Made by a program: the position numbers and the translations under genes | Shown: positions 1-64,000 of the stretch, piece by piece | How positions within the stretch are numbered: position 1 is the stretch's first letter | Layout of the letters: each line of letters starts with the position of its first letter | The notes under the pieces: model-generated | Seen by the model: the letters and a program-made list of their open reading frames with translations, nothing else | What the model was told of the DNA's origin: nothing | Database searches by the model: none | Assembly: GCA_943354385.1 (NCBI GenBank) | Contig: CALRBR010000002.1 | Location: 4,208 to 68,207 of the forward strand | Length of the DNA stretch: 64,000 bases | Reading direction: 5' to 3' | Source of the DNA: Candidatus Tayloriibacteriota bacterium | Lineage (GTDB): Bacteria; Patescibacteriota; Minisyncoccia; Phycocordibacterales; PALSA-1337

Positions 1-105
1 GTAGCTGAGGCGGAGAAATTTTTCACCAGAAAAATATTCGTGCTTTCAAAAAGATGCACCAAGAAAGAATTTTTTCGTTACCCTAGCCAATAAAGTAATC
101 CCCCC

Positions 106-1779
106 ATGGTCCAATTTGACGAAGATAGACAAAAATTAAAAATAAACGATCTTCTTAAAAAAGAGGAGGAGGAGCTCGCCCAGCTTCTCGCCAGTCGCTA
201 TGGCATCAGCTACATCGACCTCCTCACCGTCGCTATCAACACCGATGCGCTCGGCCTGATCAAAGAAGAAGATGCTCACCGTGGCAAACTCGCAGCCTTT
301 GGTATGGTAGATAAAAAAATAAAAGTCGCCGTACTCTCTCCAAAATCCGATACCACAAAAGAAGTGCTGACCGAGCTGACCGAGCGTGGCTACACCACTC
401 AAATATTTATGTCGAGCACCGCGAGTCTTGAAAAAGCATGGAACACCTACAAAGACGTGGCCTTTGCACACGAAACCAAAGCCGGCGCACTAGAAATTTC
501 CAACCAACAAATCCTCGAGGTGATCAACCAGGTCAAATCTGTGGGAGACATCAAAAAACTCATTGAAGATCTCCTTGCTTCAAATAAATCTTACCGTATT
601 TCCAAAATCCTCGAAATTATTCTCGCTGGTTCCCTTTCTATCGGTGCCTCCGACGTGCATATCGAGCCCGAGGAGAAAATTGTCCGCATTCGCTACCGTC
701 TCGACGGAGTGCTCACCGAAATCCTCACCTTTGACTCCGAAACATTCGGCCTCCTCCTCTCACGTATCAAACTTCTCTCGGGATTAAAGCTAAACATCAA
801 ACAGGACGCGCAAGACGGCCGCTTCAGTATTAAGCTCTTAGAGAGCGACATCGAAATCCGTACCTCCGTCCTCCCTGGTGCCTACGGCGAGTCTATCGTG
901 CTCCGAGTACTCAATCCAAAAAACATTGCCGTTCCACTTGAGGAGCTCGGCATTCATCCAAAACTCTTAAAATTACTAGAGCAAGAGACCGAGCGCCCAG
1001 ACGGTATGATTCTGACCACAGGGCCTACCGGCTCTGGAAAGACCACCACACTCTACGCTTTTTTGCGCCGGGTTTATAGTCCAGGTATTAAAATCATCAC
1101 TATCGAGGACCCTATCGAATACCACCTTCCAGGCATCGTGCAAACACAGACCAACGACAAAGGCTACAACTTCCTCGATGGCCTCCGTTCAGCCCTCCGC
1201 CAGGATCCAGACGTGATCATGGTGGGAGAAATCCGAGATGCTGAGACTGCTGCTATCGCGATAAACTCAGCTCAGACTGGCCACCTCGTTTTCTCGACTC
1301 TCCACACCAACAACGCCGCCGGTGCCTTTCCCCGCTTGATCGACCTCAAAATCAATCCGAAGGTGCTCACTTCGGCCATCAACATTTCCCTCGCCCAGCG
1401 CCTCCTCAGAAAGCTCTGTATTCATTGTAAAAAAGAGGTGTTGATCGAGGGCGATGCAAAAATAATTATCGATAAAGTAATAGCGACTCTCCCACCAGAC
1501 GAAAGGTTTCAGCTCAGAAATACTTCCAAGATGTGGGTACCTGCTGGCTGTGAAAAATGTAACTCGACCGGATACAAAGGGCGTATCGGTATTTATGAAG
1601 CGATTCTTACTGACGAGGCCGTCGAACAGGTTGTCATAAACAATCCAAGTGAACGAGAAATAAAAAAGGCCGCGATACCCCAGGGCATCCTCACTATGGA
1701 GCAAGACGGCGTGATTAAAATCCTCTCTGGTGTTACTGCACTCGATGAGCTCGCCAGAGTAATAGATGTGACGGAGTAA
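106..1779 (+). CDS. GspE/PilB-family secretion/pilus assembly ATPase
   Basis: 557-aa ORF. N-terminal GspII_E-like region, Walker A GPTGSGKTT, conserved Asp/His boxes, C-terminal CxxC...CxxC zinc motif. Confidence 0.85.
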   Translation: MVQFDEDRQKLKINDLLKKEEEELAQLLASRYGISYIDLLTVAINTDALGLIKEEDAHRGKLAAFGMVDKKIKVAVLSPKSDTTKEVLTELTERGYTTQIFMSSTASLEKAWNTYKDVAFAHETKAGALEISNQQILEVINQVKSVGDIKKLIEDLLASNKSYRISKILEIILAGSLSIGASDVHIEPEEKIVRIRYRLDGVLTEILTFDSETFGLLLSRIKLLSGLKLNIKQDAQDGRFSIKLLESDIEIRTSVLPGAYGESIVLRVLNPKNIAVPLEELGIHPKLLKLLEQETERPDGMILTTGPTGSGKTTTLYAFLRRVYSPGIKIITIEDPIEYHLPGIVQTQTNDKGYNFLDGLRSALRQDPDVIMVGEIRDAETAAIAINSAQTGHLVFSTLHTNNAAGAFPRLIDLKINPKVLTSAINISLAQRLLRKLCIHCKKEVLIEGDAKIIIDKVIATLPPDERFQLRNTSKMWVPAGCEKCNSTGYKGRIGIYEAILTDEAVEQVVINNPSEREIKKAAIPQGILTMEQDGVIKILSGVTALDELARVIDVTE

Positions 1780-1882
1780 TTTCTTTACTCTCCCATATCC
1801 CCAAAATAAAATTGACAGGTCTACAAAAGCGGAGTACCCTTTTCTTTGGTAAAAAGCTCCAGTTAAAAAAACTAAACATATT

Positions 1883-2116
1883 ATGGCCATCAAAGAACTG
1901 TTCGACATTGCTAAGAAAATCATCGTTTGCAAAAAGTCCAAACGACTGATCTTGGAACCCGCCGTCCGTCTGAAGGACAATCTCACAGATGAAACGGTCT
2001 TTGCGGAATGTGTTTCCCTGAGGCGTAAGGATAATCCTCACATCCGTCTGCGCGACAACACCAGAGTTACACCACGCTGGATGCCTCTCTCGGAATTCAA
2101 GCCCGCCACCAAGTGA
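1883..2116 (+). CDS. hypothetical small protein (weak)
   Basis: 77-aa ORF in an otherwise non-coding ~0.9-kb gap. TTGACA-like -35 at 1813. No recognisable domain. Confidence 0.2.
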   Translation: MAIKELFDIAKKIIVCKKSKRLILEPAVRLKDNLTDETVFAECVSLRRKDNPHIRLRDNTRVTPRWMPLSEFKPATK

Positions 2117-2721
2117 TCAGACCTCCCCACACAAACGAGTGTGCTGGATTTTTATTTTGTAAAAAACTTTTCCTCAACAAGAACCATCAAACCATCTCTG
2201 TCAATTGTATTTTTCTGAAAGAGGAGTACTATTTTAAGTAGAAGTTTGTTTTGGTAGGTCAGAAAAATCTGTCGAAGGCGCATGTTTATAGGAGGCTTCG
2301 GAGACGGGTAGTCGAGACTTGAGAAATTTTTCACCAGAAAAATATTCGTACTCCTAGAAACATGTGCCGAGAAAAGATTTTCCTGACCCACCAAACGAAA
2401 ACCGTCCGCCAAAGGCGGACGGTCAGTTCCAGGTCATAATTCTCTAAGCAATACTTTTAATACGGATACCAAAAGCTAAGCAAGTTTCCTAGGATAACCC
2501 CAGAAAGGTTACCGAAGTAACAACCAGAATGTCCTGAGATAAGAGTCAGTAAAGCCCCGCGAAGGACTCAATTGCTTAGAGATCTATGACTTGGAATTTC
2601 AAAGCCTTAATGAAAAGTGTTTTTGAGCATAAAAAAACAGCTCGTGAACAGGGGCGCAACTCCATTTGATGCGCACCCTTATTTAAGGCTCTACCCCTTA
2701 GTCTAGCATACAATAGTTTTA

Positions 2722-3747
2722 ATGTCAAGTACCTCCCCTCACAATTCTCCTACTCCAGAAAAAGACGGCTCGGTTGAGGCGTATCTTGACCAGACCCTCC
2801 GGCCCGACAAATGGGCTGAATACATTGGTCAGAAAAATATCAAGGATAATCTCCACATCCTTCTCACTGCAGCCAAGGGACGCAAACACCCTCCAGAACA
2901 CATCCTTTTCTACGGTCCCCCAGGTCTCGGCAAGACAACGCTCGCGCATCTTATCGCAAAAGAGACTGGAGCGCAAATCAAAATCACCTCAGGTCCTGCT
3001 ATAGAAAAAGTCGGGGACCTCGCATCGATCCTCACCAACCTTTCCCACGGAGATATTTTATTTATTGATGAGATCCACCGCCTAAACAAAACCATCGAGG
3101 AGGTGCTTTACCCTGCTATGGAGTCTGGCTCGCTCGATATCATCATCGGCAAGGGCCCATCTGCTCGCACCATCCAGCTCGAGCTCCCTGCCTTTACTTT
3201 GATCGCTGCGACCACTCGTATCGCCATGCTCTCTTCCCCACTACGCTCACGATTTGGTGGTGGAGTATTTCGTCTCGAGTTTTATAGCCAAGACGAGATC
3301 GAGCAAATCATTGCTCGGTCGGCTCAGATTTTAAAAATTAAACTGGAGAAAGATGGGGCGCAACAGATTGCGAAAAGAAGCCGTTTTACTCCTCGTACTG
3401 CCAATTATTTCCTCAAACGTTGCCGAGATTTTGCCGAAGTACATGGCACGGGAGTACTCGATAAAACAAGTGTCGAAAAAGCCCTCTCGCTCCTCGGAGT
3501 AGACAATGTCGGCCTCACTTCATCAGATACAGCACTTCTCAAAACCATGATTGAAAAGTTTGGTGGTGGTCCTGTCGGTCTCAACACTATCGCAGCAGCA
3601 CTTTCCGAAGAGCAGTCTACCGTGGAGGAAGTGCACGAACCATACTTGATTCAGCTCGGCTTTCTCGAACGTACTCCGAGGGGGCGCACTGTCACCACCA
3701 AAGCCTACGAGCATTTGCACATCAAGGGTTCGCCGAAGTTGATTTAA
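2722..3747 (+). CDS. ruvB: Holliday junction branch-migration helicase RuvB
   Basis: 341 aa. Walker [10 protein letters not shown], RuvB-typical AAA+ and C-terminal winged-helix region. Confidence 0.9.
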
Positions 3748-3767
3748 CTACGAGCTATATAAAACAA

Positions 3768-3800
3768 AATCCCCCGCACTAGTGTGCGGGGGATTTTTTT
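3768..3800. terminator. bidirectional rho-independent terminator
   Basis: Hairpin cccccgcactagtgtgcggggg flanked by A-run and T-run. Same GC-clamp hairpin family recurs at 42961-43004, 47941-47985 and 63868-63900. Confidence 0.6.
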
Positions 3801-3802
3801 AA

Positions 3803-3880
3803 CTATCTCTTCTTAGAAGTCTTCTTTGCTGTCTTTCGTTTAGCGGTCTTCTTTGTCTTCTTTGCAACTTTCTTTGCCAT
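3803..3880 (-). CDS. 25-aa Lys/Ala-rich peptide MAKKVAKKTKKTAKRKTAKKTSKKR (speculative)
   Basis: ATG..TAG ORF convergent with ruvB, sharing its terminator. AT-rich promoter-like upstream region. Below the ORF-track length cutoff. Confidence 0.25.
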   Translation of the reverse strand: MAKKVAKKTKKTAKRKTAKKTSKKR

Positions 3881-4126
3881 GTGAGTTTGAATATAAATAT
3901 TAAGATGCGTTTCGAAATAAAAGTATACAAACTATTTTCTCCGACCTTAGCACACGCTAAAATAAAAAATAATTTACATTGACTAAACACATTATGTGCT
4001 TATCTACAGAAAATACAATGGAAAAATATCTCTAAGCTGTGGACAACTTTAAAAAACTTGTAGTCTACCGACTTGCGTTTAGAGCATGAAAATTATAAGC
4101 TAGAAATACACACCACCATAAACACC

Positions 4127-4657
4127 ATGTCCGGACATAATAAATATTCAAAAATAAAACATCAGAAAGCTAAAACTGATGCACAAAAGAGTAAAATCTT
4201 TACCAAAATGGTGCGCTTGATCAGTGTAGAGGCCAAAAAAGCTAAGGGTAATCTGAGCTCGCCAGGATTACGTGCAGCGATTGAAAAAGCCAAGACTTTT
4301 AATACTCCCAACGACACGATCGACCGAGCGGTGAAAAAAGCTAGTACCGATAACACCGCCGTCATGGATGCTGTGACCTATGAATCATACGGCCCTGGGG
4401 GATGTGCGCTGATTATTGAGGCACTGACAGACAACCGCAACAAAGCTGCCCAGGAAGTAAAGTTTATTTTGAGTAAACACGGATCGGAGCTCGCCGGTAT
4501 GGGTAGTGCGACTTGGGCGTTTCAAAGGTCTCACGAGGGATGGACCCCTACTACCACCGTGCCCCTTTCTGAAGAAGATGGGGTAAAACTCTCTGCGCTC
4601 ATAGACGAGCTTGAAGAGAATGATGAGGTGCAGGAGGTGTTCACCAATGCGAACTAA
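4127..4657 (+). CDS. YebC/PmpR-family DNA-binding regulatory protein
   Basis: Starts MSGHNKYSKIKHQK, the family signature (MAGHSKW.NIKHRK). Lies between ruvB and ruvC as in many bacteria. The track ORF 4073 start is probably too far upstream. Confidence 0.75.
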   Translation: MSGHNKYSKIKHQKAKTDAQKSKIFTKMVRLISVEAKKAKGNLSSPGLRAAIEKAKTFNTPNDTIDRAVKKASTDNTAVMDAVTYESYGPGGCALIIEALTDNRNKAAQEVKFILSKHGSELAGMGSATWAFQRSHEGWTPTTTVPLSEEDGVKLSALIDELEENDEVQEVFTNAN

Positions 4658-4770
4658 ACTAAATTAGTAAATTTGGTTTAGTTCGCACATTTTACTAAAA
4701 ATGTTTTAGGCGTAGCAAGCACAGAATCCCCGCGCCGTAATCGGCACGGGGATTCTGATATACTTATCCT

Positions 4771-5253
4771 ATGAGAATTTTATCCATCGACCCAGGCTAC
4801 GAAAGACTCGGTATCGCCATCATCGAGAAAAACCCGGGCAACAAAAAAGAAACTCTGCTCTATTCAGACTGTTTTAAAACGAGTGCTAAGCTGGCTTTTG
4901 TCACACGTCTCGCCCAGATAGGAAAAGAACTCGAGAGACTAATAGATGAATACCAACCAAAGGCCCTCGCCATCGAATCCCTCTTTTTTACCAATAACCA
5001 GAAGACGGCCATGCGCGTCTCCGAGGCGCGAGGAGTGATTATCTACACCATGGCTTCTCAAGGATTTCCCATCCACGAATATACCCCTCTCCAGATAAAG
5101 GTCGCTGTCACCGGTCATGGAAAAAGTGACAAAAAACAAGTAATCGGTATGGTTCCTCGCCTGATCGATATCAAAAAAGAAATTGCTCATGACGACGAAT
5201 ACGATGCGATAGCCATCGGCCTTACCTGTATCGCCTCCGAGTATCGCCGGTAG
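4771..5253 (+). CDS. ruvC: crossover junction endodeoxyribonuclease RuvC
   Basis: 160 aa. MRILSIDPGYERLGIAII N-terminus with catalytic Asp. RNase H-like fold. Confidence 0.9.
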   Translation: MRILSIDPGYERLGIAIIEKNPGNKKETLLYSDCFKTSAKLAFVTRLAQIGKELERLIDEYQPKALAIESLFFTNNQKTAMRVSEARGVIIYTMASQGFPIHEYTPLQIKVAVTGHGKSDKKQVIGMVPRLIDIKKEIAHDDEYDAIAIGLTCIASEYRR

Positions 5254-5438
5254 GTCTTTTTTAGCGATTCCGCTAGTCCGACTATCATCAAATGAGCACT
5301 TCAAAGGCTAAACACAATGTTTAGCCTTTGAAAGAGGCTCTACAGAGCCATTTTTAAATATACCGCTTATTTCCACAAGTTATCCACAGGTATGGCAAAA
5401 ATAGACGAGTTGCAAAAAATCTATAATTTGTTAAAAAT

Positions 5439-5696
5439 ATGAAATCTAGGATTTTAAATAGGCCATGTGTCTGCAAATCCAACGAAGCAAACATTATCAT
5501 CAATAACGCAACAATGAAGAAGAAAATCGCTACAAAAGAAAAAATCGTTGAGAAAACCAAACCAGAAAAACCTCTTATCGAGGAGGAAGAGCTTGAGGAA
5601 AAGCGTTCAGAGGAACCAAACCCAGAAGAGCTCTCTGACGCCAGCGATGATGAGGGCTTTGTGGAAGATTCGTACGAGGACGTTTCGGATTTCTAA
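5439..5696 (+). CDS. small acidic low-complexity protein (hypothetical)
   Basis: 85-aa ORF with Glu/Asp-rich C-terminus. TATAAT at 5426-5431 places the TSS at the ATG (possible leaderless mRNA). DnaA box at 5380-5388 upstream. Confidence 0.3.
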   Translation: MKSRILNRPCVCKSNEANIIINNATMKKKIATKEKIVEKTKPEKPLIEEEELEEKRSEEPNPEELSDASDDEGFVEDSYEDVSDF

Positions 5697-5798
5697 ATAA
5701 AATTCTCACGAGAGCAGTTCCTGAGAGACCTCAAAAAAATTACTCGCTCCCCCGACTCTACATCTACGCCATGGCGTAGATGTTATTTTGGGAGACAC

Positions 5799-6551
5799 CT
5801 ATAGTCGATCGGCCAAATGTACAGCATTAAATCGAATAGCGTCCAAAAAATCATCACCATGGGCCTCCTTAAACTGCTCCTCGGTGATCTCTTTTTCTGT
5901 AATAATCTTTTCTACAATGGCCAAAGAGTGCTGATATACTTCCACTAGCCTTGGCTTACCCACAGATTCTGCGTACTTTGCAAACGCACTCAGTTGAATT
6001 CTTATTTCCTCCAAAATCTTCACCTGTGCAGGATGTTCCGCCAGAGCTTTTTGATCTTTTTGCGTCCAGGCTTTTATCATGCTAAAAAGTGTCGGCCTGT
6101 CCACCGCAATCACCACACTTGGAATCAGACTTTTTTCTCCTTTAAAGTTTCCTGCGTCGGTTGCAAAGTATTTAATTTTAGTCAGCTCCCCCGTATCAAT
6201 CGATTTCTTAATATGAGCAAATTTATCACCAAAATGTCCACTGATAGTGACGTCCATCGCCAGTGCCAAGTGAGATGTTGAGGTAGGACTCTCTTCGATT
6301 TCGACAATACAATCAACTTTATTTATAATATCATCATAGTCAGATGGCTGAATCGTATTCGCATTTTCACCTAGCCAATTACTCAGCTCAATCTGCTCAA
6401 AAATAATCGCCTCAAATATTTCCCCCAATTTTGCAGATTCCACTTCTTCTGGACTCGATCCAACAGCATCTCTTTTAAATTTTTCTTTCAATTTATCGAC
6501 GTAGGCCTGATCCTCTTCCCAATCACGGTAATTGGGAAAATCTTCTAGCAA
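5799..6551 (-). CDS. hypothetical protein
   Basis: 250-aa ORF with coding-like composition. No recognisable motif. Confidence 0.5.
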   Translation of the reverse strand: MLEDFPNYRDWEEDQAYVDKLKEKFKRDAVGSSPEEVESAKLGEIFEAIIFEQIELSNWLGENANTIQPSDYDDIINKVDCIVEIEESPTSTSHLALAMDVTISGHFGDKFAHIKKSIDTGELTKIKYFATDAGNFKGEKSLIPSVVIAVDRPTLFSMIKAWTQKDQKALAEHPAQVKILEEIRIQLSAFAKYAESVGKPRLVEVYQHSLAIVEKIITEKEITEEQFKEAHGDDFLDAIRFNAVHLADRL

Positions 6552-6694
6552 AATTGGGTTTAAAAGGACTTTTTCGCCCTTTTGTGTGCCTCATCAATCT
6601 CTCTCGGACTTACATATATTTCTTCCTGATGTTCCCTTGAAAATTCATACTTATTCATAATTGTTGTTTGATTAAATTGTCATTAAACCTATGG

Positions 6695-7912
6695 CTACTT
6701 AACCATCACCTTCAAAAATCTTTTCTTTCCTATTTTAAGAGTTACATCTTTTGTAACCATAAAATCAGCGCTTATAATAGCCTCCCCGCGCACTTCACTG
6801 ACCGCGCCTTCTTCCACCAAACGACGGAACTCTGTTTTTGACTTTACCACACCGTTTGCAAGTAACACATCCACCAAAGCTGTTCCTGATGTCACCCCCA
6901 CCTCTTGAGTATCGTCTGGTATGCCTCCCTTTTTAAAGGTATTTTCAAAATTGATCACTGCTGCCTCGGCAAAAGCGCTTCCGTGATAGAGTTCCACGAT
7001 TTCCTTTGCCAAGCACACTTTTAGATTCCGCGGGTTTTCCCCTCCCGTCAAACTTTTTTCCATTTCAGCAATTTCAGCAAGAGAAACGTCGGTACATAGT
7101 AAAAAATACTTAGTAATCAATTCGTCCCGCAAAGACATCACTTTACCAAACATCTCGTTTGGCGCATCGGTAATGTTGATCACGTTACCCCAGCTCGAAG
7201 ACATCTTTCGGCCATCGGTCCCTTCGAGCATCTGAGTGGTCAAAATATCCTGCTCGGGCATGGCATACTGTTTTTGGATAAGTCTTCCCGCCTTGAGATT
7301 GAAAAGCTGGTCAAAACCGCCGATCTCAATATCTGCCTTTACCGCCACCGAGTCGTAGCCCTGCATGAGTGGATACATAAACTCTCGCAGAGACACCTCT
7401 TCTCCTTTATCAAATCGGTCTTTAAAATTTCTCCGCGCTGACATTTGCTGTACTGAAAAAGTTTCAGCGAGACGGCAAATTTCCGCAAAACCAAGCTTTG
7501 CGAGCCAGTCGCTATTGTATACAAACTCGGCCCGATCCACATTGATCACCTTTCCAATAATTTCTTTGTAGTTTTTGAGATTCTCGGTGACCTTGCTCGC
7601 GTCGAGCATGGGGCGTTTATCGAGTTTGTCGGACGCATCCCCTATCTGCGCTGTAAAGTCCCCAACAATAAGCACCGCGATGTGTCCAAGGTCTTGGAAT
7701 TTGCGAAGTTTATGTAAAAGAGTCGCTCGGCCTAGGTGGATGGAGGCACTAGTTGGGTCAATCCCGAGCTTTACTCGCAACACCTTGCCCGAAAGCAACT
7801 TTTTTCGGAGACTTTCTTTGACAAACACGTCCTCAACACCACGAGTCAATATTTCGTCCACTTTTACTTCATTAGTATCGACAATGTCTGGTTTCCTACC
7901 AAATAATTTCAT
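6695..7912 (-). CDS. tyrS: tyrosyl-tRNA synthetase
   Basis: 405 aa. Class I HIGH-region (GIDPTSASIHLG), KMSKS-like KMSSS, C-terminal S4-like domain. Confidence 0.9.
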   Translation of the reverse strand: MKLFGRKPDIVDTNEVKVDEILTRGVEDVFVKESLRKKLLSGKVLRVKLGIDPTSASIHLGRATLLHKLRKFQDLGHIAVLIVGDFTAQIGDASDKLDKRPMLDASKVTENLKNYKEIIGKVINVDRAEFVYNSDWLAKLGFAEICRLAETFSVQQMSARRNFKDRFDKGEEVSLREFMYPLMQGYDSVAVKADIEIGGFDQLFNLKAGRLIQKQYAMPEQDILTTQMLEGTDGRKMSSSWGNVINITDAPNEMFGKVMSLRDELITKYFLLCTDVSLAEIAEMEKSLTGGENPRNLKVCLAKEIVELYHGSAFAEAAVINFENTFKKGGIPDDTQEVGVTSGTALVDVLLANGVVKSKTEFRRLVEEGAVSEVRGEAIISADFMVTKDVTLKIGKKRFLKVMVK

Positions 7913-8117
7913 CCCATTACTCTATCACAATTCGCAGATTTACGAAATTCGTTGAAGATGTGTCTTTTTAGTAGGGTTCACAGGCGGGTAGCCGGGATTT
8001 CAGAAAAATTCTATCAGGAATTTATTCGTACTACTAAAAAAATATCGAGAAAGAATTTCTTAAATCTTAAGTCCTAATTCTTAAATAAAGCCAAAAATAT
8101 GCTATTATGGTATCACT

Positions 8118-10718
8118 GTGAAAAAAATAAAACACCCCCTACAGCACACCGTGTCCCATCATTATCACAAGGTGGTAGGTTCAATAAAAAACCAAAGGCA
8201 CTTTGTCAAAAAACATCTACCTAAGGTAAAACATGGGGTAGTTTTAGCCATCTCATCTGGTTTTGTACTGCTCGGTCTTTTCGCCATCTGGGTTTCTACC
8301 TTCAAAATTCCTGACTTCAAATCTTTTGATGCTCGAAAAATTGTTGAGTCGACAAAGATCTACGACCGGACAGGTGAAATCCTCCTCTACGACATCAATC
8401 AAGGCACCAAACGTACCATCGTGCCTTTTGAGGACATTTCCCGCAATCTCAAAAACGCCACGGTAGCCATAGAGGACTCTGAATTCTACCAGCACCTCGG
8501 CATTCAACCAAAAGCGATTGCTCGAGCAATACTCGTAAACCTAAGACTCAAAGATGGTATTGTTGGCCAAGGAGGTTCAACTATCACTCAACAGGTAGTT
8601 AAAAACACCATCCTTACTGGAGACAAAACTATCACCCGCAAACTCAAGGAGTGGATTTTGTCTCTCAAACTCGAACGAGTAATGTCTAAGGAGCAAATCT
8701 TGGCCCTTTACCTAAACGAAACCCCTTACGGTGGTAATATTTACGGCGTGGAAGAAGCGAGCCGAGCTTTTTTTGGTAAGAAATCAAACAATGTTACTAT
8801 CGCAGAGGCTGCCTACATAGCCGCCCTTCCACAAGCCCCTTCTTTTTATTCACCCTACGGACAAAATAAGGAACGGCTAGAGGTACGTAAAAATTTTGTT
8901 CTGCGACGAATGCTCGATAACAAATTTATCTTATTAGAGGATTATAAAAAAGCCCTTGAAGAAAAAGTTACTTTTTCACAGAAGGACAACAAAAATATTC
9001 GTGCTCCTCATTTTGTTTTTTTCATAAAGGACTATCTTGATAATAAATATGGCGAGCGCGTTGTTGGAGAAGGGGGTTTTAAAGTTATCACGTCGCTCGA
9101 CTATCCCCTCCAACAGAAAGCTGAGGAGCTGGCAAAGAAACACTCCGACCGCATTCAAGCTGAATTCAAAGGAGACAATGTTGCACTGGTAGCGATCGAC
9201 CCAAAAACCGGCCAGATCCTTTCGATGGTCGGCTCGCGAGACTATTTTGACACAAAAATTGATGGAAACTTTAATGTAGCTACTGCTCACAGACAGCCTG
9301 GCTCTTCCTTCAAGCCGTTCATATACGCGACAGCTTTCAAAAAAGGTTACACTCCCGAGACAGTGGTATTTGATGTGGAAACCGAGTTTTCACTTGAGTG
9401 TGGTGCTGATGGATCCACCACCACCCCAGCGGCCATTTGCTACTCACCAAAAAACTTTGACAATCGTTTCAGGGGGCCTATGACTCTCCGTAGTGCACTC
9501 GGACAGTCCATAAACATTCCCGCCATCAAAACACTTTACCTCGCTGGACTTATAGACTCTCTCCAGACCGCAAGGGACATGGGTATTGAAAGCCTTTCTG
9601 ATTCAAATCGTTATGGCCTTACCTTGGTACTTGGAGGTGGTGAGGTTAGCCCACTTGAGATGGCTGGTGCTTATGGTGTTTTTGCAAATAACGGCATCCG
9701 CAACCCTTCTACTGGAATAATTCGGATCGAGGATGGTCGGGGAAACATTATTGAAAGTTTTGAACCAAAACCCTCAGTGGTTCTCACTGAAAATGTCGCC
9801 TTACAAATATCTGACATTCTCTCTGATGATACAGCTAGGACGCCTGCATTTAGGCCTCGCTCATCTCTATATTTTTCCGGGCGACATGATGTTGCTGTAA
9901 AAACAGGTACTACAAACGACTCTAAGGATGCCTGGATTGTGGGTTATACACCAAATATTGCAGTGAGCATTTGGGCAGGAAACAATAGTGGTTTACCTAT
10001 GGAACAACATGTTGCGAGCACTATAGTTTCTGGGTTTTTTCACGAATTTATTAGTGAGGTGATACGAGGTACTCCAGACCAACCGTTTAAAAAACCACAA
10101 TCCTCCCCCGATGGATTGAAGCCTGTACTTAGAGGGATTTGGCAGGGTGGACAAACCTATATCACCGACAGTGTTTCAGGCAAGCTTGCCACTGACAGTA
10201 CCCCCCAAGAAACACAAGTGGAAAATGTCTTTACACAGATACATGATATTTTATATTGGATAAATAAAAACGATCCAAACGGACCAATTCCTACAAACCC
10301 AAATGATGATCCTCAGTTTGATCATTGGGAGTATGGTGTGCGGGAGTGGGTGAAAAAACACAAAATACCAGAAGAGGCCACCTCATCTATACCAGTTCTC
10401 TACGACAACATACATGTAGTAGAAAATGTGCCGAGGGTGACAATTACCTTTCCTAAATTGGGAAAAATCTATCCAAGTAACTCAAAAATGACGATTGACA
10501 TAGAGACTTCTGGTAAATTCCCTGTTACCAAAGCCGACTTCTTTATAAATGGCGATCGTATCGGTGGAGTTGACCAACCACCACTCAATTTTTCTTTTAT
10601 TCCTGAAGGGATAGATAATATTCAAAGTGAGAATGATTTACAAGTTGTGGTGTACGACAGCGTATTTAATAAAGCTGAGGTGACACAAAAATTACTTCTA
10701 AATACTGCTCGTCAATAG
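8118..10718 (+). CDS. class A penicillin-binding protein (transglycosylase/transpeptidase)
   Basis: 866 aa. N-terminal TM, GT51 motifs (EDSEFYQH, GGSTITQQ), transpeptidase SSFKP, SxN and KTG motifs. Confidence 0.9.
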   Translation: MKKIKHPLQHTVSHHYHKVVGSIKNQRHFVKKHLPKVKHGVVLAISSGFVLLGLFAIWVSTFKIPDFKSFDARKIVESTKIYDRTGEILLYDINQGTKRTIVPFEDISRNLKNATVAIEDSEFYQHLGIQPKAIARAILVNLRLKDGIVGQGGSTITQQVVKNTILTGDKTITRKLKEWILSLKLERVMSKEQILALYLNETPYGGNIYGVEEASRAFFGKKSNNVTIAEAAYIAALPQAPSFYSPYGQNKERLEVRKNFVLRRMLDNKFILLEDYKKALEEKVTFSQKDNKNIRAPHFVFFIKDYLDNKYGERVVGEGGFKVITSLDYPLQQKAEELAKKHSDRIQAEFKGDNVALVAIDPKTGQILSMVGSRDYFDTKIDGNFNVATAHRQPGSSFKPFIYATAFKKGYTPETVVFDVETEFSLECGADGSTTTPAAICYSPKNFDNRFRGPMTLRSALGQSINIPAIKTLYLAGLIDSLQTARDMGIESLSDSNRYGLTLVLGGGEVSPLEMAGAYGVFANNGIRNPSTGIIRIEDGRGNIIESFEPKPSVVLTENVALQISDILSDDTARTPAFRPRSSLYFSGRHDVAVKTGTTNDSKDAWIVGYTPNIAVSIWAGNNSGLPMEQHVASTIVSGFFHEFISEVIRGTPDQPFKKPQSSPDGLKPVLRGIWQGGQTYITDSVSGKLATDSTPQETQVENVFTQIHDILYWINKNDPNGPIPTNPNDDPQFDHWEYGVREWVKKHKIPEEATSSIPVLYDNIHVVENVPRVTITFPKLGKIYPSNSKMTIDIETSGKFPVTKADFFINGDRIGGVDQPPLNFSFIPEGIDNIQSENDLQVVVYDSVFNKAEVTQKLLLNTARQ

Positions 10719-10726
10719 GGAGAATC

Positions 10727-10778
10727 TGGCAGGAAAACACCCCACGGCGTACTCGCCGTGGGGTGTTTTCCTGCCAGA
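10727..10778. terminator. long GC-rich hairpin (terminator-like)
   Basis: ctggcaggaaaacaccccacggcg / cgccgtggggtgttttcctgccag, ~22-bp stem directly after the PBP stop. Confidence 0.5.
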
Positions 10779-10923
10779 AAAGCCATTTTGCCTATTTTTA
10801 CGAAATGGCTCTATAGAGCCAAGCTAAACGGCTAAACGTCACGTTTAGCCGTTTAGCTTGTGTAGCCTGGGCCATAAATTTTCAGTAGAAAATTTATGGG
10901 GTTAAGTTATACCGAGCCTATAA

Positions 10924-11008
10924 GGTTACTTCGCTTTATTGGCCTTGACCGAAGATAATACTTTGGTCTGCTCGATTTATATAGTCGCTTTGCTCCTTAT
11001 AAATCGGC
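10924..11008. repeat. family-2 ~85-bp hairpin repeat
   Basis: ggttacttcgctttattggccttgaccgaag...ctcgatttatatagtcgctttgctccttataaatcgg. Contains ccgaag/cttcgg-type hairpin. Confidence 0.7.
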
Positions 11009-11010
11009 AC

Positions 11011-11268
11011 CTACCTCACATCCTTCACCACCATTCCCACCACCTCCCTCTCGCAACGCTTTAAAATCTGCCCCTTTTTAATATAAACCTGACTTTTTTG
11101 GGATAAAGGAATCTTTAGGCTAATCACACCATTTTTATACTGAATCATTTCAACACCTACCACTACCCCACACTCCTCCGATACGATTTTTGATATCGTC
11201 TCCTTCGCAAAACGCTCCTTTAACCCAACATTTTTAAATTTTTCTAGGAAGGAAGCAATGTTGTACAT
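11011..11268 (-). CDS. small protein downstream of dnaN (DUF721-like, tentative)
   Basis: 85-aa ORF immediately 3' of dnaN in the same orientation. Position is typical of the DUF721 family. Similarity not verified. Confidence 0.3.
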   Translation of the reverse strand: MYNIASFLEKFKNVGLKERFAKETISKIVSEECGVVVGVEMIQYKNGVISLKIPLSQKSQVYIKKGQILKRCEREVVGMVVKDVR

Positions 11269-11382
11269 TTTTGTAGAAGTAAGACTTAAGATTAAATATT
11301 TAAGAATGGATACATGGGCATATTCTGAAGGCAGTTTTTGGTTCCCAACCTTGAATCTGGATTCTGGAATCTATATTCTACT

Positions 11383-12483
11383 TTACCGGTTCATCGGCAT
11401 CACTAAATACATAAATGTTTTATCAGAAACACCTCTAATCACAACAGGACGATTTATACCATTGAATTGTAGGCAAATGGCCTCTACATCGATTGATTGA
11501 AAACAATCCACAATATATTTATAGTTAAAGTTAATATCAACATCCTCTCCAGAAACTGTCGCAATCAGTCGACTAACATTCTCCCCCACCTCGTTACTTC
11601 GTGTTTTAAGCTCAAAAACCTTCTGTTCTGGTCTCACACTCACACTGATCTGATTAAACTTGTCTGAGAAGATTGTGGCGAGCTTGAGGCTATGTAGGAG
11701 GTCTTGTTTAAGTACTATCGCCTCGGTCTTTGTTTCCTTTGGAATAATTTGTTTGTAATCAGGAAAAATTCCATCAATAACTCGAGACACTAGATAAATT
11801 CCGTCTGCTGAAAAAGAGATTTGGTTTTTGCTCAAGTGTACTGTGGTACTATCCTTCATTCCTTCCAAAACACGAATGATTTCAGGGATATTTTTGAAAG
11901 GTATTAATATTTGACCAAAATCATTCTGCTTCTTTGTTTTAATTTTCTTCTCAGCAAGTCGAAATGAGTCTGTGGCAGCAAAAACCAACCCTTCGTCCTC
12001 TGAAGAAATAAGAATACTTGATAGTTCAGGTTTTATTCCAGAAACAGAAGAGCTGTACCAAACTGATTTTAATCCTTTCACAAAATCTCCCGGCACAATT
12101 TCAAATGATTTTTCTTTTGGTACCATGGGGATGGTTGGAAAATCCTCAGAAGACATCGATTTGATTGTGGTTGAGCCCATTGATGATGAGATCGAGAGGT
12201 TTCCGTCTACTACTTCAAGTTTTATATTTTTATCTCCCTGAATATTGTTTATAAACTGAGAAATGGTTTGACCAGGAACTGCCACCGCACCTTCCTTCTC
12301 TATTTTTACAGGGATATGTATTTCAATTCCCAAATCAAGATTGGTAGAGCGTATGGTGAGTGAATTATCTTTAGCCTCAAGAAGAATACACCCAAGAACA
12401 GGTAAGGTCAGGTTTTTTCCCGTGATGCGTTCTGCGTATATAAGTGAAGCTGACAATTTTTCTTTAAGACATTCTATTTTCAT
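11383..12483 (-). CDS. dnaN: DNA polymerase III beta sliding clamp
   Basis: 366 aa. Three-domain beta-clamp architecture. Directly downstream of dnaA. Confidence 0.9.
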   Translation of the reverse strand: MKIECLKEKLSASLIYAERITGKNLTLPVLGCILLEAKDNSLTIRSTNLDLGIEIHIPVKIEKEGAVAVPGQTISQFINNIQGDKNIKLEVVDGNLSISSSMGSTTIKSMSSEDFPTIPMVPKEKSFEIVPGDFVKGLKSVWYSSSVSGIKPELSSILISSEDEGLVFAATDSFRLAEKKIKTKKQNDFGQILIPFKNIPEIIRVLEGMKDSTTVHLSKNQISFSADGIYLVSRVIDGIFPDYKQIIPKETKTEAIVLKQDLLHSLKLATIFSDKFNQISVSVRPEQKVFELKTRSNEVGENVSRLIATVSGEDVDINFNYKYIVDCFQSIDVEAICLQFNGINRPVVIRGVSDKTFMYLVMPMNR

Positions 12484-12739
12484 ATATCCACAAGTGTTAC
12501 TCTTTATTATATATTAAATCTATTATTACTATTACTTCTGTGTATAAGTGTATAAGTCTCTAAAACCTTTGCCTACCAAGCTCAAACAGATTTTATGAAA
12601 CTATCTAAGTGTGGATAAAAAATGTCGGTGTGGATAACTTGGATTTTATTTTAAAAAGGTCATTTTTTATCCAGTTTTTATTCCTATGTTTTCCTGATAC
12701 TATCCCTCTATTCTTCCCCATCTTTTCCCCAGACTTATC
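12484..12739. promoter_or_regulatory. candidate oriC (DnaA-box cluster plus AT-rich unwinding element)
   Basis: Perfect TGTGGATAA (reverse complement of TTATCCACA) at 12610-12618 and 12629-12637. Near-consensus boxes at 12484-12494 and 12667-12674. AT-rich tract at 12500-12560. Located between dnaA and dnaN. Confidence 0.55.
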
Positions 12740-14113
12740 CTAAACTAACATTGTTCGAATCTCAGCAATCTCCTGGACCAGTAAATTATCACTCTTGAGC
12801 TCCTCTTTTATTTTTTCACAAGAGTGGATGACGGTGGTGTGGTCTCTTCCCCCTAGTTTTTCACCGATAGATGGGTAAGAGATATTGAAGTCTTCCCGAA
12901 GCAGAAACATAATCACCTGCCTAGGTTTCACCACTTCCTTTTTTCGGGTTTTATCATAAATACTGTTTTCTTCTATTTGATAAAAATTAGCGATTATTTT
13001 TATAACATCTTTCACCGCGACCATTTTCTTTGGTTTTATGCTGTTTTTAATGAGATTTTTTATCTCATTAAGGCCGAGCTCAAGCCCCTTGAGCTGAAAC
13101 TGACACACTATGGAGTTTAAAATACCCTCAAGCTCACGAATACTACCTTCTACTGAGGAGGCGAGGTATTCCAAGGCCTCTGGAGAGACCGGTATATTGT
13201 TTTGAAGCACCTTTGATCGCAAAATAGCTAGCCGAGATTCCATATCTGGGTTTGGAATATCAACAATCATACCAGCACCAAAACGAGACTTGAGGCGTTC
13301 CTCAAGGTTTGGGATAAAGTTCGGGTGTTTGTCTGACGAGAAGATGATTTGCTTGTTATTTTCGTAAAGGCTGTTGAATAGGTGAAAGATTTCCTCTTGG
13401 GACCTGTCTTTTCCAGCAAAAAATTGAATGTCGTCGACAATAAGGACATCATATTTTCGATATTTTTCTTTAAATTGATTTACTTTTTGACTGTTGACCG
13501 AAACCGCATTCATATACTCAATTACAAATTTTTCTGACGTGAGGTAGTAAACCTTTTTCCCTGGGTGGGCTAGCTTGATATGATTCCCTATCGCTTGGGT
13601 GAGGTGTGTTTTTCCAAGACCTGTGTTTCCGTAGACGAAGAATGGATTGTATGCAAAGCCGGGCTTTTTTACTACGGCTTGAGCGGCAGCGTGGGCGAGC
13701 TCATTGAACGGACCTACCACAAAAGATTCAAAGGTGTACTTTGGATTGAGGTTGTCCTCTTTGTTTATATAGAAGTCGTGGAGAGGTAGTTCGGTGTTGG
13801 ACTGCTGGGTAAAAGTTCGAGGAGCTTCTGAAGATTCTTTTTTCCTCCCCTCTTCCTTGGTGACTATGTATTCAAGAGCGCGTACCTGCTCACTAAAACT
13901 TCTAAGAATTTTTAGGATAGTGTTGTGGTATTTGTTATTAAGCCAGTCTTTTACAAACGCATTTGGGACACTAACAAAAACAATCCCTTCTTCTTGTTTG
14001 AGAATGTAGGTTCCTTTAAACCAAGTACTAAAGTTTGCCTTGGACACCGCTAGCTCCACTTCAACAAGTACATTTTCCCAGAGTTTAGAATTATCGACGA
14101 GAGTGTGAGGCAT
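12740..14113 (-). CDS. dnaA: chromosomal replication initiator DnaA
   Basis: Walker A GNTGLGKTHL, AAA+ sensor motifs, C-terminal DnaA-box-binding HTH. Start taken at MPHTLVDN (14113). The track ORF extends 28 codons further upstream. Confidence 0.9.
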   Translation of the reverse strand: MPHTLVDNSKLWENVLVEVELAVSKANFSTWFKGTYILKQEEGIVFVSVPNAFVKDWLNNKYHNTILKILRSFSEQVRALEYIVTKEEGRKKESSEAPRTFTQQSNTELPLHDFYINKEDNLNPKYTFESFVVGPFNELAHAAAQAVVKKPGFAYNPFFVYGNTGLGKTHLTQAIGNHIKLAHPGKKVYYLTSEKFVIEYMNAVSVNSQKVNQFKEKYRKYDVLIVDDIQFFAGKDRSQEEIFHLFNSLYENNKQIIFSSDKHPNFIPNLEERLKSRFGAGMIVDIPNPDMESRLAILRSKVLQNNIPVSPEALEYLASSVEGSIRELEGILNSIVCQFQLKGLELGLNEIKNLIKNSIKPKKMVAVKDVIKIIANFYQIEENSIYDKTRKKEVVKPRQVIMFLLREDFNISYPSIGEKLGGRDHTTVIHSCEKIKEELKSDNLLVQEIAEIRTMLV

Positions 14114-14355
14114 AAGTAAAAAAGATTTGTGTGTGCACTCTAGTATATACCTTCTGGAAAAATACTGAACTTGTGGAAAAGACACTTTTATGTGCATATG
14201 TTGGGGATATGCTGGGGATATCGAGCGATACTGGTCGCGAAGACGCTGAGCTCACCAGAGCATAGTGCAGGTCGATGGGAATCTGAGCGAAGCGAAGATA
14301 CGAACAATAATAAAATTAAAAATTTCGTAATTCATGGCCAGATACAAAACCATAA

Positions 14356-14439
14356 GGTTGCTTCGCTCTACTGGCCTTCACCGAGGGAAATACCTAGGTG
14401 CTCTCGATTTATATAGTCGATCCGCTCCCTATAAATCGG
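14356..14439. repeat. family-2 repeat (divergent copy)
   Basis: ggttgcttcgctctactggccttcaccgaggg...ctctcgatttatatagtcgatccgctccctataaatcgg. Confidence 0.6.
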
Positions 14440-14479
14440 GGGGTTGATTTTTTAGCCAAGATGGCGTATGCTATCCCCT

Positions 14480-14614
14480 ATGTCGTTTACATACAAACCA
14501 AAAAAGCGAAAGAGAGCGAGATCACACGGCTTTATAAAGCGCCGACGTACTACTGCGGGTAGAAAGGTGGTAAAGCGCCGACGAGCTAAGGGACGAACAC
14601 GATTGACGGTCTAA
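14480..14614 (+). CDS. rpmH: 50S ribosomal protein L34
   Basis: 44-aa [47 protein letters not shown] matches the L34 consensus. Immediately upstream of rnpA. Missed by the 60-aa ORF track. Confidence 0.85.
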
Positions 14615-14629
14615 TTTATAAATAAACTC

Positions 14630-14971
14630 ATGCTCCCTAGAGAAAGGAGAGTACATAAAGAAGAGTTTGGAGAGGTCTTGAAAAAAGGCCTTTCTTTTCA
14701 TTCTGCGCATATTTCCTTGAGAGGGATTAAGAAGGACGATGTCTCCCCTAGCAAGTTTTCTGTAGTGGTCTCAAAAAAGTTTGCTATGCTGGCAGTGGAT
14801 AGAAATCTGATTCGGAGACGAGCGATTGCTGTCATTGAAGCACATGTAACCGGTATGAAAAAAGGTATTTCAGCTATTTTTTCTTTTAAAACAGGTGCAT
14901 CTAAACTTTCATCCCAAGAGATAAAGACGGAGATAATCACTTTGCTCAAGCAGTCTGGACTAATTTCGTAA
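14630..14971 (+). CDS. rnpA: ribonuclease P protein component
   Basis: 113-aa basic protein in the canonical rpmH-rnpA-yidC arrangement. Confidence 0.75.
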   Translation: MLPRERRVHKEEFGEVLKKGLSFHSAHISLRGIKKDDVSPSKFSVVVSKKFAMLAVDRNLIRRRAIAVIEAHVTGMKKGISAIFSFKTGASKLSSQEIKTEIITLLKQSGLIS

Positions 14972-15105
14972 ATCCCTCGACTAACGTCTGCTGAGTCGAT
15001 CGTTTGTGATCGACACCTGTAGACGGCCTCTATGAAAGGAAGAACGTAACCCGAATTAATTCCTCCTTTTCTAAAGGAGGTGGTGAGTACTCGAGACGGA
15101 GGATT
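14970..15105. repeat. MITE/REP-like modular repeat (family 1), copy between rnpA and yidC
   Basis: Contains core gctgagtcgatcgtttgtgatcgacacctgtagacggcc and arm attcctccttttctaaaggagg...gagacggaggatttt. Confidence 0.7.
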
Positions 15106-15153
15106 TTATTATTTTGATTGATTACTCAGACTTAGTGCGCTAATATTACCCTT

Positions 15154-15894
15154 ATGTTCACTTTATATCACGAAATAGTTTATCAGCCATTATATAACGG
15201 TCTCATTTTCCTAATCGATGTAGTGCCTTGGGCAGATGCAGGTATTGCGGTGGTGATTTTGACAGTATTGGTAAAACTTATCCTCTTCCCTCTTTCTAAA
15301 AAAGCTATCGTCACTCAGGTGCGGATGAAAGCGCTTGAGCCAGAGCTTGCAAGTATTCGTGTAAAATATAAGGACGATAAGCAAACCCAGGCACAAAAGA
15401 CGATGGCTTTGTATAAGGACAAGAAGATCAATCCTTTTGCAGGTATTGTGGTGATTTTGATTCAGTTCCCTATCATTATCGGACTCTACTCTATCTTTTT
15501 GAAGTCTGGATTGCCGACCATTACTACCGACTTACTCTATTCGTTTGTCTCGACTCCAAGTGTTGTGAATATGCACTTTTTGACTTTGGTAGATATTGGT
15601 CAGAAAAGTCTCTGGCTCGCACTCATTGCAGCAGCAACGCAGTACTTTCAGATTAAATTTGCAATACCGACGATTACCCCTGCCACATCTACCGGAGCAA
15701 AGCCGACTTTCCAGGAGGACCTTGCTCGCAGTATGCAAGTACAGATGAAGTATGTGTTTCCTGTCATGGTTTTCTTTATTTCGTACAATATTCTCTCAGC
15801 AGTAGCGCTTTATTGGACAGTCAGTAACCTGTTTGCGATCGGTCAGGAGATTGTGGTGCGAAGGAAGTTTCACCTTGGGGAGAGTAATAAGTAG
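15154..15894 (+). CDS. yidC: membrane protein insertase YidC (short form)
   Basis: 246 aa with five predicted TM segments. Conserved YidC/Oxa1 core. Follows rnpA. Confidence 0.85.
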   Translation: MFTLYHEIVYQPLYNGLIFLIDVVPWADAGIAVVILTVLVKLILFPLSKKAIVTQVRMKALEPELASIRVKYKDDKQTQAQKTMALYKDKKINPFAGIVVILIQFPIIIGLYSIFLKSGLPTITTDLLYSFVSTPSVVNMHFLTLVDIGQKSLWLALIAAATQYFQIKFAIPTITPATSTGAKPTFQEDLARSMQVQMKYVFPVMVFFISYNILSAVALYWTVSNLFAIGQEIVVRRKFHLGESNK

Positions 15895-16067
15895 AAGTAG
15901 GATATATGGACAAAGACTCAACGGCCGACCCCACTGGGGTCGGCCGTTGAGTCTTTGTTATAGGTGGCATGTTTAGTAAGAACCGTTCTTGCAAAGATAG
16001 TAGTGAGGCTAGTCTGACTAGCCTCACTACTACGATAGTCCGACTATCATAAACCTGAATCAATCTT

Positions 16068-17336
16068 CTACCTCAGATCAAAACTCCACAGCGTCAGGTC
16101 AGCTTTGTTGATAAAGACCAGGAGGTCCTCCCTACCACTCAGCATGAGGTGGGTAATGTCGATATCTTGTCCGGAGAGATTTTTGAGGTCGGCTACCCAT
16201 TCAAATACTCCAGAGAGTGTATCTATTTTCCAAATCTCATCACTAAATAAAACCTTGCCTTGATACCAGGCGTCAGGGTATTTTCCGGCAGTGATTACGA
16301 GGGGTACCCCACAGTACAAGACGGTTTTTTCTTTTTTACTCCAAACACATTTTTCAGGCAAGGTGGTTAAGCCAGCGGGCTCCACCCTATTTTTCTTAGT
16401 GTCGTATACAAACAAAGCCAATCCATCTTCTGTGCTATTTGAAAATAAAACTTTAGAAGTGTCGGTGTTGGTGAGTGTGGTCAGGCCGTTTATTCCACCG
16501 AGAATTTTGGTGGTTGCATTAGTTAGTGTCGATACAAAATAAAGGAAGCCCGGACTATTTGAAAGCGCTTTGGTGGTAAAGGTCAAGGTATTTTCGGTAG
16601 GCCATTCAACAAGCCAGCTTTTGAGCGAAGAGTCGAAAATCTGCACCTTTTTTGAGCCGTCTGTTTTTGAAATAATTCCTACTACCCCGCCTGTAGTGTT
16701 TGAGGTGAGGTATGCCATACGGTCTTTTGCTGGAGATAGTACAAAGCCTTGAATATTTGAGCCTAGGAAACTCGGAGTGATTTTGCTCGAAAGAGATCCT
16801 TCGAGGGAAGTGCTAGAGGCCTGGAGTAGAGACGGACTGCTCATGGTTACCAAGAAGCTGTCTATGGTCTGGGCGTCGTCTTTTAGTTTTTGTACAATAA
16901 GAGCATTGTTTTTGTCTGTCCAAAACGCATCATAGATTTTTATCATTGGCGTGTTGGAAAGTTTGATGGCTTCAGTCCCCCCTACCTTGTTTTGATAGAT
17001 ATAACCTGTGCCTCGCTCAATATATCGAACTACAGTGCTACTACCACTGGTATATATGCCGGCACCAGCTACAGGGACAAGGGAGAGGTGTTGTAGGATC
17101 GGTCGGGTCGTTCCAGAAACAGGAGGCTTGTTGCCAGAACCCGTGCCTGTGGACGTGGTTCTATTCCCCCCACCAAATATGCCACTACCAAATGGAAATG
17201 GATTGCTGTCGCCATCCTCAACGGTATTTGTATCGACAATAGTAGAGGGTTTAATTGATAAAAAGAGGTACGCAATAGCTCCCCCAAAGAGGATGAGAAG
17301 AAAAGTGACTAAAATAATAAGGCTTTTTTTGGACAT
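16068..17336 (-). CDS. secreted beta-rich (propeller-like) protein, hypothetical
   Basis: 422 aa. N-terminal TM/signal anchor, Gly/Ser/Thr-rich linker, repeated beta-strand blocks. First gene of the co-oriented T4SS-like block. Confidence 0.5.
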   Translation of the reverse strand: MSKKSLIILVTFLLILFGGAIAYLFLSIKPSTIVDTNTVEDGDSNPFPFGSGIFGGGNRTTSTGTGSGNKPPVSGTTRPILQHLSLVPVAGAGIYTSGSSTVVRYIERGTGYIYQNKVGGTEAIKLSNTPMIKIYDAFWTDKNNALIVQKLKDDAQTIDSFLVTMSSPSLLQASSTSLEGSLSSKITPSFLGSNIQGFVLSPAKDRMAYLTSNTTGGVVGIISKTDGSKKVQIFDSSLKSWLVEWPTENTLTFTTKALSNSPGFLYFVSTLTNATTKILGGINGLTTLTNTDTSKVLFSNSTEDGLALFVYDTKKNRVEPAGLTTLPEKCVWSKKEKTVLYCGVPLVITAGKYPDAWYQGKVLFSDEIWKIDTLSGVFEWVADLKNLSGQDIDITHLMLSGREDLLVFINKADLTLWSFDLR

Positions 17337-17338
17337 GT

Positions 17339-18511
17339 CTATGGATTACTGCTAACTTGTGCGTTTGTTAACGCTCTTTCTCGGTCAAGTCCTTTTTGAT
17401 AGGCTTCGTCAATCTTTTTTATTCTTTCACTGGTGTATGCCCTTATCGCTTCTGCCTCAGCGGGGTATGTTTTTAAGAATTTATTATACACTTCGTTACT
17501 TCGTTTGCTGACATCTCTTTTGACATTCCTGATATTTTCCTCGAGCGCCTTTTGGTTGGTTGTTCCACCAGGAACATAAAATCTGGACGCGGCAGTAAGT
17601 GCTTTTTGAATGTCATACTCTTGATCAAGTTTTGTAAGGTCGATAGCTTTTTGGGTCTTGAGCAGGTCGATATTAGAGGTTATTTCCATTGCACCATCAG
17701 GTTCATCTGATTGTTCAATTTCTGATCGTTCTTTTTCTAACTTAAGAATTGCTTCGTTGTAGTTTCTTTCTGTGTTTCTTTTTCCACCGTCGATAATATT
17801 TTTAATTGTTTCCGCATCCTCTTTAGAGGTATCTTTTGAAAAAAACTGAAACACATCATTCTTTATACTTACACTTTCTGCCTTTGCAAGAACGCTGTCT
17901 CTTGCGACGTTGGTTTTACATTTTAACTTCGCGTTATTTGCGGCAACCTCATCTCCTGAGAGTCTTAAATCTTCTGCTTTTTTATTGCATTCGTCGAGCG
18001 CTGCTCTGACAGCGTCGAGCTTTCGATTATTTTCAAGGTATGGATCTACATACTGAATTCGCTTCGCCAATTCTTCTGTTTTTATAGGCTCCAATCCCCC
18101 GCTAAACTCTAGTAGCTGTGGGTTTATGGTATTTAAAATAAGGAAAGAGCCGAGGGCGAGGCCGAGTCCCCAGAGGGCACCCTCGATTTTTTCCTTTCCC
18201 TCGCTTTTTCCCCTGACAGCATCGGTACTCATATACTGGAATCCTCCCCAAATAATCATAAAGACTGCGAAGACACCCGCGAGACCGATACCAATCTTGA
18301 ACATTTCTTTGAGATATGTAGCGATATTTACGCTAGGCTTTGAAACACCACCCACCACCAGAGGCTCGAGGAGGCAGTATTCGTCTTTTGAAGATACACA
18401 CGGTGTTTTTTTCTCAGTAGCTGTTGAACCTGTTGTTTTGGAAACATCTACTTGTGCCTCTACATCTGTTGGAACAACAAAAAAAGCACTGATATAAAAC
18501 ATCACCATCGT
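17339..18511 (-). CDS. membrane protein with VirB2/TrbC-like double hydrophobic hairpin and long coiled-coil C-terminus
   Basis: Signal-like N-terminus, then two hydrophobic helices (IGIGLAGVFAVFMIIWGG / LWGLGLALGSFLIL) separated by a short charged loop, as in T4SS pilins, followed by ~250 aa of coiled coil. Start moved to M94: the upstream 93 codons of the track ORF are encoded by a MITE copy. Confidence 0.45.
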   Translation of the reverse strand, partial: TMVMFYISAFFVVPTDVEAQVDVSKTTGSTATEKKTPCVSSKDEYCLLEPLVVGGVSKPSVNIATYLKEMFKIGIGLAGVFAVFMIIWGGFQYMSTDAVRGKSEGKEKIEGALWGLGLALGSFLILNTINPQLLEFSGGLEPIKTEELAKRIQYVDPYLENNRKLDAVRAALDECNKKAEDLRLSGDEVAANNAKLKCKTNVARDSVLAKAESVSIKNDVFQFFSKDTSKEDAETIKNIIDGGKRNTERNYNEAILKLEKERSEIEQSDEPDGAMEITSNIDLLKTQKAIDLTKLDQEYDIQKALTAASRFYVPGGTTNQKALEENIRNVKRDVSKRSNEVYNKFLKTYPAEAEAIRAYTSERIKKIDEAYQKGLDRERALTNAQVSSNP

Positions 18512-18567
18512 AGCGAGTAGAGTGGATGCGAATACTTTTTTAAGAAAGAGGGTTTTAAGGTTGATAT

Positions 18568-18713
18568 TAATTCCTCCTTTTTTAAAGAAGGCCGTCCACA
18601 GGTGTCGATCACGAACGATCGACACGGCGAGTACTCGAAACGGAGGATTTTGAGCGATGAAAAAATCCCTCCTTCGCAGTAGCGAAGTGCTCCCTTTAGA
18701 AAAGGGAGAATAA
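18568..18713. repeat. family-1 MITE-like repeat
   Basis: Terminal inverted arms aattcctccttttttaaag ... ctttagaaaagggagaataatt. Internal hairpins gtcgatcacgaacgatcgac and ccttcgcagtagcgaagg (CAGTAG loop). Confidence 0.75.
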
Positions 18714-18796
18714 TTCCCGTACAGTCGACATAGAAAAGGGAGAATGGGGAGCGAGTCAGTAAAAAATTTTTTAAAAATAATGTTTTTCATCTTGTA

Positions 18797-19852
18797 TTAA
18801 AAGGCAACCTCTTTACTCTTGGCATCAAAAGATATTGAAAAGTCGTACCCTGCATTTTGGAGAATGTTCCTACTATTTTCTATTCCCACACTTACCCCCA
18901 CACTTCCAGCTTCGGCCTGACCACTCCTCCTTAGAGTGACACGATTTTTCTTTGCTACTCCACTGATATCAGCACCGTTCATGCTCCAGAGATAGTCAAG
19001 GTGTGTTACGGCCGGTGTTTTGCCTGAAAAATAGTATGGCACTGCCACAAAAGTCGCCTCGTCATTGGATAACGTAAATGTATCCAAAAGAGCTTTATTG
19101 TAAAGCACTCCATAGATAGGGTCATCCTGGTAGACCAAAATAGACGGTCTCTCTGGATCGAGCTCAAGATCGGCACTAGCACGAGTCCCGTCAGCCATAG
19201 ACGAAACCTCGACAGAAATCTCAGTCGCCTTTGGCAAGAGGGTTCCTAAAAAAGAAAAGCTGTCCTTACCATACCCTGAGTCACTTCCCTGCACCACTCC
19301 ATCCATACTCCACTTATATACGAGATTTTTAGCGCTCAATTTTTTGCCATTGACCCCCAGCAAATTTGGAATAGCGACCACGGTGACAAAGCCCTGATTG
19401 ACATAGGGTGACCGGCCTTTGTAAAAAGGCGGGGTGTAGCCACTGGTCTCCCAGACGAGGTCGACTTCTCCGGGACGGATGGGAATGTTTTTGCGAATCG
19501 TTCTACCCGAAACAGTAACGATGACAATATCGATAGATGAAGGGGTACCGAGAGACCCCGTGCGGAACTCAAACCGATTCAAACCAATCGCTTTTTGCAT
19601 TTGTTTACCATTTAAAAACCAGGCGATGGTAGCGCGGTCGAGATCGGTAGAATAATTTTTAACAGTAACACTGACGAGTGTATTTGGACCAGGGCGACTC
19701 GGTGACACTTCTATTTCCAAAGCATCGGGGATAGCGGTCATGAGCTGGGCGTGCAAAGGTGTAAGAGGAGTGCAAAACAAAACCCCAGCGAGTAAGGCAA
19801 ATCCAAAGATACAAAATTTTTGAGAAACGAAAGAATAGGAGTTTGACCGCAC
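18797..19852 (-). CDS. secreted hypothetical protein
   Basis: Signal peptide FVSQKFCIFGFALLAGVLFCTPLTPLHAQ. Start set at GTG 19852: no ATG precedes the signal peptide, and the upstream part of the track ORF is MITE-derived. Confidence 0.4.
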   Translation of the reverse strand: MRSNSYSFVSQKFCIFGFALLAGVLFCTPLTPLHAQLMTAIPDALEIEVSPSRPGPNTLVSVTVKNYSTDLDRATIAWFLNGKQMQKAIGLNRFEFRTGSLGTPSSIDIVIVTVSGRTIRKNIPIRPGEVDLVWETSGYTPPFYKGRSPYVNQGFVTVVAIPNLLGVNGKKLSAKNLVYKWSMDGVVQGSDSGYGKDSFSFLGTLLPKATEISVEVSSMADGTRASADLELDPERPSILVYQDDPIYGVLYNKALLDTFTLSNDEATFVAVPYYFSGKTPAVTHLDYLWSMNGADISGVAKKNRVTLRRSGQAEAGSVGVSVGIENSRNILQNAGYDFSISFDAKSKEVAF

Positions 19853-19853
19853 C

Positions 19854-19998
19854 AATTCCTCCTTTTTTAAAGTAGGCCGTCCACAAGTGTCGATCACAAA
19901 AGATCGACACGGCGAGTACTCCAGACGCAGGATTTTGAACGTTGAGAAAATCCCTCCTTCACAGTAGTGAAGTGCTCCCTTTAAAAAAGGGAGAATAA
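19854..19998. repeat. family-1 MITE-like repeat
   Basis: Same architecture. Hairpin ccttcacagtagtgaagg. Confidence 0.75.
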
Positions 19999-20042
19999 GA
20001 AAAATTCTTTGAGAAAGTTTCCATTTCATTGCATATATTTTA

Positions 20043-20549
20043 TCATACCCGTGGTCGGATGTCTTGCATCGATCTCTCGGGTGGCTGTGGAGAATTAATC
20101 GGCATGTTTGTATCTGGAGAAGATGTGTCATTTGGTAATGGAGGTGGACCAGATCTGGGGCTGTTTTGTGCTGGACCTTCTTGACCTTCTTGTCCTTTTG
20201 CATTGGCTTCAGCTACCATTTTACCTCCAGGGACTTTCGCTAGGGCCTCCTCCGCCTTGACGGTGCTCCAGGTAAAGAGTATATCCGCAGTCCACAGTGG
20301 GAGTGCATCTACACCTGGAATCATTTCACCCACAAAAGCGCCAAGCATTGCCAGCATTCTTTTTGGGTTCGCGAGTTTGACACCCTGGGTTCGCAAGAAG
20401 AGTGGAAGCCCGACCCCAATAGCGATGTCTATAAAACGATTAACCACAACCCCAATAGCAAAAAAATCAAGGACAATCTGTAGAATGTCTATTATTACAA
20501 ATAGACCAACGAGCAGTCTCCACCTAGTTTTAGTAAGTCTACAAGCCAT
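20043..20549 (-). CDS. small polytopic membrane protein with Pro-rich tail (pilin/VirB2-like candidate)
   Basis: 168 aa. Two to three TM helices followed by a disordered P/Q/G-rich C-terminus. Confidence 0.4.
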   Translation of the reverse strand: MACRLTKTRWRLLVGLFVIIDILQIVLDFFAIGVVVNRFIDIAIGVGLPLFLRTQGVKLANPKRMLAMLGAFVGEMIPGVDALPLWTADILFTWSTVKAEEALAKVPGGKMVAEANAKGQEGQEGPAQNSPRSGPPPLPNDTSSPDTNMPINSPQPPERSMQDIRPRV

Positions 20550-20578
20550 TTGGGAAGTTTAAAGTTTAAGGATTTTGA

Positions 20579-20724
20579 GTTATTCTCCCTTTGTAAAGGC
20601 CGTCTACAGGTGTCGATCTCGAACGATCGACTCAGCAGACCAGCAGGCTGAGGATTTAGGAGATTCGGGTTTCAAATCCCTCCTTCACAGTAGTGAAGTG
20701 CTCCCTTTAAAAAAGGGAGAATAA
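20579..20724. repeat. family-1 MITE-like repeat
   Basis: Same architecture. Precedes the virB4-like ATPase gene. Confidence 0.75.
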
Positions 20725-20728
20725 CCCA

Positions 20729-22537
20729 CTACTGGTTCGCCAGCTCGTCTTTTGCTCGCTTTATAGCGAGGACCTGCTCGGGGTTGGTGGTGATGATCTG
20801 GTCCTCGGTGTATGAAGCGATCACCTTGATAGCCACATGTTTGAGGCCGACAAAGAAGATCCCCTCTCCAATATCCGACTCGAGCAGGAGATACTTCTCC
20901 TCGTCGGTAAGGTTGAAGGTTTTTTGAAGTATATCCATCGAAGACGGCGACTGCTTGAGCAATATCTGAATAGAAGAGTTGGTAATAATCGGCAATCCGT
21001 AAGGAGATTTTAGAAAGTCGTCCACGTCTTGAGTAATAGTCGCAAGGCCGAGATAGTATTTTCGTCCTCGTTTTGCGAGCCCAAGCAAGAACGATGCGGT
21101 GTCATCGGATTTCATCATCCACCATGCCTCGTCGATGACGAGTAGACGCTTTTTGAGATTCTTGCGGATAGCGTTCCAAATATAGTGGGTGACAATGTAC
21201 ATGGCTACCGGCTTGAGCTCGTCTTCCATGTCGCGGAGAGAAAAGACCACGAATTTTTTATTGATATCTACATTTGAAGGTCGATTGATAAAGCCCGACC
21301 AAGTACCTTTTGTATATTTACTGAGCTTTTGTACCAGCGACTCCCCTCCTTCCATGCCCGCAAGCACGAGCTCAAAGTCAGAGAGAAGTGGTGGCTCAAC
21401 ACTTTTAAAATCAGACTCGGCGGTGATATCTTTGAGTGCGTATGTCTCGGTAATAGCTCGGTCGATGATCGCGTCCTCCTCCTGAGTCAGTCCCCCCATC
21501 ATGATACGGAAAAGGCCCACGAGATTGACAATGTTTGAGCGGAGTACATCCGAGGCCGACTCGTCTTCTCGAGGTATTGGAAGGTCAAAGGGATTTATAT
21601 GGTGTTCTGAAGTAAGTGAAATATTGAAATATCTACCACCCACTGCTTCAGACATGTACTCGTATTCTTTTTCTGGGTCGATGACGATAACTTCAGTTTC
21701 AAACATTAGTGTTCGGAGTATTTCCAGCTTTACGGCGTAGGACTTACCAGAACCGGCTTTGGCAAAGGTTACTGAGTTGTAGTTTTCTAGCAGGAAGCGG
21801 TCAAAAAGAACGAGGCTGGAGTTGTGACGGTTGATACCATATAGAATACCTTTGTCAGAGGTGAGGTCAAATGAGACGAATGGAAAAAGACTTGAAAGTG
21901 GTGAGGAGTTGAGCTTTGAGTGCACATTGAGCTCATCGGTAGCAATAGGTAAAATACTTTTGTACCCTTGCTCCTGCTGGAAAAGGGCGGGCTTGAGGTA
22001 GACGAGCTTTGATTCCAGTACTGATTTTATCTCGGACTCTGTTTTGTCGAGCTCCCCTGCACTATCTCCATATATAGTAATGTATACACCGACGTCAAAA
22101 AGTTTCTCCTGGGCCTGCTGGAGATTGTCGCGAAGCTGTTCGAGATCACGATAAGCGGTGTCGAGCATCGGATCGCGCACGAGACCTTTTTCTTCTCGTA
22201 CATTGATCTGGCTTTGTACCTCGGCTACCTTTTTCTGAAATGTTCGGAGAGCTTTGGCGGTATCTACCGGGTGAATGAAAATAGAAATATTAAAAACTTT
22301 GTCGAGGTTTATGATTGGTGCAAACCAGCTATCGGAAAGAAAGCGAGGGTATGAGATCACGAAAAAAGTGCGGGCAATTTTCTCTCCTAGATTGAGTTCT
22401 TTTGGACTGACTTTCAGCGCAGATGGAGCAATAATGTCTTTTAGCTCGAGTATGCCAGCCTCATATATTTGCTGTGGCAAAATAGATGCGATGGGCACCT
22501 CTTTTTTACTTCCAAATAAATTAGAAAATATTCCCAT
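20729..22537 (-). CDS. VirB4/TrbE/CagE-family type IV secretion ATPase (C-terminal ATPase region)
   Basis: 602 aa. Walker A FAKAGSGKSYAV, Walker B LLVIDEAWWMM, conserved VirB4 motifs (VIDPEKEY, ATQ). Lacks the usual N-terminal ~200 aa. Confidence 0.8.
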   Translation of the reverse strand: MGIFSNLFGSKKEVPIASILPQQIYEAGILELKDIIAPSALKVSPKELNLGEKIARTFFVISYPRFLSDSWFAPIINLDKVFNISIFIHPVDTAKALRTFQKKVAEVQSQINVREEKGLVRDPMLDTAYRDLEQLRDNLQQAQEKLFDVGVYITIYGDSAGELDKTESEIKSVLESKLVYLKPALFQQEQGYKSILPIATDELNVHSKLNSSPLSSLFPFVSFDLTSDKGILYGINRHNSSLVLFDRFLLENYNSVTFAKAGSGKSYAVKLEILRTLMFETEVIVIDPEKEYEYMSEAVGGRYFNISLTSEHHINPFDLPIPREDESASDVLRSNIVNLVGLFRIMMGGLTQEEDAIIDRAITETYALKDITAESDFKSVEPPLLSDFELVLAGMEGGESLVQKLSKYTKGTWSGFINRPSNVDINKKFVVFSLRDMEDELKPVAMYIVTHYIWNAIRKNLKKRLLVIDEAWWMMKSDDTASFLLGLAKRGRKYYLGLATITQDVDDFLKSPYGLPIITNSSIQILLKQSPSSMDILQKTFNLTDEEKYLLLESDIGEGIFFVGLKHVAIKVIASYTEDQIITTNPEQVLAIKRAKDELANQ

Positions 22538-22628
22538 GGGATAATTATAGCTTAAATGTTGACGAGCACGAAATTCTTTCTTGGAGTATATTGTGGTTTT
22601 TCATGAGAGTTGTTGTCATTTTTTTGTA

Positions 22629-22743
22629 TTATTCCTCCTTTTCTAAAGGAGGTGGCTCGTACTCGAGACGGAGGATTTGTGTCTTCTGGTAAAATCCCTC
22701 CTTTCCAGTAGTGAAGGGATCCCTTTAGGAAAGGGAGAATAAT
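22629..22743. repeat. family-1 MITE-like repeat (short form) between the two virB4-like ORFs
   Basis: attattcctccttttctaaaggagg...cctttccagtagtgaagggatccctttaggaaagggagaataat. Confidence 0.75.
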
Positions 22744-22750
22744 ACAGTGC

Positions 22751-23398
22751 CTACGTCAACTGTATTGGCTTTTCCATATCTCCTGGATTGAAAATGCGGT
22801 AGTAGAGCTCGATAATTTCTTCGGTACCGAGCTGTACCACGCGAACACCAGATCTGACGAGTCCCTGCTCTACCACACTCATTCTTTGCTCTAGCTGACT
22901 GCGGTGTTCCTCAAAATCCTCTATTTTCTGCTTACCAGCATCTTCGGATACAGAAGGTTTTTTTCCTAGAAGCTTGCCCATGAAGTTATCTTTTGTTTGC
23001 AGGAGCGGTGGTGAGTATGGGATAACAACAAAAAAGCTTTTGGTCATGATGCTCGAGTTGTCGGTAAAGTTTTTGATAAATTCGATATATTCTCGCGTCT
23101 GAATTTTCATCAAGTCCCCCATTTGTTCCTTGTATCTGTTTTCGAGGAGTGCAATATAGGGTCTGATGTCTAGGCGTTTTGATTGTACAAATATTTGTAT
23201 AGAAAAATCTAGGGAGTTTAATAAATTTTGAAACTGATAGATGATGGAGTTTTGCTCGTCGGTCGATTTGAGAGCGAAGTTTAGAGATGAAGCCATGAGT
23301 ATTCCACGCATACCACCGTCTTTGAGAATGACCACGCCATTTTTGACCTCTTTGATCGGAACAAAATCTTGAGTTGTTTTTGAGCTTGCAGTCGCCAT
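22751..23398 (-). CDS. hypothetical protein, candidate detached N-terminal domain of VirB4
   Basis: 215-aa ORF immediately upstream of the VirB4 ATPase, separated from it by a MITE copy. Combined length (817 aa) matches full-length VirB4. Confidence 0.4.
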   Translation of the reverse strand: MATASSKTTQDFVPIKEVKNGVVILKDGGMRGILMASSLNFALKSTDEQNSIIYQFQNLLNSLDFSIQIFVQSKRLDIRPYIALLENRYKEQMGDLMKIQTREYIEFIKNFTDNSSIMTKSFFVVIPYSPPLLQTKDNFMGKLLGKKPSVSEDAGKQKIEDFEEHRSQLEQRMSVVEQGLVRSGVRVVQLGTEEIIELYYRIFNPGDMEKPIQLT

Positions 23399-23445
23399 AG
23401 GTAAATTATATCATGAGATGTCCAGAAGTATGAAATGCCTTGCAT

Positions 23446-23591
23446 CATTCCTCCTTTTTTAAAAGGAGGCCGTCTACAGGTGTCAATCATAAACGATTGA
23501 CTCTGCTGGTACTCCAGACGGAGGATTTTTAACTCTAACAAAATCCCTCCCTCACAGTAGTGAAGGACTCCCTTTAGAAAAGGGAGAATTA
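23446..23591. repeat. family-1 MITE-like repeat
   Basis: Full-length copy with CAGTAG hairpin cctcacagtagtgaagg. Confidence 0.75.
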
Positions 23592-23620
23592 GTTCTCGTA
23601 AATCTTGCTTCTACCCAAAT

Positions 23621-24061
23621 CTACCTCTGTCTCTTATCCGAATATACACTGTTGTTTATATCCAAACTCCAAGTAAGATCCTTGAGCTTACTGTCGGAAA
23701 GCTTTGGTACAGAAAGCATTGGAATGTCCTCCGTCGATTCGTCGGGGACACCACTTACTACTGGCCGATCATGTTTTTTCCAAATATATAATTTTTCATT
23801 TACCACATATTTGAACGCAGATTCTACCAGAGCAGAAAAAGGCATCGGGCTCGGATTGTAGGGTTTATAAAAGGCTAGAGCTCCTGCAAAAGCGAGGATA
23901 GGTAGGATCAGGATAAGACTAATATAGATAGGCACAGGCAGAAACTGGTACACCATAAAAGACATTCCTAGTCCCCCACCCATATATACAAACTGTTTAA
24001 AGGTCAGCTGGCCAAATATCTTGTCTTCTATTTCTATAAATTGTGGGACTTGGAAGCGCAT
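23621..24061 (-). CDS. VirB3/PrgI-like small membrane protein
   Basis: 146 aa. N-terminal QF.EIEDKIFG..T..QF motif followed by two TM helices. Positioned directly upstream of virB4-like genes, as VirB3 usually is. Confidence 0.4.
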   Translation of the reverse strand: MRFQVPQFIEIEDKIFGQLTFKQFVYMGGGLGMSFMVYQFLPVPIYISLILILPILAFAGALAFYKPYNPSPMPFSALVESAFKYVVNEKLYIWKKHDRPVVSGVPDESTEDIPMLSVPKLSDSKLKDLTWSLDINNSVYSDKRQR

Positions 24062-24105
24062 GGGGCAAGCTTAAAATTAAAAATGCAAAGTTTGAGAGTC
24101 TTGAG

Positions 24106-24160
24106 TTATTCCTCCTTTCCTAAAGGAGCTGGCTCGTAATCGAGACGGAGGATTTAATCT
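24106..24160. repeat. family-1 repeat, left half, flanking DUF559 gene
   Basis: ttattcctcctttcctaaaggagctggctcgtaatcgagacggaggattt. Overlaps the last codons of the DUF559 ORF. Confidence 0.6.
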
Positions 24161-24482
24161 CTCGCACGACACTCTCTATATTATACCTCACATCCGCATC
24201 ACTAAACCTAAGGAATCGGATACCTTTTAATTCTAACATATTCTGTCGAATAATGTCCGCTTCGACTTTACTATCATGACTCACCCCATCTATCTCTATA
24301 GCTAGGTTTAAAGTGTGGCAGTAAAAATCAACGATATATTTATTAACAGGTCTTTGTCGTAAAAATTGATATCCAAGTTTTTTCTTTTTTAACTCTTTCC
24401 ATAATAATACTTCTGCAAGATTGCCTGATTTGCGTAGGTTTTTTGCAAGAGGCTTGAGATTTTTATGATAGATGAGCTTCAT
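24120..24482 (-). CDS. DUF559 (Vsr/PD-(D/E)xK-like) endonuclease-domain protein
   Basis: 120 aa. Characteristic ...YIVDFY...LAIEIDG..H.... pattern. Last ~12 codons are encoded by a MITE arm. Gene is nested between two halves of a MITE copy. Confidence 0.7.
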   Translation of the reverse strand: MKLIYHKNLKPLAKNLRKSGNLAEVLLWKELKKKKLGYQFLRQRPVNKYIVDFYCHTLNLAIEIDGVSHDSKVEADIIRQNMLELKGIRFLRFSDADVRYNIESVVREIKSSVSITSQLL

Positions 24483-24497
24483 TTTTTAATGAAATCT

Positions 24498-24636
24498 AAA
24501 TCCTCCGCCTTTCAGGCACCTCCTTTAGAAAAGGAGGAATAATTCGGAATCCATACCCATTCTCCCTTTCCTAAAGGCCGTCGACAGGTGTCGATCACGA
24601 ACGATCGACTCAGCAGGCTCCAAGCCGAGGGATTTG
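24498..24636. repeat. family-1 repeat, right half plus additional core module, flanking DUF559 gene
   Basis: aaatcctccgcctttcaggcacctcctttagaaaaggaggaataattc followed by ccattctccctttcctaaaggccgtcgacaggtgtcgatcacgaacgatcgac... Confidence 0.6.
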
Positions 24637-24638
24637 AG

Positions 24639-25490
24639 CTAAAAAGTCTCTCGGTAAGGATCTGCTTTATACGGTGCTTGAGGCGCAGAAGGCTTTTGGG
24701 AGATGACTGTGGTGGCCGTGACGACTACTCCACTGAGCTTGGCGCTGACGATGTTGTTGGCTGGGGCGGCGGGTGTTTTGGGAGCAGGTTGAGTTTGAGG
24801 AGGTGTGGGGTAGGAGTGATTGTTTTGCGGGACGATCGCTGGCAGATCATTGTCGTTATGTGCCACAGGGAGATTTGATGGAGCGGGAGAGGTTTTGGCT
24901 ACAGCAGGTGAAGCCACGGTATTATTCCTAGCAGGGATAGTCCTTGCTAGGGTTATGGGAGCTGGGTCCTCGATGTCGTTTTTAGCAAGGACCGTCCTTG
25001 CTAAGGTTGTTGGAGCCGGATCCTCGATGTCGCGGAGGATATCTTCCCTCTTTAGAGTCGCGTGATGCTCGTCGGTCTCGACGGGATGCTCGCTGTCAGG
25101 GGCGAGATTGGAGGTTTTATCGTCTGATAACGTTGTGTTTGTCGTGCCAGCTCCCTCTTCCTCAAGAAGTGGTGCTTGTTCGGCGAGCTTTTTCAATGAT
25201 TCTCTAATGGCTAAGAAAATCTCATTATTTACATCTCTGGCAATCATTTCGGCTACACCCTGAGATACTTCGAGCTTTTTTCTAATACTTGTGACAAAAT
25301 TATTGGGATGAGTGAGTCCGAGCATAACCATATCTGTAGTGGCGTACAAAGCACCAATTTTGTCGACGTGCAAGGAATGTTTTTCACCTATTTTGTTTAT
25401 TTTTGATCCCAGATTAGAATATTCTATCGCCCGCTGTATCTCGGGAGGTAAGGAAGCTATTATTTCTTGTCGAGTTTTTTGTTGAGACAT
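24639..25490 (-). CDS. hypothetical protein with disordered Pro/Ala/Thr-rich C-terminus
   Basis: 283 aa. Structured N-terminal ~110 aa, then low-complexity repeats (EDPAPTTLARTVLAKN twice). 3' end abuts a MITE. Confidence 0.45.
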   Translation of the reverse strand: MSQQKTRQEIIASLPPEIQRAIEYSNLGSKINKIGEKHSLHVDKIGALYATTDMVMLGLTHPNNFVTSIRKKLEVSQGVAEMIARDVNNEIFLAIRESLKKLAEQAPLLEEEGAGTTNTTLSDDKTSNLAPDSEHPVETDEHHATLKREDILRDIEDPAPTTLARTVLAKNDIEDPAPITLARTIPARNNTVASPAVAKTSPAPSNLPVAHNDNDLPAIVPQNNHSYPTPPQTQPAPKTPAAPANNIVSAKLSGVVVTATTVISQKPSAPQAPYKADPYRETF

Positions 25491-25527
25491 TTTTTAATAT
25501 GTGTAACTAGAGTAATATTTTATTCTA

Positions 25528-27624
25528 TTATACACGCCAGCGATCCGTTTTTCCTATCGGATCACTGATGTAATTAAAGGCGGGATGGGTAGGAATTTGA
25601 CCCATTATTTTATTTCCAATATCTATCTTTATAGATTCATCAAGATCATTAGTTAATTCCTTTAATTTGCCAATTTTTAATTCTTTAATAAAATCTGGAT
25701 TGTTGACGATCGCGGCTCTGCTGGGACCTTCAATTATTTCTATAAGGTCTTTTGCGGGCAAGGAAGCAAGCATTTTTTTAATCTTAGCGGAATCATTCGA
25801 GATTAGGGCATCATTTCTCTGCTTAGACATCTCGGCTTTAATAGCAATTTTGGTCGGTTGTTCAATGCTACTACCCAGTAACTTTTTAAGCCTGTCTGGG
25901 TTTTCAGAAATTGCTTCTACGAATTTTGTACTAGACAGTACTGCGGGATCAAGATTTTCAATCTCGCTATCACTGAGCTTGTCTAATTCTTTGGTAACAT
26001 CTGTTCCTGCTGTGGCCCCATCTTTTATGTTTTTTAGACGTGCGGTTCTAAGCTCCGCTTTCCTTTCTTCAGGAAGCTCACTCTTTTCAGACATATGTTC
26101 TGCCTGACCTTTATTGAGATGTGGCATAAGTTTCTCTAATTGTTCTTTTTTTAACCCAAGTGATTCTATTTGCTTACCAGACATATTTTTAACCTCATTG
26201 AGCATCGCTAGGTGTTCTGGGCTAGTAACACTCGCACCTATACCACTTACTATAGTAGCTCTTTTCTTTATGGAATCTTGCTTGGTCGCATTTTCCTTAT
26301 CTCTATCCCCTTGATCCTTGAAAGATCTTTCCCCTCCAAATTTATTTTTTGCCAAAGCACCTATGCTACTTTCACGTAAAGATCTACCGAGGCCTGTGTT
26401 TCCAATCCAGGTGTTTCCCGCTAGTTTATCTAGGTTAGAACCAGCCCATCCAAGGGTATTTCTCGCTGCCCAGCTACCCCCAAGTCTCGGCAATGCCAAG
26501 CCAACATTCTTTGCCCACCCTTCAAATGTAGCCGCTCCCTTCACCCCAAACTCCTTTGCAATAATGAGTGATGCCATGAGGAAGATGATGATGACGCAGT
26601 AGTTGAAGATCACAGCAATAGACCCTCCACCAGTCAAGGCCGAGATGGATCCATTGCCGGGATTGACCGCCGCCTGAAAGCCAGGAGAAGCCACGATCTT
26701 GATTCCCACATAGGTGACCGCGAGATAGACAGGCATAAAGAGGCATTGGTCCATAAGGGCAGACCACCATTTGTCAGCTTGAGCTTTCGCTTTACCACCG
26801 AGGGCTTGCCCCGCAAAGGCAATCGGCGAGGTAACCATGAGTAGGAGGAGTATGACGATACGCACCATAAAGAAGAAGGCGGCAGCCAGGAAGACGATGG
26901 AGGCAATGAGCATGACGATGGAACCCATGATGGTATTGATAAGAAGTCGAACGAAGGGTGGTGCTTCAGCACTCGATGCCGAGCCAGCGAGCTTGTCGTT
27001 TTTAAGGCCTGGTTTTAACCCGGATGGATCATAGGTGGTCTGGATGTAGAGGCTGTCCATGAAAATGGCGGAAAGGCCGGTTCTCTTAAGCCCAAATACT
27101 TTACTAGTACTTAAGTCTCCATCAGGATTCGGTACCAATGCTTTATAAAAACCCAGAGACACCACGTTAGACGCGTCGATCACCAGCTTAGTAAAGAAAA
27201 GACTGAAATTTATAAGAAGACCTGCGATGACAACAGTCATGAGTACCTTCTTGGCATTTTCTTTGCCCCCGCCGACGCCCAGGATGGTGGTGATGGCGGT
27301 GTACAGAAGGATAAAGATAAAAAACATGGTACAGAGATCACGGAAGACTTTCCAACCGGTCTCGATGGCAGGAATTTTTTCGACCAGACTGGCGATATTG
27401 AGAGTCCAGTTGAGCGAGTAGTCGAGGAGCAGTCCAGAGATGTAGATAAAGAAGGACATGGCCTGGAGGACCATGTTTCCCATAAATTGGGCAATACTTT
27501 CGATCGGGCTATCGGCAAATTTTAATATTGCTAATGCTTGTGCGTGTGCTTCATGTACCCCAAAAACCCCGGTCCATCCGAGGATAAGTGCAACTATGAA
27601 AATGTGAGGAAGATATTTTTTCAT
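25528..27624 (-). CDS. VirB6/TrbL-like polytopic inner-membrane protein
   Basis: 698 aa. Signal peptide, at least eight TM helices with Gly-rich loops, ~250-aa hydrophilic C-terminal domain. Architecture matches T4SS VirB6/TrbL. Confidence 0.55.
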   Translation of the reverse strand: MKKYLPHIFIVALILGWTGVFGVHEAHAQALAILKFADSPIESIAQFMGNMVLQAMSFFIYISGLLLDYSLNWTLNIASLVEKIPAIETGWKVFRDLCTMFFIFILLYTAITTILGVGGGKENAKKVLMTVVIAGLLINFSLFFTKLVIDASNVVSLGFYKALVPNPDGDLSTSKVFGLKRTGLSAIFMDSLYIQTTYDPSGLKPGLKNDKLAGSASSAEAPPFVRLLINTIMGSIVMLIASIVFLAAAFFFMVRIVILLLLMVTSPIAFAGQALGGKAKAQADKWWSALMDQCLFMPVYLAVTYVGIKIVASPGFQAAVNPGNGSISALTGGGSIAVIFNYCVIIIFLMASLIIAKEFGVKGAATFEGWAKNVGLALPRLGGSWAARNTLGWAGSNLDKLAGNTWIGNTGLGRSLRESSIGALAKNKFGGERSFKDQGDRDKENATKQDSIKKRATIVSGIGASVTSPEHLAMLNEVKNMSGKQIESLGLKKEQLEKLMPHLNKGQAEHMSEKSELPEERKAELRTARLKNIKDGATAGTDVTKELDKLSDSEIENLDPAVLSSTKFVEAISENPDRLKKLLGSSIEQPTKIAIKAEMSKQRNDALISNDSAKIKKMLASLPAKDLIEIIEGPSRAAIVNNPDFIKELKIGKLKELTNDLDESIKIDIGNKIMGQIPTHPAFNYISDPIGKTDRWRV

Positions 27625-27627
27625 ACT

Positions 27628-29301
27628 TTAATTTGGTCGTAAGGGCGAGGTGTTTGGAAAAGATGCACACTCTGTGAGTTTGCGAGACGTCTCGACATTT
27701 AATGTATCCATTGTAGCAGAGATGGCGGTTTTTTGTTGCTTGGCTTCCCCAATATCTAGCTCATTATAGATTTTACCGGGGCCGTCGTTGGTAGCCATAG
27801 TTTGATATTCGGTGGTTGCCGCCAGAGTGTCCTGGAGCGATTCTGTAGCACTTATTTTTGTTTTAAGTTGTTGTAATTTTCTAAGGACATTATCGGCTGA
27901 GCTGATGTCGTTCGCGATATCTGATTTTGGTTTATCTATATCTGTTTGTATTTTAGTGCGAGCATTGGCTGATCGAATAGTAGCCTCTGCAATATCAGAA
28001 CTTGAAAGAGGTGGTGTCTGAGGGGTAGTGATTTTATTGGTATAGCACGATGCTAGCTGATTGAGTTTGCTTTCGGCACCGGTGAAGGCGCTAAGAGTGC
28101 TTTCTTTTTCAGTTTTAAATTTGCCGACAGTAAGGATTGACTTTTCGACACCTTGCTTGCCCTTTGCGTCAATATTTTTAAGGGTATCCGTATCCTGAGC
28201 TGCACCGAGCTTGTCGAGATATGATGAGCCATCGTATTGGGTATCATTGGCACCTTTGAGGCCACTTCCCCCACCAACCACCTGGTTTACCAGCTGGGCA
28301 AAAAGGGCGTTCACTATTTCATTGAACTCATCGGCAAGACCGAGACCATCGATACTACTACCGAGCACTTTGCCGAGCTGGCCTTCGATGACAGAGCCAG
28401 GGGTGTTGATTTTACAGCCAGTTTGCTCTTCCATTTTAAGCATGTGCTTGTAACCAGCGGCAGCTTCTTTGTCGTAATTATCGCTGTTTTTGTCCCCTGT
28501 TTCTGCCAGCTGGCTACGGTATTCTGCTGCATTTTCAGAGTTTTTACCGGTGCAATCACTTTTAAATGAGAGAAACCCTCGGCCTTGGCCGAGCTCGTCT
28601 TTGCCGAGAACTTGTTTTTGGTTGATGCGTAAAGAAAGCTCGTTTTGAGCCATCAGTGTGGCACCGTAGACATTGTTTTGGGGCTGAGTAGTGAGAGAAA
28701 GCCAGCTGTTCCAGCCACCATTTTTGAAATTGCCTTTGGTAAAGCTTCGACCGTTTATACTAGCGCCGTCGATTGCACCGCCTACATTTTTGACGATATC
28801 TGTGAAAGTACAGGTAACTCTTTTCTTGAAAGGCGAATATTGAAAGGCCAGGGCGATACGAAGATCGATATTAAACTCTTTACAGAGAAAATTGAGGTCA
28901 GAAGAACCCTCGATAAATTTACCAATCTCTTCACTTGCGATGTTGGTAAAAAAGCCTGCAGGGTCGGTGACAAAGGACGGGCTACCCTCAAAGCCAGTGT
29001 TGATCCACTTGACCACGCTGGTGGTGATCTGCCGGAGAATGGCTTTGACGATATATGTGACCAGACCGTCGAGGACGAACTCTTTGTACTGGACGGCGTA
29101 CGTAGCAATATTGGATCCGATAGCGCCCAATGCGGTAACGGGAGCAGATACCGCAGTAACTGTGTTCTGGACCGTGTTGGCGACATCGGCCGTAAGAAGT
29201 TGGGCACTCGCTTTCTGAGATTGTATAAAAAAAGTCGATGAAAAAACAAAAGTGAAGATAAGTGCTGCTGATATGATTTTGTGAAAGATGTTCCCAATCA
29301 T
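27628..29301 (-). CDS. large secreted protein, hypothetical
   Basis: Start at M20 (MIGNIFHKIISAALIFTFVF...ASAQ signal), 1 nt after the upstream gene's stop. Gly/Asn/Ser-rich with several Cys. Confidence 0.5.
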   Translation of the reverse strand: MIGNIFHKIISAALIFTFVFSSTFFIQSQKASAQLLTADVANTVQNTVTAVSAPVTALGAIGSNIATYAVQYKEFVLDGLVTYIVKAILRQITTSVVKWINTGFEGSPSFVTDPAGFFTNIASEEIGKFIEGSSDLNFLCKEFNIDLRIALAFQYSPFKKRVTCTFTDIVKNVGGAIDGASINGRSFTKGNFKNGGWNSWLSLTTQPQNNVYGATLMAQNELSLRINQKQVLGKDELGQGRGFLSFKSDCTGKNSENAAEYRSQLAETGDKNSDNYDKEAAAGYKHMLKMEEQTGCKINTPGSVIEGQLGKVLGSSIDGLGLADEFNEIVNALFAQLVNQVVGGGSGLKGANDTQYDGSSYLDKLGAAQDTDTLKNIDAKGKQGVEKSILTVGKFKTEKESTLSAFTGAESKLNQLASCYTNKITTPQTPPLSSSDIAEATIRSANARTKIQTDIDKPKSDIANDISSADNVLRKLQQLKTKISATESLQDTLAATTEYQTMATNDGPGKIYNELDIGEAKQQKTAISATMDTLNVETSRKLTECASFPNTSPLRPN

Positions 29302-29302
29302 A

Positions 29303-30298
29303 TTATTTGGTATTGCTAAAAAGATACCCCTGTTCCCCTTCGGTAAAGACCATCCCATTTTCTTTGAAGTAGGTGCTGACCCTCTGGAGGGAGGTAATCA
29401 TATTGCCACGAACCTCGGGGAAACGCCCAGCAGCCTGGAGGGTGGAAAGCGGATCTGTATGAATTCGGCTCATGCCTTGCACGACACTAAGTATATCACT
29501 AAAACTGTTCACTAGGGCGAGGTGGATAAGTGAGGCGCTCACAGGGACTTTGGTTTTGAGGAAATTGGTCAGCAGGCTCTGGTACGCCTTGATGATAGGG
29601 TCGAGCTCTTTGATAGATTCAGGGTCTTCTTCCTTGACACTGTCACGAAGAATAATCCCCTCATCTCTGGCGGAAATCGAGTAGGTTTTAATAATCTGAC
29701 CGAGCTCATTACCGTATGCTCGGATAGTTTCTGGCGAGCTATCTTTGGCGATCTCAAGGTCAGTCCGAGCGTATTCTACGTTTGTTAAAATAGTATCACT
29801 TTTGTCGAGTAGATTGAGGACGATTTCTTTTTGCTCGGCAGTGGTCAAAGGAGTCCCTCCGTTGGCCTGCTTGGTGGTCATGTATTGGGTAAAGACATCT
29901 CGGGCAAATTTGTCGGTCGCGGTCAGGGGCTCGCTTTTTGTACCGTCTTGATTTTGGGCAAAGGGATGGTTTGCGATTTTGTCATTTGGGCCTTTGACGG
30001 TCGGGTTGCGTTCGAGCTCGACTTCTTTGCCATCTGATGTGCCATCGCCATCGGTATCGGCCTTTTGTGGATCAGTGTGCCAGAGCACCTCTTCCCAGTC
30101 TTTTAGACCGTCTTTGTCAGTGTCCTTCTCTGCGACGAGGTCGATATTTTGCTCTTCGATACTGACGGCTTGGATGCCTGTCGAGGTTATTGGTTTGGAA
30201 GAATCTTTTTGAGATTTAGTAGCCACGAAAAATATCCCGAATGCAACAATTCCGGTGGTGATAATAATCATTACCCCTTTTCTGGTAGGTAGTTTCAA
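29303..30298 (-). CDS. membrane-anchored protein with acidic DxDxDG (calcium-binding-like) repeats
   Basis: 331 aa. N-terminal TM, DTDKDGLKDWEE / DTDGDGTSDGKE motifs resembling thrombospondin-type-3/EF-like Ca sites. Confidence 0.45.
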   Translation of the reverse strand: MKLPTRKGVMIIITTGIVAFGIFFVATKSQKDSSKPITSTGIQAVSIEEQNIDLVAEKDTDKDGLKDWEEVLWHTDPQKADTDGDGTSDGKEVELERNPTVKGPNDKIANHPFAQNQDGTKSEPLTATDKFARDVFTQYMTTKQANGGTPLTTAEQKEIVLNLLDKSDTILTNVEYARTDLEIAKDSSPETIRAYGNELGQIIKTYSISARDEGIILRDSVKEEDPESIKELDPIIKAYQSLLTNFLKTKVPVSASLIHLALVNSFSDILSVVQGMSRIHTDPLSTLQAAGRFPEVRGNMITSLQRVSTYFKENGMVFTEGEQGYLFSNTK

Positions 30299-30340
30299 AA
30301 GGTTGAGTGTGGTCTAAAGCTTAAGGTGGGAGCGTGGTAT

Positions 30341-30443
30341 CCATTCTCCCTTGGTAAAGGGAGTACCCGTAGGGGGAGGGATTTTATAAAATTCAAATCC
30401 CTCGGCCTCTCGGCCACTCCCTTTAGGAAAGGGAGAATAATTC
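30341..30443. repeat. family-1 MITE-like repeat (variant)
   Basis: ccattctcccttggtaaagggag ... ccctttaggaaagggagaataattc. Confidence 0.65.
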
Positions 30444-30500
30444 ACCACCCCTCGGCACTCCTTTATCAAAGCGAAATAAATACCTATTTATTATATCAAA

Positions 30501-31448
30501 TTATTTCAATGCGTGTGCAAGAGTTTTCCACTGTTTTAGATCTAGGTCCTCGGCGCGAGTGTCGATGGCTATACTGAGGGCAGAAAAAGTGTTTTCGAGG
30601 GTAGTTTTTTCGGCAATTGTCTCGAGATTTCTGATTAATTTCTTTCTTTTGTGAGCAAAACCAGCTTTGATGAGTTTGAAAAAGAATTCTTGTGAGTCCA
30701 TTCCTCCTTTTTTAAAGGAGGTGCTCAGTACTCTGGGCGGAGGATTTAAAATCCCTCCCCCTACTGGTACTGAGTCGATCGTTTTTGATTGACACCCGTC
30801 GACGGCCTTTATGAAAGGGAGAATGGGGAGAGATGCTGTCTGTCCCGTTGTGTTACTTTCTATAAAAAACTGATCTGAAATGTTGTCGATAAGCAAAATA
30901 GCTGAGTCAACAGACGGCACAGGATTAAAAGAACCAGCACTGACTGTCTGTATGTATTTTGGAGAGCCGTAGGCTTTTACTGAAAGCGACAAAATACTCT
31001 CTTTTGCATCCTTTGCCACAATTCTTCTCGCCACTTCTTTTTGGAGCATAAGAGTCATGAGAGATGGCTGTGTGTCTGTCTCGAGAAACTTTTGAATGAG
31101 CTCGCCAGTGATGTAGTAAGGTATATTGGCGACGAGTTTGTATTTGCCAGCCAAAATACCTAGGTCTTTTGGGGACATGTCGAGAATATCGCCGTGAATG
31201 AGCTTTAGTTTACCAGAAGTCACTTCCCCTCCAAAACGTTCCGAAAGATGAGGGATCATGCGGTCATCTTTTTCCACTGCGATCACTTGAGCGCCAGTTT
31301 TGAGTAGAAATTCTGTCAGAACCCCTTTTCCAGGACCAATCTCCAGGACAATATCATCTTTTGTCACTCGCGATGCTTCCACCATAGCGTGCACTGCACC
31401 CATAGAATGGAGGAAATTTTGACCGAGAGACTTTTTGGCGGGGATCAT
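30501..31448 (-). CDS. ksgA: 16S rRNA (adenine1518/1519-N6)-dimethyltransferase RsmA/KsgA, carrying a ~43-codon in-frame repeat insertion
   Basis: N-terminal GQNFL, SAM-binding LEIGPGKG, C-terminal FFKLIKAGFAHKRKKLIRNL matching KsgA. Residues ~201-250 are encoded by MITE copy 30698-30827. Confidence 0.85.
   Translation of the reverse strand: MIPAKKSLGQNFLHSMGAVHAMVEASRVTKDDIVLEIGPGKGVLTEFLLKTGAQVIAVEKDDRMIPHLSERFGGEVTSGKLKLIHGDILDMSPKDLGILAGKYKLVANIPYYITGELIQKFLETDTQPSLMTLMLQKEVARRIVAKDAKESILSLSVKAYGSPKYIQTVSAGSFNPVPSVDSAILLIDNISDQFFIESNTTGQTASLPILPFIKAVDGCQSKTIDSVPVGGGILNPPPRVLSTSFKKGGMDSQEFFFKLIKAGFAHKRKKLIRNLETIAEKTTLENTFSALSIAIDTRAEDLDLKQWKTLAHALK
30698..30827. repeat. family-1 MITE-like repeat inserted in frame within ksgA
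   Basis: ccattcctccttttttaaaggagg...gtcgatcgtttttgattgacacccgtcgacggcctttatgaaagggagaatgg. Lies entirely inside the ksgA ORF without a stop. Confidence 0.75.
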
Positions 31449-31795
31449 GGGTATAGGGTAGCATACTAAGTAGTCGAAAGTCGAAAGTACCGAGTCGAAA
31501 GACCTCGATTTCTGGATGCAAAAGTCATGGGCAAAACCGTCACAAATTTAAACGGCCAGCTATTTTGTTCGTAACACGTCTTGCTAGACCTGTTATCTTC
31601 GTCGCCTTCGCTCCTTGAGCCTTTCAGCATGGCTACACAGAGCCGTTTATTAAAAAAAAGCTAAAACGGCTATTTTTAGGGATTTTGTCTTAATTAGCCC
31701 CCGAAAATCTACTGATTTTCGGGGGAAACACCCATGAACCATGAATCAAATATCATAATTCTATCTTTACCCTTTCCCGTGTTATGATATCCCTC

Positions 31796-33742
31796 ATGAC
31801 TCACCTCGAAGGACTCAATATTCAACAAAAAAAGGCGGTAGAACACACGACTGGCCCCCTGCTCATCGTTGCCGGTGCTGGAGCGGGGAAAACCAAGACC
31901 CTGACTCACAGAATCCTGAATCTCATCAAGTCCGGCGTCGCCCCACATTCTATTTTGGCTATTACTTTTACCAATAAAGCAGCCAAAGAGATGCGAGACC
32001 GCATGGGCAGGCTTCTCGAGAGTGATAAAACCCTCAATCTCCCCATTTCTTCTTCCGAACGGCCATTTATTTCTACTTTTCACTCACTCGGCGTCCATAT
32101 TATCAAGGAAAACGCCTTAAAACTCGGCCTCACCCGCCACTTTACTATCTACGACCGCAACGATTCAAAAAGAGCAATCAAAGAAGCGATCGAAGCCTGC
32201 CAGCTCGACCCAAAACAGTTCGAACCAAGCAAAATTCTTTCTGTAATCTCTCGAGAAAAGGGCAACCTCATGACCCACACGACCTACGCCGACAAATGGG
32301 GTGGAGAATATTGGAATGATATGGTGGCAAAAATCTGGGAGAAGTATGAAAATATTTTGAAAAAAGAAAAGTCGCTGGATTTCGATGACTTACTTTTAAA
32401 GACCGCACTCCTTCTTAAAAATGATGTAGAAGTGCGCACAAAGTATCAAAATCTTTGGCAGTATGTGCACATCGATGAATATCAAGATACAAACGCCGTA
32501 CAATATCAGATCGCTTCCCTTTTGGCGGACAAACACCACAACCTCTGTGTGGTCGGTGATGCCGATCAGACAATTTACAGCTGGAGAGGCGCAAATATTC
32601 AGAATATTTTGAATTTTGAAAAAGATTATCAAGATGCGACGGTGATTGTGATGGAAGAAAATTATCGCTCTACCCAAAACATTCTCGCTGCTGCGAATCA
32701 GGTGATCATAAAGAATGTGATGCGTAAAGACAAAAAGCTATTTACTAAAAATATCGAAGGAGAAAAGATCACAGTCTTCTCTGCGTACGAAGAAGGAGAA
32801 GAAGCCAATTTTGTAGCGGAGACCGCAAAAAAAATAATCGCAGGTGGCGTATCTCCGAGAGAAATCGCCGTGCTTTATCGTGCCAATTTTCAGTCCCGTG
32901 TGCTCGAGGAAGCTTTTTTGCATAAGAGTGTCCCCTATCAGATTTTGGGCACTAGATTTTTTGACAGAAAAGAGGTCAAAGACGTCTTGTCATTTATAAA
33001 AGCATCGCTCAATCGTGACAGCTTTTCTGATGTCGGTCGGGTGATAAATATTCCTCCGCGAGGGATTGGAAAAGTAACTTTGCTAAAAATATTTGATCCT
33101 GGACATGGTGCACTTCCGCCGGCAATGCAACAAAAAGTCGCTACTTTTATGGCTCTACTCGAGCGTATAAGGCAGGCATCACTCACACTCCCCCCATCAC
33201 AAGTAGTCAAAATGATTATTGCTGACAGTGGTATGGAAGCGATGTATCGAAAAGACGGCGAGGAAGGTATGGAAAATATCGAGAACATTCGCGAGCTCGT
33301 GACTTTGGCGAGTAAGTATGATGTCCTCCCTCTCGGCGAAGGCTTAGAAAAAATGCTTGAGGAAGCGGCACTCGCAACGGATCAAGATGAGCTTACTAAA
33401 GATAAAAATGCGGTAAAACTAATGACCGTACATGCGTCAAAGGGCCTGGAGTTTGATTATGTGATTATTCCAGGACTGGAGACAGATCTTTTTCCTCACA
33501 AAAAATTAAATGAAGATGCTTTGGATAAAAATCAGGCAGAGGAAGAGCGCCGGCTTTTCTATGTAGCACTGACACGAGCTCGAAAGAAAATATATTTGAC
33601 TCACACGGTAGTGCGCACTATTTTTGGTGCACAAAAAGTTAATACACCGTCTGAATTTATTTCGGATATCGATGCGGATTTAATTGAGAGTGGAGAAAGA
33701 GAGGAGGTGCGAGGAGTGAAAGCGATATTTATTGATTTTTAG
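31796..33742 (+). CDS. pcrA: UvrD/PcrA/Rep-family ATP-dependent DNA helicase
   Basis: Walker A AGAGAGKTKTLTHR, SF1 helicase motifs I-VI (DEYQDTN, VGDADQTIYSWRGA, YRS). ~650 aa. Confidence 0.85.
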   Translation: MTHLEGLNIQQKKAVEHTTGPLLIVAGAGAGKTKTLTHRILNLIKSGVAPHSILAITFTNKAAKEMRDRMGRLLESDKTLNLPISSSERPFISTFHSLGVHIIKENALKLGLTRHFTIYDRNDSKRAIKEAIEACQLDPKQFEPSKILSVISREKGNLMTHTTYADKWGGEYWNDMVAKIWEKYENILKKEKSLDFDDLLLKTALLLKNDVEVRTKYQNLWQYVHIDEYQDTNAVQYQIASLLADKHHNLCVVGDADQTIYSWRGANIQNILNFEKDYQDATVIVMEENYRSTQNILAAANQVIIKNVMRKDKKLFTKNIEGEKITVFSAYEEGEEANFVAETAKKIIAGGVSPREIAVLYRANFQSRVLEEAFLHKSVPYQILGTRFFDRKEVKDVLSFIKASLNRDSFSDVGRVINIPPRGIGKVTLLKIFDPGHGALPPAMQQKVATFMALLERIRQASLTLPPSQVVKMIIADSGMEAMYRKDGEEGMENIENIRELVTLASKYDVLPLGEGLEKMLEEAALATDQDELTKDKNAVKLMTVHASKGLEFDYVIIPGLETDLFPHKKLNEDALDKNQAEEERRLFYVALTRARKKIYLTHTVVRTIFGAQKVNTPSEFISDIDADLIESGEREEVRGVKAIFIDF

Positions 33743-33888
33743 CACGCCAAATTTTATATTTCTTTCTCGGCATATCTTTTGAAAGAGCACGCATACTTTT
33801 TTGGTAAAAAGTTGCTCTGCTCGGCTACCCGCCTGCGTAAGGCTTTTCAAAAGATGCGCCTTCAACGAAATATAAAATTTGGCGTGCT
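33741..33888. repeat. family-3 ~110-bp repeat with 22-bp terminal inverted repeats
   Basis: Core tcttttgaaagagcacgcatacttttttggtaaaaagttgctctgctcggctacccgcctgcgtaaggcttttcaaaagatgcgccttcaacgaa, flanked by agcacgccaaattttatatttc / gaaatataaaatttggcgtgct. Confidence 0.65.
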
Positions 33889-33996
33889 AGAAATCCGTTA
33901 TTAGGATCGCTTTTCCCTCGCACATGTGCCGGTGTCGGATAAGGGGTAAATAAAAAGCCGCGAAGAGTATTCGCAGCCGAGGTTTGGTGTTAGGAA

Positions 33997-34233
33997 TTAG
34001 CACCGGGGCAAGTCTTTCGAGCTATCCTTTTTGGTGGCCAGACTAAATTCCAGAAGACTCGCATATAGGAGACCCAGGCCACTTCCCAGTGCTGCCAGGG
34101 TGATTCCGCTGAAGAACCAGGCAGGAATCTTGGGTCCACCCTGTCCCCAAGAAACGTAGCCGGTTAGGAGGAACAGAGCACTGAGGCAGGCGAATAAAAT
34201 CACCCACCCGAACTTTTGCAAGTTTTCTTTCAT
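33997..34233 (-). CDS. small two-TM membrane protein (hypothetical)
   Basis: 78-aa ORF with two hydrophobic helices. Confidence 0.3.
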   Translation of the reverse strand: MKENLQKFGWVILFACLSALFLLTGYVSWGQGGPKIPAWFFSGITLAALGSGLGLLYASLLEFSLATKKDSSKDLPRC

Positions 34234-34421
34234 TTTTTGAGCTGTCTTTCCAGATGCATGATTTGGAGCATCTACCCTTTCGAAGAACTTCGCAACGTAT
34301 TATAGCAAATTACACTTCAAATGTCAATAGGTACCCTTGACATCATCTAGCCTTTATTAGTTATCCACAGCTTCTCCCCTAGGTCATTGACTTTGTGGGT
34401 GTAAAAGCCTAGTATGGATAG

Positions 34422-35504
34422 GTGCGTGTACCATGGTTTTCAAATATACGGCTCAACAAAGCCGTCACAACTATCACCTCCGAGCTTTTTTCAAAAAAGC
34501 TTTTTTTGCTATTTGTACTCATTGCGATACCTTTAAAGACCCATGCAGGTCTTATTTCTTTTATTACAGAACTCTTCGAAGACAACACTTTTCCAAAGAT
34601 TGAAGTGTTAGAGAAAAATGCCCAGACCATACCTCTTTTGCAGGCCGCTTTAAATATCGATCCCAACCCATCAAAGGGTGGCGGTGACATCACTATTGTA
34701 GGAGGTACGGCTCTCCTTCCAGAAAGTGGACCATCGGGTACTATTGCAGATGTGGAGGAAAACCCTGTATCAGATCAGATTAGTATCTATGTTGTGCGCG
34801 ATGGGGACTCACTCGGTGCCATTGCTAAAATATTCGGTGTCTCGACCAACACCATTCGTTGGGCCAACGACATCTCTACTGGAGGTACTATTAAGCCGGG
34901 TCAGACCCTCATCATCCTCCCTATTTCCGGAGTACGTCATTTGGTAAAGAGTGGTGATACCATTAAAACCATTGTTGCAAAGTATAAAGCCGATATAAAC
35001 GAAGTACTTCAGTATAACAGCCTGAGAGTCGGGGCGGTTTTGGCCATTGGAGAGACATTGATCATTCCTGACGGAGAGGTTTCAACGGTGCACCCGGCTT
35101 CTGCAGGTGCAAAGAAGGGCTCCTGGCTAAAATTAAAAGGCACGAACGGCCCAAATTATCAGGGTTACTATATGAGACCTGTTGCAGGTGGGTACAGGAG
35201 TCAGGGTCTCCATGGGTATAACGGTGTAGATATCGCTGCCCCATATGCTACTCCTATTGTGGCTGCGGCTCGCGGCGAGGTGATCATTAGTCGTGTAGGA
35301 GGTTGGCATGGAGGCTATGGTAACTATATCGTTATTGCTCATGAAAATGGCACTCAAACACTCTACGCACACCTTTCTCATAATATAGTTTCTGCTGGTC
35401 AGGTGGTGGAAAAGGGACATCTGATAGCGCTCATGGGATCGACTGGTAATTCAACTGGACCGCATGTGCATTTCGAGATCAGAGGCGCAAAGAATCCGTT
35501 TTAG
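34422..35504 (+). CDS. LysM-domain M23-family peptidoglycan endopeptidase
   Basis: Two LysM-like segments (YVVRDGDSLGAIAKIFGV, HLVKSGDTIKTIVAKY). M23 catalytic motifs HGYNGVDIAA and GSTGNSTGPHVHFE. Promoter TTGACT-17-TAGTAT and DnaA box (34361) upstream. Confidence 0.8.
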   Translation: MRVPWFSNIRLNKAVTTITSELFSKKLFLLFVLIAIPLKTHAGLISFITELFEDNTFPKIEVLEKNAQTIPLLQAALNIDPNPSKGGGDITIVGGTALLPESGPSGTIADVEENPVSDQISIYVVRDGDSLGAIAKIFGVSTNTIRWANDISTGGTIKPGQTLIILPISGVRHLVKSGDTIKTIVAKYKADINEVLQYNSLRVGAVLAIGETLIIPDGEVSTVHPASAGAKKGSWLKLKGTNGPNYQGYYMRPVAGGYRSQGLHGYNGVDIAAPYATPIVAAARGEVIISRVGGWHGGYGNYIVIAHENGTQTLYAHLSHNIVSAGQVVEKGHLIALMGSTGNSTGPHVHFEIRGAKNPF

Positions 35505-35517
35505 AGTTTTGAATGAG

Positions 35518-35656
35518 CATTATTCTCCCTTTGCAAAGGGAGCACCGACAGTACTCTGGCGCGGAGGGATTTGAAACTTAAATCCCTCGGCCTGGAGCCT
35601 GATGAGTCGATCGTTTGTGATCGACACCTGTAGACGGCCTTTACAAAGGGAGAATA
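35518..35656. repeat. family-1 MITE-like repeat
   Basis: cattattctccctttgcaaagggagc...gtcgatcgtttgtgatcgacacctgtagacggcctttacaaagggagaataga. Confidence 0.75.
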
Positions 35657-35766
35657 GATCACCATCTCAGCTACTCGCTTCCGAAGCCCTTTTAAAAGAT
35701 ATACCTTCAACACATTTCGTATAATTCGAACTAATTTTTTATTTCTCACTATGCTATACTGTCGAA

Positions 35767-37605
35767 ATGTGTGGATTTGTAGGCTTTACTGGCACAACTA
35801 AAGACAAAGAGAAAGCGCTTTCTCGAATGCTTTCTACTATAGTACACCGTGGCCCAGACTCCCACGATTCTTTTTTCGACTCTGGTGTATCTCTCGGCTT
35901 TCGTCGACTTAGTATCATTGATCTTTCAAACGGCTCACAACCTCTTTCAAACGAAGACGGCACCAAGGTGCTGGTTTTCAATGGCGAAATATATAACTAC
36001 AAAGTATTGCGTGAGGAGCTGGTTCGGTGCGGGCATATTTTCAAAACCCACACTGATTCTGAAGTGTTGCTTCATGGATACGAGGAGTACGGTGTTACCC
36101 TTCTCCAAAAAGTGCGAGGCATGTTCTCTTTTGTTATTTGGGATTCACAGAAAAAAGAACTTTTTGGAGCCCGAGATTTTTTTGGTATCAAACCTTTTTA
36201 CTATGCTACTGTTGGTAATGAGATTTTGTTTGGATCAGAGATAAAAGCTTTTTTACCACATCCAGATTTTAAAAAAGAGTTACATGAGGATAAATTATCC
36301 GATTATTTGACATGGAGCTGTGTCCCGAGTAACGAAACCTTTTTTAAAGGTGTTTACAAACTACCACCGGCTCATTATTTTATTTTCAAGGCAGGTAAAA
36401 TGGATATTCAGCGATACTGGAGACCAGAATTTCAGATTGATTCTGAACATACAGAAGATTATTTTGTAGATAAGGTTAGTAATGGTGTCAGTGAATCAGT
36501 AAAGGCTCATATGGTTGCCGATGTGGAGGTGGGGTGTTTTCTCTCGAGTGGGGTGGACTCGAGCTATGTAGCATCCGAACTTTCGCATCTCAGTAAAATT
36601 AAAACCTACACCGTTGGGTTCGATGATTTAAAATATAGTGAAGCGCCAGATGCACAGAAGCTCGCCCACGAGCTTGGTGTGCAAAATAAAGTCACGATAG
36701 TGTCATCCGAAGACTATTTCGGTAGTGTTGGTAAGGTTCAGTATCATCTCGACGAGCCACTCGCAAATCCCAGTGCCAATCTTCTCTACTTTGTTTCCAA
36801 GCTCGCCGCAAAAGACTTGAAAGTGGTGCTTTCTGGAGAGGGCGCTGACGAAATGTTTGGTGGGTATAATGTATACAAAGAACCGCTTACTATTGCCCCA
36901 TACCAGAAACTTCCATTTGTATTGCGCCACGCACTTGCCAGTCTCGCGGGTAAACTTCCAGATTTCAAGGGTAAAAATTTTATTATTCGAGGTTCAAAAA
37001 CGATTGAAGAGCGATATATTGGAAACAGTAATATTTTTACCAATGCAGAAAAAGAACAAGTACTACTTCGAAAGTATCCATCTAAAAATCCGACAGAGTA
37101 TCTCGCACCGTTTTATAAAGAGGTGCAAGGTCAGGATGATGTAACCAAAATGCAGTATGTAGACATGCATTTTTGGATGGTGCAAGAAATCCTGCTCAAA
37201 GCCGACAAAATGAGCATGGCTCACTCACTCGAGCTCCGAGTTCCTTTTCTAGACCGAGAAATTTTTGATATTGCAAAGACTATTCCGGCTCGATACAAGG
37301 TTAGTAAGGAAAATACCAAGCTGGCTCTGAGAAAAGCTGCGGGCAGACAGATCAATAAAAACTCTGCCGAAAGGGTAAAGATGGCCTTCCCCCTACCGCT
37401 TGTTGAGTGGCTACGCGAGGACCGATACTACATTAAGGTGAAGGGCTATTTTACGAGCGACACATCAAAAAAGTTTTTTAATACGGATGAAATCACTAAA
37501 TTATTAGATATTCATAAAAGGGGCAAGAAAAATAACGCCAGAAAAATATGGACGATCTTTACCTTCTTGGTTTGGTACGAAGAATTTTTTATCAAGACTC
37601 ATTAG
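35767..37605 (+). CDS. asnB: asparagine synthase (glutamine-hydrolysing), AsnB family
   Basis: N-terminal MCGFVGF (Cys2 nucleophile), SGGVDSS PP-loop, ~610 aa. Confidence 0.85.
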   Translation: MCGFVGFTGTTKDKEKALSRMLSTIVHRGPDSHDSFFDSGVSLGFRRLSIIDLSNGSQPLSNEDGTKVLVFNGEIYNYKVLREELVRCGHIFKTHTDSEVLLHGYEEYGVTLLQKVRGMFSFVIWDSQKKELFGARDFFGIKPFYYATVGNEILFGSEIKAFLPHPDFKKELHEDKLSDYLTWSCVPSNETFFKGVYKLPPAHYFIFKAGKMDIQRYWRPEFQIDSEHTEDYFVDKVSNGVSESVKAHMVADVEVGCFLSSGVDSSYVASELSHLSKIKTYTVGFDDLKYSEAPDAQKLAHELGVQNKVTIVSSEDYFGSVGKVQYHLDEPLANPSANLLYFVSKLAAKDLKVVLSGEGADEMFGGYNVYKEPLTIAPYQKLPFVLRHALASLAGKLPDFKGKNFIIRGSKTIEERYIGNSNIFTNAEKEQVLLRKYPSKNPTEYLAPFYKEVQGQDDVTKMQYVDMHFWMVQEILLKADKMSMAHSLELRVPFLDREIFDIAKTIPARYKVSKENTKLALRKAAGRQINKNSAERVKMAFPLPLVEWLREDRYYIKVKGYFTSDTSKKFFNTDEITKLLDIHKRGKKNNARKIWTIFTFLVWYEEFFIKTH

Positions 37606-37803
37606 TGGGTGGGATTTTACTTTAACGGCTCAATGGTTTCCGTTGAGCCTTTCTCCCAAATCGAGCCTATACATGGGCTTATATCTGTTAGAATGCTCAA
37701 ACCTACGAAAATCACCACTGACCCTAAATTACGAAAGGATTTCTCGTTACTTCTTCGACGAGTTGGGAAATTTAAGGTACACTAGCGTAAACAAAGACAC
37801 TTT

Positions 37804-39015
37804 ATGAAGATTCTGGAACAAGATTTTGTACCGCTTTTATTTGGGAATGATATCAATTCCTACAGTATGGCCCGCGCCTTTCACGAGGCGTATGGTGTCA
37901 GGTCTATCGTTGTCGGTAAGTATCTTTCAGGTCCAAATGTAAATAGCTCTATCATTGATTTTCGAGCGATTGAAAACATTGATGAAGATGCTATTTTTAT
38001 TTCCACGGTTAATACATTTGCGGAAGAGAAAAAAGGTAAAAAGATTCTCGTGATCGGTTGTGGCGACAACTACATCAGTCTTATTAGTAAAAACAAGCCA
38101 AAGTTTGCTTCAAATGTCGTTGCGCCGTATATCGATTTCGCTTTTCTCAACGCACTGATTAGGAAAGAGAAGTTTTACGAAATTTGTCGGCAGTACGAGA
38201 TTCCATATCCAAAGACTTTTATCTATCGCAAGGAGCTGGGTAACACTTTCGATCTTGACTTCCCTTTCCCGGTTATTACAAAGCCTTCAAATAGCGTGGA
38301 GTACTGGAACTTCCCATTTGCTAGTCAAAAGAAGGTCTACAAAGCCGATACCAGAGACGAGCTTGTGAAAATCCTCGGTGATATCTCTACAGCTGGCTAC
38401 AAAGATTCAATGGTTATTCAGGACTTTATTCCTGGAGACGATACCTACATGCGAGTGCTTACTTGTTATTCTGACATGCAAGGAAAAGTACAAAGAATGG
38501 CACTCGGACATGTATTGCTCGAAGAGCATACCCCACACGGCCTGGGTAACCACGCCGTGATTATAAACGACTATGATGAAACACTGATGTCATCAGTAAA
38601 AACTTTTCTCGAGAAGATTCAATTTAAAGGTTTTTCAAACTTTGATATTAAATACGACACACGAGATGGTGTATACAAGATTTTTGAAATAAATGTTCGT
38701 CAAGGTAGGAGTAATTTTTATGTCACAGGCGCAGGAGACAATATCGCTCAGGTGGTGGTGGAGGATGCTGTATATGGCCGACCACTAACATTTAAAAATA
38801 CTACCGAAAAACATTTGTGGCTCGTTGTCCCCTTTTTGGTAGCCCTTATCTATGTACGTTCAAGGAAGTTGAGATTTGAAATGCTCGGTCTCTTTTTGAA
38901 GGGTAAAATGGTTAATCCTCTATGGTATACTGGTGATTATTCGTGGAAGAGAAACAAATATTTGTGGAAGTCGCATTTTAGTCACTTTTTCAAATATTTT
39001 AAATACTACCGATAG
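37804..39015 (+). CDS. ATP-grasp family carboxylate-amine ligase
   Basis: 403 aa. ATP-grasp fold signatures (ITKPSNS..., EINVRQG). Stop abuts the start of the downstream racemase. Confidence 0.65.
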   Translation: MKILEQDFVPLLFGNDINSYSMARAFHEAYGVRSIVVGKYLSGPNVNSSIIDFRAIENIDEDAIFISTVNTFAEEKKGKKILVIGCGDNYISLISKNKPKFASNVVAPYIDFAFLNALIRKEKFYEICRQYEIPYPKTFIYRKELGNTFDLDFPFPVITKPSNSVEYWNFPFASQKKVYKADTRDELVKILGDISTAGYKDSMVIQDFIPGDDTYMRVLTCYSDMQGKVQRMALGHVLLEEHTPHGLGNHAVIINDYDETLMSSVKTFLEKIQFKGFSNFDIKYDTRDGVYKIFEINVRQGRSNFYVTGAGDNIAQVVVEDAVYGRPLTFKNTTEKHLWLVVPFLVALIYVRSRKLRFEMLGLFLKGKMVNPLWYTGDYSWKRNKYLWKSHFSHFFKYFKYYR

Positions 39016-39726
39016 ATGAATAAGGCTAATGGATTATATAAAGTGGGAGTTATCGGCGGAATGGGTCCCGCTTCGACTGTTTTTTTCATGGATAAAGTCG
39101 TCCAACACACCGAAGCCTCAAAAGATCAGGACCATATCGATATGGTGGTTTTAAATCACGCTACTCTCCCAGACCGGACCGAGATACTTGCTTCAGGAGA
39201 GCATCAGCCTTTTGTGGAGGCAATGATAAAAGATGCGCAGATGCTACAGTCACTCGGAGTTTCATGTATAGCCATTCCTTGTAACACCGCGCACTATTTT
39301 TACAATGAAATCCAGAAATCAGTCGAAATACCAGTGATCAATATGATAGAGGAAGTGGTTTTGTATGTCAGTAAAATGCCGTCTGTAAAAACTGTCGGTA
39401 TTCTCGCCACTAACGGCTCTCTCCGCACCAAGTTGTATGAAAATGCTTGTGCCAAGGTAGGTCTCAAGGCAATCGCTCCGTCCGAAGGGTCTCAAAAAGT
39501 ACTAACAGATATCATCTACAAAGGTGTTAAAGGCGGTAACGAGAGTAACTTGGCTGAATTTCTGACATTAGTCGAGGAGCTTCGAGATAGGGGTGCCGAT
39601 GTAGTGCTTTTGGCCTGTACAGAGCTATCGTATTTTAAAAGTAACACCTTACCCCTCTACTGTGTCGACGCAATGGATGTTTTGGTGCAGAAAGTAATAG
39701 AATTGTCGGGTAAAAAGTGGAAGTAG
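39016..39726 (+). CDS. aspartate racemase (Asp/Glu racemase superfamily)
   Basis: 236 aa. Two catalytic Cys contexts (IPCNTAH, LLACTEL), GGMGP N-terminal motif. Confidence 0.75.
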   Translation: MNKANGLYKVGVIGGMGPASTVFFMDKVVQHTEASKDQDHIDMVVLNHATLPDRTEILASGEHQPFVEAMIKDAQMLQSLGVSCIAIPCNTAHYFYNEIQKSVEIPVINMIEEVVLYVSKMPSVKTVGILATNGSLRTKLYENACAKVGLKAIAPSEGSQKVLTDIIYKGVKGGNESNLAEFLTLVEELRDRGADVVLLACTELSYFKSNTLPLYCVDAMDVLVQKVIELSGKKWK

Positions 39727-39788
39727 GCCATTCTCGGTTTGTTCTTGATAAGAACAAAACCCCCGACCGTACTCGGCCTGGGGCTTTA

Positions 39789-41417
39789 CTATCTTTTCCT
39801 GGGCCTATATTGCAAAGCTTCAAGAATATGTGGTGTGAGAACACGGCCGCTTTTGTCGAGGTCGGCGATGGTGCGGGCGAGCTTGATGATTTTGTGATAG
39901 GCGCGAGCAGAGAGGTCGAGCTTTTCGGCGGAAGTGGTGAGGATTTTGGTAGTCTCTGGATCTAGGTCAATGAGCTCCTCTATTTGCTTGGCTGACATCT
40001 CGGCATTGGTTTTTATATTCTTGCCGGCTTTTTTGAAACGAGTTTCTTGGATCTCCCGAGCTTCGAGCACTCTTTTTTTGATGGCCTCGGTGGTTTCTCC
40101 TGTTTTGTCTTTGCGAGCAAGGTCGACATGGCTGACTGATCCTACTTCGAGCCAGATATCAATACGATCGACGATGGGGCCGGATATTTTGAGCTGATAC
40201 CTCTGGGACGATAGGGCACTACAGACGCACTCTTTGCCTTTGATGCCGTAGTTGCCACAGGGACATGGGTTCATTGTAGCGATGAGGATAAAATGAGCAG
40301 GAAAAAGCACTGAGCCTTTGGCCCGCGAGATACTGACTACTCTATCCTCGAGTGGCTGACGGAGAGAGTCGATCACTTTGCGGTCAAACTCCGGGAATTC
40401 ATCGAGGAAAAGGACACCTTTGTGGGCGAGTGTGATTTCGCCAGGTTTCGGATTTGTGCCACCGCCGACAAGTGCTACGTAAGATGAAGTGTGATGGGGC
40501 GAGCGAAAAGGCGCTTCGGTCATGAGTCCCCCACGGAGCGCGCCGGCGACTGAGTGGATGCCGGTCACCTCGAGCATATCGTCAAAAGAGAGTGCGGGTA
40601 GAATGTGACAAAAGGCTTTGGCCAGCATGGTTTTACCGGTACCAGGTGGTCCGTACATGGCGATATTGTGGCCACCAGCTGCGGCGATTTCCAAACCTCT
40701 CTTGGCGCTTTCCTGCCCTCGCACATCAGAAAAGTCGATCAGGGATGCAGTAGTCTTTTTACGGAGGACAGTTTTAGGCTGAGGGTGAATCTTTTTATCT
40801 TGTACAAGTTGTACAACATTTTCATTTCTGCCAGCAGGTATTTTCCCCGTAGGCTTTTTTATTTCAATCATCGCCTCTTCTCCCGTCGACTCCCCCACTT
40901 TCCTTCCAAAGTGTTCGACAATTTCTTTTAAATCGGTGACAGGGAAAATGGTGATACCTTCGATGAGCGCCGCTTCGAGTGCATTGTCTTTTGGCACGTA
41001 CATTTCGGTGTAGCCTTTTTTCTTTGCCTCTATCGCGAGGGGAAGCATGCCGGTCACCGCTCGGAGGGAGCCGTCGAGGGATAGCTCACCGAGAAAAAGC
41101 TTTTTCGCTGGATCAAACTTTATTTCCTTTGAGGCGAGGAGATATGCGAGTGCGATACCGAGGTCAAAGCTCGGCCCTTCTTTCTTTATTTGAGCTGGTG
41201 CGAGCGAGACGACGACCTTTTGATTTTTCTGTTTCGGAGACTTGAAGCCAGAGTTTTTTATCGCAGCCGAAAACCGGTCTTTTGACTCTTCTACTGCTTT
41301 GTCTGCCATACCCACCATAGAAAAAGCGTATAGTCCCTTTGAAATATCCACCTCAATAGTAATGATTTGCGCTTTGAGGTAGGTATTCTGGGCACTATAC
41401 ACTTTTGCAAAACTCAT
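39789..41417 (-). CDS. comM: YifB/ComM-family Mg-chelatase-like AAA+ ATPase
   Basis: 542 aa. Lon-protease-like N-terminal domain, Walker A GPPGTGKT, MCM-like arginine finger region. Confidence 0.85.
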   Translation of the reverse strand: MSFAKVYSAQNTYLKAQIITIEVDISKGLYAFSMVGMADKAVEESKDRFSAAIKNSGFKSPKQKNQKVVVSLAPAQIKKEGPSFDLGIALAYLLASKEIKFDPAKKLFLGELSLDGSLRAVTGMLPLAIEAKKKGYTEMYVPKDNALEAALIEGITIFPVTDLKEIVEHFGRKVGESTGEEAMIEIKKPTGKIPAGRNENVVQLVQDKKIHPQPKTVLRKKTTASLIDFSDVRGQESAKRGLEIAAAGGHNIAMYGPPGTGKTMLAKAFCHILPALSFDDMLEVTGIHSVAGALRGGLMTEAPFRSPHHTSSYVALVGGGTNPKPGEITLAHKGVLFLDEFPEFDRKVIDSLRQPLEDRVVSISRAKGSVLFPAHFILIATMNPCPCGNYGIKGKECVCSALSSQRYQLKISGPIVDRIDIWLEVGSVSHVDLARKDKTGETTEAIKKRVLEAREIQETRFKKAGKNIKTNAEMSAKQIEELIDLDPETTKILTTSAEKLDLSARAYHKIIKLARTIADLDKSGRVLTPHILEALQYRPRKR

Positions 41418-41421
41418 CCGG

Positions 41422-41781
41422 CTATTTCATGTGCTTAATACAGTTTTTTGCAGATGGACTGGCCTCGAGGCGAGCGAGCTCTATTTCATGGCCATTGTTT
41501 TCACAGATACCATAGGTGCCGAGGTCGATTTTGGCGAGGGCATGCTTTACCTCGTTGTACTGGATTTCGAGCTGTCTCAAAATGCCAGCATTGTCTTCGA
41601 ACTCATCAATACTTTCTGCCACCTCCATGTTGTCCGCACTGTCCGCGTTGAGCTTGTTCGGCTTGGCTTCCCAGTCGTTTGGGTTTGACGGACTTCTCTG
41701 GCCAACACTTTCGAGCTCCTCTTCGAGTGTTTTAAGTTCTTTTTCTAATAGTTTTTTAAATTTTGTAGTGTCGATTGCCAT
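41422..41781 (-). CDS. DksA/TraR-family protein (zinc-finger region partly degenerate)
   Basis: 119 aa. Coiled-coil N-terminus and C-terminal ...GTYGICENNGHEI...C..H pattern. Confidence 0.45.
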   Translation of the reverse strand: MAIDTTKFKKLLEKELKTLEEELESVGQRSPSNPNDWEAKPNKLNADSADNMEVAESIDEFEDNAGILRQLEIQYNEVKHALAKIDLGTYGICENNGHEIELARLEASPSAKNCIKHMK

Positions 41782-41825
41782 AGGGTAATGGTAGCAGAGC
41801 GGTGGTCAAAAGTCCACTAAGTAAT

Positions 41826-42776
41826 TTACCTCGTAAATTTCCTTTTTGTTACAGCGTCTATGACACCTTCGATGGTTTTTTCGTTGGGAGCGATTACGAT
41901 GGTGTTGTTATCTACAAAACTATAAACGATGCGGGTGAGGCCGTAACGGTCTTTGAGTACACGGACATCGCGATTTTGGATAACCATATCCCTAAATTTT
42001 AATTCTGTTTCCAATATGTCGTCACTTGTCTGTTTAGAAACGTCTTTTTCGACAGAGCTATTGTCTACCAGTAGTCCTCTGAAATCATTGGCAAGAGTTT
42101 TTTCCCAAGCGAGCATGCCGGCGAAACCACTTTGGTAGAAATTAGTTTTTAAAATAAGAAAAGGGTGATTTTTTGTCATGCCAAGTACCCCAAACATGTA
42201 CTGAGGATCGAGGGAACGCACAAATTCATTGGTGGCTTTTAAATCGAGTGCTGAGAAGAGACCCTCTGACGAAAGCATTTGTTTACCGGCTTCTCCGGTG
42301 GTGATGTAGAGATATTCGGCGGAATCTATGGAGACAGCAGAAGTTTGTGTGGCTTGGAAGAGTTTTTCGACAAGGGCTTCTTTACCGAGACCGCTGGCAT
42401 TTATTTCTCGAGCTTTTTGATATGGAATGATACTCGAAAGCGATTGGGATTTGTTTTGAGCCGGTGCTTTTTGTGAGTTGGTGTACACGTAGTAGATAGC
42501 TCCTCCCCCACCAGCGATAAAGGCAATACTTACAAGTATGATGGCGATCTTTTTGCCAATACTCCTTACTTCCACTTCTTCAATCGCTAATGTCTCTTCG
42601 CGTCTGGTGCTTTCAGCGACAGCAATTTTAATTAGCGAGGCATTTTGAGAACGAAGGGCTTCGTTGGCGTCACTTTCGAATGTTCGGATAGGTTTTAGCC
42701 CCCCCATTGTTTGTGAGGGTGGAGTCGGTACTGATTGTGCTGCGCCCCCGGGAAATGAGTTTAGGGTAGTATCCAT
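41826..42776 (-). CDS. membrane-anchored hypothetical protein
   Basis: 316 aa. Single TM (IAIILVSIAFIAGGGGAIYYVY) after a ~80-aa cytoplasmic N-terminus. Confidence 0.45.
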   Translation of the reverse strand: MDTTLNSFPGGAAQSVPTPPSQTMGGLKPIRTFESDANEALRSQNASLIKIAVAESTRREETLAIEEVEVRSIGKKIAIILVSIAFIAGGGGAIYYVYTNSQKAPAQNKSQSLSSIIPYQKAREINASGLGKEALVEKLFQATQTSAVSIDSAEYLYITTGEAGKQMLSSEGLFSALDLKATNEFVRSLDPQYMFGVLGMTKNHPFLILKTNFYQSGFAGMLAWEKTLANDFRGLLVDNSSVEKDVSKQTSDDILETELKFRDMVIQNRDVRVLKDRYGLTRIVYSFVDNNTIVIAPNEKTIEGVIDAVTKRKFTR

Positions 42777-42789
42777 TGATGATCGACTT

Positions 42790-42920
42790 TCTCCGCAAAA
42801 CTCTTAATCGGCAAATCTTTTGAAAGAGCACACATACTTTTTTGGTAAAAAGTTGCTCTGCTCGGCTACCCGCCTGCGCAAGGCTTTTCAAAAGATTTGC
42901 CTTCAACGAGTTTTGCGGCG
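42790..42920. repeat. family-3 repeat, second full copy
   Basis: ~95% identical core to 33765-33880. Flanked by ccgcaaaactc / gagttttgcgg inverted repeats. Degenerate relatives at 12-78, 2326-2396 and 7996-8062. Confidence 0.65.
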
Positions 42921-43012
42921 AGAAGTAGCTAGTCAAAGTATACCGTATTTTAGGAAGAAATTAAAGAAAGAATCCCCCGCGACGCAGTCGCGGGGGATTC
43001 TTTCTTTTTGAT

Positions 43013-43654
43013 TTACTTATCCCCTTCCTTTTTCGGTGCCACCGTAGCCCCAGTATTTAGCGGTGCAGTACGGAGTGGTCGCTCTTCGCGCTCTATCCGC
43101 TCGCCACGATTTACTTCTGGTGCACGTCGTGTGCGTACCTGAGATGCTCCACTCATGAGATATTTGCGTGGATTGCTATCGAGATCGATAAAGTCGTCTG
43201 CCACCTCGATGAGTTTGCTTGAAGTGGATTTGCCAAATGAAAGTACTTCTACCTGACAACCCTCATGTATCTGAAGATACTCTACGAGTGGAACAAAGTC
43301 TCCGTCGCCGGAAATAATAATAACGGTGTCGAGCTTTGGTGCGAGTTTGATCGCGTCTACCGCAAGACCCACGTCCCAGTCGGCTTTCTTGCTTCCTCCT
43401 GCAAAGATCTGAAGGTCCTTGGTTTTAGTTTCAATCCCTGCTTTCTCAAGCGCCTCAAAAAAGTTTTTCTCGTCCCCTGATTCGGTGGTGATGACGTATG
43501 CGACCGCTCGGATGAGGGCCCGTCCTGCAAGTGCATCCTTTACTACTTGGCCAAAATTGACCCGCGCATGGTAAAGATTCTTTGCGCAATGATAGAGATT
43601 TTGTGTATCGATAAAAATACCGACGCGCTGCTCTTTGTGTTTAATAACTGACAT
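43013..43654 (-). CDS. NYN/LabA-like (PIN-like) nuclease-domain protein
   Basis: 213 aa. GIFIDTQNLY...ISGDGDF acidic catalytic pattern of NYN domains. Basic C-terminal tail. Confidence 0.7.
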   Translation of the reverse strand: MSVIKHKEQRVGIFIDTQNLYHCAKNLYHARVNFGQVVKDALAGRALIRAVAYVITTESGDEKNFFEALEKAGIETKTKDLQIFAGGSKKADWDVGLAVDAIKLAPKLDTVIIISGDGDFVPLVEYLQIHEGCQVEVLSFGKSTSSKLIEVADDFIDLDSNPRKYLMSGASQVRTRRAPEVNRGERIEREERPLRTAPLNTGATVAPKKEGDK

Positions 43655-43832
43655 ATAATTGTTTACTAATTATAAAAATACTAATAAATAAATGCTTGGA
43701 TTTTAAAAAAGTGTAAATCCATAAAATACTGCAATGTTACCGACCAAGTACCTAAGTATAGGGTACAAAAATGAAATATCAAAGGTCGAAAACACTCTAA
43801 AACGAATTTGACGGGATAGTTCCCGTCAAATT

Positions 43833-44102
43833 TTACTTTTTCTTGAGATCTAGCTTCTTTGCGACTAAGTTGTATCGCTTTACACTTTTTCGCTGGAGAT
43901 ATTTGATGTGAGTCTGTCGATCAGCTACCATAGCGAGGAGACCACGTCGAGAGTGGTTGTCTTTCTTGTGTTTCTTCAAATGATTTGCGAGCTCGTCTAT
44001 CTTTTTTGACAAAATAGAAATCTGAACCTCTGGAGAACCAGTGTCCTTGTCGTGCATCTGCACCTCTTTGATGATTTTGAGCTTCTTTGTTGCGGTTAAC
44101 AT
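43833..44102 (-). CDS. rpsO: 30S ribosomal protein S15
   Basis: 89 aa. Conserved ...DTGS.EVQ.A.L...I..L..H...HKKD..SRRGLL..V..R...L.YL motif. Confidence 0.9.
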   Translation of the reverse strand: MLTATKKLKIIKEVQMHDKDTGSPEVQISILSKKIDELANHLKKHKKDNHSRRGLLAMVADRQTHIKYLQRKSVKRYNLVAKKLDLKKK

Positions 44103-44143
44103 TGCTTATATATACTAGCATAAAAGGGATTTAATTGCAACCA

Positions 44144-44232
44144 CCCGATTTATAAGGAGCAAAGCGACTATATAAATCGAGCGGACCGAAGTAGTCTCTT
44201 CGGTCAAGGCCGATAAAGCGAAGCAACCTTAT
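44144..44232. repeat. family-2 repeat (inverted orientation)
   Basis: ccgatttataaggagcaaagcgactatataaatcgagcggaccgaagtagtctcttcggtcaaggccgataaagcgaagcaacc. Confidence 0.7.
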
Positions 44233-44307
44233 TGTATTCAGTCCTAGAGCCATATTATCGGATTTTATTATCTTTCTATCTTCCAATCAAGTACTATCTG
44301 TGGGGGG

Positions 44308-45267
44308 GTGGTGGTAATATATTGTGCGACATCTGGTATAATGATAGCTATGAGTCTTCGCGAGCTTAAAACACAATTTCTCGAATATATCGAAATCGAA
44401 AAGGGCCGAAGTGTGAAAACGGTCGAAAATTACGACCACTACCTCATCCGCTTTCTCTCTTTTGCTAAAACCGATAATCCAAAAGATATTTCGGACAATC
44501 TCCTTCGCGAATACCGTCTCTGGCTCAACAGACAGTCGACAGGCAATAATAAACCGACTGGCGCGACGCTCAAAAAGAAAACTCAAAACTATTACCTGAT
44601 CGCTTTGCGTGCGTTTTTAAAATATCTAGCCAAAAGAGATGTGAAAACCCTTTCTCCCGAACATATTGAGCTTGCAAAAGTCGGCGAGAGACATATCGAT
44701 GTGATTTCTGAGCAGGAGCTTGGCCGACTCCTCGAGGCGCCAGAGGGAAATAGTCTCAAATCTCTACGGGACAAGGCGATTCTCGAACTCCTTTTTTCTA
44801 CTGGCTTGCGTGTGTCGGAGCTATGTTCCCTCTCACGAGATCTCGATCTTTCATCAGATGAATTTTCTATACGAGGAAAAGGGGAAAAAGTGCGTGTAGT
44901 ATTTCTCTCTGGACAAGCAAAATCATCAATCAAAGCCTATCTAGATAAACGTGCCGATGTGGAAGACCCGCTTTTTATAAAAATAAACAAAGAACGTGCT
45001 GAAGGCGAAGATACCGGACTGACCCGTCGCTCGATCGAGCGTATCGTGAAGTATTATGCAATCAAAGCTGGTATTTCTAAAAAAGTGACTCCGCACGTGA
45101 TCAGGCACTGCTTTGCCACCGACCTACTTTCCAACGGTGCTGACCTCCGCAGTGTCCAGGCACTCCTCGGTCATGCCAATATCGGCACGACGCAGATCTA
45201 CACACATGTGACCGATAAACATTTGAGAGATATTCATAAAAGTTTTCATAATAAGAGACGAAAATAG
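44308..45267 (+). CDS. Xer-type tyrosine site-specific recombinase
   Basis: 319 aa. Catalytic R...HxxR...Y context (RHCFAT, LLGHANIGTTQIYTHV). N-terminal SAM-like domain. True start probably M at 44350. Confidence 0.85.
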   Translation: MVVIYCATSGIMIAMSLRELKTQFLEYIEIEKGRSVKTVENYDHYLIRFLSFAKTDNPKDISDNLLREYRLWLNRQSTGNNKPTGATLKKKTQNYYLIALRAFLKYLAKRDVKTLSPEHIELAKVGERHIDVISEQELGRLLEAPEGNSLKSLRDKAILELLFSTGLRVSELCSLSRDLDLSSDEFSIRGKGEKVRVVFLSGQAKSSIKAYLDKRADVEDPLFIKINKERAEGEDTGLTRRSIERIVKYYAIKAGISKKVTPHVIRHCFATDLLSNGADLRSVQALLGHANIGTTQIYTHVTDKHLRDIHKSFHNKRRK

Positions 45268-45454
45268 ACAGTAGAAATTAGACATGAGACATAAGACAGG
45301 GGCAAGGTTTTTTGTCGAAAAATTACAAGAAGAATACCCCCACGGCGAGTACGCCGCGGGGAAAGAGTTTTTCCAGTCATTTTCCCCAATCCAGTCTCAA
45401 ATCTAAGGCTTTTTTCATGTACCAAAAATAACCCTCTCAACTGGCTGGGAGGTA

Positions 45455-45483
45455 TTGACTTTAGGATTCATATCCTGTATAAT
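45455..45483 (+). promoter_or_regulatory. sigma70-type promoter (TTGACT-17-TATAAT)
   Basis: Near-consensus -35 at 45455-45460 and -10 at 45478-45483 with a 17-nt spacer, upstream of ORF 45531. Confidence 0.45.
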
Positions 45484-45530
45484 ATATTTTGGTTTGAACA
45501 AACGTTTGGAATTACCAGACGTAATGCAGT

Positions 45531-45935
45531 TTGAAGAATATGAAAACTCAAAACCTTCCGGGAACCTCACCCAGTGTCAGGTTCAGGATCTATACAGAAC
45601 AGCACACGGAGCTCGAATCCAGTCTCCTTGCGCTACAGCAGCAAATGAACCAGGCGGGACATATCGGCAATGTCCTTCTCGACCGCAGTCAACGGCACGG
45701 GAAATTCACCCCACTCATAGATGAAGATGGGGGTCAGAAGGTGGCCTTTGTGGAGTGCCCCAGGATTCGCCAGGAGGATGTGAAGAGGGCCATCAGTTTC
45801 ACTGGACTCCGCATCATGCCATGGCTTGATCCCAAGGGTGCCAAGGCCCAAGTCACGATTGTTACCGCCAAGACCGACGAGGCTGCGTATCGTCAGGTCA
45901 AAGGCTCTCATCGTCGTGCTCTTTCCGACCAGTAG
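45531..45935 (+). CDS. hypothetical protein in GC-elevated islet
   Basis: 134-aa ORF. Local GC clearly higher than flanks. No recognisable motif. Confidence 0.4.
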   Translation: MKNMKTQNLPGTSPSVRFRIYTEQHTELESSLLALQQQMNQAGHIGNVLLDRSQRHGKFTPLIDEDGGQKVAFVECPRIRQEDVKRAISFTGLRIMPWLDPKGAKAQVTIVTAKTDEAAYRQVKGSHRRALSDQ

Positions 45936-46099
45936 CGTTAGTCCCCCCGCCAACCCGCGATCACTTCAACGGTTGGCTTTTTATTTGCATTATTATATAT
46001 GGGCAAAATTGATGAAGTTTGCTATAGTACATCACGGTTTAAAGTTTAGAAGTTGGTCAAAATTTAGCGCGGTCAATTTCAGTCAACTCGTTCTTTTTT

Positions 46100-46408
46100 A
46101 TGGCAAACACAACTATGTATATCGATTTTGCTGCAAATCCGTCTATTGATGACAGTCATCTAATGATTGACAGACTCAGGGGCTATTTGGAAAAGCATGC
46201 TCCGGGTTCTTGTCTGATCATCGATCGCACCGTGTGGAAATGGAAACTCACTCTGCCGGACGGTATTGGTTTGGAAAAGGTCTCGAGAGGAATGAAAGAC
46301 TTTTTGGTCATTCCCACCCCTACCCCAATACCCACCGAGGAGGAGATTCGTCGTTCTAGACATCCTCCTGTGCACCTCGTCCTCCACCACCCTCACCCGG
46401 ATCCTTAG
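46100..46408 (+). CDS. hypothetical protein (weak)
   Basis: 102-aa ORF in the same GC-elevated islet. His/Pro-rich tail. Confidence 0.25.
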   Translation: MANTTMYIDFAANPSIDDSHLMIDRLRGYLEKHAPGSCLIIDRTVWKWKLTLPDGIGLEKVSRGMKDFLVIPTPTPIPTEEEIRRSRHPPVHLVLHHPHPDP

Positions 46409-47157
46409 CAGCCATAAATTCCCTAGCCTCGCCCTTTTGGTCGAGCTTTTTATTTGTCAGTCATTTTAATCTACATATATAATTGCCTATCGGAGAGTTT
46501 TGAGGATATGGACGAGGGGTTTTTATTGTAATTGTGGATAAATCCCCAACGGCTTGCCGCGGGGATGAATCGGCAAGAATGAGGATGAAGTCGGCGGAGC
46601 CGACACCTACATAATAAAGTTTACCATGGTGTCTCGCCTGATACCCCGTCCGCTTTACGGCAGGGATAGGACGAGACTAAACTTTATTACGGTGTTTAAA
46701 TTTGACAGACTTTGGTTTGCTTGGTATTCTCTAAGTCGGTTAAATTTACGTTCCTCATTTATGATTGAATATCCCGTCGGATCTCAGTCCGTTCATCTGG
46801 CCTTTGCGACACTCCCTAGGCCGGGCAATGGTTTGCTGGCGATACGTAGTCTCCATGCGGTGCTCAGGGGTATACCTGGTTCGTTTCTAAATGGATGTAG
46901 TGGGACGATGAAAACGTTCCATGTCGTTGTGCCTGCAAAAGGGAACCTCGATAATCTTTTGCTCAGGGGAACTTTTGTGCTCGAAGATGACCCGAATGTC
47001 GTTAAACCATACAGGCCTCGTTCCCGAACTATACCAAAGTCTGGAGGACTACCGAGATCCACGAGAGTGCCCCCGTCGTAAAAGGCTACGGAAGCTTTCC
47101 TTCCGTCCCTCTTCCCGCCTCGCTCGGGATTTTTATTTACAAAATGTACGTGCTACT

Positions 47158-47931
47158 ATGAGCATAATGAAAATTATTTCCTGGAATGTAAATGGTATCA
47201 GAGCCAATCATAAAAAAGGTGGTTTTGACTGGTTGGTCAATGAAGGTGTTGATATTTTTTGTCTCCAAGAGACCAAGGCTCATCCCGAGCAACTCGCACC
47301 AGAAGTCGTGCACCCTCCGGGCTATCAGAGCTACTTTGATCATTCAAAGATGAAAAAGGGCTACAGTGGTGTGGCGGTGTTTACAAAAGTGAAGCCAGAA
47401 AAAGTGGAATACGGCATGGGTGTGCCCGAACTCGATCAGGAGGGGCGACTGCTCGAGCTCCATTTCAAAGATTTTGTATTATTTAACATCTATTTTCCTA
47501 ATGGCGGAGGTGGCCCAGAGCGTCTCGACTATAAAATGCGCTTCTATGAGGTTTTTTTGAAGCATATTGAGAAATTGCGCAAAAATGGTAAGTCAATCAT
47601 CTTCACTGGTGATGTAAATACAGCACATAGTGAAATTGATCTAGCTCGACCAAAAGAAAACAGGGATCACACCGGCTTTTTGCCATCGGAGCGAGCCTGG
47701 GTGGATATGGTAGTAGAAAAGGGGTATGTCGATACGTTTCGCCATCTGTATCCGAAAAAAGTGCAGTACTCGTGGTGGGATATGAAGACATTTGCTCGAG
47801 ATAGAAACATTGGCTGGAGAATCGACTATTTTTTTATCTCCCCCGACCTCCTCCCCCGCCTCAAAAAAGCTGAGATTTATGATCAGGTGCTTGGTTCGGA
47901 TCATTGCCCGGTTTACCTAGAGTTGAAATAA
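47158..47931 (+). CDS. xth: exodeoxyribonuclease III (AP endonuclease, Xth family)
   Basis: MKIISWNVNGIRA...LQETK...catalytic His at SDHCPV. ~255 aa. Followed by a terminator at 47941-47985. Confidence 0.85.
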   Translation: MSIMKIISWNVNGIRANHKKGGFDWLVNEGVDIFCLQETKAHPEQLAPEVVHPPGYQSYFDHSKMKKGYSGVAVFTKVKPEKVEYGMGVPELDQEGRLLELHFKDFVLFNIYFPNGGGGPERLDYKMRFYEVFLKHIEKLRKNGKSIIFTGDVNTAHSEIDLARPKENRDHTGFLPSERAWVDMVVEKGYVDTFRHLYPKKVQYSWWDMKTFARDRNIGWRIDYFFISPDLLPRLKKAEIYDQVLGSDHCPVYLELK

Positions 47932-56145: not shown

Positions 56146-56916
56146 ATGAAGAAACAGTCGTTTATTCCCGGTGTAGTCTGCTCGGTCAATGAGTCCAAGT
56201 TGCCACATTTTCGGCATGCTTTGGATACTCTCATTGCACAGCCAGAGCTGTGTGATACGGTCGAGATTAGACTTGATGCCATAAGGACACACCTTTTTCA
56301 GTTTTGGGATCAGATTGCACTCATTATGCAGTGTAAACCAACCATCCTCACCTTTTGTTCAAAGGAACACGGAGGACATGAGGTGATTTTACTTGAGGAC
56401 CGTCTGGCCTTTTGGTACGGGTTGCCTCAGGGTATCTATGAAATGATTGAGACCAAAGACTCGAGAGTGTTCGTTGATTGGGAGCTCGATATTCATGAAG
56501 TCTATTCAAGAAATGTGGGCAATGTTCGTTTTCCACCACTATTTCCCTGGAGCCAGGTGATTGCCTCAGAGCACGACTTTGGTGGAACGCCGACCAATCC
56601 TGGAGAGCCTCTTTCTCGCTTAGAAGATACAAGAGCAGAAGCATTTCTTAAGCTAGTAACTAGGGCAAACAGTGATCGGGATGTCGAACGCTTGAGGACG
56701 CTCTTTGACGGTCGGACAGACCCTCGAACACTTGCTTCCTTTGCAATGGGTGCAATAGGCGAACAAAGTCGTTTCGAGTGCATGAACTGGGGGAGTTGTG
56801 CGACCTACGGCTACCTCGAGGGTAGTGCTAGTGCGGCTCCGGGGCAGGTGTCGGTGCAAATGCTCATGGCCAATCCCTCAGTGCAGAGAGCTCGGTGGCT
56901 GTGGGGTCTCGTGTGA
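56146..56916 (+). CDS. aroD: type I 3-dehydroquinate dehydratase-like protein (AroD fold)
   Basis: 256 aa. N-terminal VEIRLD, ASEHDFGGTP (cf. AroD S-H-x-F-E-x-TP), C-terminal FAMGAIGEQSRFECMNWGSCATYGY matching the AroD Lys/Schiff-base region. Local GC higher than neighbours. No other shikimate genes in the window. Confidence 0.5.
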   Translation: MKKQSFIPGVVCSVNESKLPHFRHALDTLIAQPELCDTVEIRLDAIRTHLFQFWDQIALIMQCKPTILTFCSKEHGGHEVILLEDRLAFWYGLPQGIYEMIETKDSRVFVDWELDIHEVYSRNVGNVRFPPLFPWSQVIASEHDFGGTPTNPGEPLSRLEDTRAEAFLKLVTRANSDRDVERLRTLFDGRTDPRTLASFAMGAIGEQSRFECMNWGSCATYGYLEGSASAAPGQVSVQMLMANPSVQRARWLWGLV

Positions 56917-57181
56917 AATGTAAGTTGCTCTGGGCTCGGTGTCCAGAGATTTTTAATTTATGGGGCTTAGATGTATGATGTACGATTTATGATTAACGAA
57001 TTAATGAGTATCCACGGAATTTTCTACTGAAAATTCCGTGGATACTCATTAACCATTGTTAAAAAACAAAAACCTTTCGATATATCGAAAGGTTTTGTTT
57101 CTCACGCCGTACCATTCATGAATTCCCATAGTAGAGATTACTCGCTACAGGGCAAGCATAAATCGTGAATTAATTTTCCTT

Positions 57182-57757
57182 CTACAATATCTTATCCACA
57201 ATCCCGTACTTCTTTGCTTCCTCCGCAGACATATAAAAGTCTCGCTCAATGTCTTTTTCTATCTGTGACACGGTCTGGTCACAGTTTTTGGCAAGCATTT
57301 TGGCGAGATTTTCTCGAGTTTTCAAAATATGCTTTGCGCTGATCGCGATATCGGTAGCCTGACCTTCTGCACCACCTAGTGGCTGGTGTATCATCACTTC
57401 GGCGTTTGGTAGGATAAAACGCTTGCCCTTTTTACCGGCTGAAAGCACCATAGCACCGCCAGATGCGGCGAGTCCGACACAGTAGGTCGCCACGTCGTTT
57501 TTGACAAAGTTCATGGTGTCTATGATCGCGAGAGTGGAGGTTACTGAGCCACCGGGGGAGTTTACATAGAGGCTGATTTCTTTTTTCGGGTCTTCTGACT
57601 GGAGAAAAAGCATCTGGGCGATGACGGTATTGGCTACGCCGTCGTCTATCGGACCGCCGAGGAAGATAATGCCATCACGAAGTAGTCGTGAGTAAATATC
57701 GTAGGCTCGTTCGCCAAAAGGTGACTTTTCGATAACGGTGGGGATGAGGTATGACAT
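57182..57757 (-). CDS. clpP: ATP-dependent Clp protease proteolytic subunit
   Basis: 191 aa. Ser-His-Asp triad contexts ([18 protein letters not shown]). Confidence 0.9.
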
Positions 57758-57854
57758 AAGTATTTTGATTACTGATTAGGATTCATACTATACCATATTT
57801 TCACAAGACGCAAAGTAAGCAGACTTTTTATTAAAAACAGGTATACTGTATTTC

Positions 57855-58577
57855 ATGAAAATACATCGATTCTATGTGGAGGAGGAAATGGGTAAAAAAG
57901 GTGAAAAAGAGCAGATTTCCCTCACTAACCCCGAGTTATTGCACCAAATGAGCAAAGTTTTTCGGTTTAAGGCTGGTGACACGGTCATTTTGTTTGATGG
58001 CACTGGAGGTGAAACGGTGTGTGAAATTACCTTGCTGACGAAAAAAATCGCTGAGTTTTCTGTAAAAGAAAGGCGAGAAGGTCTCGTGGTTCCAGCTCAA
58101 AAAGTAACGATGTATTTATCTCTCATTAAAAAAGATAACTTTGAGTGGGTATTGCAAAAGGGGACGGAGCTCGGCGTGACTCGTTTCGTGCCAGTCATTT
58201 CGGAAAGAAGTGAGAAAAAAGATTTGAATATGGAGCGGGCGAGAAAAATAGTAGTAGAAGCGACCGAGCAGTCTGGCTGGGCGAGTGTGCCTGAGGTTAA
58301 TGATCCGGTTTTACTTGCTGATGTTCTGGAGTCAAAAGAGTCCATTTCAGAAAATCTGATAGCATTTCATCTTGAAGGAAAACGCTTTGAAAAATCTGTG
58401 CTAGTGGGCATGGCAGGCAAAGCATCTCTTGGAATTCTCATCGGCCCCGAAGGTGGTTTTAGCGAAAAAGAAATTGTCCTTTTCAAATCAAAAAATATCC
58501 CTATTTATTCTCTTGGTAAGCAAACTCTTCGTGCCGAGACGGCAGGTGTCGCTATTGCGAGTCTATTGCTTTTGTGA
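57855..58577 (+). CDS. rsmE: 16S rRNA (uracil1498-N3)-methyltransferase RsmE
   Basis: 240 aa. PUA-like N-terminus and SPOUT knot motifs (LIGPEGGFSEKE). Confidence 0.8.
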   Translation: MKIHRFYVEEEMGKKGEKEQISLTNPELLHQMSKVFRFKAGDTVILFDGTGGETVCEITLLTKKIAEFSVKERREGLVVPAQKVTMYLSLIKKDNFEWVLQKGTELGVTRFVPVISERSEKKDLNMERARKIVVEATEQSGWASVPEVNDPVLLADVLESKESISENLIAFHLEGKRFEKSVLVGMAGKASLGILIGPEGGFSEKEIVLFKSKNIPIYSLGKQTLRAETAGVAIASLLLL

Positions 58578-58598
58578 GTAGGGTAGGCATCTTAGTCC

Positions 58599-58727
58599 AT
58601 TCCTCCTTTTCTAAAGGAGGTGGCTGGTACTCCAGACGGAGGATTTTAAATCCCTCGGCTTGAAGCCTGCTGAGTCGATCGTTTGTGATCGACACCTGTA
58701 GACGGCCTTTAGAAAAGGGAGAATGAA
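58599..58727. repeat. family-1 MITE-like repeat
   Basis: ccattcctccttttctaaaggagg...gtcgatcgtttgtgatcgacacctgtagacggcctttagaaaagggagaatg. Confidence 0.75.
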
Positions 58728-58771
58728 TACAAAACCTCTGCGACCCAAAATTGCGGAGTGTTTTTGAAAGA

Positions 58772-59863
58772 TTATTTCTTACCTACAAGCAAATCAAACA
58801 CCTTTTCATTGACCAACATTGACTCGACGTAGTTGCGAACACGATTGAGATCAGCGTCCGGGTAGTGCTCTAGGACGGCCTTGATTTCTTTCTCAGCTCG
58901 CTCTGGATCGGCCGTAATTTTTTCGGTCTCAGCTATTTTGTGAAGCACGATCTGTAGAGTCGCACGCTTCAGAGCGTCTCCCCTCCATTCTGCACGCATT
59001 TCTTCGCGAGTCTTTTTGAGGTGTTTCATATAATCCTCGGCTTTGATGCCCATACGAGTGATGTCGTCGTTGAACTGAGCTTCCATTTTGTCGAGCTCGG
59101 CTTCTACGATCACCTTTGGCAAGTCAGCCTTAGTTTCCTTGATCACCGCCTCGGCAATCTCAATGCGCTTTTTCTCGTTGGCCTTATGTTCTTTATCTTT
59201 CTGAATATTTTCGGTTACTTTGGCCTTAAAATCAGCAACATCCTTGAAATCGCCGACAGTTTTCACAAAAGCGTCATCAAATACAGGAAGGGATGTCTCG
59301 ACAGCTTTGTCATGATCTTCTTTGCTCATTTTGGCATGGTCGTGGCCGGTGTGGTCGACTCGACTTTGACGGATTTCCATAATAACCGCTTCAATTTCTT
59401 TTTCAGTTACGGTGACTTTCTCTACCGGCTTTGCATTTTCTTTATCGGCAATCTTTTTGTAGTCGGGGAGAGTGACTTCTGGCATCACGGCAGTTTTGAT
59501 TTTAAATGAAAGGTCACTTCCCACGGCGATCTTGGTCAGAGCGATTTCTGGACGGCCAATAGCGTCAATTTTGTGCTCGACAAGCAAGTCTGGGTACATT
59601 TTACTGATAGCGATCTCGGCCATCTCCTCAAGTACTGCCATTTCGCCCACTTTGGTCACGAGCATCTTTTCAGGTATTTTGCCTTTGCGAAAACCGTCTA
59701 TTTCGGCATTTTTACCGATATATTCTAGTGCTTCTTTGCGAAAAGGGGCGAGCTTGTCAGCGCTGATCTCTCCGATGATCTCTATCTCAGAGTCAGGTAA
59801 TTTGGTGGTTTTGATGTTTGAATACAGCACAGCTTTTGGTGTTTTTTCTTCGGTTTTTTTCAT
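58772..59863 (-). CDS. tig: trigger factor (short form lacking a recognisable PPIase domain)
   Basis: Start at MKKTEEK (59863). GFRKGKIP ribosome-binding signature. Long helical C-terminal arms. Upstream 36 codons of the track ORF overlap a family-2 repeat. Linked to clpP as usual. Confidence 0.7.
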   Translation of the reverse strand: MKKTEEKTPKAVLYSNIKTTKLPDSEIEIIGEISADKLAPFRKEALEYIGKNAEIDGFRKGKIPEKMLVTKVGEMAVLEEMAEIAISKMYPDLLVEHKIDAIGRPEIALTKIAVGSDLSFKIKTAVMPEVTLPDYKKIADKENAKPVEKVTVTEKEIEAVIMEIRQSRVDHTGHDHAKMSKEDHDKAVETSLPVFDDAFVKTVGDFKDVADFKAKVTENIQKDKEHKANEKKRIEIAEAVIKETKADLPKVIVEAELDKMEAQFNDDITRMGIKAEDYMKHLKKTREEMRAEWRGDALKRATLQIVLHKIAETEKITADPERAEKEIKAVLEHYPDADLNRVRNYVESMLVNEKVFDLLVGKK

Positions 59864-59907
59864 AGTTTCAACAGTGTAGCGTGTGGGTGGGGAATTGGCA
59901 AGCGCCC

Positions 59908-59996
59908 GCCGATTTGTAGGAAGCGGAGCGACGATACAAATCGAGCGGACCGAAGTACCCCCTTCGGTCAAGGCCGATAAAGCGAAGCAACCTTAT
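59908..59996. repeat. family-2 repeat (inverted)
   Basis: ...gcggagcgacgatacaaatcgagcggaccgaagtacccccttcggtcaaggccgataaagcgaagcaacc. Confidence 0.7.
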
Positions 59997-60007
59997 TGAA
60001 TTTGAAA

Positions 60008-60083
60008 ATCCATCGGCACGGAGCCTTCTGAGTCGATCGTTTGTTGATCGACACCTGTAGACGGCCTTTACAAAGGGAGAATG
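60008..60083. repeat. family-1 repeat fragment (core plus right arm)
   Basis: ctgagtcgatcgtttgttgatcgacacctgtagacggcctttacaaagggagaatg. Adjacent to a family-2 copy. Confidence 0.6.
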
Positions 60084-60175
60084 TATCCCACGAAATTGCT
60101 TCCGCAATTTTGTGGGTCTTTCCTCTTTTCCTTGTTAGTACAAACCCCCAACATGCGATAAAATAGAGATACAAA

Positions 60176-61354
60176 ATGAATCATGTAAAACATTTTTTTC
60201 TATTTATTTTCCTTTTGGGTGTTTTTGCCATGGTTTATTTGTTTCTATACTCTTATTTAACAAATAATTTTAACGCTCGTCAGGTGGTGGCAATAAAAGT
60301 CGCTGATCAGGTGAAAGAAAAGCAAAAAGAGGCCATAACTGTGCATGGTCCGTCGCCCGCACCCTTCATTTCAGAAAAAAATGAGTCAGTCGAAGCACAA
60401 ATACCCGAAAAATCGGACTTAAAAAACTTCTCTTGGTCACAGGTGACTTCATCTGCACCATGGGGGAGTAGAGACTCTGCGGTCAGCTTTGTATTTAAAA
60501 ATAAAATGTGGACTATGGGAGGGCTTAATGGAAACGGAGATGTGACGTATGGACACAAGATTAAATATTGGGAGGCTCCGTATTTTAATGATATTTGGAC
60601 AAGTGATGATGGTGCAAATTGGAGTAGAGTGGCTGAACATGCAGAGTGGTCGCCTCGGAGGTCTATGTCGGTCGTTTTGTTTAAGGGAGCCCTATGGATG
60701 TTTGGCGGATGGGGTCCCATTAACGGGTATGCAAAAGACGTTTGGAAATCTACAGATGGAGTCATCTGGAAGCGAGTCGTTTCAAATGTACCGTGGTCTG
60801 TCAGAGAAGGTCAGACAGCAGAAGTTTTCCAAGGCAAAATTTGGCTGATCGGCGGAGTAGATTATGACAATCGCGAAACAAAAAATGACGTGTGGTATTC
60901 GGAAAACGGGATTGATTGGTATGAGGCGACAGCATCGGCCCCGTGGAGCTCTCGTTGGGATCATGCTACGGCGGTATTTGGTGGGAAGATTTTCCTCTCG
61001 GGCGGTATGAATTTGAACAAACAGACCTTTGGTGACGTATGGTCTTCGTCCGACGGTACTAATTGGGAAAAAGTAAGTCCAAATCCGTCCTGGCAGGTAA
61101 GACAAGGTCACACGCTCGTAATTTTTCAGGATATGATCTGGTCTGTAGGAAGACTCAATGATAATGGCGGGGTAAATGATATTTGGTATTCGAAAAATGG
61201 TTTATCGTGGCAAAAGACAGCTTTCGACCCGCCTTGGCTCGGTCGAGAGGATCATTCGGTCTTGGTTTTCAAAGATAGAATATATGTATTTGGCGGGATG
61301 GACTCAAATTGGCATTGGCAAAATGATGTGTGGGTGTCGTCAAATTTAAAATAG
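60176..61354 (+). CDS. Kelch-repeat beta-propeller protein with N-terminal TM anchor
   Basis: 392 aa. About six repeats of W..(G).W....P..R..H..VVF.G..W(M/L)FGG. Confidence 0.6.
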   Translation: MNHVKHFFLFIFLLGVFAMVYLFLYSYLTNNFNARQVVAIKVADQVKEKQKEAITVHGPSPAPFISEKNESVEAQIPEKSDLKNFSWSQVTSSAPWGSRDSAVSFVFKNKMWTMGGLNGNGDVTYGHKIKYWEAPYFNDIWTSDDGANWSRVAEHAEWSPRRSMSVVLFKGALWMFGGWGPINGYAKDVWKSTDGVIWKRVVSNVPWSVREGQTAEVFQGKIWLIGGVDYDNRETKNDVWYSENGIDWYEATASAPWSSRWDHATAVFGGKIFLSGGMNLNKQTFGDVWSSSDGTNWEKVSPNPSWQVRQGHTLVIFQDMIWSVGRLNDNGGVNDIWYSKNGLSWQKTAFDPPWLGREDHSVLVFKDRIYVFGGMDSNWHWQNDVWVSSNLK

Positions 61355-61356
61355 CC

Positions 61357-62301
61357 ATGTTACCGAGTAATAAAATAATCAAACTAGGCATTGCCTGTTT
61401 CGTGGCACTTCTCACGATCGTGGGACTTGTCGTTTGGGACGGTCAGTCTAGAGTCGGCGGGAGGATTGAAGTGGTGGGTGACACAAGCCCCGATTTAAAT
61501 GAAAAAGAGACAGATGCTGATGAAGAAATTATTTCCGCCGAGACATTTTTGGCAGTATTGATAGATAAAGACGGTACGGAGGAGATTTTATTAGAGAAAA
61601 ATAAGGATATGCGCATGCCAATTGCCAGTATTTCTAAATTAATGACAGCTCTAGTGGCGTCTGGTCAATATCGCCCCGAAGAGGTGATTGTTTTTTCTGA
61701 GAACACTTTAAATGGCAAAGGTTTGTCTGGTGTGTATCACACAGGTGATAGTTTTTACTTTTCAGATATATTGCAGACACTTCTCGTGGGATCACATAAT
61801 GAAGTCGCAAGTCTTTTGGCAGAAAAAGTAGGTACAGCAAAATTTGTTAGTATAATGAACCAAAAAACCCGAAAGCTTGGTCTGGAGGAGACATTTTTTG
61901 TAAATGTAACTGGTCTCGATACAGCTACAAGTAGCGATAAAATAAATAGCTCGACCGCTTCTGATGTGGCTGAGCTCGTGAGGTATCTGGAGGAGAGTCG
62001 TCCGGATATTTTATCGGTAACAGGCCAGAAACAATTCGAGCTTTTTGATGTAAATAAAAAGTTCGTCGCAAAGATTATTAATACCAATAGTCTGGTGAGG
62101 GAAGACGATTTACCCTTTCATATTATTGGTGGGAAAACAGGCGAGACACCTAGAGCAAAGCAGAGTCTCGTGACTGTAGTTATTGCTCCGTGTGGAGGAA
62201 GAATTATAGGCGTAGTTTTAGGCTCTCAAGATAGATTCGGAGATATGAAGATGTTGTTTCGACAGGTAGAAGATTCTAGAGAATGGAATTGTGGGATCTA
62301 G
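61357..62301 (+). CDS. serine-type D-Ala-D-Ala carboxypeptidase (PBP5/S11-like)
   Basis: SxxK (ASISKLM), SxN-like (SHNE), KTG (GGKTGET) motifs. N-terminal TM. Start chosen at M 61357 to avoid overlapping the Kelch gene stop. Confidence 0.7.
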   Translation: MLPSNKIIKLGIACFVALLTIVGLVVWDGQSRVGGRIEVVGDTSPDLNEKETDADEEIISAETFLAVLIDKDGTEEILLEKNKDMRMPIASISKLMTALVASGQYRPEEVIVFSENTLNGKGLSGVYHTGDSFYFSDILQTLLVGSHNEVASLLAEKVGTAKFVSIMNQKTRKLGLEETFFVNVTGLDTATSSDKINSSTASDVAELVRYLEESRPDILSVTGQKQFELFDVNKKFVAKIINTNSLVREDDLPFHIIGGKTGETPRAKQSLVTVVIAPCGGRIIGVVLGSQDRFGDMKMLFRQVEDSREWNCGI

Positions 62302-62357
62302 CCTATCCTGAATTAGGAAATATGCCGAGAAAGCCTGTTGCAGTTAACGGTAATAAT

Positions 62358-62621
62358 CTACTCAGTAAGCGCATCTATCTCCGCTTGAATATTTTTTAGA
62401 TCAGTAGCACTCTCTAGTTTCAATTTTTCGAGTTCCTTCTCCTGCTCCAGCTCGCTTTTCTGAGCCTCTTGTCGTTTTTTCTCTTGCTTGTTGAGCTGTT
62501 GTCCCCAGATATAGAGACCACCAATAAGTAGTATGATGATTACTATCGCCGAGCCGATAATAGGGCCGACTGGCTTTTGCTGGTCATTATTTTGTGCGAT
62601 ACTTTTGTTGGGGTTTTCCAT
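62358..62621 (-). CDS. small single-TM protein with Glu/Lys-rich coiled tail (hypothetical)
   Basis: 87-aa ORF. Confidence 0.3.
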   Translation of the reverse strand: MENPNKSIAQNNDQQKPVGPIIGSAIVIIILLIGGLYIWGQQLNKQEKKRQEAQKSELEQEKELEKLKLESATDLKNIQAEIDALTE

Positions 62622-62643
62622 ATTTGCCCCTTCGAGGGGAGGC

Positions 62644-63348
62644 TTATTTGACGGAACTTTTTACTGGTGCTTCTACTTCTTCGTCGTCGTTTTGCGCATC
62701 AGTACTGATGGTCTCTACTACGTCAGTCAATGACTTTTGAGCTTCTTTCATACTTTTACGAGCGTTTTCGTAGATATCTTTCTTTAGAGATGTCTTTGGG
62801 GCAGATGAAACTACTTCTCCGAGGATAATCTCAATATCTCTCTCTGCGTCATCGATTTTTACATCGGCAATAGCGAGGGCAATACGAGCATCGGTGAGGT
62901 CGATTTCCTGGTTTTCAATCTTTTGGATACGGATATCGAGTCGGTCGGCTATCTTCCGCATGTTTTCGATCCGGAGTAGAAGTGGGTCTACCTGTCTTTT
63001 GCTTAATGATGCAAATGAGGTAGATGTTGAGGTGTTTTCCTCGCTACTCTTCTTTCGCTCTTCCATTTTCTGAGCAATCAGCTCGTTTCGCATATTTCGG
63101 TGCTTTTCGCGGTTTTCCTTTGACTGATCTACCCCTTTTTTGAAGGCGGTTTTGAGCTTGAGAATCTCGTTTTTGACCGAATTGGTCGAGGTGGCCTGGA
63201 TTTCGGCGGTCTTGACTACACTTGGGGCTACGGTGACTTTCTTGTCTACTACCTCCGCAGAAGCAGTGTGGGCAGATATAAATACAAGGCTCAACAGAGC
63301 CATTTTAAGGGCTATTTTGGCTTGATTGGGGCTTATAAATGATGACAT
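62644..63348 (-). CDS. secreted coiled-coil protein (hypothetical)
   Basis: Signal peptide MSSFISPNQAKIALKMALLSLVFISAHTASA, then a heptad-rich sequence. The upstream part of the track ORF is unlikely to be coding. Confidence 0.4.
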   Translation of the reverse strand: MSSFISPNQAKIALKMALLSLVFISAHTASAEVVDKKVTVAPSVVKTAEIQATSTNSVKNEILKLKTAFKKGVDQSKENREKHRNMRNELIAQKMEERKKSSEENTSTSTSFASLSKRQVDPLLLRIENMRKIADRLDIRIQKIENQEIDLTDARIALAIADVKIDDAERDIEIILGEVVSSAPKTSLKKDIYENARKSMKEAQKSLTDVVETISTDAQNDDEEVEAPVKSSVK

Positions 63349-63741
63349 AATAGAGTTAAAGTTAGAGTAAAGGGAGTCCAAATGTAGTATCGCTACTACA
63401 GGGGTACAGTATATCACAAAACAAGCTACTTTGATAGATGCCTGGGGATAAAGTGGGGGCAGTGAAATCGGCGATAATTGGGAAAGAAAGGTGTAATACG
63501 GATTGTCCACACCACCCTAATTGTAACTACCTATACCTATAGTGGTTGCTTTTCATAATTACATTAAGAAATAATTTGAAATGTGAAAGAATTTAAAAAG
63601 TCGATGCTGTTCTGCTATTTTTGGTTGGTATTGGAGTGCTCGCTATAGGAAATAGGTTATCCGATCAAGGGGGTCTATCTGATGCTGTTGGGGTAAGGAT
63701 CGCTATATTTGGGGAGGTTCTGATTTTCTACTATCAAAGAA

Positions 63742-63855
63742 ATGGATAGAATTATTGTAATACAGGACGGTAAAATACTGGAAACGGGTACTTTTGATGA
63801 GCTCTATGAGCGAGATGGCCGATTTAGAGAGTTTTGGGATAAGCAACAGGCTTAG
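63742..63855 (+). pseudogene. C-terminal remnant of an ABC-transporter ATP-binding subunit
   Basis: 37-aa ORF MDRIIVIQDGKILETGTFDELYERDGRFREFWDKQQA is the typical tail of ABC exporters (..RIIVL..G.I.E.GTH.EL....G.Y..L). An in-frame stop lies 7 codons upstream, so the rest of the gene is absent. Confidence 0.3.
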
Positions 63856-63910
63856 TGGTATAAAAAATACTCCCCGCGACGCAGTCGCGGGGAGTATTTT
63901 TTAAGATTTT

Positions 63911-64000
63911 AGTTACTTTTTTGCTTTTGTCCCTTTTTTCTTCAAATCATCCTGATAAAATTTGATACCTCGGGCAAAGGCCGCTTCTGCAGCTACTTTG
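63911..64000 (-). CDS. 3' end of a minus-strand gene with Lys-rich C-terminus (partial)
   Basis: The reverse strand reads ...KVAAEAAFARGIKFYQDDLKKKGTKAKK-stop. Preceded by a bidirectional terminator at 63868-63900. Gene continues beyond the window. Confidence 0.3.

Follow-up and report, generated by a model that had tools for sequence, protein, structure and literature searches.

Dispersed palindromic repeat units in a Patescibacteria genome and their association with a DUF559 endonuclease gene

The repeats scattered over the 64-kb stretch of DNA analysed here (hereafter, the window) are small palindromic units of selfish DNA in a reduced Patescibacteria (Taylorbacteria-like) genome. The evidence supports a modular and dispersed family of the MITE/REP type, and the link between its units and a DUF559 endonuclease gene is well supported. 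We consider it probable that the unit pairs represent a gene-less, MITE-like version of a homing-like mini-element of about 430 bp that carries this gene, and we infer that the nuclease mobilizes the units. This reading points to a possible role of the DUF559 proteins, a large family for which no function is known.

The palindromic unit measures 42-82 nt and follows the consensus 5'-ATTCYCCYTTT-loop-AAAGGRRG-[variable hairpin]-GRRGGATTT-3'. It can be read as an outer hairpin (P1), in which a pyrimidine arm CYCCYTTT would pair with a purine arm AAAGGRRG, followed by a variable inner hairpin (P2) and a 3' purine third arm, GRRGGATTT. Short units (S, 15 copies in the window) and long units (L, 10 copies) differ by a 34-nt module, a putative hairpin present in L only. 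The 25 copies occupy 14 sites from 14970 to 60083 (Table 1), and no further full copies were recovered by nhmmer with profiles derived from the window copies themselves. These numbers are far above chance: the 20-mer GTCGATCGTTTGTGATCGAC has nine matches in the window with none expected, and the arm CCTTTAGAAAAGGGAGAAT has 16 with 0.02 expected. The units are arranged in nine tail-to-tail pairs, two head-to-head pairs, two units around the DUF559 gene and two solo units. Gene-less pairs span 96-143 bp, and the ends of tail-to-tail pairs form terminal inverted repeats (ATTCYCCYTTT...AAAGGRRGAAT), sometimes lengthened by GTATT/AATAC or GAGTT/AACTC. A sequence-only reading of this DNA had proposed a modular repeat family, which is real, as are all the modules that it listed. 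The 100-150-bp element that it described exists as a composite of two inverted units, but the entity that repeats is the 42-82-nt unit.

Table 1. Repeat units and unit-associated features in the window (S, short unit; L, long unit; strand in brackets).
Arrangement	Position	Context
Head-to-head pair	L 14970-15044 (-); S 15059-15106 (+)	between rnpA and yidC
Tail-to-tail pair	L 18570-18650 (+); S 18663-18711 (-)	12-nt spacer TGAGCGATGAAA
Partial head copy, additional	18725-18745	beside pair 18570-18711
Tail-to-tail pair	L 19855-19935 (+); S 19948-19996 (-)	91% identical to the 18570 pair
Tail-to-tail pair	L 20582-20657 (+); S 20674-20722 (-)	between VirB4 and 168-aa gene
Tail-to-tail pair	S 22631-22678 (+); S 22692-22740 (-)	between TraC-like gene and VirB4
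Tail-to-tail pair	L 23447-23528 (+); S 23541-23589 (-)	between PrgI and TraC-like gene
Gene-carrying form, 24108..24540 (-)	S 24498-24540 (-); DUF559 gene 24120-24482 (-); S 24108-24155 (+)	
L unit	24559-24635 (+)	adjoins gene-carrying element, head-to-head with unit 24498-24540
Tail-to-tail pair	S 30343-30384 (+); S 30395-30438 (-)	between ksgA and next gene
Pair inside ksgA/rsmA	S 30700-30747 (+); L 30749-30824 (-)	within segment 30694..30876
Tail-to-tail pair	S 35522-35572 (+); L 35580-35655 (-)	between M23 peptidase gene and asnB
Solo S unit	54038-54085 (-)	adjoins copy of unrelated 94-nt repeat family (53927-54020)
Tail-to-tail pair	S 58599-58646 (+); L 58648-58724 (-)	1-nt spacer; between rsmE-like and trigger-factor genes
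Solo L unit	60006-60083 (-)	adjoins copy of 94-nt repeat family (59909-60002)

The sites are unevenly distributed, ten of the 14 falling within 14970-30824, which is 25% of the window (binomial probability about 3e-4). The earlier claim of one copy per gap does not hold, since four operon gaps (17336/17339, 25490/25528, 27624/27628 and 29303-29358) are free of units. Several units touch gene boundaries. The stop codon of rnpA is supplied by the tail of the adjacent L unit (cgTAAatcc), and the 5' extensions of ORFs 17339-18790 and 18797-20203, into which copies had been noticed to reach, are read-through of units and not real coding sequence; that of the former runs spuriously through the pair 18570-18711. 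Similar contacts had been proposed for two 3' ends: ORF 24120-24482 does end inside a unit, whereas ORF 24639-25490 only abuts one, its stop lying 3 nt from the L unit. Local tandem duplication does not account for the family, as copies at 35522, 54038, 58599 and 60006 have different flanks, the L core also occurs in unrelated contexts in two other Patescibacteria genomes, and orthologous gaps differ in occupancy between relatives. Units were found in 21 loci from the other sequences retrieved. The flanks of 27 pairs showed no consistent direct repeat that would qualify as a target-site duplication. Empty and filled sites were too diverged to define exact junctions.

The window holds a single DUF559 gene, and it sits exactly between two inverted units, its last codons and stop falling within the downstream one. 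Inverted units surround the gene in the window and in eight further loci (L003, L010, L013, L016, L017 and L020-L022), in at least five different genomic contexts. Tail-to-tail spacers are bimodal: 17 measure 1-16 nt, and eight, which contain the gene, measure 337-383 nt. A single spacer of 255 nt fits neither class, and no DUF559 gene remnant accounts for it (the gene of L099 is situated outside the pair). The C-terminal peptide ..SPPPLxKEE*, a translated unit, is present in 53 of 120 DUF559 homologues. Among 79 metagenomic loci with a DUF559 gene, 46 have flanking inverted repeats that exceed the 99th percentile of a null (about one locus expected), and the other 33 are below this threshold. 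More distant DUF559 genes have very different flanking repeats in the same architecture, which argues that repeats and gene evolve as one element and did not meet by chance. At a few more distant loci (L041, L099), the units face the gene head-first and not tail-first. We found no orthologous site at which the same two units occur both with and without the gene.

As judged from its sequence, the 120-aa DUF559 product is a Vsr/EDxHD-type PD-(D/E)XK nuclease. The ORF matches PF04480 in Pfam (E=8e-28), and a profile of 37 homologues matches 3hrl (E=1e-20) and the homing endonuclease I-Bth0305I (3r3p, E=1e-4) in the PDB. The catalytic motif D..ExDG..HD is invariant in these 37 proteins, with D52, E63, D65, H69 and D70 invariant or nearly so. 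Upstream of the DUF559 ATG lies the third arm, GGAGG(G)ATTT, at a distance of 0-2 nt in relatives and 15 nt in the window. As observed earlier, native genes show no obvious Shine-Dalgarno sequence: 39 of 43 have no such string, and TATAAT precedes the ATG by about 7 nt in many genes. The AGGAGG-like strings that the units were said to place next to gene starts are correctly spaced for a start codon at the DUF559 gene only.

The occupancy of the syntenic type IV secretion (T4SS) operon was compared gap by gap among eight related genomes, whose VirB4 proteins are 98-99% identical. The number of insertions in operon gaps ranges from zero to eight per genome: eight gaps are occupied in the window (plus the ksgA insert), three in L008, one each in L107 and L113, and none in L110. 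This range between relatives indicates that copies have been gained or lost independently. The TraC/VirB4 gap measures 7 nt in five genomes versus 200-216 nt where a pair is present, and the gap between VirB4 and the 168-aa gene holds in relatives S+S, or L+S in reverse order, or is empty. Between PrgI and the TraC-like gene, L017 and L114 have the same pair as the window minus only the 34-nt L module. The pair between ksgA and the next gene has orthologues in L008 and L107 and is missing from L009 and L110, and that between the M23 peptidase gene and asnB is absent from L008. Contigs of the same species (L100-L105, 97-99.5% identical) have exactly the layout of the window, ksgA insert included, and so give no sign of the recent or ongoing mobilization suggested earlier.

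One pair lies within coding sequence. In the ksgA/rsmA ORF (30501-31448, minus strand), the segment 30694..30876 differs from L008 and L009: it has 182 nt where they have 23 nt, which lengthens the gene by 159 nt (53 codons) net without a shift of frame. The insertion holds one unit pair and no stop codon, and both flanking domains are conserved. It includes about 27 nt past the L unit (30825-30851), among them GGGGAGAGA, a sequence also present at 18746. The nearest KsgA homologues, of 262 aa, do not have the insertion and are 79-88% identical outside the gap. The insertion is kept in 13 contigs encoding a 99%-identical KsgA protein, six of which were inspected at the sequence level. The sequence-only reading had overlooked this pair.

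In all 51 distinct units, the third arm changes in step with the P1 arms without exception, giving three arm/third-arm types (AAAGGAGG/GGAGGATTT, AAAGGGAG/GAGGGATTT and AAAGGGGG/GGGGGATTT). The third arm mirrors the purine arm, and the three combinations are compatible with the G.G-C, A.A-T and T.A-T rules for intramolecular triplexes of the antiparallel type (H-DNA).

The common 100-140-bp composite consists of two units tail to tail. In the scenario that we favour, it is the gene-less counterpart of a full form in which the 120-aa DUF559 gene sits exactly between the two tails, and the third arm would provide this gene with the ribosome-binding site that native genes lack. Cleavage by the nuclease may occur at or close to the palindromes of the units, or where two tails meet in a palindromic junction, and recombinational repair of the break could then copy units, modules or the gene between copies. 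Such copying would explain both the mix-and-match modules and the differences in occupancy between species. Rarely, copying might also reach new sites, just past stop codons. Insertions would be retained wherever they do no harm: in the gaps separating genes that apparently have their own leaderless promoters and, in one case, in the linker that joins the KsgA domains, where the reading frame is kept. Several points count against this reading: no DUF559 protein is a known mobilizer of DNA, a PD-(D/E)XK nuclease is by itself incapable of strand transfer, neither a target-site duplication nor a clean empty-site junction was definable, the window has 25 units but one DUF559 gene, units at L041 and L099 face the gene head-first, 33 of the 79 metagenomic loci fell below the inverted-repeat threshold, and same-species contigs lack polymorphism, so that activity is not demonstrably current. 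It is tempting to go further and to propose that DUF559 proteins in general serve as nucleases for a previously unrecognized class of tiny palindrome-nested mobile elements, whose triplex-prone ends would be recognized by the nuclease and whose gene-less pairs would spread via its breaks, including as in-frame gene insertions; we regard this generalization as unlikely.

The DUF559 gene could instead be a secondary invader of pre-existing repeats. The palindromic family would then be older and independent, and the gene a free-standing homing gene that entered the tail-to-tail junction (GGATTT-N-AAATCC), with the units acting only as homing site and homology arms. The exact fit of the gene between the tails, together with gene-less spacers of 1-16 nt and one of 255 nt, is what a homing site either empty or occupied by its gene would show; the junction is a near-perfect palindrome that would suit a homodimer, the DUF559 family is homologous to I-Bth0305I, and the excess of units over genes points the same way. 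This explanation nevertheless leaves the arrival of units at new sites unaccounted for, and it sits poorly with the shared architecture of distant DUF559 genes whose repeats are very different and with a third arm positioned as the ribosome-binding site of the gene. We hold it to be possible, if rather unlikely. Movement in trans by a RAYT (an IS200/IS605-like Y1 transposase) encoded elsewhere, the DUF559 association being incidental, appears highly improbable. Short imperfect palindromes in inverted intergenic pairs do recall REPINs and BIMEs, and GTAG or GTAC occurs in several P2 loops and in the L module. However, a Pfam scan of the approximately 60 window ORFs revealed neither a Y1 domain (PF01797) nor any other transposase family, and it is the DUF559 endonuclease whose gene is physically linked to the units, an association that recurs over many genomes and repeat sequence types. 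No REPs are known that flank a RAYT gene 0-2 nt from its start codon while carrying its ribosome-binding site.

Host recruitment was also weighed, the pairs being structural elements kept by selection as insulators or terminators, RNase processing or mRNA-stabilizing hairpins, or recombination sites. Predicted folding is indeed strong on either strand (z = -2.7 to -11.7), and P2 forms a hairpin in 80% of the 51 distinct units (41 different sequences) versus 27% of shuffles, so that its hairpin potential survives many sequence changes; copies are, moreover, enriched between genes of one operon and stable within the species. Against this, both strands fold equally well and both orientations occur, a terminator-like tail is present at one copy only, one pair is intragenic, and close relatives have the same operon with one element or none. 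Searches with Rfam 15 covariance models gave no match for any unit at E<=1, and the CUGAUGA string of a single L unit lacks both conservation and a following GAAA core. These results speak against the terminator or sRNA role suggested earlier, and host recruitment in general seems very unlikely to us.

With the gene-less form of a DUF559 element as our preferred reading, the units can be compared with several known systems. The pairs show several features of MITEs (less than about 300 bp, non-coding, many dispersed copies, terminal inverted repeats) and resemble the Correia/NEMIS elements of Neisseria and the BOX elements of Streptococcus pneumoniae, which are likewise small, non-coding, present in many copies with terminal inverted repeats, and co-transcribed in operon gaps; the modularity recalls boxA-B-C. 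Unlike for these families, a TA-type target duplication is not demonstrable at the units, and their putative parent encodes a nuclease from a family in which no transposases are known. In Rickettsia palindromic elements (RPE), as here, palindromic repeats of 100-150 nt populate a reduced genome both between genes and in frame within genes whose ORF stays intact, with no classical transposase associated. Sequence homology with RPEs is not expected, as the host phylum of the units is Patescibacteria. The composites described here differ from RPEs in consisting of two smaller inverted units with swappable modules, in a single in-frame case (KsgA), and in having a nameable linked nuclease gene; none is known to have been named for RPEs.

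The REP/BIME/REPIN systems with their RAYT share with the units short imperfect palindromes, mostly in inverted intergenic pairs, and a single gene copy flanked by repeats alongside many dispersed gene-less pairs. The flanked gene here, however, encodes a predicted PD-(D/E)XK Vsr-like nuclease and not an HUH Y1 transposase, and the units (42-82 nt, versus 20-40 nt for REPs) combine a pyrimidine/purine hairpin with a third purine arm and include one intragenic pair. Finally, Vsr-like (EDxHD) homing genes reside within group I introns or between split inteins, and the gene that they home into is unique, whereas the DUF559 gene, whose nuclease activity is putative, has a copy of a dispersed palindromic repeat on either side and no intron or intein. 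With homing endonucleases of this type, such as I-Bth0305I, it shares a homologous catalytic domain, a small size, a selfish-gene context and, as the bimodal spacers suggest, its presence or absence at an otherwise conserved site.

The repeats in this window form a genuine modular, dispersed family, as the sequence-only reading had proposed. The 100-150-bp elements with inverted terminal arms described there are pairs of units facing tail to tail; the arms are real, but the repeating entity is a smaller palindromic unit. A 20-mer of the long module has nine matches (≤3 mismatches) against none in shuffled sequence, the terminal arm has 16 matches against 0.02 expected, and a repeat finder recovered the same families. 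Side-by-side comparison of the copies gives the unit as 5'-ATTCYCCYTTT-(3-4 nt)-AAAGGRRG-linker-[variable hairpin P2]-GRRGGATTT-3', the first two arms forming an outer hairpin (P1). Short (S) units measure 42-51 nt, and long (L) units (75-82 nt) are S units with the module CCGTCnACAGGTGTCGATCnnnnnnGATCGAC inserted past the first hairpin; in one pair that is otherwise identical in a close relative, the two genomes differ by a clean indel of just this 34-nt module. A census of the nhmmer type, also recommended in that reading, was run in the window with profiles made from the copies and found 25 units (15 S and 10 L) at 14 sites in the 64 kb, and no others. They are arranged as nine tail-to-tail pairs (ATTC...ATTT, spacer, AAAT...GAAT), two head-to-head pairs, two solo units and two units that bracket a gene. 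The gene-less tail-to-tail junction reads GGAGGATTT-T-AAATCCCTC. Two further genomes share the L core, one a Candidatus Taylorbacteria MAG and the other a Patescibacteria MAG, which places the host among the CPR/Patescibacteria.

Only one gene of the window is physically part of the repeat system. It encodes a 120-aa DUF559 protein (PF04480, E=8e-28), a Vsr-like PD-(D/E)XK endonuclease, and lies exactly between two S units facing tail to tail, its ORF terminating within the downstream one. Among the loci fetched from related genomes, unit-bracketed DUF559 genes occupy the rpiB-rpe gap (L003, L010), a place beside rpiB (L016), the interval between ftsK and recA (L013) and the orthologue of the window site (L017), and three further genes are bracketed likewise (L020-L022). 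Across all fetched loci, tail-to-tail spacers are bimodal: 17 gene-less pairs have 1-16 nt, and the eight pairs with the gene have 337-383 nt. The one spacer of 255 nt (L099) is not a decayed gene, and the DUF559 gene of that locus lies outside the pair. In relatives, the upstream unit end, ...GGAGG(G)ATTT, sits 0-2 nt 5' of the DUF559 ATG (15 nt in the window); judged from sequence, the shorter spacing would suit a ribosome-binding site, and DUF559 would be the only gene here with one. At least 53 called proteins in a set of 120 DUF559 homologues have a C-terminus ..SPPPLxKEE* or similar, which is the flanking unit translated up to the TAA after GGAGGAAT. Annotators should be warned that translated repeat units make up the ends of many 'DUF559' ORFs and, in the window, the starts of several ORFs. 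In the L013 genome, a related Taylorbacteria, the unit-flanked DUF559 gene lies a few hundred bases from recA, whose intein contains a LAGLIDADG endonuclease.

Coordinates of the repeats and associated features (window positions unless a locus is named)
Feature	Locus	Coordinates	Remark
DUF559 gene		24120-24482 (-)	
S unit upstream of DUF559		24498-24540	
S unit downstream of DUF559		24108-24155	
Gap holding DUF559		24062-24638	
NYN-domain gene in orthologous gap	L009	6661-7197	opposite strand
NYN-domain gene in orthologous gap	L110	6295-6828	opposite strand
NYN gene of the window		43013-43654	adjoins other repeats
recA with intein	L013	6875-9298	
ycjD	L106	1351180-1351840	E. coli K-12, NC_000913.3
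ORFs with repeat-derived 5' extensions		17339-18790, 18797-20203	
ksgA (rsmA)		30501-31448	
Inserted segment in ksgA		30694-30876	
Pair in ksgA		30700-30824	
Extra sequence past L unit in ksgA		30825-30851	~27 nt
Terminator-like copy		23548-23586	
L unit with CUGAUGA		35580-35655	
XerC/D-like gene		44308-45267	
AATCCCCCGCGACGCAGTCGCGGGG hairpins		42962-42995, 47933-47966, 63859-63892	at gene ends
Hypervariable stretch		24896-26513	
Its counterpart	L100	14981-16610	same species
~90-nt palindromic element	L008	17048-17155	PrgI/TraC-like gap
~90-nt palindromic element	L113	4487-4612	PrgI/TraC-like gap
Second family (~94 nt)		10921-11012, 14353-14444, 44145-44238, 48772-48863, 53927-54020, 59909-60002	
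Third family		13-73, 2321-2381, 33734-33895, 42802-42909	
Third family	L009	10576-10688	VirB4-downstream gap
Inverted repeats of 107 nt		51072-51178, 51964-52070	

A metagenome scan with the DUF559 alignment returned at least 526 relatives. Among 79 loci with enough flank, inverted repeats bracketing the gene exceeded the 99th percentile of the null at 46 (about one expected). Many of the flanks have quite different sequences and follow a common plan, a C-rich/G-rich hairpin and then a G-rich arm by the start codon. The catalytic residues are invariant among homologues, and the profile matches PDB entry 3hrl (E=1e-20) and the homing endonuclease I-Bth0305I (3r3p, E=1e-4). DUF559 has been classed with Vsr and an intron homing endonuclease in a review (PMC3424549), and a published table shows it over-represented, with an odds ratio of 14, among predicted targets of programmed inversion (PMC9881135). 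In E. coli, a perfect 17-bp hairpin lies at the start of the DUF559 gene ycjD, C-rich/G-rich hairpins (CCCCTCGCCCCTCTGGGGAGAGGGTTAGGGTGAGGGG) lie past its 3' end, and ~37 nt of that end are duplicated downstream, surroundings that appear reminiscent of the unit-flanked architecture.

Hairpin potential is kept in the units despite sequence change: P2 takes 41 different sequences in 51 units, and it folds at -2 kcal/mol or below in 80% of them, against 27% of shuffles. In all 51 distinct S units, the 3' arm and the two arms of P1 vary together, in three types: CCTCC, with GGAGG as both purine arm and 3' arm (18 units); CTCCC, with purine arm GGGAG and 3' arm GAGGG (26 units); and CCCCC, with GGGGG in both places (7 units). 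These represent few independent events because the units share descent. In the informative type, the 3' arm mirrors the purine arm and repeats it neither directly nor in inverted form. An intramolecular antiparallel triplex (H-DNA) requires a mirror purine repeat after a pyrimidine/purine hairpin, and we hypothesize that the unit ends could be triplex-prone structures of this kind. In the unrelated repeat families flanking other DUF559 genes, mirror and direct third arms could not be discriminated because the arms are G-rich.

Between 16 and 30 kb, the minus strand carries a type IV secretion-like operon, among whose products are a VirB4/TraG-like ATPase, PrgI and a T4SS pilin-like protein; the operon adjoins ksgA/rsmA and uvrD, with dnaA, dnaN, rnpA and yidC just upstream. 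We reached nine syntenic copies of this operon in relatives via KsgA, DUF559 and PrgI homologues. Their VirB4 is 98-99% identical to that of the window, and gap occupancy varies widely: eight gaps plus one intragenic pair in the window, three gaps in L008, one each in L107 and L113, and none in L110. In five genomes the TraC-like/VirB4 gap is just 7 nt long, whereas a gap with a pair spans 200-216 nt, and one operon gap contains S+S, S+L or the order-reversed L+S across relatives. Units have thus been gained, lost or exchanged on the time scale of species divergence, and the differing occupancy refutes local tandem duplication, the alternative that the sequence-only reading had set against a dispersed family. 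Its suggestion of recent or ongoing mobilisation was not supported: the same-species contigs L100-L105, 97-99.5% identical, have exactly the layout of the window, with no insertion polymorphism over ~21 kb. For target-site duplications at copy boundaries, 27 pairs were compared by their flanks and five alignments set empty against filled sites, in which divergence blurs the exact junctions; no consistent direct repeat emerged. At the DUF559 site, relatives have the gene-carrying form, an NYN gene or, in three of them, an empty gap of 18-31 nt. The gap has the look of a hot spot where small selfish genes insert. The PrgI/TraC-like gap of L008 and L113 holds a different palindromic element (GTCATTAGTTGATAGTT...AACTATCAACCAATGAC), and its window counterpart a main-family pair. 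The operon also includes a hypervariable stretch, whose 698-aa and 283-aa proteins are 71% and 59% identical between the window and L100.

We consider it reasonably probable that the pairs represent a DUF559 mini-element in its gene-less state. Its nuclease would break DNA either within the palindromes of the units or where two tails meet in a palindromic junction. Recombinational repair would then spread units, modules or the gene from copy to copy and, now and then, to fresh sites directly after stop codons; such copying would explain the shuffling of modules at orthologous sites. Either a parent element with deletion derivatives or a homing gene that invaded the junction of pre-existing repeats would fit; in its pure form, the second seems to us less probable than the combined DUF559-linked reading. 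Within the nine syntenic loci, we found no orthologous site with the same unit pair both with and without the gene. A RAYT-driven REP system is not supported: a search of the window for the RAYT/IS200-like mobilising enzyme that had been suggested found neither a Y1 nor any other transposase, the only recombinase being a XerC/D-like gene.

We think it unlikely that a recruited regulatory role is the main explanation, since relatives lack the elements, one copy only is terminator-like, folding, compared between strands for signs of an RNA or single-strand role, is about equal on both, an Rfam scan of the whole window (E≤1) placed no family on any unit, and one pair lies within coding sequence. 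The terminator or sRNA function envisaged earlier is likewise not supported. A hammerhead was also rejected, as the CUGAUGA of one L unit lacks a following GAAA core and is not conserved across the family. Fourteen open frames run through pairs against 7 expected, an excess too weak to build on.

Shine-Dalgarno strings, whose absence had been remarked, are missing from 39 of the 43 native genes; the AGGAGG strings that the repeats place by gene starts lie at distances unfit for a ribosome-binding role in neighbouring genes, DUF559 excepted. Many native genes have a TATAAT-like box ~7 nt 5' of the ATG (e.g. upstream of 22537, 23398, 35767 and 57855), which suggests that their mRNAs are mainly leaderless, with a promoter for each gene. 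The G+C-rich hairpin AATCCCCCGCGACGCAGTCGCGGGG, present in three copies, is possibly the real terminator of this genome.

Other repeats share the window. A second, unrelated family (six copies in both orientations, no Rfam match) has two internal hairpins, CGATTTATA..TATAAATCG and GACCGAAG..CTTCGGTC, and two of its copies directly adjoin solo main-family units. A third family of ~108-160 nt has 51-nt internal inverted arms; its L009 copy occupies a gap that in the window holds a main-family pair. Finally, two 107-nt inverted repeats, 78% complementary, bracket ~785 nt adjoining tRNA-Gly and tRNA-Pro genes, the ORFs inside having no Pfam match.

Palindromic repeats of the MITE, REP and RPE kind are well known. 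What is new is their presence and density in Patescibacteria, the in-frame case in ksgA and, most importantly, the way in which DUF559 genes are systematically nested between palindromic units. Our literature search found no description of DUF559 genes as repeat-flanked mobile elements or of MITEs in Patescibacteria, the closest precedent being the table entry on inversion targets cited above. Seen in this window and many other Patescibacteria, and at most sampled metagenomic DUF559 loci although the repeats there differ in sequence, this nesting gives a very large family without assigned function a concrete and testable one, that of a selfish, homing-like nuclease, and provides one class of palindromic repeats in bacteria with a candidate mobiliser.

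One pair lies inside the ksgA gene. The window RsmA/KsgA has 315 aa against 262 aa in its nearest homologues, with 79-88% identity outside one gap, and its Pfam match covers residues 4-194 only. Where L008 and L009 have 23 nt, the window has 182 nt, so that the gene is longer by a net 159 nt (53 codons); this stretch holds a pair, extra sequence past the L unit and GGACT past the S unit; the inserted segment is in frame, stop-free and located between the methyltransferase and C-terminal domains. Patescibacteria have among the smallest bacterial genomes, yet this one is densely loaded with palindromic repeats. In-frame palindromic insertion into genes is the behaviour of Rickettsia palindromic elements, and a repeat translated inside an essential-type rRNA methyltransferase parallels that long-standing puzzle in an unrelated lineage with reduced genomes.

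What the first reader, a model, noticed from the sequence alone, without database searches (positions are those of the whole stretch)
16068..30298. Chromosomal T4SS-like gene block (VirB4, VirB6-like, VirB3-like, VirB2-like) with no relaxase or coupling protein, between yidC and ksgA
Ten co-oriented minus-strand genes run from 16068 to 30298, several with 1-4-nt intergenic gaps. They encode a VirB4-family ATPase with clear Walker A/B motifs (20729-22537) and a possible detached VirB4 N-terminal domain (22751-23398). They also encode a two-TM PrgI/VirB3-like protein (23621-24061) and a ~700-aa signal-peptide polytopic protein with VirB6/TrbL architecture (25528-27624). Two further proteins have the signal peptide plus double hydrophobic hairpin typical of T4SS pilins (17339-18511, 20043-20549). 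Five secreted or membrane-anchored proteins of unknown function complete the block, including a beta-propeller-like one and one with DxDxDG Ca-type repeats. No relaxase, VirD4/TraG coupling ATPase, or plasmid/ICE integration and replication genes are present. The block sits in core chromosome next to the origin. That argues for a dedicated secretion, DNA-uptake or host-contact apparatus rather than a conjugative element, as expected for an episymbiotic small-genome bacterium. Every intergenic space in the block carries a MITE-like repeat. The unknown secreted proteins are candidate novel structural components or substrates.
Basis: partly seen in the sequence, partly recalled or inferred. Interest (0 to 1): 0.8.

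Follow-up and report, generated by a model that had tools for sequence, protein, structure and literature searches.

The report
Patescibacterial chromosomal type IV secretion operon
This is a real type IV secretion gene cluster without conjugation genes, fixed next to the replication origin of a tiny Paceibacteria-type bacterium; the same system was already described for this group in 2023-2025, so this copy is one more example and not a discovery.

Summary
The block is real. Eleven conserved minus-strand genes, plus one lineage-specific DUF559 endonuclease gene, lie between yidC and ksgA next to dnaA/dnaN.

Tests here confirm four parts:
- a VirB4 ATPase, which passes the curated NCBIfam cut-off for the CD1110 family;
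- a detached VirB4 N-terminal domain (TrsD-like);
- a PrgI/VirB3 protein;
- one VirB2-like pilin with a long C-terminal extension.

The VirB6 call has only weak support.

Gene order from ksgA to dnaA (mostly on to dnaN) is the same in 36 of the 38 long related loci from Paceibacteria genome bins. VirB4 is more conserved there than DnaA (83% against 62% median identity). I found no relaxase, coupling protein or integrase near the block, and no relaxase or coupling protein anywhere in the 64 kb.

The intergenic repeats are a genome-wide element of this lineage and are not specific to the secretion system.

All the main points are already published (Wang 2023; Quinonero-Coronel 2025; a 2025 FEMS review). 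Small additions from this work are a three-Ig-domain anchored protein, a TrbJ/TraI-like N-terminal motif in the 557-aa protein, and pilin-hydrolase fusions in relatives. The function of the system is still unresolved.

The parts
16068..17336 (-). 422-aa protein with an N-terminal membrane anchor, a Gly-rich linker and a beta-rich ectodomain, possibly a TolB-type beta-propeller. Last gene of the block.
   Evidence: One hydrophobic segment at residues 6-24. A homologue was detected in 59 of 80 related loci, always at this position. An ortholog profile gives only sub-significant PDB matches, 12 of 14 of them to TolB, with a best E-value of 0.057. Pfam gives Beta-prop_RIG_2nd at 0.052. The fold was not modelled.
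17339..18790 (-). VirB2-like pilin (T4SS_pilin domain: signal peptide, YxLLxPLP motif, two hydrophobic helices) followed by a coiled-coil-like C-terminal extension of about 260 aa. The start is uncertain: ATG 18508, or ATG 18790 reading through an in-frame repeat.
   Evidence: The window copy matches PF18895 at E 6.4e-4, 20.2 bits, below the 26.6-bit cut-off. Of 31 syntenic orthologs, 29 match it, several above the cut-off at 33-37 bits. NCBIfam gives 'Mbov_0395 family pilin-like conjugal transfer protein' at 3e-4. The alignment shows a conserved pilin core and hypervariable tails. Start codons are listed.
18797..19855 (-). Protein of about 350 aa with an N-terminal transmembrane helix and three tandem Ig-like/FnIII-like beta-sandwich domains. 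It is a candidate stalk, spacer or adhesin part of the apparatus and is not VirB8-like.
   Evidence: The AlphaFold2 model has mean pLDDT 90.2 and pTM 0.77, with one helix and then all-beta structure. Foldseek against the PDB finds phage Hoc, Sidekick Ig1-4, the SbsB S-layer protein and the SiiE adhesin at E 6e-9 to 1e-7. A homologue is present in 76 of 80 loci. Orthologs are about 330-350 aa. The start is GTG 19852 or TTG 19855 behind AAGGAGG.
20043..20549 (-). Small 168-aa conserved integral membrane protein, with two to three hydrophobic segments, no signal peptide and a Pro-rich tail.
   Evidence: Hydropathy. The ortholog alignment has conserved D21, P84 and W86. hhalign against the pilin profile gives probability 0.7%. 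No Pfam or NCBIfam match. tblastn detects it in 25 of 80 loci, always directly downstream of virB4.
20729..22537 (-). VirB4-family ATPase lacking the first ~185 residues of a full-length VirB4. It is the motor of the system.
   Evidence: NCBIfam conju_CD1110 at 2.1e-114, 383.4 bits (cut-off 325), covering profile positions 185-733 of 752. Pfam P-loop_TraG at 1.9e-26 and AAA_10. The best plasmid matches are Firmicutes and Actinobacteria VirB4 proteins of the CD1110 family at 27-35% identity. Identity to 80 Patescibacteria genome bins is 80-89%. Walker A and B motifs were read.
22751..23398 (-). Detached N-terminal domain of VirB4 (TrsD/TraD-like). Together with 20729-22537 it makes up a split VirB4 of 215 + 602 aa.
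   Evidence: NCBIfam matches only the N-terminal positions of VirB4 models: VirB4_plasma 2.8e-11 (100-233 of 894), TrsD 3.4e-7, conju_CD1110 2e-4 (2-117 of 752) and VirB4_CagE 2.6e-4 (5-168 of 792). hhalign of the ortholog profile against the 797-aa VirB4 of C. botulinum pCDC3875 aligns residues 22-198 at E 2.9e-5. The window VirB4 picks up at about residue 206 of that protein. A precomputed Pfam TraC-like hit is on record. Present in 79 of 80 loci at 64% median identity.
23621..24061 (-). PrgI-family (VirB3-like) small membrane protein, the presumed membrane tether for VirB4.
   Evidence: Pfam PrgI at 1.3e-9, 38.9 bits (cut-off 27). Present in 79 of 80 loci at 52% identity. The PrgI-x-VirB4 order matches pCDC3875.
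24120..24482 (-). DUF559 (Vsr-like) endonuclease gene. It is a lineage-specific insertion inside the operon and not part of the secretion system.
   Evidence: Pfam DUF559 at 8.3e-28. Only 1 of 80 related loci has a match, at a different position. It is flanked by repeat copies at 24097-24165 and 24549-24645.
24639..25490 (-). 283-aa soluble, presumably cytoplasmic, protein with a conserved N-terminal ~100 aa, a Pro-rich middle and a conserved C-terminal DPYRE motif. Its role is unknown.
   Evidence: No hydrophobic segment. No Pfam, NCBIfam or PDB match. Detected in 45 of 80 loci between the VirB6-like gene and prgI. Conserved columns are listed.
25528..27624 (-). 698-aa polytopic membrane protein with a signal peptide, at least five further hydrophobic segments in the first 360 aa and a hydrophilic tail of about 340 aa. 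It is the probable 'extended' VirB6/TrbL-like channel subunit.
   Evidence: Hydropathy. The window copy has no Pfam hit, but 4 of 31 syntenic orthologs match Pfam TrbL with a best E-value of 6e-5. hhalign against A. tumefaciens VirB6 and against CD1112 aligns the same short motif without significance. Its position upstream of prgI matches pCDC3875. Present in 60 of 80 loci.
27628..29301 (-). 557-aa secreted protein with a signal peptide, a V-x-D-x-x-N-x-x-Q-N motif just after it, a Cys-containing conserved middle region and a confident C-terminal long-helix bundle. It is a speculative VirB5/TrbJ/TraI-like minor pilus or tip component.
   Evidence: Several homologues match Pfam DUF4141 at residues ~20-60 with 25-30 bits, at or just below the 30-bit cut-off. 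The AlphaFold2 model has mean pLDDT 70, above 90 for residues ~370-550 as a helical bundle and poor in the N-terminal half. Foldseek against the PDB finds nothing specific. hhalign against VirB5 is not significant. Present in 56 of 80 loci. The start is ATG 29301.
29303..30298 (-). Protein of 322-331 aa with an N-terminal membrane anchor, calcium-binding TSP3 repeats and a conserved C-terminal domain of unknown fold. First gene of the block.
   Evidence: Pfam TSP3_bac at 1.8e-9. Hydrophobic segment at residues 8-26. Present in 49 of 80 loci at this position. No PDB match. The alternative start is ATG 30271.
18569..18713 (.). One copy of the modular hairpin repeat (MITE/REP-like). Other copies in or beside the block are at 19854-19998, 20571-20724, 22626-22742, 23447-23591, 24097-24165, 24549-24645, 30417-30448 and 30683-30834. 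This is a genome-wide element and not a part of the secretion system.
   Evidence: Repeat families D1-D4 and D7-D9, with further copies at 14967-15116, 35570-35666, 54037-54102, 58594-58728 and 60006-60087. The copy at 20565-20730 folds at -68 kcal/mol with z = -6.85. The core motifs are absent from 80 related loci. No Rfam match.

Best explanation
**What it is.** This is the chromosomal, relaxase-less type IV secretion system typical of Patescibacteria, in its Paceibacteria gene arrangement. It descends from the conjugation machinery of single-membrane bacteria (the MPF-FATA class) and has been turned into a core, vertically inherited host-interaction organelle.

**Likely working.** Parts are shown by homology; the assembly and function are inferred.
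1. A split VirB4 ATPase (22751-23398 plus 20729-22537) forms the cytoplasmic motor.
2. The PrgI/VirB3 protein tethers the motor to the membrane, beside the polytopic VirB6-like protein (25528-27624), which forms the membrane channel and pilus-assembly platform.
3. The Sec-inserted VirB2-like pilin (17339-18790) is pulled from the membrane and polymerised into a tube or fibre.
4. The pilin's long variable C-terminal tail would decorate the outside of that fibre.
5. Four co-conserved anchored or secreted proteins would build the wall-spanning and host-contacting parts: the TSP3 calcium-binding protein, the 557-aa helical protein, the three-Ig-domain protein and the propeller-like protein.

**Function.** The apparatus most likely moves macromolecules between the epibiont and its host cell, either exporting effectors or importing host material. 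It does not carry out conjugation. The direction and the substrate are not known.
For: **Identity of the parts**
- VirB4 passes the curated NCBIfam cut-off for the CD1110 family.
- The VirB4 N-terminal domain is a separate gene that aligns collinearly with a full-length VirB4.
- PrgI is above the Pfam cut-off.
- The pilin family is established through 29 of 31 orthologs.
- Four of 31 orthologs of the polytopic protein match TrbL.
- The order VirB6-PrgI-x-VirB4 is the same as in a Clostridium conjugative-type plasmid cluster.

**Core, non-mobile status**
- Gene order from ksgA to dnaA (mostly on to dnaN) is the same in 36 of 38 long loci from many Paceibacteria lineages.
- VirB4 is 83% identical across them, against 62% for DnaA.
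- The 64 kb hold no relaxase and no VirD4, and no integrase gene lies near the block.
- The minimum of cumulative GC skew lies at dnaA.

**Envelope parts**
- The three-Ig-domain model is confident.
- Hydropathy was computed; TSP3 repeats were found.

**Literature**
- PMC12102498 describes this clade, including TrsD, PrgI, VirB6 and VirB2-like pilins, the missing relaxase, and the dnaA/dnaN/rnpA/ksgA neighbourhood in Paceibacteria.
- PMC10633639 shows by Tn-seq that the homologous cluster and its pilins are essential for epibiotic growth of Southlakia.
- PMC12857230 reviews the system as possibly pilus-forming.
- bioRxiv 10.64898/2026.06.21.733656 reports tubular structures at the parasite-host interface together with uptake of host RNA.
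Against: - No experiment exists for this organism or for any Paceibacteria. Essentiality is shown only in a Saccharimonadia species.
- The window's own VirB6-like and pilin copies fall below the family cut-offs; the assignment rests on orthology.
- No VirB8-like or VirB1-like protein was identified in the block. The one candidate modelled as a possible VirB8 turned out to be Ig-like.
- The roles of six conserved genes are inferred from fold class or topology only.
- Absence of a coupling protein is shown only for 64 kb of a larger genome.
- Whether a pilus forms, and the direction and substrate of transport, are all unknown.
Confidence: 0.85

Rival explanations
1. The block is a decayed integrative conjugative element: a once-mobile island that lost its relaxase, coupling protein and integrase and is now drifting.
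For: The closest non-Patescibacteria relatives of VirB4, and the same local gene order, are found on conjugative-type plasmids of Firmicutes. A mobile-looking DUF559 gene and many repeats lie inside the block.
Against: The cluster occupies the same core position in all 38 long related loci. VirB4 is more conserved than DnaA, and all eleven genes keep open reading frames. The window shows no GC anomaly. The DUF559 gene and the repeats are late, lineage-specific additions that are absent from relatives.
Confidence: 0.03
2. It is a DNA-uptake (competence) machine, like ComB of Helicobacter or the archaeal Ced system, importing DNA for nucleotides or recombination.
For: VirB4 gives a weak match to the CedB DNA-import model, 4.2e-9 but 36 bits against a cut-off of 700. 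Relaxase-less systems include DNA importers. In another class, ABY1, PMC12102498 notes T4SS loci near comF, recG and radA. These bacteria cannot make nucleotides.
Against: In Southlakia, deleting comEC abolished transformation without affecting viability, while the T4SS stayed essential (PMC10633639, as summarised in PMC12857230). Essentiality is therefore not explained by ComEC-dependent DNA uptake. No competence genes lie in this block. The best family match is the conjugative CD1110 type, not CedB.
Confidence: 0.1
3. The ATPase belongs to a non-T4SS family (FtsK/HerA-type), and the neighbouring genes form an unrelated envelope operon.
For: Pfam also reports the DUF87/HerA central domain at 4.2e-7 for the ATPase. 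Six neighbours have no family assignment.
Against: The full-length match to the VirB4 CD1110 model passes its curated cut-off. A PrgI gene, a VirB4 N-domain gene and a T4SS_pilin gene flank the ATPase. The DUF87 hit covers only the shared P-loop region, residues 258-320.
Confidence: 0.01

Closest known systems
Patescibacteria-clade T4SS (Quinonero-Coronel et al. 2025, PMC12102498; Southlakia epibionticum SEML1_0006-0019, Wang et al. 2023, PMC10633639)
   Same: Both have VirB4 with an adjacent TrsD-like N-domain gene, PrgI/VirB3, a VirB6-like protein and a VirB2-like pilin near virB4. Both lack a relaxase nearby and sit on the chromosome. The dnaA, dnaN, rnpA and ksgA neighbourhood is reported for Paceibacteria. 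VirB4 here is 80-89% identical to 80 Patescibacteria genome bins.
   Different: This locus has a single pilin gene with a 260-aa tail, whereas Southlakia has an array of six short pilins. No peptidase or lysozyme genes lie directly downstream of virB4. Six co-conserved genes were left unannotated in the published survey. This copy also carries a DUF559 insertion and a repeat invasion.
MPF-FATA conjugative T4SS of Firmicutes (CTn2/CD1110 type, e.g. C. botulinum pCDC3875; pGO1/pSK41 TrsC-TrsD-TrsE)
   Same: VirB4 is of the CD1110 family. The order VirB6-PrgI-x-VirB4 matches. A separate TrsD-type gene lies upstream of the ATPase, as in the pGO1 subclass (PMC12102498). Both lack outer-membrane core parts.
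   Different: Those systems carry VirD4, a relaxase and an SLT/CHAP wall hydrolase, lack VirB2-like pilins, and sit on mobile elements. Identity to the window VirB4 is only 27-35%.
Mycoplasma ICE transfer genes (Mbov_0395 pilin-like protein, Mbov_0397 VirB4)
   Same: Both are single-membrane systems that combine a VirB4 with a pilin-like small membrane protein. The window pilin and both VirB4 parts give their next-best or best NCBIfam matches to these models.
   Different: All these matches fall far below the curated cut-offs. The Mycoplasma genes sit on mobile elements with their own DNA-processing genes.
Agrobacterium VirB/VirD4 system (MPF-T archetype)
   Same: Functional counterparts of VirB2, VirB3, VirB4 and probably VirB6 are present here.
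   Different: This locus has no VirB7, B9, B10 or B11. No VirB1, VirB8 or VirD4 was recognised in the window. Profile comparisons with VirB2, VirB5 and VirB6 of pTiC58 were not significant.

Membership tests
Type IV secretion system (any class) | VirB4-family ATPase with Walker A and B motifs | tested here: met
   NCBIfam conju_CD1110 at 383 bits against a cut-off of 325. Pfam P-loop_TraG at 1.9e-26. Motifs read.
Type IV secretion system (any class) | VirB3/PrgI-type small membrane partner of VirB4 | tested here: met
   Pfam PrgI at 38.9 bits against a cut-off of 27.
Type IV secretion system (any class) | VirB6/TrbL-type polytopic channel protein | tested here: inconclusive
   The topology fits, and 4 of 31 orthologs match Pfam TrbL with a best E-value of 6e-5. 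The window copy has no hit, and the hhalign comparisons are not significant.
Type IV secretion system (any class) | VirB8-like (NTF2-fold) bitopic protein | tested here: inconclusive
   The best candidate by size and topology (18797-19855) is made of three Ig-like domains, not an NTF2 fold. The other anchored proteins (16068, 29303) were not modelled. No Pfam or NCBIfam hit.
Type IV secretion system (any class) | VirB1-like cell-wall hydrolase | tested here: not met
   No gene in the block matches one. An M23/LysM peptidase lies outside the block at 34422-35504. Pilin orthologs in some relatives carry NlpC/P60, CHAP or M15 domains.
Patescibacteria-clade T4SS (PMC12102498) | VirB4 belongs to the monophyletic Patescibacteria clade | tested here: inconclusive
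   No tree was built. Identity of 80-89% to VirB4 of 80 Patescibacteria genome bins, against at most 35% to any plasmid VirB4, makes membership very likely.
Patescibacteria-clade T4SS (PMC12102498) | TrsD-like VirB4 N-domain gene next to virB4 | tested here: met
Patescibacteria-clade T4SS (PMC12102498) | VirB2-like pilin gene near virB4 | tested here: met
   The window copy scores 20.2 bits, below the cut-off. Of 31 syntenic orthologs, 29 match T4SS_pilin, several above the cut-off.
Patescibacteria-clade T4SS (PMC12102498) | Chromosomal, with no relaxase nearby; in Paceibacteria next to dnaA, dnaN, rnpA and ksgA | tested here: met
Conjugative element (ICE or plasmid transfer region) | Relaxase | tested here: not met
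   No relaxase family matched any ORF scanned across the 64 kb. The rest of the genome was not available.
Conjugative element (ICE or plasmid transfer region) | Type IV coupling protein (VirD4 or TcpA) | tested here: not met
   No Pfam hit. tblastn with a CD1115 VirD4 finds only the VirB4 P-loop at E 0.14. This covers the window only.
Conjugative element (ICE or plasmid transfer region) | Variable insertion site with integrase or replication genes | tested here: not met
   The position is the same in all 38 long loci. The only integrase-family gene in the window (44308-45267) is 14 kb away, among housekeeping genes.

The most novel reading that the evidence does not exclude
The six unannotated co-conserved genes could be the missing envelope-spanning and host-contacting parts of a pilus-bearing, single-membrane T4SS.

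- The pilin would carry a variable C-terminal 'payload' on the outside of the fibre. In some relatives that payload is a cell-wall hydrolase that cuts into the host wall.
- The 557-aa protein would be a VirB5/TrbJ-like tip.
- The whole machine would work as an import conduit for host macromolecules such as RNA, not as an exporter.
Probability: 0.12. Interest if true: 0.7.

Novelty: already known. Interest (0 to 1): 0.3.

Why it matters
The Patescibacteria T4SS is one of the few molecular leads on how a very large group of ultrasmall, host-dependent bacteria live. It is essential in the one species tested, and what it transports is unknown.

This locus adds no new principle. It is a clean example from the Paceibacteria, with a fixed set of eleven conserved genes. 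The work here gives a refined parts list that could guide structural and genetic studies once a Paceibacteria species can be grown and manipulated:
- a split VirB4;
- a single long-tailed pilin;
- a three-Ig-domain anchored protein;
- a protein with a TrbJ/TraI-like N-terminal motif;
- a small three-segment membrane protein.

Tried and rejected
1. **PDB sequence searches.** Profile searches of PDB sequences with the VirB4 N-domain, VirB6-like, 557-aa, propeller-like, TSP3 and 283-aa families gave no significant match.
2. **557-aa protein as VirB5.** The AlphaFold2 model was confident only in a generic helical bundle, and Foldseek found nothing specific. hhalign against A. tumefaciens VirB5 aligned only the signal-peptide junction. 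The VirB5-like idea therefore rests on sub-threshold DUF4141 hits alone.
3. **18797 gene as VirB8/TcpC.** I tested it as a TcpC/VirB8-like protein with two NTF2 domains. This is rejected: it consists of three Ig-like domains.
4. **20043-20549 as a second pilin.** Rejected.
5. **Single-sequence profile comparisons.** hhalign of the VirB6-like profile against the CD1112 protein and A. tumefaciens VirB6, and of the pilin profile against VirB2, was suggestive in register but not significant.
6. **Apparent gene fusion.** An apparent fusion of the TSP3 gene with the 557-aa gene in some relatives was an artefact of my ORF-extension script. Translation of L001 shows a stop codon between them.
7. **Extending the contig.** I tried to extend beyond the window along the 98.7-kb source contig to look for VirD4. 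The look-ups returned nothing or only a short contig.
8. **Other searches.** RK2 (BN000925) was not in the plasmid collection. Rfam found nothing in 10-36 kb. The promoter and terminator scans were uninformative, about 1.5-2 sd above the shuffled controls with no site I could interpret.

Full report
**1. What is in the sequence**

The window is core chromosome around the replication origin. It holds dnaN (11383-12483, -), dnaA (12740-14197, -), rnpA (14630-14971, +) and yidC (15154-15894, +). A run of minus-strand ORFs follows from 16068 to 30298, then ksgA (30501-31448, -) and a UvrD-type helicase gene (31784-33742, +). Cumulative GC skew reaches its minimum at 10-14 kb, beside dnaA. The rest of the window encodes housekeeping functions such as RuvABC, TyrRS, a class A PBP, AsnB, MurI, ClpP, trigger factor and RNase Y, plus a type IV pilus-type ATPase at 106-1779.

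The block has 12 ORFs, not 10. Two of the long ORFs (17339-18790 and 18797-20203) are extended at their 5' ends by translated repeat sequence.

**2. Recognisable T4SS parts**

- **VirB4 (20729-22537).** It matches the NCBIfam model "VirB4-like conjugal transfer ATPase, CD1110 family" at 2.1e-114 and 383 bits, above the curated 325-bit cut-off. The match covers only profile positions 185-733 of 752. Pfam gives P-loop_TraG and AAA_10.
- **Detached VirB4 N-domain (22751-23398).** This upstream gene matches only the N-terminal positions of several VirB4 models and the TrsD/TraD model. Its ortholog profile aligns to residues 22-198 of a full-length 797-aa clostridial VirB4 at E 2.9e-5. The window VirB4 takes over at about residue 206 of that protein.
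- **PrgI/VirB3 (23621-24061).** It is above the Pfam cut-off.
- **Pilin (17339-18790).** The window copy matches T4SS_pilin only at 20 bits. However, 29 of 31 syntenic orthologs match, several above the cut-off. The alignment shows the typical signal peptide, the YxLLxPLP motif and two hydrophobic helices, followed by a hypervariable tail.
- **VirB6-like protein (25528-27624).** It has the "extended VirB6" topology, and 4 of 31 orthologs match Pfam TrbL with a best E-value of 6e-5. Direct comparisons with VirB6 of pTiC58 and with a CD1112 protein are not significant. I rate the VirB6 call as probable but not proven.

The local order VirB6-x-PrgI-x-VirB4 is the same as in C. botulinum plasmid pCDC3875. 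That plasmid additionally carries VirD4 and an SLT hydrolase.

**3.

- 20043-20549 is not a pilin. It has no signal peptide and has two to three hydrophobic segments with conserved D21, P84 and W86. Its similarity to the pilin profile is nil, with hhalign probability 0.7%.
- 24639-25490 has no signal peptide and no hydrophobic segment.
It is found in only one other related locus, at a different place, so it is a recent insertion.

**4. The unknown proteins**

- **18797-19855.** The model is confident (pLDDT 90) and shows a transmembrane helix followed by three Ig-like/FnIII-like domains. The nearest structures are surface and adhesin-type proteins such as Hoc, SbsB and SiiE. This rules it out as a VirB8/TcpC-like protein.
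- **27628-29301.** This 557-aa protein has a V-x-D-x-x-N-x-x-Q-N motif straight after its signal peptide. In several homologues the motif matches Pfam DUF4141 at 25-30 bits, at or just below the 30-bit cut-off. To my recollection DUF4141 marks the N-terminus of Bacteroides TraI and resembles the start of TrbJ/VirB5-type proteins, but I could not check this here. The C-terminal third is a confident long-helix bundle with no specific structural match. A minor-pilin or tip role is only a hypothesis.
- **16068-17336.** It gives sub-significant matches, but consistently to the same fold, the TolB beta-propeller.
- **29303-30298.** It has TSP3 calcium-binding repeats.

**5. Conservation and context**

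A scan of one genome per species found 586 stretches encoding relatives of VirB4. The best 80 are all from Patescibacteria/Paceibacteria genome bins, with names such as Taylorbacteria, Zambryskibacteria, Nomurabacteria, Campbellbacteria and Wolfebacteria, and are 80-89% identical.

In 36 of the 38 loci of at least 21 kb, the genes detected between ksgA and dnaA (mostly continuing to dnaN, and with uvrD upstream of ksgA where the locus reaches it) follow one order. The two exceptions are L048, where the best match for the 18797 gene lies elsewhere, and L043, where prgI appears inverted. The order is:

ksgA, TSP3 protein, 557-aa protein, VirB6-like, (283-aa protein), PrgI, VirB4 N-domain, VirB4, (168-aa protein), Ig protein, pilin, propeller-like protein, yidC, (rnpA), dnaA, dnaN.

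| Protein | Median identity |
|---|---|
| VirB4 | 83% |
| VirB4 N-domain | 64% |
| DnaA | 62% |
| PrgI | 52% |
| Envelope proteins | about 28-41% |

This pattern fits a vertically inherited, strongly selected cytoplasmic motor with fast-evolving surface parts. It argues against a decaying mobile element.

No relaxase or VirD4 family was found in any ORF scanned across the window. I could not examine the rest of the genome.

**6. The repeats**

The hairpin repeats are real, modular and strongly folding, with z = -6.85 for the copy at 20565-20730. They also occur outside the block at 14967, 35570, 54037, 58594 and 60006, and one copy lies inside ksgA. Their core motifs are missing from all 80 related loci. 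They represent a lineage-specific invasion of intergenic DNA and are not a feature of the T4SS.

**7. Comparison with what is known**

Every main point of the finding is already published.

- Quinonero-Coronel et al. 2025 (PMC12102498) surveyed 3,035 Patescibacteria genomes. They describe a monophyletic VirB4 clade nested in MPF-FATA. TrsD is its most frequent companion, along with PrgI/VirB3, VirB6 and VirB2-like pilins. A relaxase is almost always missing, and VirD4 homologues usually lie far from virB4. For Paceibacteria and Microgenomatia they report a neighbourhood rich in dnaA, dnaN, rnpA, ksgA and rpmH.
- Wang et al. 2023 (PMC10633639) showed by Tn-seq that the homologous cluster and its pilin genes are essential for epibiotic growth of Southlakia.
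- The 2025 FEMS review (PMC12857230) presents these systems as the first essential T4SS and as possibly pilus-forming.
- A 2026 preprint (10.64898/2026.06.21.733656) reports tubular structures at the contact site and uptake of host RNA in a cultivated member of the group.

**8. Verdict**

The system is already known, so interest is modest.

The most likely mechanism is a split-VirB4-driven, PrgI- and VirB6-based membrane platform that assembles a VirB2-like fibre and moves macromolecules between epibiont and host. Homology shows the identity of the parts. The assembly, the direction of transport and the substrate are inferred.

Noticed in passing
window 30683-30834 (inside ksgA, 30501-31448): A copy of the hairpin repeat sits in frame inside ksgA and adds 51 amino acids (about residues 201-251). 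All 47 ksgA matches in related loci lack this stretch, and the reading frame stays open.
   Followed up: yes
window 14967-15116, 18569-18713, 19854-19998, 20571-20724, 22626-22742, 23447-23591, 24097-24165, 24549-24645, 30417-30448, 35570-35666, 54037-54102, 58594-58728, 60006-60087: A modular family of hairpin repeats with ~50-nt modules fills intergenic spaces across the window. It folds strongly (z = -6.85), has no Rfam match, and its core motifs are absent from 80 related loci. A module at 19856-19870 supplies an AAGGAGG just upstream of the likely start of the Ig-domain gene.
   Followed up: partly
window 10920-11012, 14352-14444, 44145-44238, 48772-48863, 53926-54020, 59908-60002: A second, unrelated repeat family of about 90 nt occurs in both orientations. 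One copy lies between dnaA and rnpA, where the origin would be expected.
   Followed up: no
window 31784-33742: The uvrD-type helicase gene is inverted relative to ksgA when compared with the related loci that contain it, where it is co-oriented with ksgA. The M23 peptidase gene beyond it keeps its usual orientation, so this looks like a single-gene inversion.
   Followed up: partly
L030:13757-14836, L043:12922-13767 (orthologs of window 17339-18790): In some relatives the pilin domain is fused to a cell-wall hydrolase domain: NlpC/P60 above the Pfam cut-off plus CHAP in L030, and Peptidase_M15_4 weakly in L043. Several other orthologs have a C-terminal HWH or PHFS motif that may be a zinc peptidase. 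The window copy has a coiled-coil-like tail instead.
   Followed up: partly
window 16068-30298 relative to dnaA (12740-14197): If the origin lies between dnaA and rnpA, as the gene order and GC skew suggest, the whole 14-kb operon is transcribed head-on to the replication fork. The related loci have the same arrangement.
   Followed up: no
window 20729-22537 versus 12740-14197: Across the related genome bins VirB4 is more conserved than DnaA or DnaN: 83% median identity against 62% and 53%.
   Followed up: yes
window 24120-24482: A DUF559 (Vsr-like) endonuclease gene is inserted between prgI and the 283-aa gene and is flanked by repeat copies. It is absent at this position from all related loci.
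   Followed up: partly
window 106-1779: A T2SSE/PilB-type ATPase gene (Pfam T2SSE, 3.2e-112) lies 14 kb from the T4SS block. It presumably belongs to the type IV pilus system that these bacteria also depend on.
   Followed up: no
window 60176-61354: This ORF encodes a Kelch-repeat beta-propeller protein, next to a D-Ala-D-Ala carboxypeptidase gene (61330-62301). That is unusual content for a small-genome bacterium.
   Followed up: no

What the first reader, a model, noticed from the sequence alone, without database searches (positions are those of the whole stretch)
20729..23398. VirB4 appears split into N-terminal and ATPase ORFs with a MITE between them
The 602-aa VirB4-like ATPase lacks the usual ~200-aa N-terminal domain. 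A 215-aa ORF sits immediately upstream on the same strand. The two are separated by a 115-bp family-1 repeat (22629-22743) plus ~90 bp. Their combined length matches full-length VirB4 proteins. Either the repeat inserted into an ancestral single gene, leaving a two-piece VirB4 or a pseudogene, or the domains are naturally separate in this lineage. Both outcomes bear on whether the T4SS-like locus is functional.
Basis: inference. Interest (0 to 1): 0.55.

Follow-up and report, generated by a model that had tools for sequence, protein, structure and literature searches.

The report
Two-gene VirB4 is normal here
The secretion-system motor VirB4 is encoded here as two neighbouring genes, which is the normal, already published arrangement (TrsD plus VirB4) in Patescibacteria, and the repeat between them landed later in a spacer that already existed, so no gene is broken.

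Summary
A 215-aa ORF (22751-23398, -) sits 213 bp upstream of a 602-aa VirB4-like ATPase ORF (20729-22537, -), and a ~120-bp palindromic repeat lies in the gap.

The 215-aa protein is a homologue of the VirB4 N-terminal module. NCBIfam profiles of full-length VirB4 match it at their N-termini. The top 14 Foldseek hits to its AlphaFold model are all TrwK/VirB4 chains.

The split was not caused by the repeat:
- In 81 of 81 related Patescibacteria loci the two pieces are separate genes, with a median spacer of 6 bp, often stop + 1 nt + ATG.
- The relatives at 95% and 90% identity have 4-bp and 28-bp spacers and no repeat.
- Only the window's own lineage (98-100% identity) carries repeat modules at this site.
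- Both genes stayed under strong purifying selection after the insertion (49 synonymous to 4 nonsynonymous changes, and 188 to 8).

The arrangement VirB3-like/PrgI, then TrsD-like, then VirB4 matches staphylococcal pSK41 (TrsD + TrsE) with the same break point. It was described for Patescibacteria in 2025 (PMC12102498), where the TrsD homologue is reported as essential in one cultivated species.

Verdict: a known architecture that is most likely functional. Low interest.

The parts
22751..23398 (-). Gene for a stand-alone 215-aa TrsD-like protein, the N-terminal module of VirB4
   Evidence: NCBIfam matches fall on the N-termini of full-length VirB4 profiles: VirB4_plasma 100-233/894 (E 2.8e-11), CD1110 2-117/752, VirB4_CagE 5-168/792, TrbE. 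The TrsD/TraD family matches at E 3.4e-7. The precomputed Pfam annotation on the identical protein P0001 is PF26593 TraC-like. The AF2 model has pLDDT 83.7. The top 14 Foldseek PDB hits are all TrwK/VirB4 of R388 (best E 4.5e-4, prob 1.00, TMq ~0.5). At least 8000 homologues exist, and the top 120 are all 209-242 aa.
20729..22537 (-). Gene for the 602-aa VirB4-like ATPase, comprising the rest of the N-terminal half plus the P-loop domain
   Evidence: NCBIfam CD1110-family VirB4 scores 383.4 bits against a cut-off of 325, covering profile positions 185-733/752. Pfam P-loop_TraG scores 93.1 bits and AAA_10 44 bits. Walker A (GKAGSGKS-like 'AKAGSGKS') and Walker B ('LLVIDEAWW') are present in the translation. 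It is collinear with pSK41 TrsE from residue 34 to TrsE residue 36 (E 3e-33).
22538..22750 (-). 213-bp intergenic spacer between the two genes
   Evidence: It contains three further in-frame stop codons. The same spacer is 1-28 bp in repeat-free relatives.
22625..22746 (.). Palindromic mosaic repeat (module A plus module B) with 25-nt terminal inverted arms
   Evidence: Inverted arms at 22625-22649 and 22722-22746 are 88% complementary. The hairpin fold has z = -3.75. Module copies occur elsewhere in the window. The element is absent at this site in L088 (95% identity) and L006 (90%). In L091 (98% identity) the same site holds a different set of modules. It matches no Rfam family.
22544..22549 (-). 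TATAAT box 6 nt upstream of the ATPase ATG, a candidate own promoter of leaderless type
   Evidence: The geometry matches the box upstream of the 215-aa gene and three other genes in the window. The box is conserved as TATAAT in L091 and TATACT in L006. Function is inferred, not shown. The consensus promoter scan did not call it because the -35 is weak.
23405..23434 (-). Promoter-like site upstream of the 215-aa gene (TTCATA, 18 nt spacer, TG-TATAAT), ending 6 nt before the ATG
   Evidence: It is the best promoter-like match in 20500-24200, with 10 of 12 positions and an extended -10 TG.
23447..23591 (.). Another copy of the repeat family, in the spacer between the PrgI-like gene and the 215-aa gene
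   Evidence: Families D1 and D3.
23621..24061 (-). PrgI/VirB3-like membrane protein gene (146 aa), first gene of the VirB3-TrsD-VirB4 triplet
   Evidence: Pfam PrgI scores 38.9 bits against a cut-off of 27. The same position is occupied in all related loci inspected.
25528..27624 (-). VirB6/TrbL-like polytopic membrane protein gene (698 aa) of the same locus
   Evidence: It is 40% identical (E 1e-115) to the L004 protein that carries the precomputed Pfam families TrbL and TrbL_3. It has no direct Pfam hit of its own.

Best explanation
This is the standard chromosomal type IV secretion locus of Patescibacteria (Paceibacteria/Taylorbacteria-like). In it, VirB4 is made from two separately encoded polypeptides.

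The first is a TrsD-like 215-aa protein carrying the first ~170-215 residues of the VirB4 fold. The second is a 602-aa protein carrying the remainder, including the P-loop ATPase. The gene order is PrgI/VirB3-like, then TrsD-like, then VirB4. The split is ancient. It lies at the same boundary as TrsD/TrsE of staphylococcal pSK41 and pGO1.

By inference from the R388 structures, the small protein docks non-covalently onto the ATPase. It links the ATPase to the VirB3-like membrane anchor encoded just upstream.

In the window's own lineage only, a mosaic of palindromic intergenic repeat modules inserted into the pre-existing short spacer. This stretched the spacer from a few bp to 213 bp and removed tight translational coupling. 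The ATPase gene is most likely still expressed, either by read-through or from a TATAAT box 6 nt upstream of its ATG (leaderless-type). Both genes have remained under strong purifying selection since the insertion.

Shown: homology, fold, gene separateness across relatives, lineage-specific insertion, and selection.
Inferred: physical assembly of the two proteins, and the route of ATPase expression.
For: Homology of the 215-aa protein to the VirB4 N-terminus:
- Five full-length VirB4/TrbE profiles match it at their N-terminal 2-233 positions. The 602-aa protein starts at profile positions ~185-289, so the two tile a full VirB4 without overlap.
- The Foldseek top 14 hits are all TrwK/VirB4 chains.

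The split is ancestral:
- 81 of 81 related loci have a stop codon followed by a separate ATG. The set comprises 77 representative genomes from the genome-contig scan plus four close relatives looked up individually (L004, L005, L006, L088).
- The median spacer is 6 bp and 53 of 81 are 10 bp or less. Twelve are stop + 1 nt + ATG and six are ATGA overlaps (sequences).
- Of the best 150 cluster representatives only one (P0170, 797 aa) is fused.

The repeat came second:
- L088 (95% aa identity) has a 4-bp spacer and L006 (90%) a 28-bp spacer, with no repeat there.
- L091 (98%) has a 197-bp spacer. It shares both junctions with the window but has different internal modules.

Selection:
- dN/dS is 0.01-0.05 against L088 and L006.
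- Against L091, codon differences are 49 synonymous to 4 nonsynonymous (TrsD-like) and 188 to 8 (ATPase).

Precedent:
- pSK41 has trsD (227 aa) 14 bp upstream of the 672-aa TrsE, preceded by a small protein. TrsE residue 36 aligns with ATPase residue 34.
- Bacillota plasmids also carry split pairs.
- PMC12102498 reports 2,272 TrsD homologues in Patescibacteria, 1,664 of them next to virB4. It says the TrsD homologue of Ca. Southlakia epibionticum is listed as essential.
Against: - No experimental data exist for this organism. Assembly of the two polypeptides and expression of the ATPase gene after the insertion are inferred.
- Similarity to the curated TrsD/TraD family is far below its cut-off (30.3 against 200 bits). 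A direct profile comparison with pSK41 TrsD is weak (hhalign E 3.8e-4, probability 36%).
- A sequence profile search of the PDB found nothing, so the link to solved VirB4 rests on the predicted fold (TM ~0.5).
- The local Pfam copy gave no hit for the 215-aa protein. PF26593 is known only from precomputed annotation.
- Synonymous sites against L088 and L006 are near saturation, so those dN/dS values are rough.
Confidence: 0.9

Rival explanations
1. The repeat (a MITE) inserted into a single ancestral full-length virB4 gene. It created a stop and left either a pseudogene or a newly two-piece VirB4.
For: The repeat lies exactly between the two pieces, and the two ORFs are in the same reading frame. 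Fused VirB4 is the rule in most other T4SS classes (profiles). One fused Patescibacteria protein exists (P0170).
Against: - All 81 repeat-free or differently occupied related loci already have the stop and a separate ATG, mostly in different frames.
- The 95% and 90% relatives have 4-bp and 28-bp spacers without the repeat.
- The ends of both proteins are conserved up to the stop and from the Met onward.
- Both genes are under strong purifying selection.
Confidence: 0.02
2. The split is natural, but the repeat insertion has a polar effect that silences or weakens the ATPase gene. On this view the T4SS locus of this lineage is decaying.
For: - The insertion removes the tight coupling seen in most relatives and introduces a strong hairpin (-46 kcal/mol).
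- The -35 element of the putative ATPase promoter is weak and the consensus scan did not call it.
- Repeats have invaded nearly every spacer of the locus.
Against: - Since the shared insertion, the window and L091 lineages accumulated 188 synonymous but only 8 nonsynonymous codon changes in the ATPase gene, and 49 to 4 in the TrsD-like gene.
- All ORFs of the locus are intact.
- No terminator-like site (hairpin plus T-run) was found in the spacer.
- A TATAAT box sits 6 nt from the ATG, as in other genes of the window.
- Other species tolerate 100-500 bp insertions at the same spot, including whole small genes.
Confidence: 0.05
3. The 215-aa protein is an unrelated accessory protein that merely sits upstream of a naturally short VirB4. 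Its resemblance to the VirB4 N-terminus is spurious.
For: There is no hit in the local Pfam copy and no sequence hit in the PDB. Individual NCBIfam scores are all far below the curated cut-offs.
Against: - Five independent full-length VirB4/TrbE profiles all place it at their N-termini.
- The fold search returns only VirB4 chains in the top 14, followed by a sharp drop to E > 0.2.
- A fused relative aligns residues 6-214 to the small protein and 225-796 to the ATPase.
- Published work states the same homology for TrsD.
Confidence: 0.02

Closest known systems
Patescibacteria T4SS with TrsD + VirB4 (Quinonero-Coronel et al., Microb Genom 2025, PMC12102498; Wang et al., Cell 2023, on Ca. Southlakia epibionticum)
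   Same: It has the same components and order: PrgI/VirB3-like, then a TrsD-like stand-alone VirB4 N-terminal homologue, then VirB4, with VirB6-like and pilin-like genes nearby. The window's proteins are 60-100% identical to those of many Paceibacteria and Taylorbacteria MAGs.
   Different: The only difference is the 213-bp spacer filled with palindromic repeat modules. Relatives typically have 1-10 bp. The paper does not describe such insertions, as far as my text search showed.
TrsD + TrsE of Staphylococcus aureus pSK41/pGO1 (MPF_FATA, pGO1 subclass); TraD + TraE of pIP501, by the NCBIfam name 'TrsD/TraD family'
   Same: A small protein (227 aa) is encoded immediately upstream of a VirB4-like ATPase that lacks the N-terminal module (672 aa). 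It is preceded by a small membrane-protein gene. The break point is the same: ATPase residue 34 aligns with TrsE residue 36.
   Different: The sequences are only remotely related: 24% identity for the ATPase, and the TrsD HMM scores 30 bits against a cut-off of 200. That system is plasmid-borne and conjugative, with a relaxase and coupling protein. This locus is chromosomal, and I saw no relaxase in the part I examined.
Full-length VirB4/TrwK of plasmid R388 (PDB 7O43, 7O42, 7O41, 8RTB, 8RTD)
   Same: The predicted fold of the 215-aa protein superposes on TrwK chains (E 4.5e-4 to 3e-2, prob 0.96-1.00, TMq 0.42-0.52). The ATPase part is homologous by sequence.
   Different: In R388 the two parts form one ~820-aa polypeptide. 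Identity is 11-14%.
Mosaic palindromic intergenic repeats (REP/BIME of enterobacteria; MITEs)
   Same: The elements are short, intergenic and hairpin-forming. They are multi-copy, built from modules that combine differently at different sites, and have terminal inverted arms.
   Different: There is no sequence relation to any described family (Rfam gave none). No target-site duplication was seen and no cognate transposase was identified. The comparison rests on form and on my own knowledge of BIMEs, not on a test.

Membership tests
VirB4-family T4SS ATPase (NCBIfam NF045971, CD1110 family; Pfam P-loop_TraG/AAA_10) | Score at or above the curated family cut-off | tested here: met
   The 602-aa ORF scores 383.4 bits against a cut-off of 325. 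P-loop_TraG scores 93.1 against 25.8, and AAA_10 scores 44 against 27.5.
VirB4-family T4SS ATPase | Walker A and Walker B nucleotide-binding motifs intact | tested here: met
   'AKAGSGKSYA' and 'RLLVIDEAWW' are present in the translation. They were read directly and not tested biochemically.
VirB4-family T4SS ATPase | Single polypeptide covering the whole family profile, including the N-terminal ~180 positions | tested here: not met
   The 602-aa protein covers profile positions 185-733 of 752. Positions 2-117 are matched by the separate 215-aa protein.
TrsD/TraD family (NCBIfam NF041427) | Score at or above the curated cut-off (200 bits) | tested here: not met
   The score is 30.3 bits, E 3.4e-7, aligned over 6-126 to profile 12-142 of 201. 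hhalign against pSK41 TrsD gives E 3.8e-4 and probability 36%. It is a remote homologue, not a member at NCBI's threshold.
TrsD/TraD family | Stand-alone ~200-aa protein encoded directly upstream of an N-terminally short VirB4-like ATPase, homologous to the VirB4 N-terminus | tested here: met
   The adjacency is conserved in 81 of 81 related loci.
Pfam PF26593 (TraC-like) | Match to the family model | tested here: inconclusive
   Precomputed annotation lists PF26593 for the identical protein P0001 and for all 120 listed homologues. My hmmscan against the local Pfam copy returned nothing for this protein, and nothing for that region of P0170. The model is probably absent from the local copy.
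Patescibacteria T4SS (as defined in PMC12102498) | Co-located VirB4, TrsD, PrgI/VirB3, VirB6 and VirB2-like pilin genes on the chromosome | tested here: met
   PrgI is supported, TrsD-like and VirB4, and VirB6/TrbL-like through orthology to L004. The pilin family PF18895 is seen only on orthologous positions in relatives and was not tested directly on the window protein.
MITE | Terminal inverted repeats, small size, multiple copies | tested here: met
   The arms are 25 nt and 88% complementary, and the element is ~122 bp. Each half has 4-5 copies in the window.
MITE | Target-site duplication, and a unit that transposes as a whole | tested here: not met
   The flanks GCAC and AAAA show no duplication. 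The two halves occur independently elsewhere. The same site in L091 holds other modules.

The most novel reading that the evidence does not exclude
The trsD-virB4 spacer may be a recurrent landing site for palindromic mobile elements across Patescibacteria.

In 8 of the 82 related lineages examined, counting the window's own, the spacer exceeds 100 bp. The inserts include hairpin repeats and whole 23S-rRNA-IVP genes flanked by inverted repeats.

In this lineage a previously undescribed mosaic (BIME-like) repeat family has colonised nearly every spacer of an otherwise compact T4SS operon. The operon is reported as essential in a cultivated relative. The family exchanges modules at a fixed site between strains whose TrsD-like protein is 98% identical. 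It may have converted a translationally coupled pair into separately initiated, leaderless-type genes.
Probability: 0.25. Interest if true: 0.35.

Novelty: already known. Interest (0 to 1): 0.12.

Why it matters
The result matters mainly as a caution for annotation. A short VirB4 preceded by a small 'hypothetical' gene in Patescibacteria, and in some Bacillota plasmids, is not a broken gene. It is the normal two-polypeptide VirB4 (TrsD + VirB4).

The T4SS locus in this window therefore looks intact, and nothing new about T4SS biology follows from the split. The only mildly new element is the lineage-specific spread of mosaic palindromic repeats into the spacers of this operon. That belongs to a separate finding about the repeat family.

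Tried and rejected
- Local Pfam scan of the 215-aa protein gave no family. The PF26593 model seems to be missing from that copy.
- A profile search of PDB sequences with a 32-sequence alignment gave no hit even at E 10. The link to solved VirB4 came only from the fold search.
It was repeated with the closer alignment A2.
- My first automatic start-codon assignment (first ATG/GTG/TTG after the upstream stop) over-extended several ATPase ORFs and gave false overlaps of -60 to -103 bp. I replaced it with starts anchored on the alignment to residue 1.
- Rfam gave only four tRNAs in the window and nothing on the repeats.
- The terminator scan found no terminator-like site in the spacer.
- I considered programmed frameshifting or read-through joining the two ORFs and rejected it. 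The spacer has three further in-frame stops. Relatives have the genes in different frames with ordinary stop-then-ATG junctions.
- I considered the fused P0170 as the ancestral state. Its junction keeps an internal 'MG' where the separate ATPase genes start, and it is 1 of 150 representatives. A secondary fusion or an assembly error is therefore more likely. No phylogeny was made to prove it.
Full report
**The observation**

The window holds a 215-aa ORF at 22751-23398 (-) and a 602-aa ORF at 20729-22537 (-), separated by 213 bp. The spacer contains a palindromic element. Its 25-nt inverted arms lie at 22625-22649 and 22722-22746 and are 88% complementary. It folds into one long hairpin (MFE -46.3 kcal/mol, z = -3.75, none of 200 shuffles as stable).

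The element is a juxtaposition of two modules, and each module has four or five further copies elsewhere in the window, not always together. The ~87 bp next to the ATPase start is unique in the window.

**What the two ORFs are**

The 602-aa protein is a VirB4-family ATPase.
- It scores above the curated cut-off of the NCBIfam CD1110 VirB4 family (383.4 against 325 bits), but covers only profile positions 185-733 of 752.
- It passes the Pfam P-loop_TraG and AAA_10 cut-offs.
- Its Walker A and B motifs are intact.

The 215-aa protein matches the N-terminal ends of five full-length VirB4/TrbE profiles: VirB4_plasma 100-233/894 (E 2.8e-11), CD1110 2-117/752, VirB4_CagE 5-168/792, and two TrbE models. 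It also matches the stand-alone TrsD/TraD family (E 3.4e-7). All of these scores are far below the curated cut-offs.

An AlphaFold2 model built on a 32-sequence alignment has mean pLDDT 83.7. Its 14 best Foldseek matches in the PDB are all TrwK/VirB4 chains of the R388 T4SS (E 4.5e-4 to 3e-2, prob 0.96-1.00, TM ~0.5). After these the hits drop to unrelated proteins at E > 0.2.

A fused relative (P0170, 797 aa) aligns residues 6-214 to the small protein and 225-796 to the ATPase.

**Was the split caused by the repeat? No.**

*The small protein is a widespread stand-alone protein.*
- At least 8000 database clusters match it. The top 120 are 209-242 aa long and come from Patescibacteria MAGs.
- Among 50%-identity representatives, 2302 match at E <= 1e-3. 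Of the best 150 only P0170 is fused to an ATPase. The other long ones (270-443 aa) carry disordered P/Q/T-rich tails instead.

*Gene neighbourhoods show separate genes everywhere.* I analysed 81 related loci: 77 representative genomes from the genome-contig scan (of at least 575 matches), plus L004, L005, L006 and L088 looked up individually.
- Every one has a stop codon ending the small gene and a separate ATG for the ATPase gene.
- The median spacer is 6 bp, and 53 of 81 are 10 bp or less.
- Twelve are stop + 1 nt + ATG, and six are ATGA overlaps (junction sequences).

*The closest repeat-free relatives date the insertion.*
- L088 (95% aa identity) has a 4-bp spacer.
- L006 (90%) has a 28-bp spacer.
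- Neither has the repeat there.
- Only the window's own lineage has it: L001 and L002 are identical, and L091 is 98% identical.

L091 shares the first ~31 nt and the last ~20 nt of the spacer with the window, but holds different modules in between. The site was therefore occupied once and has since been remodelled.

**Are the genes still functional?**

- Against L088 and L006, dN/dS is 0.01-0.05 for both genes. Synonymous sites are close to saturation, so these values are rough.
- Against L091, which shares the insertion, codon differences are 49 synonymous to 4 nonsynonymous in the small gene, and 188 to 8 in the ATPase gene.
- Purifying selection has therefore continued after the insertion.
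- The spacer has no hairpin-plus-T-run terminator by the consensus scan.
- A TATAAT box ends 6 nt before the ATPase ATG (22544-22549). The geometry matches the strong promoter-like site in front of the small gene (TTCATA, 18 nt, TG-TATAAT, 23434-23405) and three other genes of the window. None of these has a visible Shine-Dalgarno sequence.
- I infer that the ATPase gene is expressed either by read-through or from its own leaderless-type promoter. This is not shown.

**Comparison with what is known**

The arrangement is published. Quinonero-Coronel et al. (Microb Genom 2025, PMC12102498) found TrsD to be the most abundant T4SS component in Patescibacteria. [quoted passage not shown] They report 2,272 homologues, 1,664 of them next to virB4, and say the TrsD homologue of Ca. 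Southlakia epibionticum is listed as essential. A 2025 review repeats that these T4SSs are essential for epibiotic growth (PMC12857230).

The prototype is pSK41/pGO1.
- In pSK41, trsD (227 aa) ends 14 bp before the 672-aa TrsE gene and follows a small protein gene.
- TrsE residue 36 aligns with residue 34 of the window ATPase (E 3e-33), so the break point is the same.
- The TrsD-to-TrsD similarity is weak (hhalign E 3.8e-4, probability 36%).

Bacillota plasmids show further split pairs. A Pontibacillus plasmid has a 274-aa protein overlapping the start of a CD1110-family VirB4 gene. A Clostridium sporogenes plasmid has PrgI followed by a 257-aa 'TraC family protein'.

**Mechanism**

From the R388 cryo-EM structures, and as summarised in PMC12102498, the N-terminal part of VirB4 contacts VirB3 and ties the ATPase hexamer to the membrane. 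My best-supported model is that the 215-aa protein does the same job in trans. It would bind the PrgI/VirB3-like protein encoded just upstream (23621-24061) and the 602-aa ATPase. The homology, the fold and the conserved gene triplet are shown here. The physical assembly is inferred.

**The locus as a whole**

The locus also holds a VirB6/TrbL-like protein. The 698-aa product of 25528-27624 is 40% identical to the L004 protein that carries TrbL families. Downstream genes have orthologues in relatives that carry the T4SS_pilin family. This matches the published Patescibacteria set.

**Verdict**

The architecture is already known. The repeat is a secondary, lineage-specific insertion into an intergenic spacer with no sign of gene damage. 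Interest is low.

Noticed in passing
window 14967-15116, 18569-18713, 19854-19998, 20587-20724, 22625-22746, 23447-23591, 24103-24165, 24517-24635, 30695-30828, 35578-35660, 58594-58728, 60045-60087: A family of hairpin-forming modules (repeat finder families D1-D4, D7, D8) fills nearly every intergenic spacer of the T4SS locus and several others, in varying combinations. The relatives at 90-95% identity (L006, L088) have almost none: one 23-nt match in L088. This looks like a recent lineage-specific expansion of a mosaic (BIME- or MITE-like) repeat in a small Patescibacteria genome. It has no Rfam match.
   Followed up: partly
L091 5649-5845 compared with window 22538-22750: A strain whose TrsD-like protein is 98% identical has the same insertion site and identical junctions but different internal modules. 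These resemble families D4, D7 and D8 of the window. The pattern suggests module exchange at a fixed site rather than independent insertion.
   Followed up: partly
window 17339-18790 (-) and 18797-20203 (-): The long ORFs of 483 and 468 aa begin inside repeat copies (18569-18713 and 19854-19998). Their first ~60-120 residues are repeat-encoded, for example '...ILRLEYSPCRSFVIDTCGRPTLKKEE...'. Orthologues in relatives are 388-396 aa and 345 aa. The true starts are probably further downstream, so public gene calls (483 and 410 aa) look over-extended.
   Followed up: partly
L042 4315-4756; also L064 4628-5077 and L013 4634-5129: In other Patescibacteria species the same trsD-virB4 spacer holds a 440-500-bp insert. 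In L042 it encodes a 23S rRNA-intervening-sequence protein (PF05635, 129.5 bits) flanked by inverted repeats. The inserts in L064 and L013 encode ORFs that look like the same family by eye, but only L042 was scanned. L060, L063, L038 and L023 have 105-194-bp palindromic or tandem-repeat inserts. In total 7 of 81 loci have spacers over 100 bp.
   Followed up: partly
window 24120-24482 (-): A DUF559 / restriction-endonuclease-like gene (120 aa, 96.9 bits) sits between the 283-aa gene and the PrgI-like gene, flanked by repeat modules. L006 and L088 have a NYN-domain gene on the opposite strand at this position. L004, L005 and L091 have nothing there. The slot inside the T4SS operon is variable.
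   Followed up: no
window 23405-23410, 22544-22549; also upstream of the ATGs at 2722, 35767, 57855: A -10-like hexamer (TATAAT, TACAAT or TATACT) ends 6-7 nt before the ATG of several genes, and no Shine-Dalgarno sequence is visible upstream of most genes. This suggests frequent leaderless or SD-independent initiation in this organism.
   Followed up: partly
window 10921-11012, 14353-14444, 44145-44238, 48772-48863, 53927-54020, 59909-60002: A second, unrelated ~92-94-nt repeat family (D5 and D6, apparently the same unit in both orientations) has 78-92% identity between copies.
   Followed up: no
L007 544-2937 (P0170): This is the only fused TrsD-VirB4 protein (797 aa) among the 150 best representatives. 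It lies next to yidC, rnpA, dnaA and dnaN. The junction keeps an internal Met-Gly where separate ATPase genes start, which suggests stop-codon loss or an assembly error.
   Followed up: partly
P0256, P0178, P0228, P0180, P0188, P0196 (C-terminal tails); P0144, P0264 (N-terminal tails): Some stand-alone TrsD-like proteins of other Patescibacteria carry 100-230-residue low-complexity tails rich in P, Q, T and A. These tails have no ATPase similarity.
   Followed up: no
L087 4641-6474: In this locus the ATPase match is broken into two tblastn pieces, and my first pass found only a 368-aa ORF. It may be an interrupted or frameshifted virB4 in that MAG.
   Followed up: no

What the first reader, a model, noticed from the sequence alone, without database searches (positions are those of the whole stretch)
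24106..24636. DUF559 endonuclease gene nested between the two halves of a MITE copy
The left arm module of the family-1 repeat (24106-24160) and the right arm module (24498-24545) flank the 120-aa DUF559 (Vsr/PD-(D/E)xK-like) ORF. Intact copies elsewhere have these two modules adjacent. The final ~12 codons of the gene are encoded by repeat sequence. A further core module follows (24556-24636). This looks like either a nuclease gene that inserted into a repeat or a repeat that carries its own nuclease, a possible autonomous parent of the non-autonomous copies. DUF559 proteins are very numerous in small-genome uncultured bacteria with no assigned role. Association with a mobile repeat would suggest a homing or mobilisation function.
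Basis: partly seen in the sequence, partly recalled or inferred. Interest (0 to 1): 0.55.

Follow-up and report, generated by a model that had tools for sequence, protein, structure and literature searches.

The report
Nuclease gene nested in triplex-type repeat pair
A small DUF559 nuclease gene sits exactly between the two inverted arms of a repeat that elsewhere occurs without a gene; the same arrangement recurs around DUF559 genes in many bacterial phyla (in part in enterobacteria), which links an uncharacterised nuclease family to a repeat type (BoxC/PIT) whose origin has been unexplained since the 1990s.

Summary
The 120-aa DUF559 ORF (24120-24482, minus strand) lies between two inverted repeat arms (24108-24155 and 24498-24540). 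The downstream arm encodes its last 12 residues and its stop codon. Nine gene-less arm pairs lie in the same 64 kb.

This is not chance. In 25 Patescibacteria loci, 17 DUF559 genes have inward-facing arms on both sides, against 1 of 917 control ORFs (p=2e-29). Across 80 loci from many phyla, 60% exceed the control 99th percentile for flanking inverted repeats.

Each arm has the block layout of BoxC/PIT/TMECO intrastrand-triplex motifs: a pyrimidine block, a purine block and a mirror purine block. E. coli ycjD and an Enterobacter DUF559 gene end inside such motifs.

The protein is under strong purifying selection (dN/dS 0.06-0.08). It has a Vsr-like fold, closest after 3HRL to the homing endonuclease I-Bth0305I. 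One gene-less pair is a lineage-specific in-frame insertion in ksgA.

Best reading: a nuclease cassette with miniature derivatives, analogous to RAYT/REPIN but with a different enzyme. The mechanism is inferred, not shown. I found no report of this link in the searchable literature.

The parts
24120..24482 (-). DUF559 (Vsr-like, EDxHD-type PD-(D/E)xK) nuclease ORF, 120 aa. Residues 109-120 and the stop codon are encoded by the downstream arm.
   Evidence: Pfam PF04480 E=8e-28. PDB 3HRL by sequence, E=9e-12. Predicted fold matches 3HRL at 8e-7 and I-Bth0305I at 5.5e-5. D52, E63, D65, H69 and D70 are invariant in 14 homologues. dN/dS is 0.076 against the ortholog in L010.
24498..24540 (-). Upstream arm, A-type. 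Read on the gene strand: ATTCCTCCTTTTCTAAAGGAGG-TGCCTGAAAGGC-GGAGGATTT (pyrimidine block, purine block, small hairpin, mirror purine block).
   Evidence: ssDNA fold z=-2.9. Triad compatibility.
24483..24497 (-). 15-nt leader between the inner end of the upstream arm and the ATG. In the canonical cassettes of other genomes this gap is 0-2 nt, and the arm's GGAGG then lies at Shine-Dalgarno distance.
24108..24155 (-). Downstream arm, A-type. Read on the gene strand: AAATCCTCC-GTCTCGATTACGAGCCAG-CTCCTTTAGGAAAGGAGGAAT. It supplies the C-terminal tail and the TAG stop, which lies in the hairpin loop.
   Evidence: Its variable hairpin is near-identical to those of the gene-less arms at 22633 and 15061.
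24559..24635 (+). Third arm, G-type, with the inserted 'core' hairpin module. It lies tail-to-tail with the upstream arm. The same arrangement is found in the ortholog locus L010.
22628..22742 (.). Gene-less arm pair (A-type plus G-type, 13-nt spacer). It is absent from the orthologous TraC-like/VirB4 junction of L009, together with about 95 nt of other sequence.
   Evidence: ssDNA fold z=-3.5.
23447..23591 (.). Gene-less arm pair. Its A-type arm carries the core module, which is missing from the orthologous pair in L009 (a module indel).
20582..20724 (.). Gene-less arm pair downstream of virB4. A strain that is 98.8% identical in the flanking genes (L005) has a different pair here.
18569..18713 (.). 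Gene-less arm pair, member of the 145-nt family D1. It lies inside the 5' part of the called ORF 17339-18790(-).
19854..19998 (.). Gene-less arm pair, 91% identical over 145 nt (spacer included) to the copy at 18569. This shows copying of a gene-less pair as a unit.
30343..30440 (.). Gene-less arm pair (G/G). The orthologous site in L192 holds an A/G pair, so an arm has been replaced.
   Evidence: ssDNA fold z=-7.25.
30697..30826 (.). Gene-less arm pair inserted in frame in ksgA/rsmA (30501-31448, minus strand). The insertion is absent from the four closest orthologs.
35522..35657 (.). Gene-less arm pair (G-type plus G-type with core).
58596..58726 (.). Gene-less arm pair (A-type plus G-type with core, 1-nt spacer).
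   Evidence: ssDNA fold z=-5.8.
14967..15116 (.). Two arms tail-to-tail. The first begins at the rnpA stop codon.
54038..54087 (-). Solo A-type arm.
60006..60084 (+). Solo arm with the core module.

Best explanation
The DUF559 gene and its two flanking arms form one conserved cassette. It is a small Vsr-like (EDxHD-type) endonuclease gene bounded by terminal inverted repeats. Each repeat is an intrastrand-triplex-type motif: a pyrimidine block, a purine block, a variable hairpin and a mirror purine block. The gene-less arm pairs scattered through the genome are the same two arms abutted. They are miniature, non-autonomous derivatives of the cassette, or equivalently its empty form.

Shown:
- The cassette architecture recurs at unrelated loci and in many phyla.
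- The arms that flank the gene match the gene-less arms of the same genome.
- Gene-less pairs are copied as units, turn over between strains, and have inserted into a conserved gene.
- The nuclease is kept by strong purifying selection, in one or a few copies where this could be seen, against many gene-less pairs.

Inferred:
- The nuclease, probably a homodimer like its closest characterised structural relative I-Bth0305I, recognises the arms. The likeliest site is the palindromic inner junction GGAGG(G)ATTT|AAATCC(C)TCC that the gene interrupts. A folded hairpin or triplex form on single-stranded DNA is an alternative substrate.
- The nuclease nicks or cuts there.
- Host recombination or repair then copies, converts or relocates arms and, rarely, the gene.

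In population terms this works like a RAYT/REPIN system, with one maintained enzyme gene and many cognate doublets. The enzyme is a hydrolytic nuclease rather than an HUH transposase.
For: (1) Nesting is specific. 17/25 Patescibacteria DUF559 genes have inner arm ends facing the gene on both sides, against 1/917 control ORFs, and that one is spurious (p=2e-29). By eye, several of the 8 'misses' also have arms.

(2) The arrangement is general. In 81 DUF559 genes from 80 GTDB loci of many phyla, the flank inverted-repeat score exceeds the control 99th percentile in 60% and the 95th in 75%. Arm sequences differ between clades, but the hairpin plus mirror G-block layout is kept.

(3) The cassette occupies different sites. 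It lies in the T4SS operon here and in L009-L011, and between rpiB and rpe in L012/L016/L017. None of 78 other PrgI loci has DUF559 or arms upstream of prgI.

(4) Gene-less pairs keep the polarity of the cassette (G-type arm, then A-type arm). They share the variable hairpin with the arm that flanks the gene in the same genome, for example L023 3198-3242 and 4667-4711, and window 24110 and 22633.

(5) Arms and DUF559 co-occur. Gene-less arms run at 0.074/kb in DUF559 contigs against 0.007/kb in 289 kb of other Patescibacteria contigs (ratio 10.6, p=1e-4).

(6) The pairs are mobile or turn over.
- A pair is inserted in frame in ksgA and is absent from orthologs of 79-88% identity.
- A 145-nt pair has been copied with its spacer.
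- Different pairs occupy the same site in strains 98.8% identical.
- Arm type is swapped at orthologous sites.

(7) The protein is functional. dN/dS is 0.076 and 0.058 at dS of 0.9-1.8. D52, E63, D65, H69 and D70 are invariant. The fold matches 3HRL and the homing endonuclease I-Bth0305I, which is a homodimer cutting a pseudopalindrome next to its own gene.

(8) Enterobacteria give independent support.
- The E. coli ycjD stop codon lies in a degenerate BoxC hairpin, and TMECO no. 9 lies 168 nt downstream (chance about 0.002).
- An Enterobacter DUF559 gene ends inside a complete inverted TMECO.
- Among the best 120 YcjD homologues shown, those that carry a source name come from Escherichia, Shigella, Enterobacter, Kluyvera and other enterobacteria but not Salmonella. 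Holder et al. report that Salmonella lacks TMECO.
Against: - No biochemical or genetic evidence shows that any DUF559 protein binds or cuts these arms.
- A 115-aa hydrolytic nuclease cannot itself perform strand transfer, so movement to new sites needs an unknown host pathway.
- No target-site duplication or common target sequence was seen.
- Gene-arm junctions vary: 0-17 nt before the ATG, and different fusion points at the 3' end. Arms are therefore also rearranged independently of the gene.
- In enterobacteria only the 3' side carries a recognisable triplex motif.
- Whole-genome copy numbers could not be counted, because only 64 kb of this genome and 2-12 kb of the others were available.
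- Arms of the two Patescibacteria types are related by descent, so some counts are not independent events.
Confidence: 0.6

Rival explanations
1. Pure homing endonuclease gene. The arm pairs are an independent, pre-existing dispersed repeat. DUF559 is a free-standing homing endonuclease whose recognition site is the palindromic centre of a pair. It cuts empty pairs and is copied into them by recombination through the arm homology. It plays no part in spreading the pairs themselves.
For: The gene sits exactly at the palindromic centre: GGGATTT|ATG ... |AAATCC in L021, L022, L024 and others. In several genomes the gene-less pairs have a 0-nt spacer. The closest characterised structural relative is the homodimeric homing endonuclease I-Bth0305I, which cuts a pseudopalindrome next to its insertion site. 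The arms give 45-80 nt of homology on each side.
Against: One DUF559 gene stands against nine or more empty pairs in this window. Intact 0-spacer pairs lie within about 0.5-1.8 kb of a conserved DUF559 gene in L018, L023 and L028. The gene is retained at orthologous sites with dS of 0.9-1.8 and dN/dS of 0.06-0.08, unlike the invade-and-decay cycle expected of a homing endonuclease gene. Gene-arm junctions are not uniform. The model does not explain how pairs reach new sites such as ksgA.
Confidence: 0.2
2. Host-function nuclease with repeat-derived regulatory flanks. DUF559 is a housekeeping Vsr-like repair or structure-processing nuclease. It might remove replication-blocking hairpin or triplex structures formed by the repeats, or repair T:G mismatches. 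The arms around it are cis-regulatory, acting in autoregulation, translation control or mRNA stability. The gene-less pairs spread by some other means.
For: The protein shows strong purifying selection and vertical retention. A DUF559 protein of Caulobacter (VsrA) has been proposed as a VSP-repair nuclease. TMECO motifs stall polymerase in vitro and mark unstable regions. In the canonical cassette the upstream arm supplies a GGAGG at Shine-Dalgarno distance, and the outer hairpin pairs an SD-like AAGGAGG with CCTCCTT.
Against: Regulation alone does not explain why both flanks are inverted copies of a dispersed repeat. It also does not explain why the cassette with its arms is found at unrelated loci. 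Nor does it explain why arm sequence tracks the DUF559 clade across phyla. No terminator or promoter signal is enriched at the arms. No cytosine methyltransferase partner was looked for or noticed next to the gene.
Confidence: 0.15
3. Coincidence. The gene simply lies in a repeat-rich operon, and the two arms are independent partial copies in neighbouring intergenic spacers.
For: Almost every intergenic spacer of the T4SS operon between 18.5 and 24.7 kb carries arms. A third arm lies next to the right one.
Against: The inward orientation on both sides occurs for 17/25 DUF559 genes against effectively 0/917 other ORFs. The same architecture is found at other loci and in other phyla.
Confidence: 0.02

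Closest known systems
REPIN/RAYT systems (REP doublets and REP-associated tyrosine transposases; Bertels & Rainey 2011, PMC3116915, PMC3337134)
   Same: A low-copy, vertically kept enzyme gene is flanked by inverted copies of a short structured repeat. Many gene-less doublets of the same repeat are dispersed in intergenic DNA. The repeats match their associated gene. There is no target-site duplication.
   Different: The enzyme is a Vsr-like PD-(D/E)xK (DUF559/EDxHD) hydrolytic nuclease, not an IS200-type HUH Y1 transposase. The arms abut the ORF and supply its ribosome-binding site, C-terminal tail and stop codon. The arms are triplex-type mirror repeats, not simple REP hairpins with a GTAG or CGTC tag.
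BoxC / PIT / TMECO intrastrand triplex motifs of E. coli and other bacteria (Holder et al. 2015, PMC4666352)
   Same: Three-block layout: a pyrimidine block, a loop, a purine block, a loop, and a mirror purine block with G*G, A*A and T*A triads. They are intergenic and occur singly or as 'tandem inverted' pairs. They are associated with local sequence instability.
   Different: The block sequences differ: CTCCCTTT/AAAGGGAG/GAGGGATT and CCTCCTTT/AAAGGAGG/GGAGGATT instead of CCCTCNCCC/GGGNGAGGG/GGGNGAGGG. The second loop is a 12-60 nt hairpin or 'core' module instead of 3 nt, so a search limited to loops of 1-6 nt could not find them. That paper reports no mobility gene near TMECO, whereas here a DUF559 gene is nested in a pair.
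I-Bth0305I and the EDxHD (Vsr-like) homing endonucleases (Taylor et al. 2011, PMC3239194; Dassa et al. 2009, PMC2677866)
   Same: Vsr-like catalytic fold (Foldseek E=5.5e-5). The residues E, D, H and D are conserved. The gene lies beside or inside a pseudopalindromic sequence that is the plausible target. Hairpins lie upstream of the ORF.
   Different: DUF559 here is a bare 110-aa catalytic domain with no N-terminal DNA-binding region. It is not in an intron, intein or phage gene. Its putative target is a dispersed non-coding repeat rather than a conserved host gene. It shows long-term purifying selection.
MITEs and their parent insertion sequences
   Same: Short non-coding elements with terminal inverted repeats are present in many copies. 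A longer gene-bearing version carries the same ends.
   Different: There is no target-site duplication. The encoded protein is not a known transposase family. The 'ends' are complete structured motifs that also occur singly.
Rickettsia palindromic elements (RPE), from my own knowledge
   Same: A palindromic repeat is tolerated as an in-frame insertion within a conserved protein-coding gene (here ksgA).
   Different: The sequences are unrelated, and no associated gene is known for RPEs.

Membership tests
DUF559 / Vsr-like (EDxHD) PD-(D/E)xK nucleases | Match to Pfam PF04480 above the curated cut-off | tested here: met
   96.9 bits against 20.6, E=8e-28, profile positions 2-107 of 109. The NCBIfam PRK09767 equivalog model scores 63.5 against a cut-off of 218, so the protein is not an equivalog of E. 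coli YcjD.
DUF559 / Vsr-like (EDxHD) PD-(D/E)xK nucleases | Restriction-endonuclease-like fold shared with 3HRL, I-Bth0305I and Vsr | tested here: met
   AlphaFold model with pLDDT 75.5. Foldseek: 3HRL 8e-7 (TM 0.86 on the target), 3R3P 5.5e-5, 1VSR/1CW0 about 0.1.
DUF559 / Vsr-like (EDxHD) PD-(D/E)xK nucleases | Conserved acidic and histidine residues of the active site (E, D, x, H, D) | tested here: met
   D52, E63, D65, H69 and D70 are invariant in 14 homologues of 64-83% identity. Their assignment to catalysis rests on the family name in PMC3239194, not on a residue-by-residue superposition.
DUF559 / Vsr-like (EDxHD) PD-(D/E)xK nucleases | Endonuclease activity | not testable with these tools
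   Needs purified protein.
REPIN/RAYT | Doublet of inverted short repeats able to form a long hairpin, in many copies | tested here: met
   Nine pairs in 64 kb. ssDNA fold z-scores of -3.5 to -7.25.
REPIN/RAYT | Associated gene flanked by inverted copies of the same repeat | tested here: met
REPIN/RAYT | The associated gene encodes an IS200-like HUH tyrosine transposase | tested here: not met
   The gene is DUF559. This is therefore not a member. It only works like one.
REPIN/RAYT | Vertical inheritance and purifying selection on the gene | tested here: met
   Two ortholog pairs at conserved sites have dN/dS of 0.076 and 0.058.
BoxC/PIT/TMECO intrastrand triplex motifs | Pyrimidine block, complementary purine block and a third purine-rich block that mirrors the second (G*G, A*A and T*A triads) | tested here: met
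   93% of 70 arms give 8/8 allowed triads, against 1.3% after shuffling the third block. Outer and inner block types covary 46/2/0/33, p=1e-20. By eye, five other arm families from other phyla keep the mirror rule with different sequences.
BoxC/PIT/TMECO intrastrand triplex motifs | Short loops (1-6 nt in the ITxF definition) | tested here: not met
   Loop 1 is 3-4 nt, but loop 2 is a 12-60 nt hairpin or core module. This is a variant architecture.
BoxC/PIT/TMECO intrastrand triplex motifs | TMECO consensus CCCTCNCCC-N3-6-GGGNGAGGG-N3-GGGNGAGGG | tested here: not met
   The window arms have different blocks. The consensus is met by the motifs at the Enterobacter DUF559 3' end and downstream of E. 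coli ycjD.
BoxC/PIT/TMECO intrastrand triplex motifs | Triplex formation by the single strand | not testable with these tools
   ViennaRNA does not model triplexes. This needs CD, NMR or a polymerase-stop assay.
MITE | Terminal inverted repeats, small size, no ORF, multiple copies | tested here: met
MITE | Target-site duplication | tested here: not met
   No direct repeats flank 9 pairs, and none is seen in the ksgA filled-versus-empty comparison.
MITE | Parent element encoding a transposase with the same ends | tested here: inconclusive
   A gene-bearing version with the same ends exists, but DUF559 is not a known transposase.
Free-standing homing endonuclease gene | The gene interrupts its own target, and empty targets exist | tested here: inconclusive
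   The geometry fits. However, empty 0-spacer pairs persist next to conserved genes.
Free-standing homing endonuclease gene | Cleavage of the empty site | not testable with these tools
   Needs an in vitro assay.

The most novel reading that the evidence does not exclude
DUF559/EDxHD nucleases, including E. coli YcjD, are the missing trans-acting partner of the BoxC/PIT/TMECO class of intrastrand-triplex repeats across Bacteria. This would be a second REPIN/RAYT-like repeat-and-enzyme partnership, in which a hydrolytic Vsr-like nuclease (not a transposase) recognises a non-B-DNA motif and drives the copying, conversion and occasional in-frame insertion of the repeat pairs.
Probability: 0.4. 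Interest if true: 0.9.

Novelty: new variant of a known kind. Interest (0 to 1): 0.8.

Why it matters
DUF559 is one of the commonest uncharacterised nuclease domains in bacteria. It includes E. coli YcjD and is very abundant in small-genome uncultured lineages, yet it has no assigned role.

BoxC/PIT/TMECO triplex repeats have been known in E. coli since the 1990s. They are conserved and widespread, and the 2015 survey explicitly found no mobility gene near them.

A physical and evolutionary link between the two gives each a candidate explanation. It can be tested directly in E. coli with ycjD and the 23 TMECO sites.

The link would also:
- add a second repeat-and-enzyme partnership of the REPIN/RAYT type, built on a different catalytic fold;
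- suggest a protein that reads a non-B DNA structure;
- explain part of the dense intergenic repeat load of this Patescibacteria genome, and even an intragenic (ksgA) copy.

Tried and rejected
- Rfam scan of the window found only four tRNAs, so the arms are not a described RNA family.
- Promoter and terminator scans of 22.4-25.6 kb showed no enrichment over shuffles, so the arms are not simply terminators.
- There is no second DUF559 copy in the window. The identical protein always lies in the same T4SS context, so within-genome paralog context could not be tested directly.
- PADLOC and PHROGs gave only weak generic nuclease-domain matches and no defence-system assignment.
- A search for a clean empty site at the window locus failed. 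78 other PrgI loci lack both the gene and the arms, but their upstream regions are too diverged to define exact insertion boundaries.
- E. coli genomes that lack ycjD have a different gene block (efflux genes) between sapF and fabI, so they offer no clean empty site there either.
- I looked for remnants of the DUF559 leader or start codon in the spacers of gene-less pairs. Examples are 'tgagcgATGAAA' at 18651 and 'aggagattcgggtttc' at 20658. These are suggestive but too short to count as evidence.
- No target-site duplications were found.
- Viral contigs gave only 10 distant homologues, three with analogous arms, so the clade is not mainly viral.
- Literature searches for DUF559, ycjD, Vsr-like plus inverted repeats, REPIN/RAYT plus Patescibacteria, Nezha/ISNpu3 and intrastrand triplex found no paper linking DUF559 to these repeats. 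Subscription-only literature was not searched.
Full report
**1. What is in the sequence**

The window comes from a Patescibacteria (Parcubacteria/Paceibacteria-like) genome with 43.8% G+C.

The ORF and its neighbours:
- The ORF 24120-24482 on the minus strand encodes 120 aa. It matches Pfam DUF559 at E=8e-28.
- It lies inside a type IV secretion gene row: VirB4/TraG-like 20729-22537, TraC-like 22751-23398, PrgI 23621-24061, then DUF559, then a 283-aa protein and a 698-aa protein.

The three arms, read on the gene's strand:
- The ORF is preceded by ATTCCTCCTTTTCTAAAGGAGG-TGCCTGAAAGGC-GGAGGATTT (window 24540 to 24498) and a 15-nt leader.
- It runs into AAATCCTCC-GTCTCGATTACGAGCCAG-CTCCTTTAGGAAAGGAGGAAT (24155 to 24108). 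This arm encodes residues 109-120 and places the TAG stop in a hairpin loop.
- The two arms are inverted copies of one unit.
- A third arm (24559-24635), with an extra 'core' hairpin, lies tail-to-tail with the upstream arm.

Other copies in the window:
- Nine gene-less pairs have the two arms side by side with 1-16 nt between them.
- There is also one tail-to-tail pair and two solo arms.
- As single strands the pairs fold far better than shuffles, with z-scores from -3.5 to -7.25.

**2. Is the nesting more than chance?**

I fetched DUF559 relatives from 80 species-representative genomes and from the contigs that encode close homologues.

*Patescibacteria.* In Taylor-, Nomura-, Harrison-, Jackson-, Buchanan- and Portnoybacteria and others, the proteins are 57-75% identical. 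The canonical layout recurs:
- ATTCTCCCTTTnnnAAAGGGAG-hairpin-GGAGGGATTT ends 0-2 nt before the ATG, so the arm's GGAGG sits at Shine-Dalgarno distance.
- AAATCCTCCG-hairpin-CACCTCCTTTAnnAAAGGAGGAATAA encodes the tail and the stop.
- This explains the odd C-terminal tails of the database proteins, such as ...ILPFLKGA......APPLGKEE and ...APFKKGE.

*Statistics.*
- With a strict motif test, 17 of 25 DUF559 genes have inward-facing inner arm ends on both sides, against 1 of 917 other ORFs in the same loci (Fisher p=2e-29).
- That one control is a spurious antisense ORF inside rnpA.
- With a motif-free test (best local alignment of the upstream flank against the reverse complement of the downstream flank), 60% of 81 DUF559 genes from many phyla exceed the 99th percentile of 892 control genes.

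*Other phyla.* Bacteroidota, Chloroflexota, Ignavibacteriota, Nitrospirota, two cultured Pontibacter species and three viral contigs have different arm sequences with the same design. An example is AATTCCCCTCCtcgGGAGGGGttaGGGGTGGGT ... gene ... ACCCACCCCtaaCCCCTCCgagGGAGGGGAATT.

**3. The cassette occupies unrelated sites**

- The identical protein is always in the T4SS context.
- An 89%-identical ortholog sits at the same place in a sister species, L009-L011.
- None of 78 other PrgI loci (48-77% identity) has DUF559 or arms there.
- A 75%-identical homologue with both arms lies between rpiB and rpe in two other lineages, L012/L017 and L016.
- The cassette therefore moves as gene plus arms and is then inherited vertically.
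- dN/dS is 0.076 (window against L010, dS 0.91) and 0.058 (L012 against L016, dS 1.8).

**4. Relation between gene-bearing and gene-less forms**

- Canonical cassettes have a 'G-type' arm (TCCC/GGGAG/GAGGGATT) upstream and an 'A-type' arm (CCTCC/GGAGG/GGAGGATT) downstream.
- Six of the nine gene-less pairs here are the same G/A combination with the same polarity. All six lie in the same orientation in the window (p about 0.03).
- Within a genome, the gene-less arms share their variable hairpin with the arm that flanks the gene. Examples are L023 3198-3242 and 4667-4711, and window 24110 with 22633 and 15061.
- In several genomes the two arms of a gene-less pair abut directly (GAGGGATTT|AAATCCTC). 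The gene therefore occupies the exact centre of a palindrome.

**5. Evidence that the pairs are, or recently were, mobile**

(a) Insertion in ksgA.
- The pair at 30697-30826 lies in frame inside ksgA/rsmA. It accounts for 42 of the 53 extra residues.
- Removing those 42 codons restores a continuous Pfam RrnaAD alignment.
- The four closest orthologs (79-88% identity, 262 aa, syntenic) lack the insertion.

(b) The 145-nt pairs at 18569 and 19854 are 91% identical including the spacer. Gene-less pairs are therefore copied as units.

(c) A strain 98.8% identical in the flanking genes carries a different pair downstream of virB4.

(d) Differences at orthologous sites.
- Arm type differs at orthologous sites (upstream arm of DUF559, window against L010; pair at 30343 against L192).
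- The 35-nt core module is an indel within an arm.
- The pair at 22628-22742 and about 95 nt beside it have no counterpart in L009, where TraC-like and VirB4 are 4 nt apart.

(e) Gene-less arms are about 10 times denser in DUF559-bearing contigs than in 289 kb of other Patescibacteria contigs.

No target-site duplication was seen.

**6. What the arms are**

- Each arm has a pyrimidine block, its Watson-Crick purine partner 3-4 nt later, and a third purine-rich block after a variable hairpin. The third block is the mirror image of the second, with T in place of some A. Examples are AAAGGGAG...GAGGGATTT and AAAGGAGG...GGAGGATTT.
- In 93% of 70 arms all eight positions give allowed purine-motif triads (G*G.C, A*A.T, T*A.T), against 1.3% after shuffling. 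Outer and inner block types covary 46/2/0/33.
- By eye, the arm families of other phyla keep the same mirror rule with other sequences.
- This is the architecture of the BoxC / PIT / TMECO intrastrand-triplex motifs of E. coli. They have 23 copies in K-12, five sites are 'tandem inverted' pairs, they form triplexes in vitro and they mark unstable regions. Holder et al. found 'never ... remnants of transposases or integrases' nearby.
- The window arms differ in block sequence. Their long second loop would have escaped that paper's search, which allowed loops of 1-6 nt.

**7. Independent check in enterobacteria**

- E. coli K-12 ycjD (DUF559) ends ...CACCCTCTCCCTGAaagagcGAGGGGG, so its stop codon lies in a degenerate BoxC hairpin.
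- It is followed by a partial duplicate of its own 3' end and, 168 nt downstream, by TMECO no. 9. The chance of that is about 0.002.
- An Enterobacter asburiae-group DUF559 gene at a different locus (yggW-yggN) ends inside a complete inverted TMECO, ACCCTCACCCcggCCCTCTCCCtgaaaGGGAGAGGG. A forward TMECO lies 10 nt further on.
- Of the best 120 YcjD homologues shown, those with a source name come from Escherichia, Shigella, Enterobacter, Kluyvera, Klebsiella and others, but not Salmonella. Holder et al. report that Salmonella lacks TMECO. Absence from a top-120 list is suggestive only.
- ycjD is itself accessory, present in 3378 of 5426 complete E. coli genomes.
- In both enterobacterial genes only the 3' side carries a recognisable triplex motif.

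**8. The protein**

- The model (pLDDT 75.5) has the Vsr-like restriction-endonuclease fold. The best matches are 3HRL (a Neisseria DUF559 protein of unknown function), then the catalytic domain of the homing endonuclease I-Bth0305I, PvuRts1I/AbaSI, R2 endonuclease domains and Vsr.
- D52, E63, D65, H69 and D70 are invariant. They correspond to the 'EDxHD' signature that names the I-Bth0305I family.
- I-Bth0305I is a homodimer that cuts a 14-bp pseudopalindrome beside its own insertion site.
- A Caulobacter DUF559 protein has been proposed as a VSP-repair nuclease.

**9. Interpretation**

*Shown.*
- Gene plus arms is a conserved unit.
- The gene-less pairs are the same unit without the gene.
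- The pairs insert, are copied and are exchanged.
- The nuclease is maintained by selection.

*Inferred.*
- The nuclease acts on the arms.
- The best-fitting population model is REPIN/RAYT-like, with one kept enzyme gene and many cognate doublets. This is favoured because empty pairs, even 0-spacer ones, persist beside a conserved gene.
- A classical homing cycle is less likely for the same reason, although the geometry (gene at the palindrome centre) and the nearest characterised relative point that way.
- Both readings may be partly true: cleavage at pairs, followed by recombinational repair, would give gene conversion among pairs, occasional capture of the gene, and local instability.
- How pairs reach new sites is unknown.

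**10. Limits**

- Only 64 kb of this genome and short stretches of the others were available, so genome-wide copy numbers and strict presence/absence correlations were not obtained.
- The arms in Patescibacteria fall into two related types, so the counts are not independent events.
- Triplex formation and nuclease specificity are untested.
- The literature search covered open-access papers and bioRxiv only.

Noticed in passing
window 30501-31448 (ksgA/rsmA, minus strand), insertion around 30697-30826: A gene-less arm pair is inserted in frame in the linker of the 16S rRNA dimethyltransferase. The protein is 315 aa, against 262 aa in the four closest orthologs. The extra peptide ILPFIKAVDGCQSKTIDSVPVGGGILNPPPRVLSTSFKKGGM is translated repeat. 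This resembles Rickettsia palindromic elements.
   Followed up: yes
window 18569-18713 and 19854-19998: Two 145-nt arm pairs lie inside the 5' parts of the called ORFs 17339-18790(-) and 18797-20029(-). Either they are further in-frame insertions, or the true start codons lie downstream of the repeats.
   Followed up: no
window 10921-11012, 14353-14444, 48772-48863 (one orientation); 44145-44238, 53927-54020, 59909-60002 (the other): A second, unrelated repeat family of about 92 nt has six copies of 74-98% identity. It contains the conserved hairpins GATTTATA...TATAAATC and GACCGAAG...CTTCGGTC. It has no Rfam match.
   Followed up: partly
window 51072-52070: A 107-nt inverted repeat (78% complementary; 51072-51178 and 51964-52070) brackets a YraN/UPF0102-type nuclease gene that appears frameshifted (ORFs 51472-51696 and 51639-51944). 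It sits among four tRNA genes. This is another small PD-(D/E)xK-type gene between inverted repeats.
   Followed up: partly
window 13-73, 2321-2381, 8013-8035, 8986-9008; also 2265-2363 and 7945-8043: The repeated motif GAGAAATTTTTCACCAGAAAAATATTCGTGCT and a longer 99-nt repeat recur upstream of genes. A similar sequence lies upstream of prgI in L096 and beside the pair at 22545-22630. It may be a shared promoter or operator module.
   Followed up: no
window 42964-43007, 47935-47978, 63861-63904: A GC-rich palindrome flanked by A and T runs (AAGAAAGAATCCCCCGCGACGCAGTCGCGGGGGATTCTTTCTTT) occurs three times and looks like a bidirectional terminator.
   Followed up: no
window 33761-33868 and 42802-42909: A 108-nt direct repeat of 94% identity, 9 kb apart. 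Both copies are also present in strain L002.
   Followed up: no
L176 (E. coli K-12 NC_000913.3 1351040-1351407): Downstream of ycjD lies a partial duplicate of the gene's last ~60 nt, followed by BoxC fragments and TMECO no. 9. ycjD is absent from 38% of complete E. coli genomes. In O157:H7 an efflux gene block occupies the site.
   Followed up: partly
L099, L101-L104, L107, L108 (upstream of prgI in other Patescibacteria): In many loci prgI is preceded by a small gene ending ...MKMLNKLI, followed by short tandem repeats such as CCTACAACCTAACACCTA. It was not examined further.
   Followed up: no
window arms in general, e.g. 22633-22654 and 24519-24540: The A-type outer hairpin pairs CACCTCCTTT, which is identical to the usual 16S rRNA 3' anti-Shine-Dalgarno tail, with AAAGGAGG, a consensus Shine-Dalgarno sequence. 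It might affect translation of neighbouring genes when transcribed.
   Followed up: no
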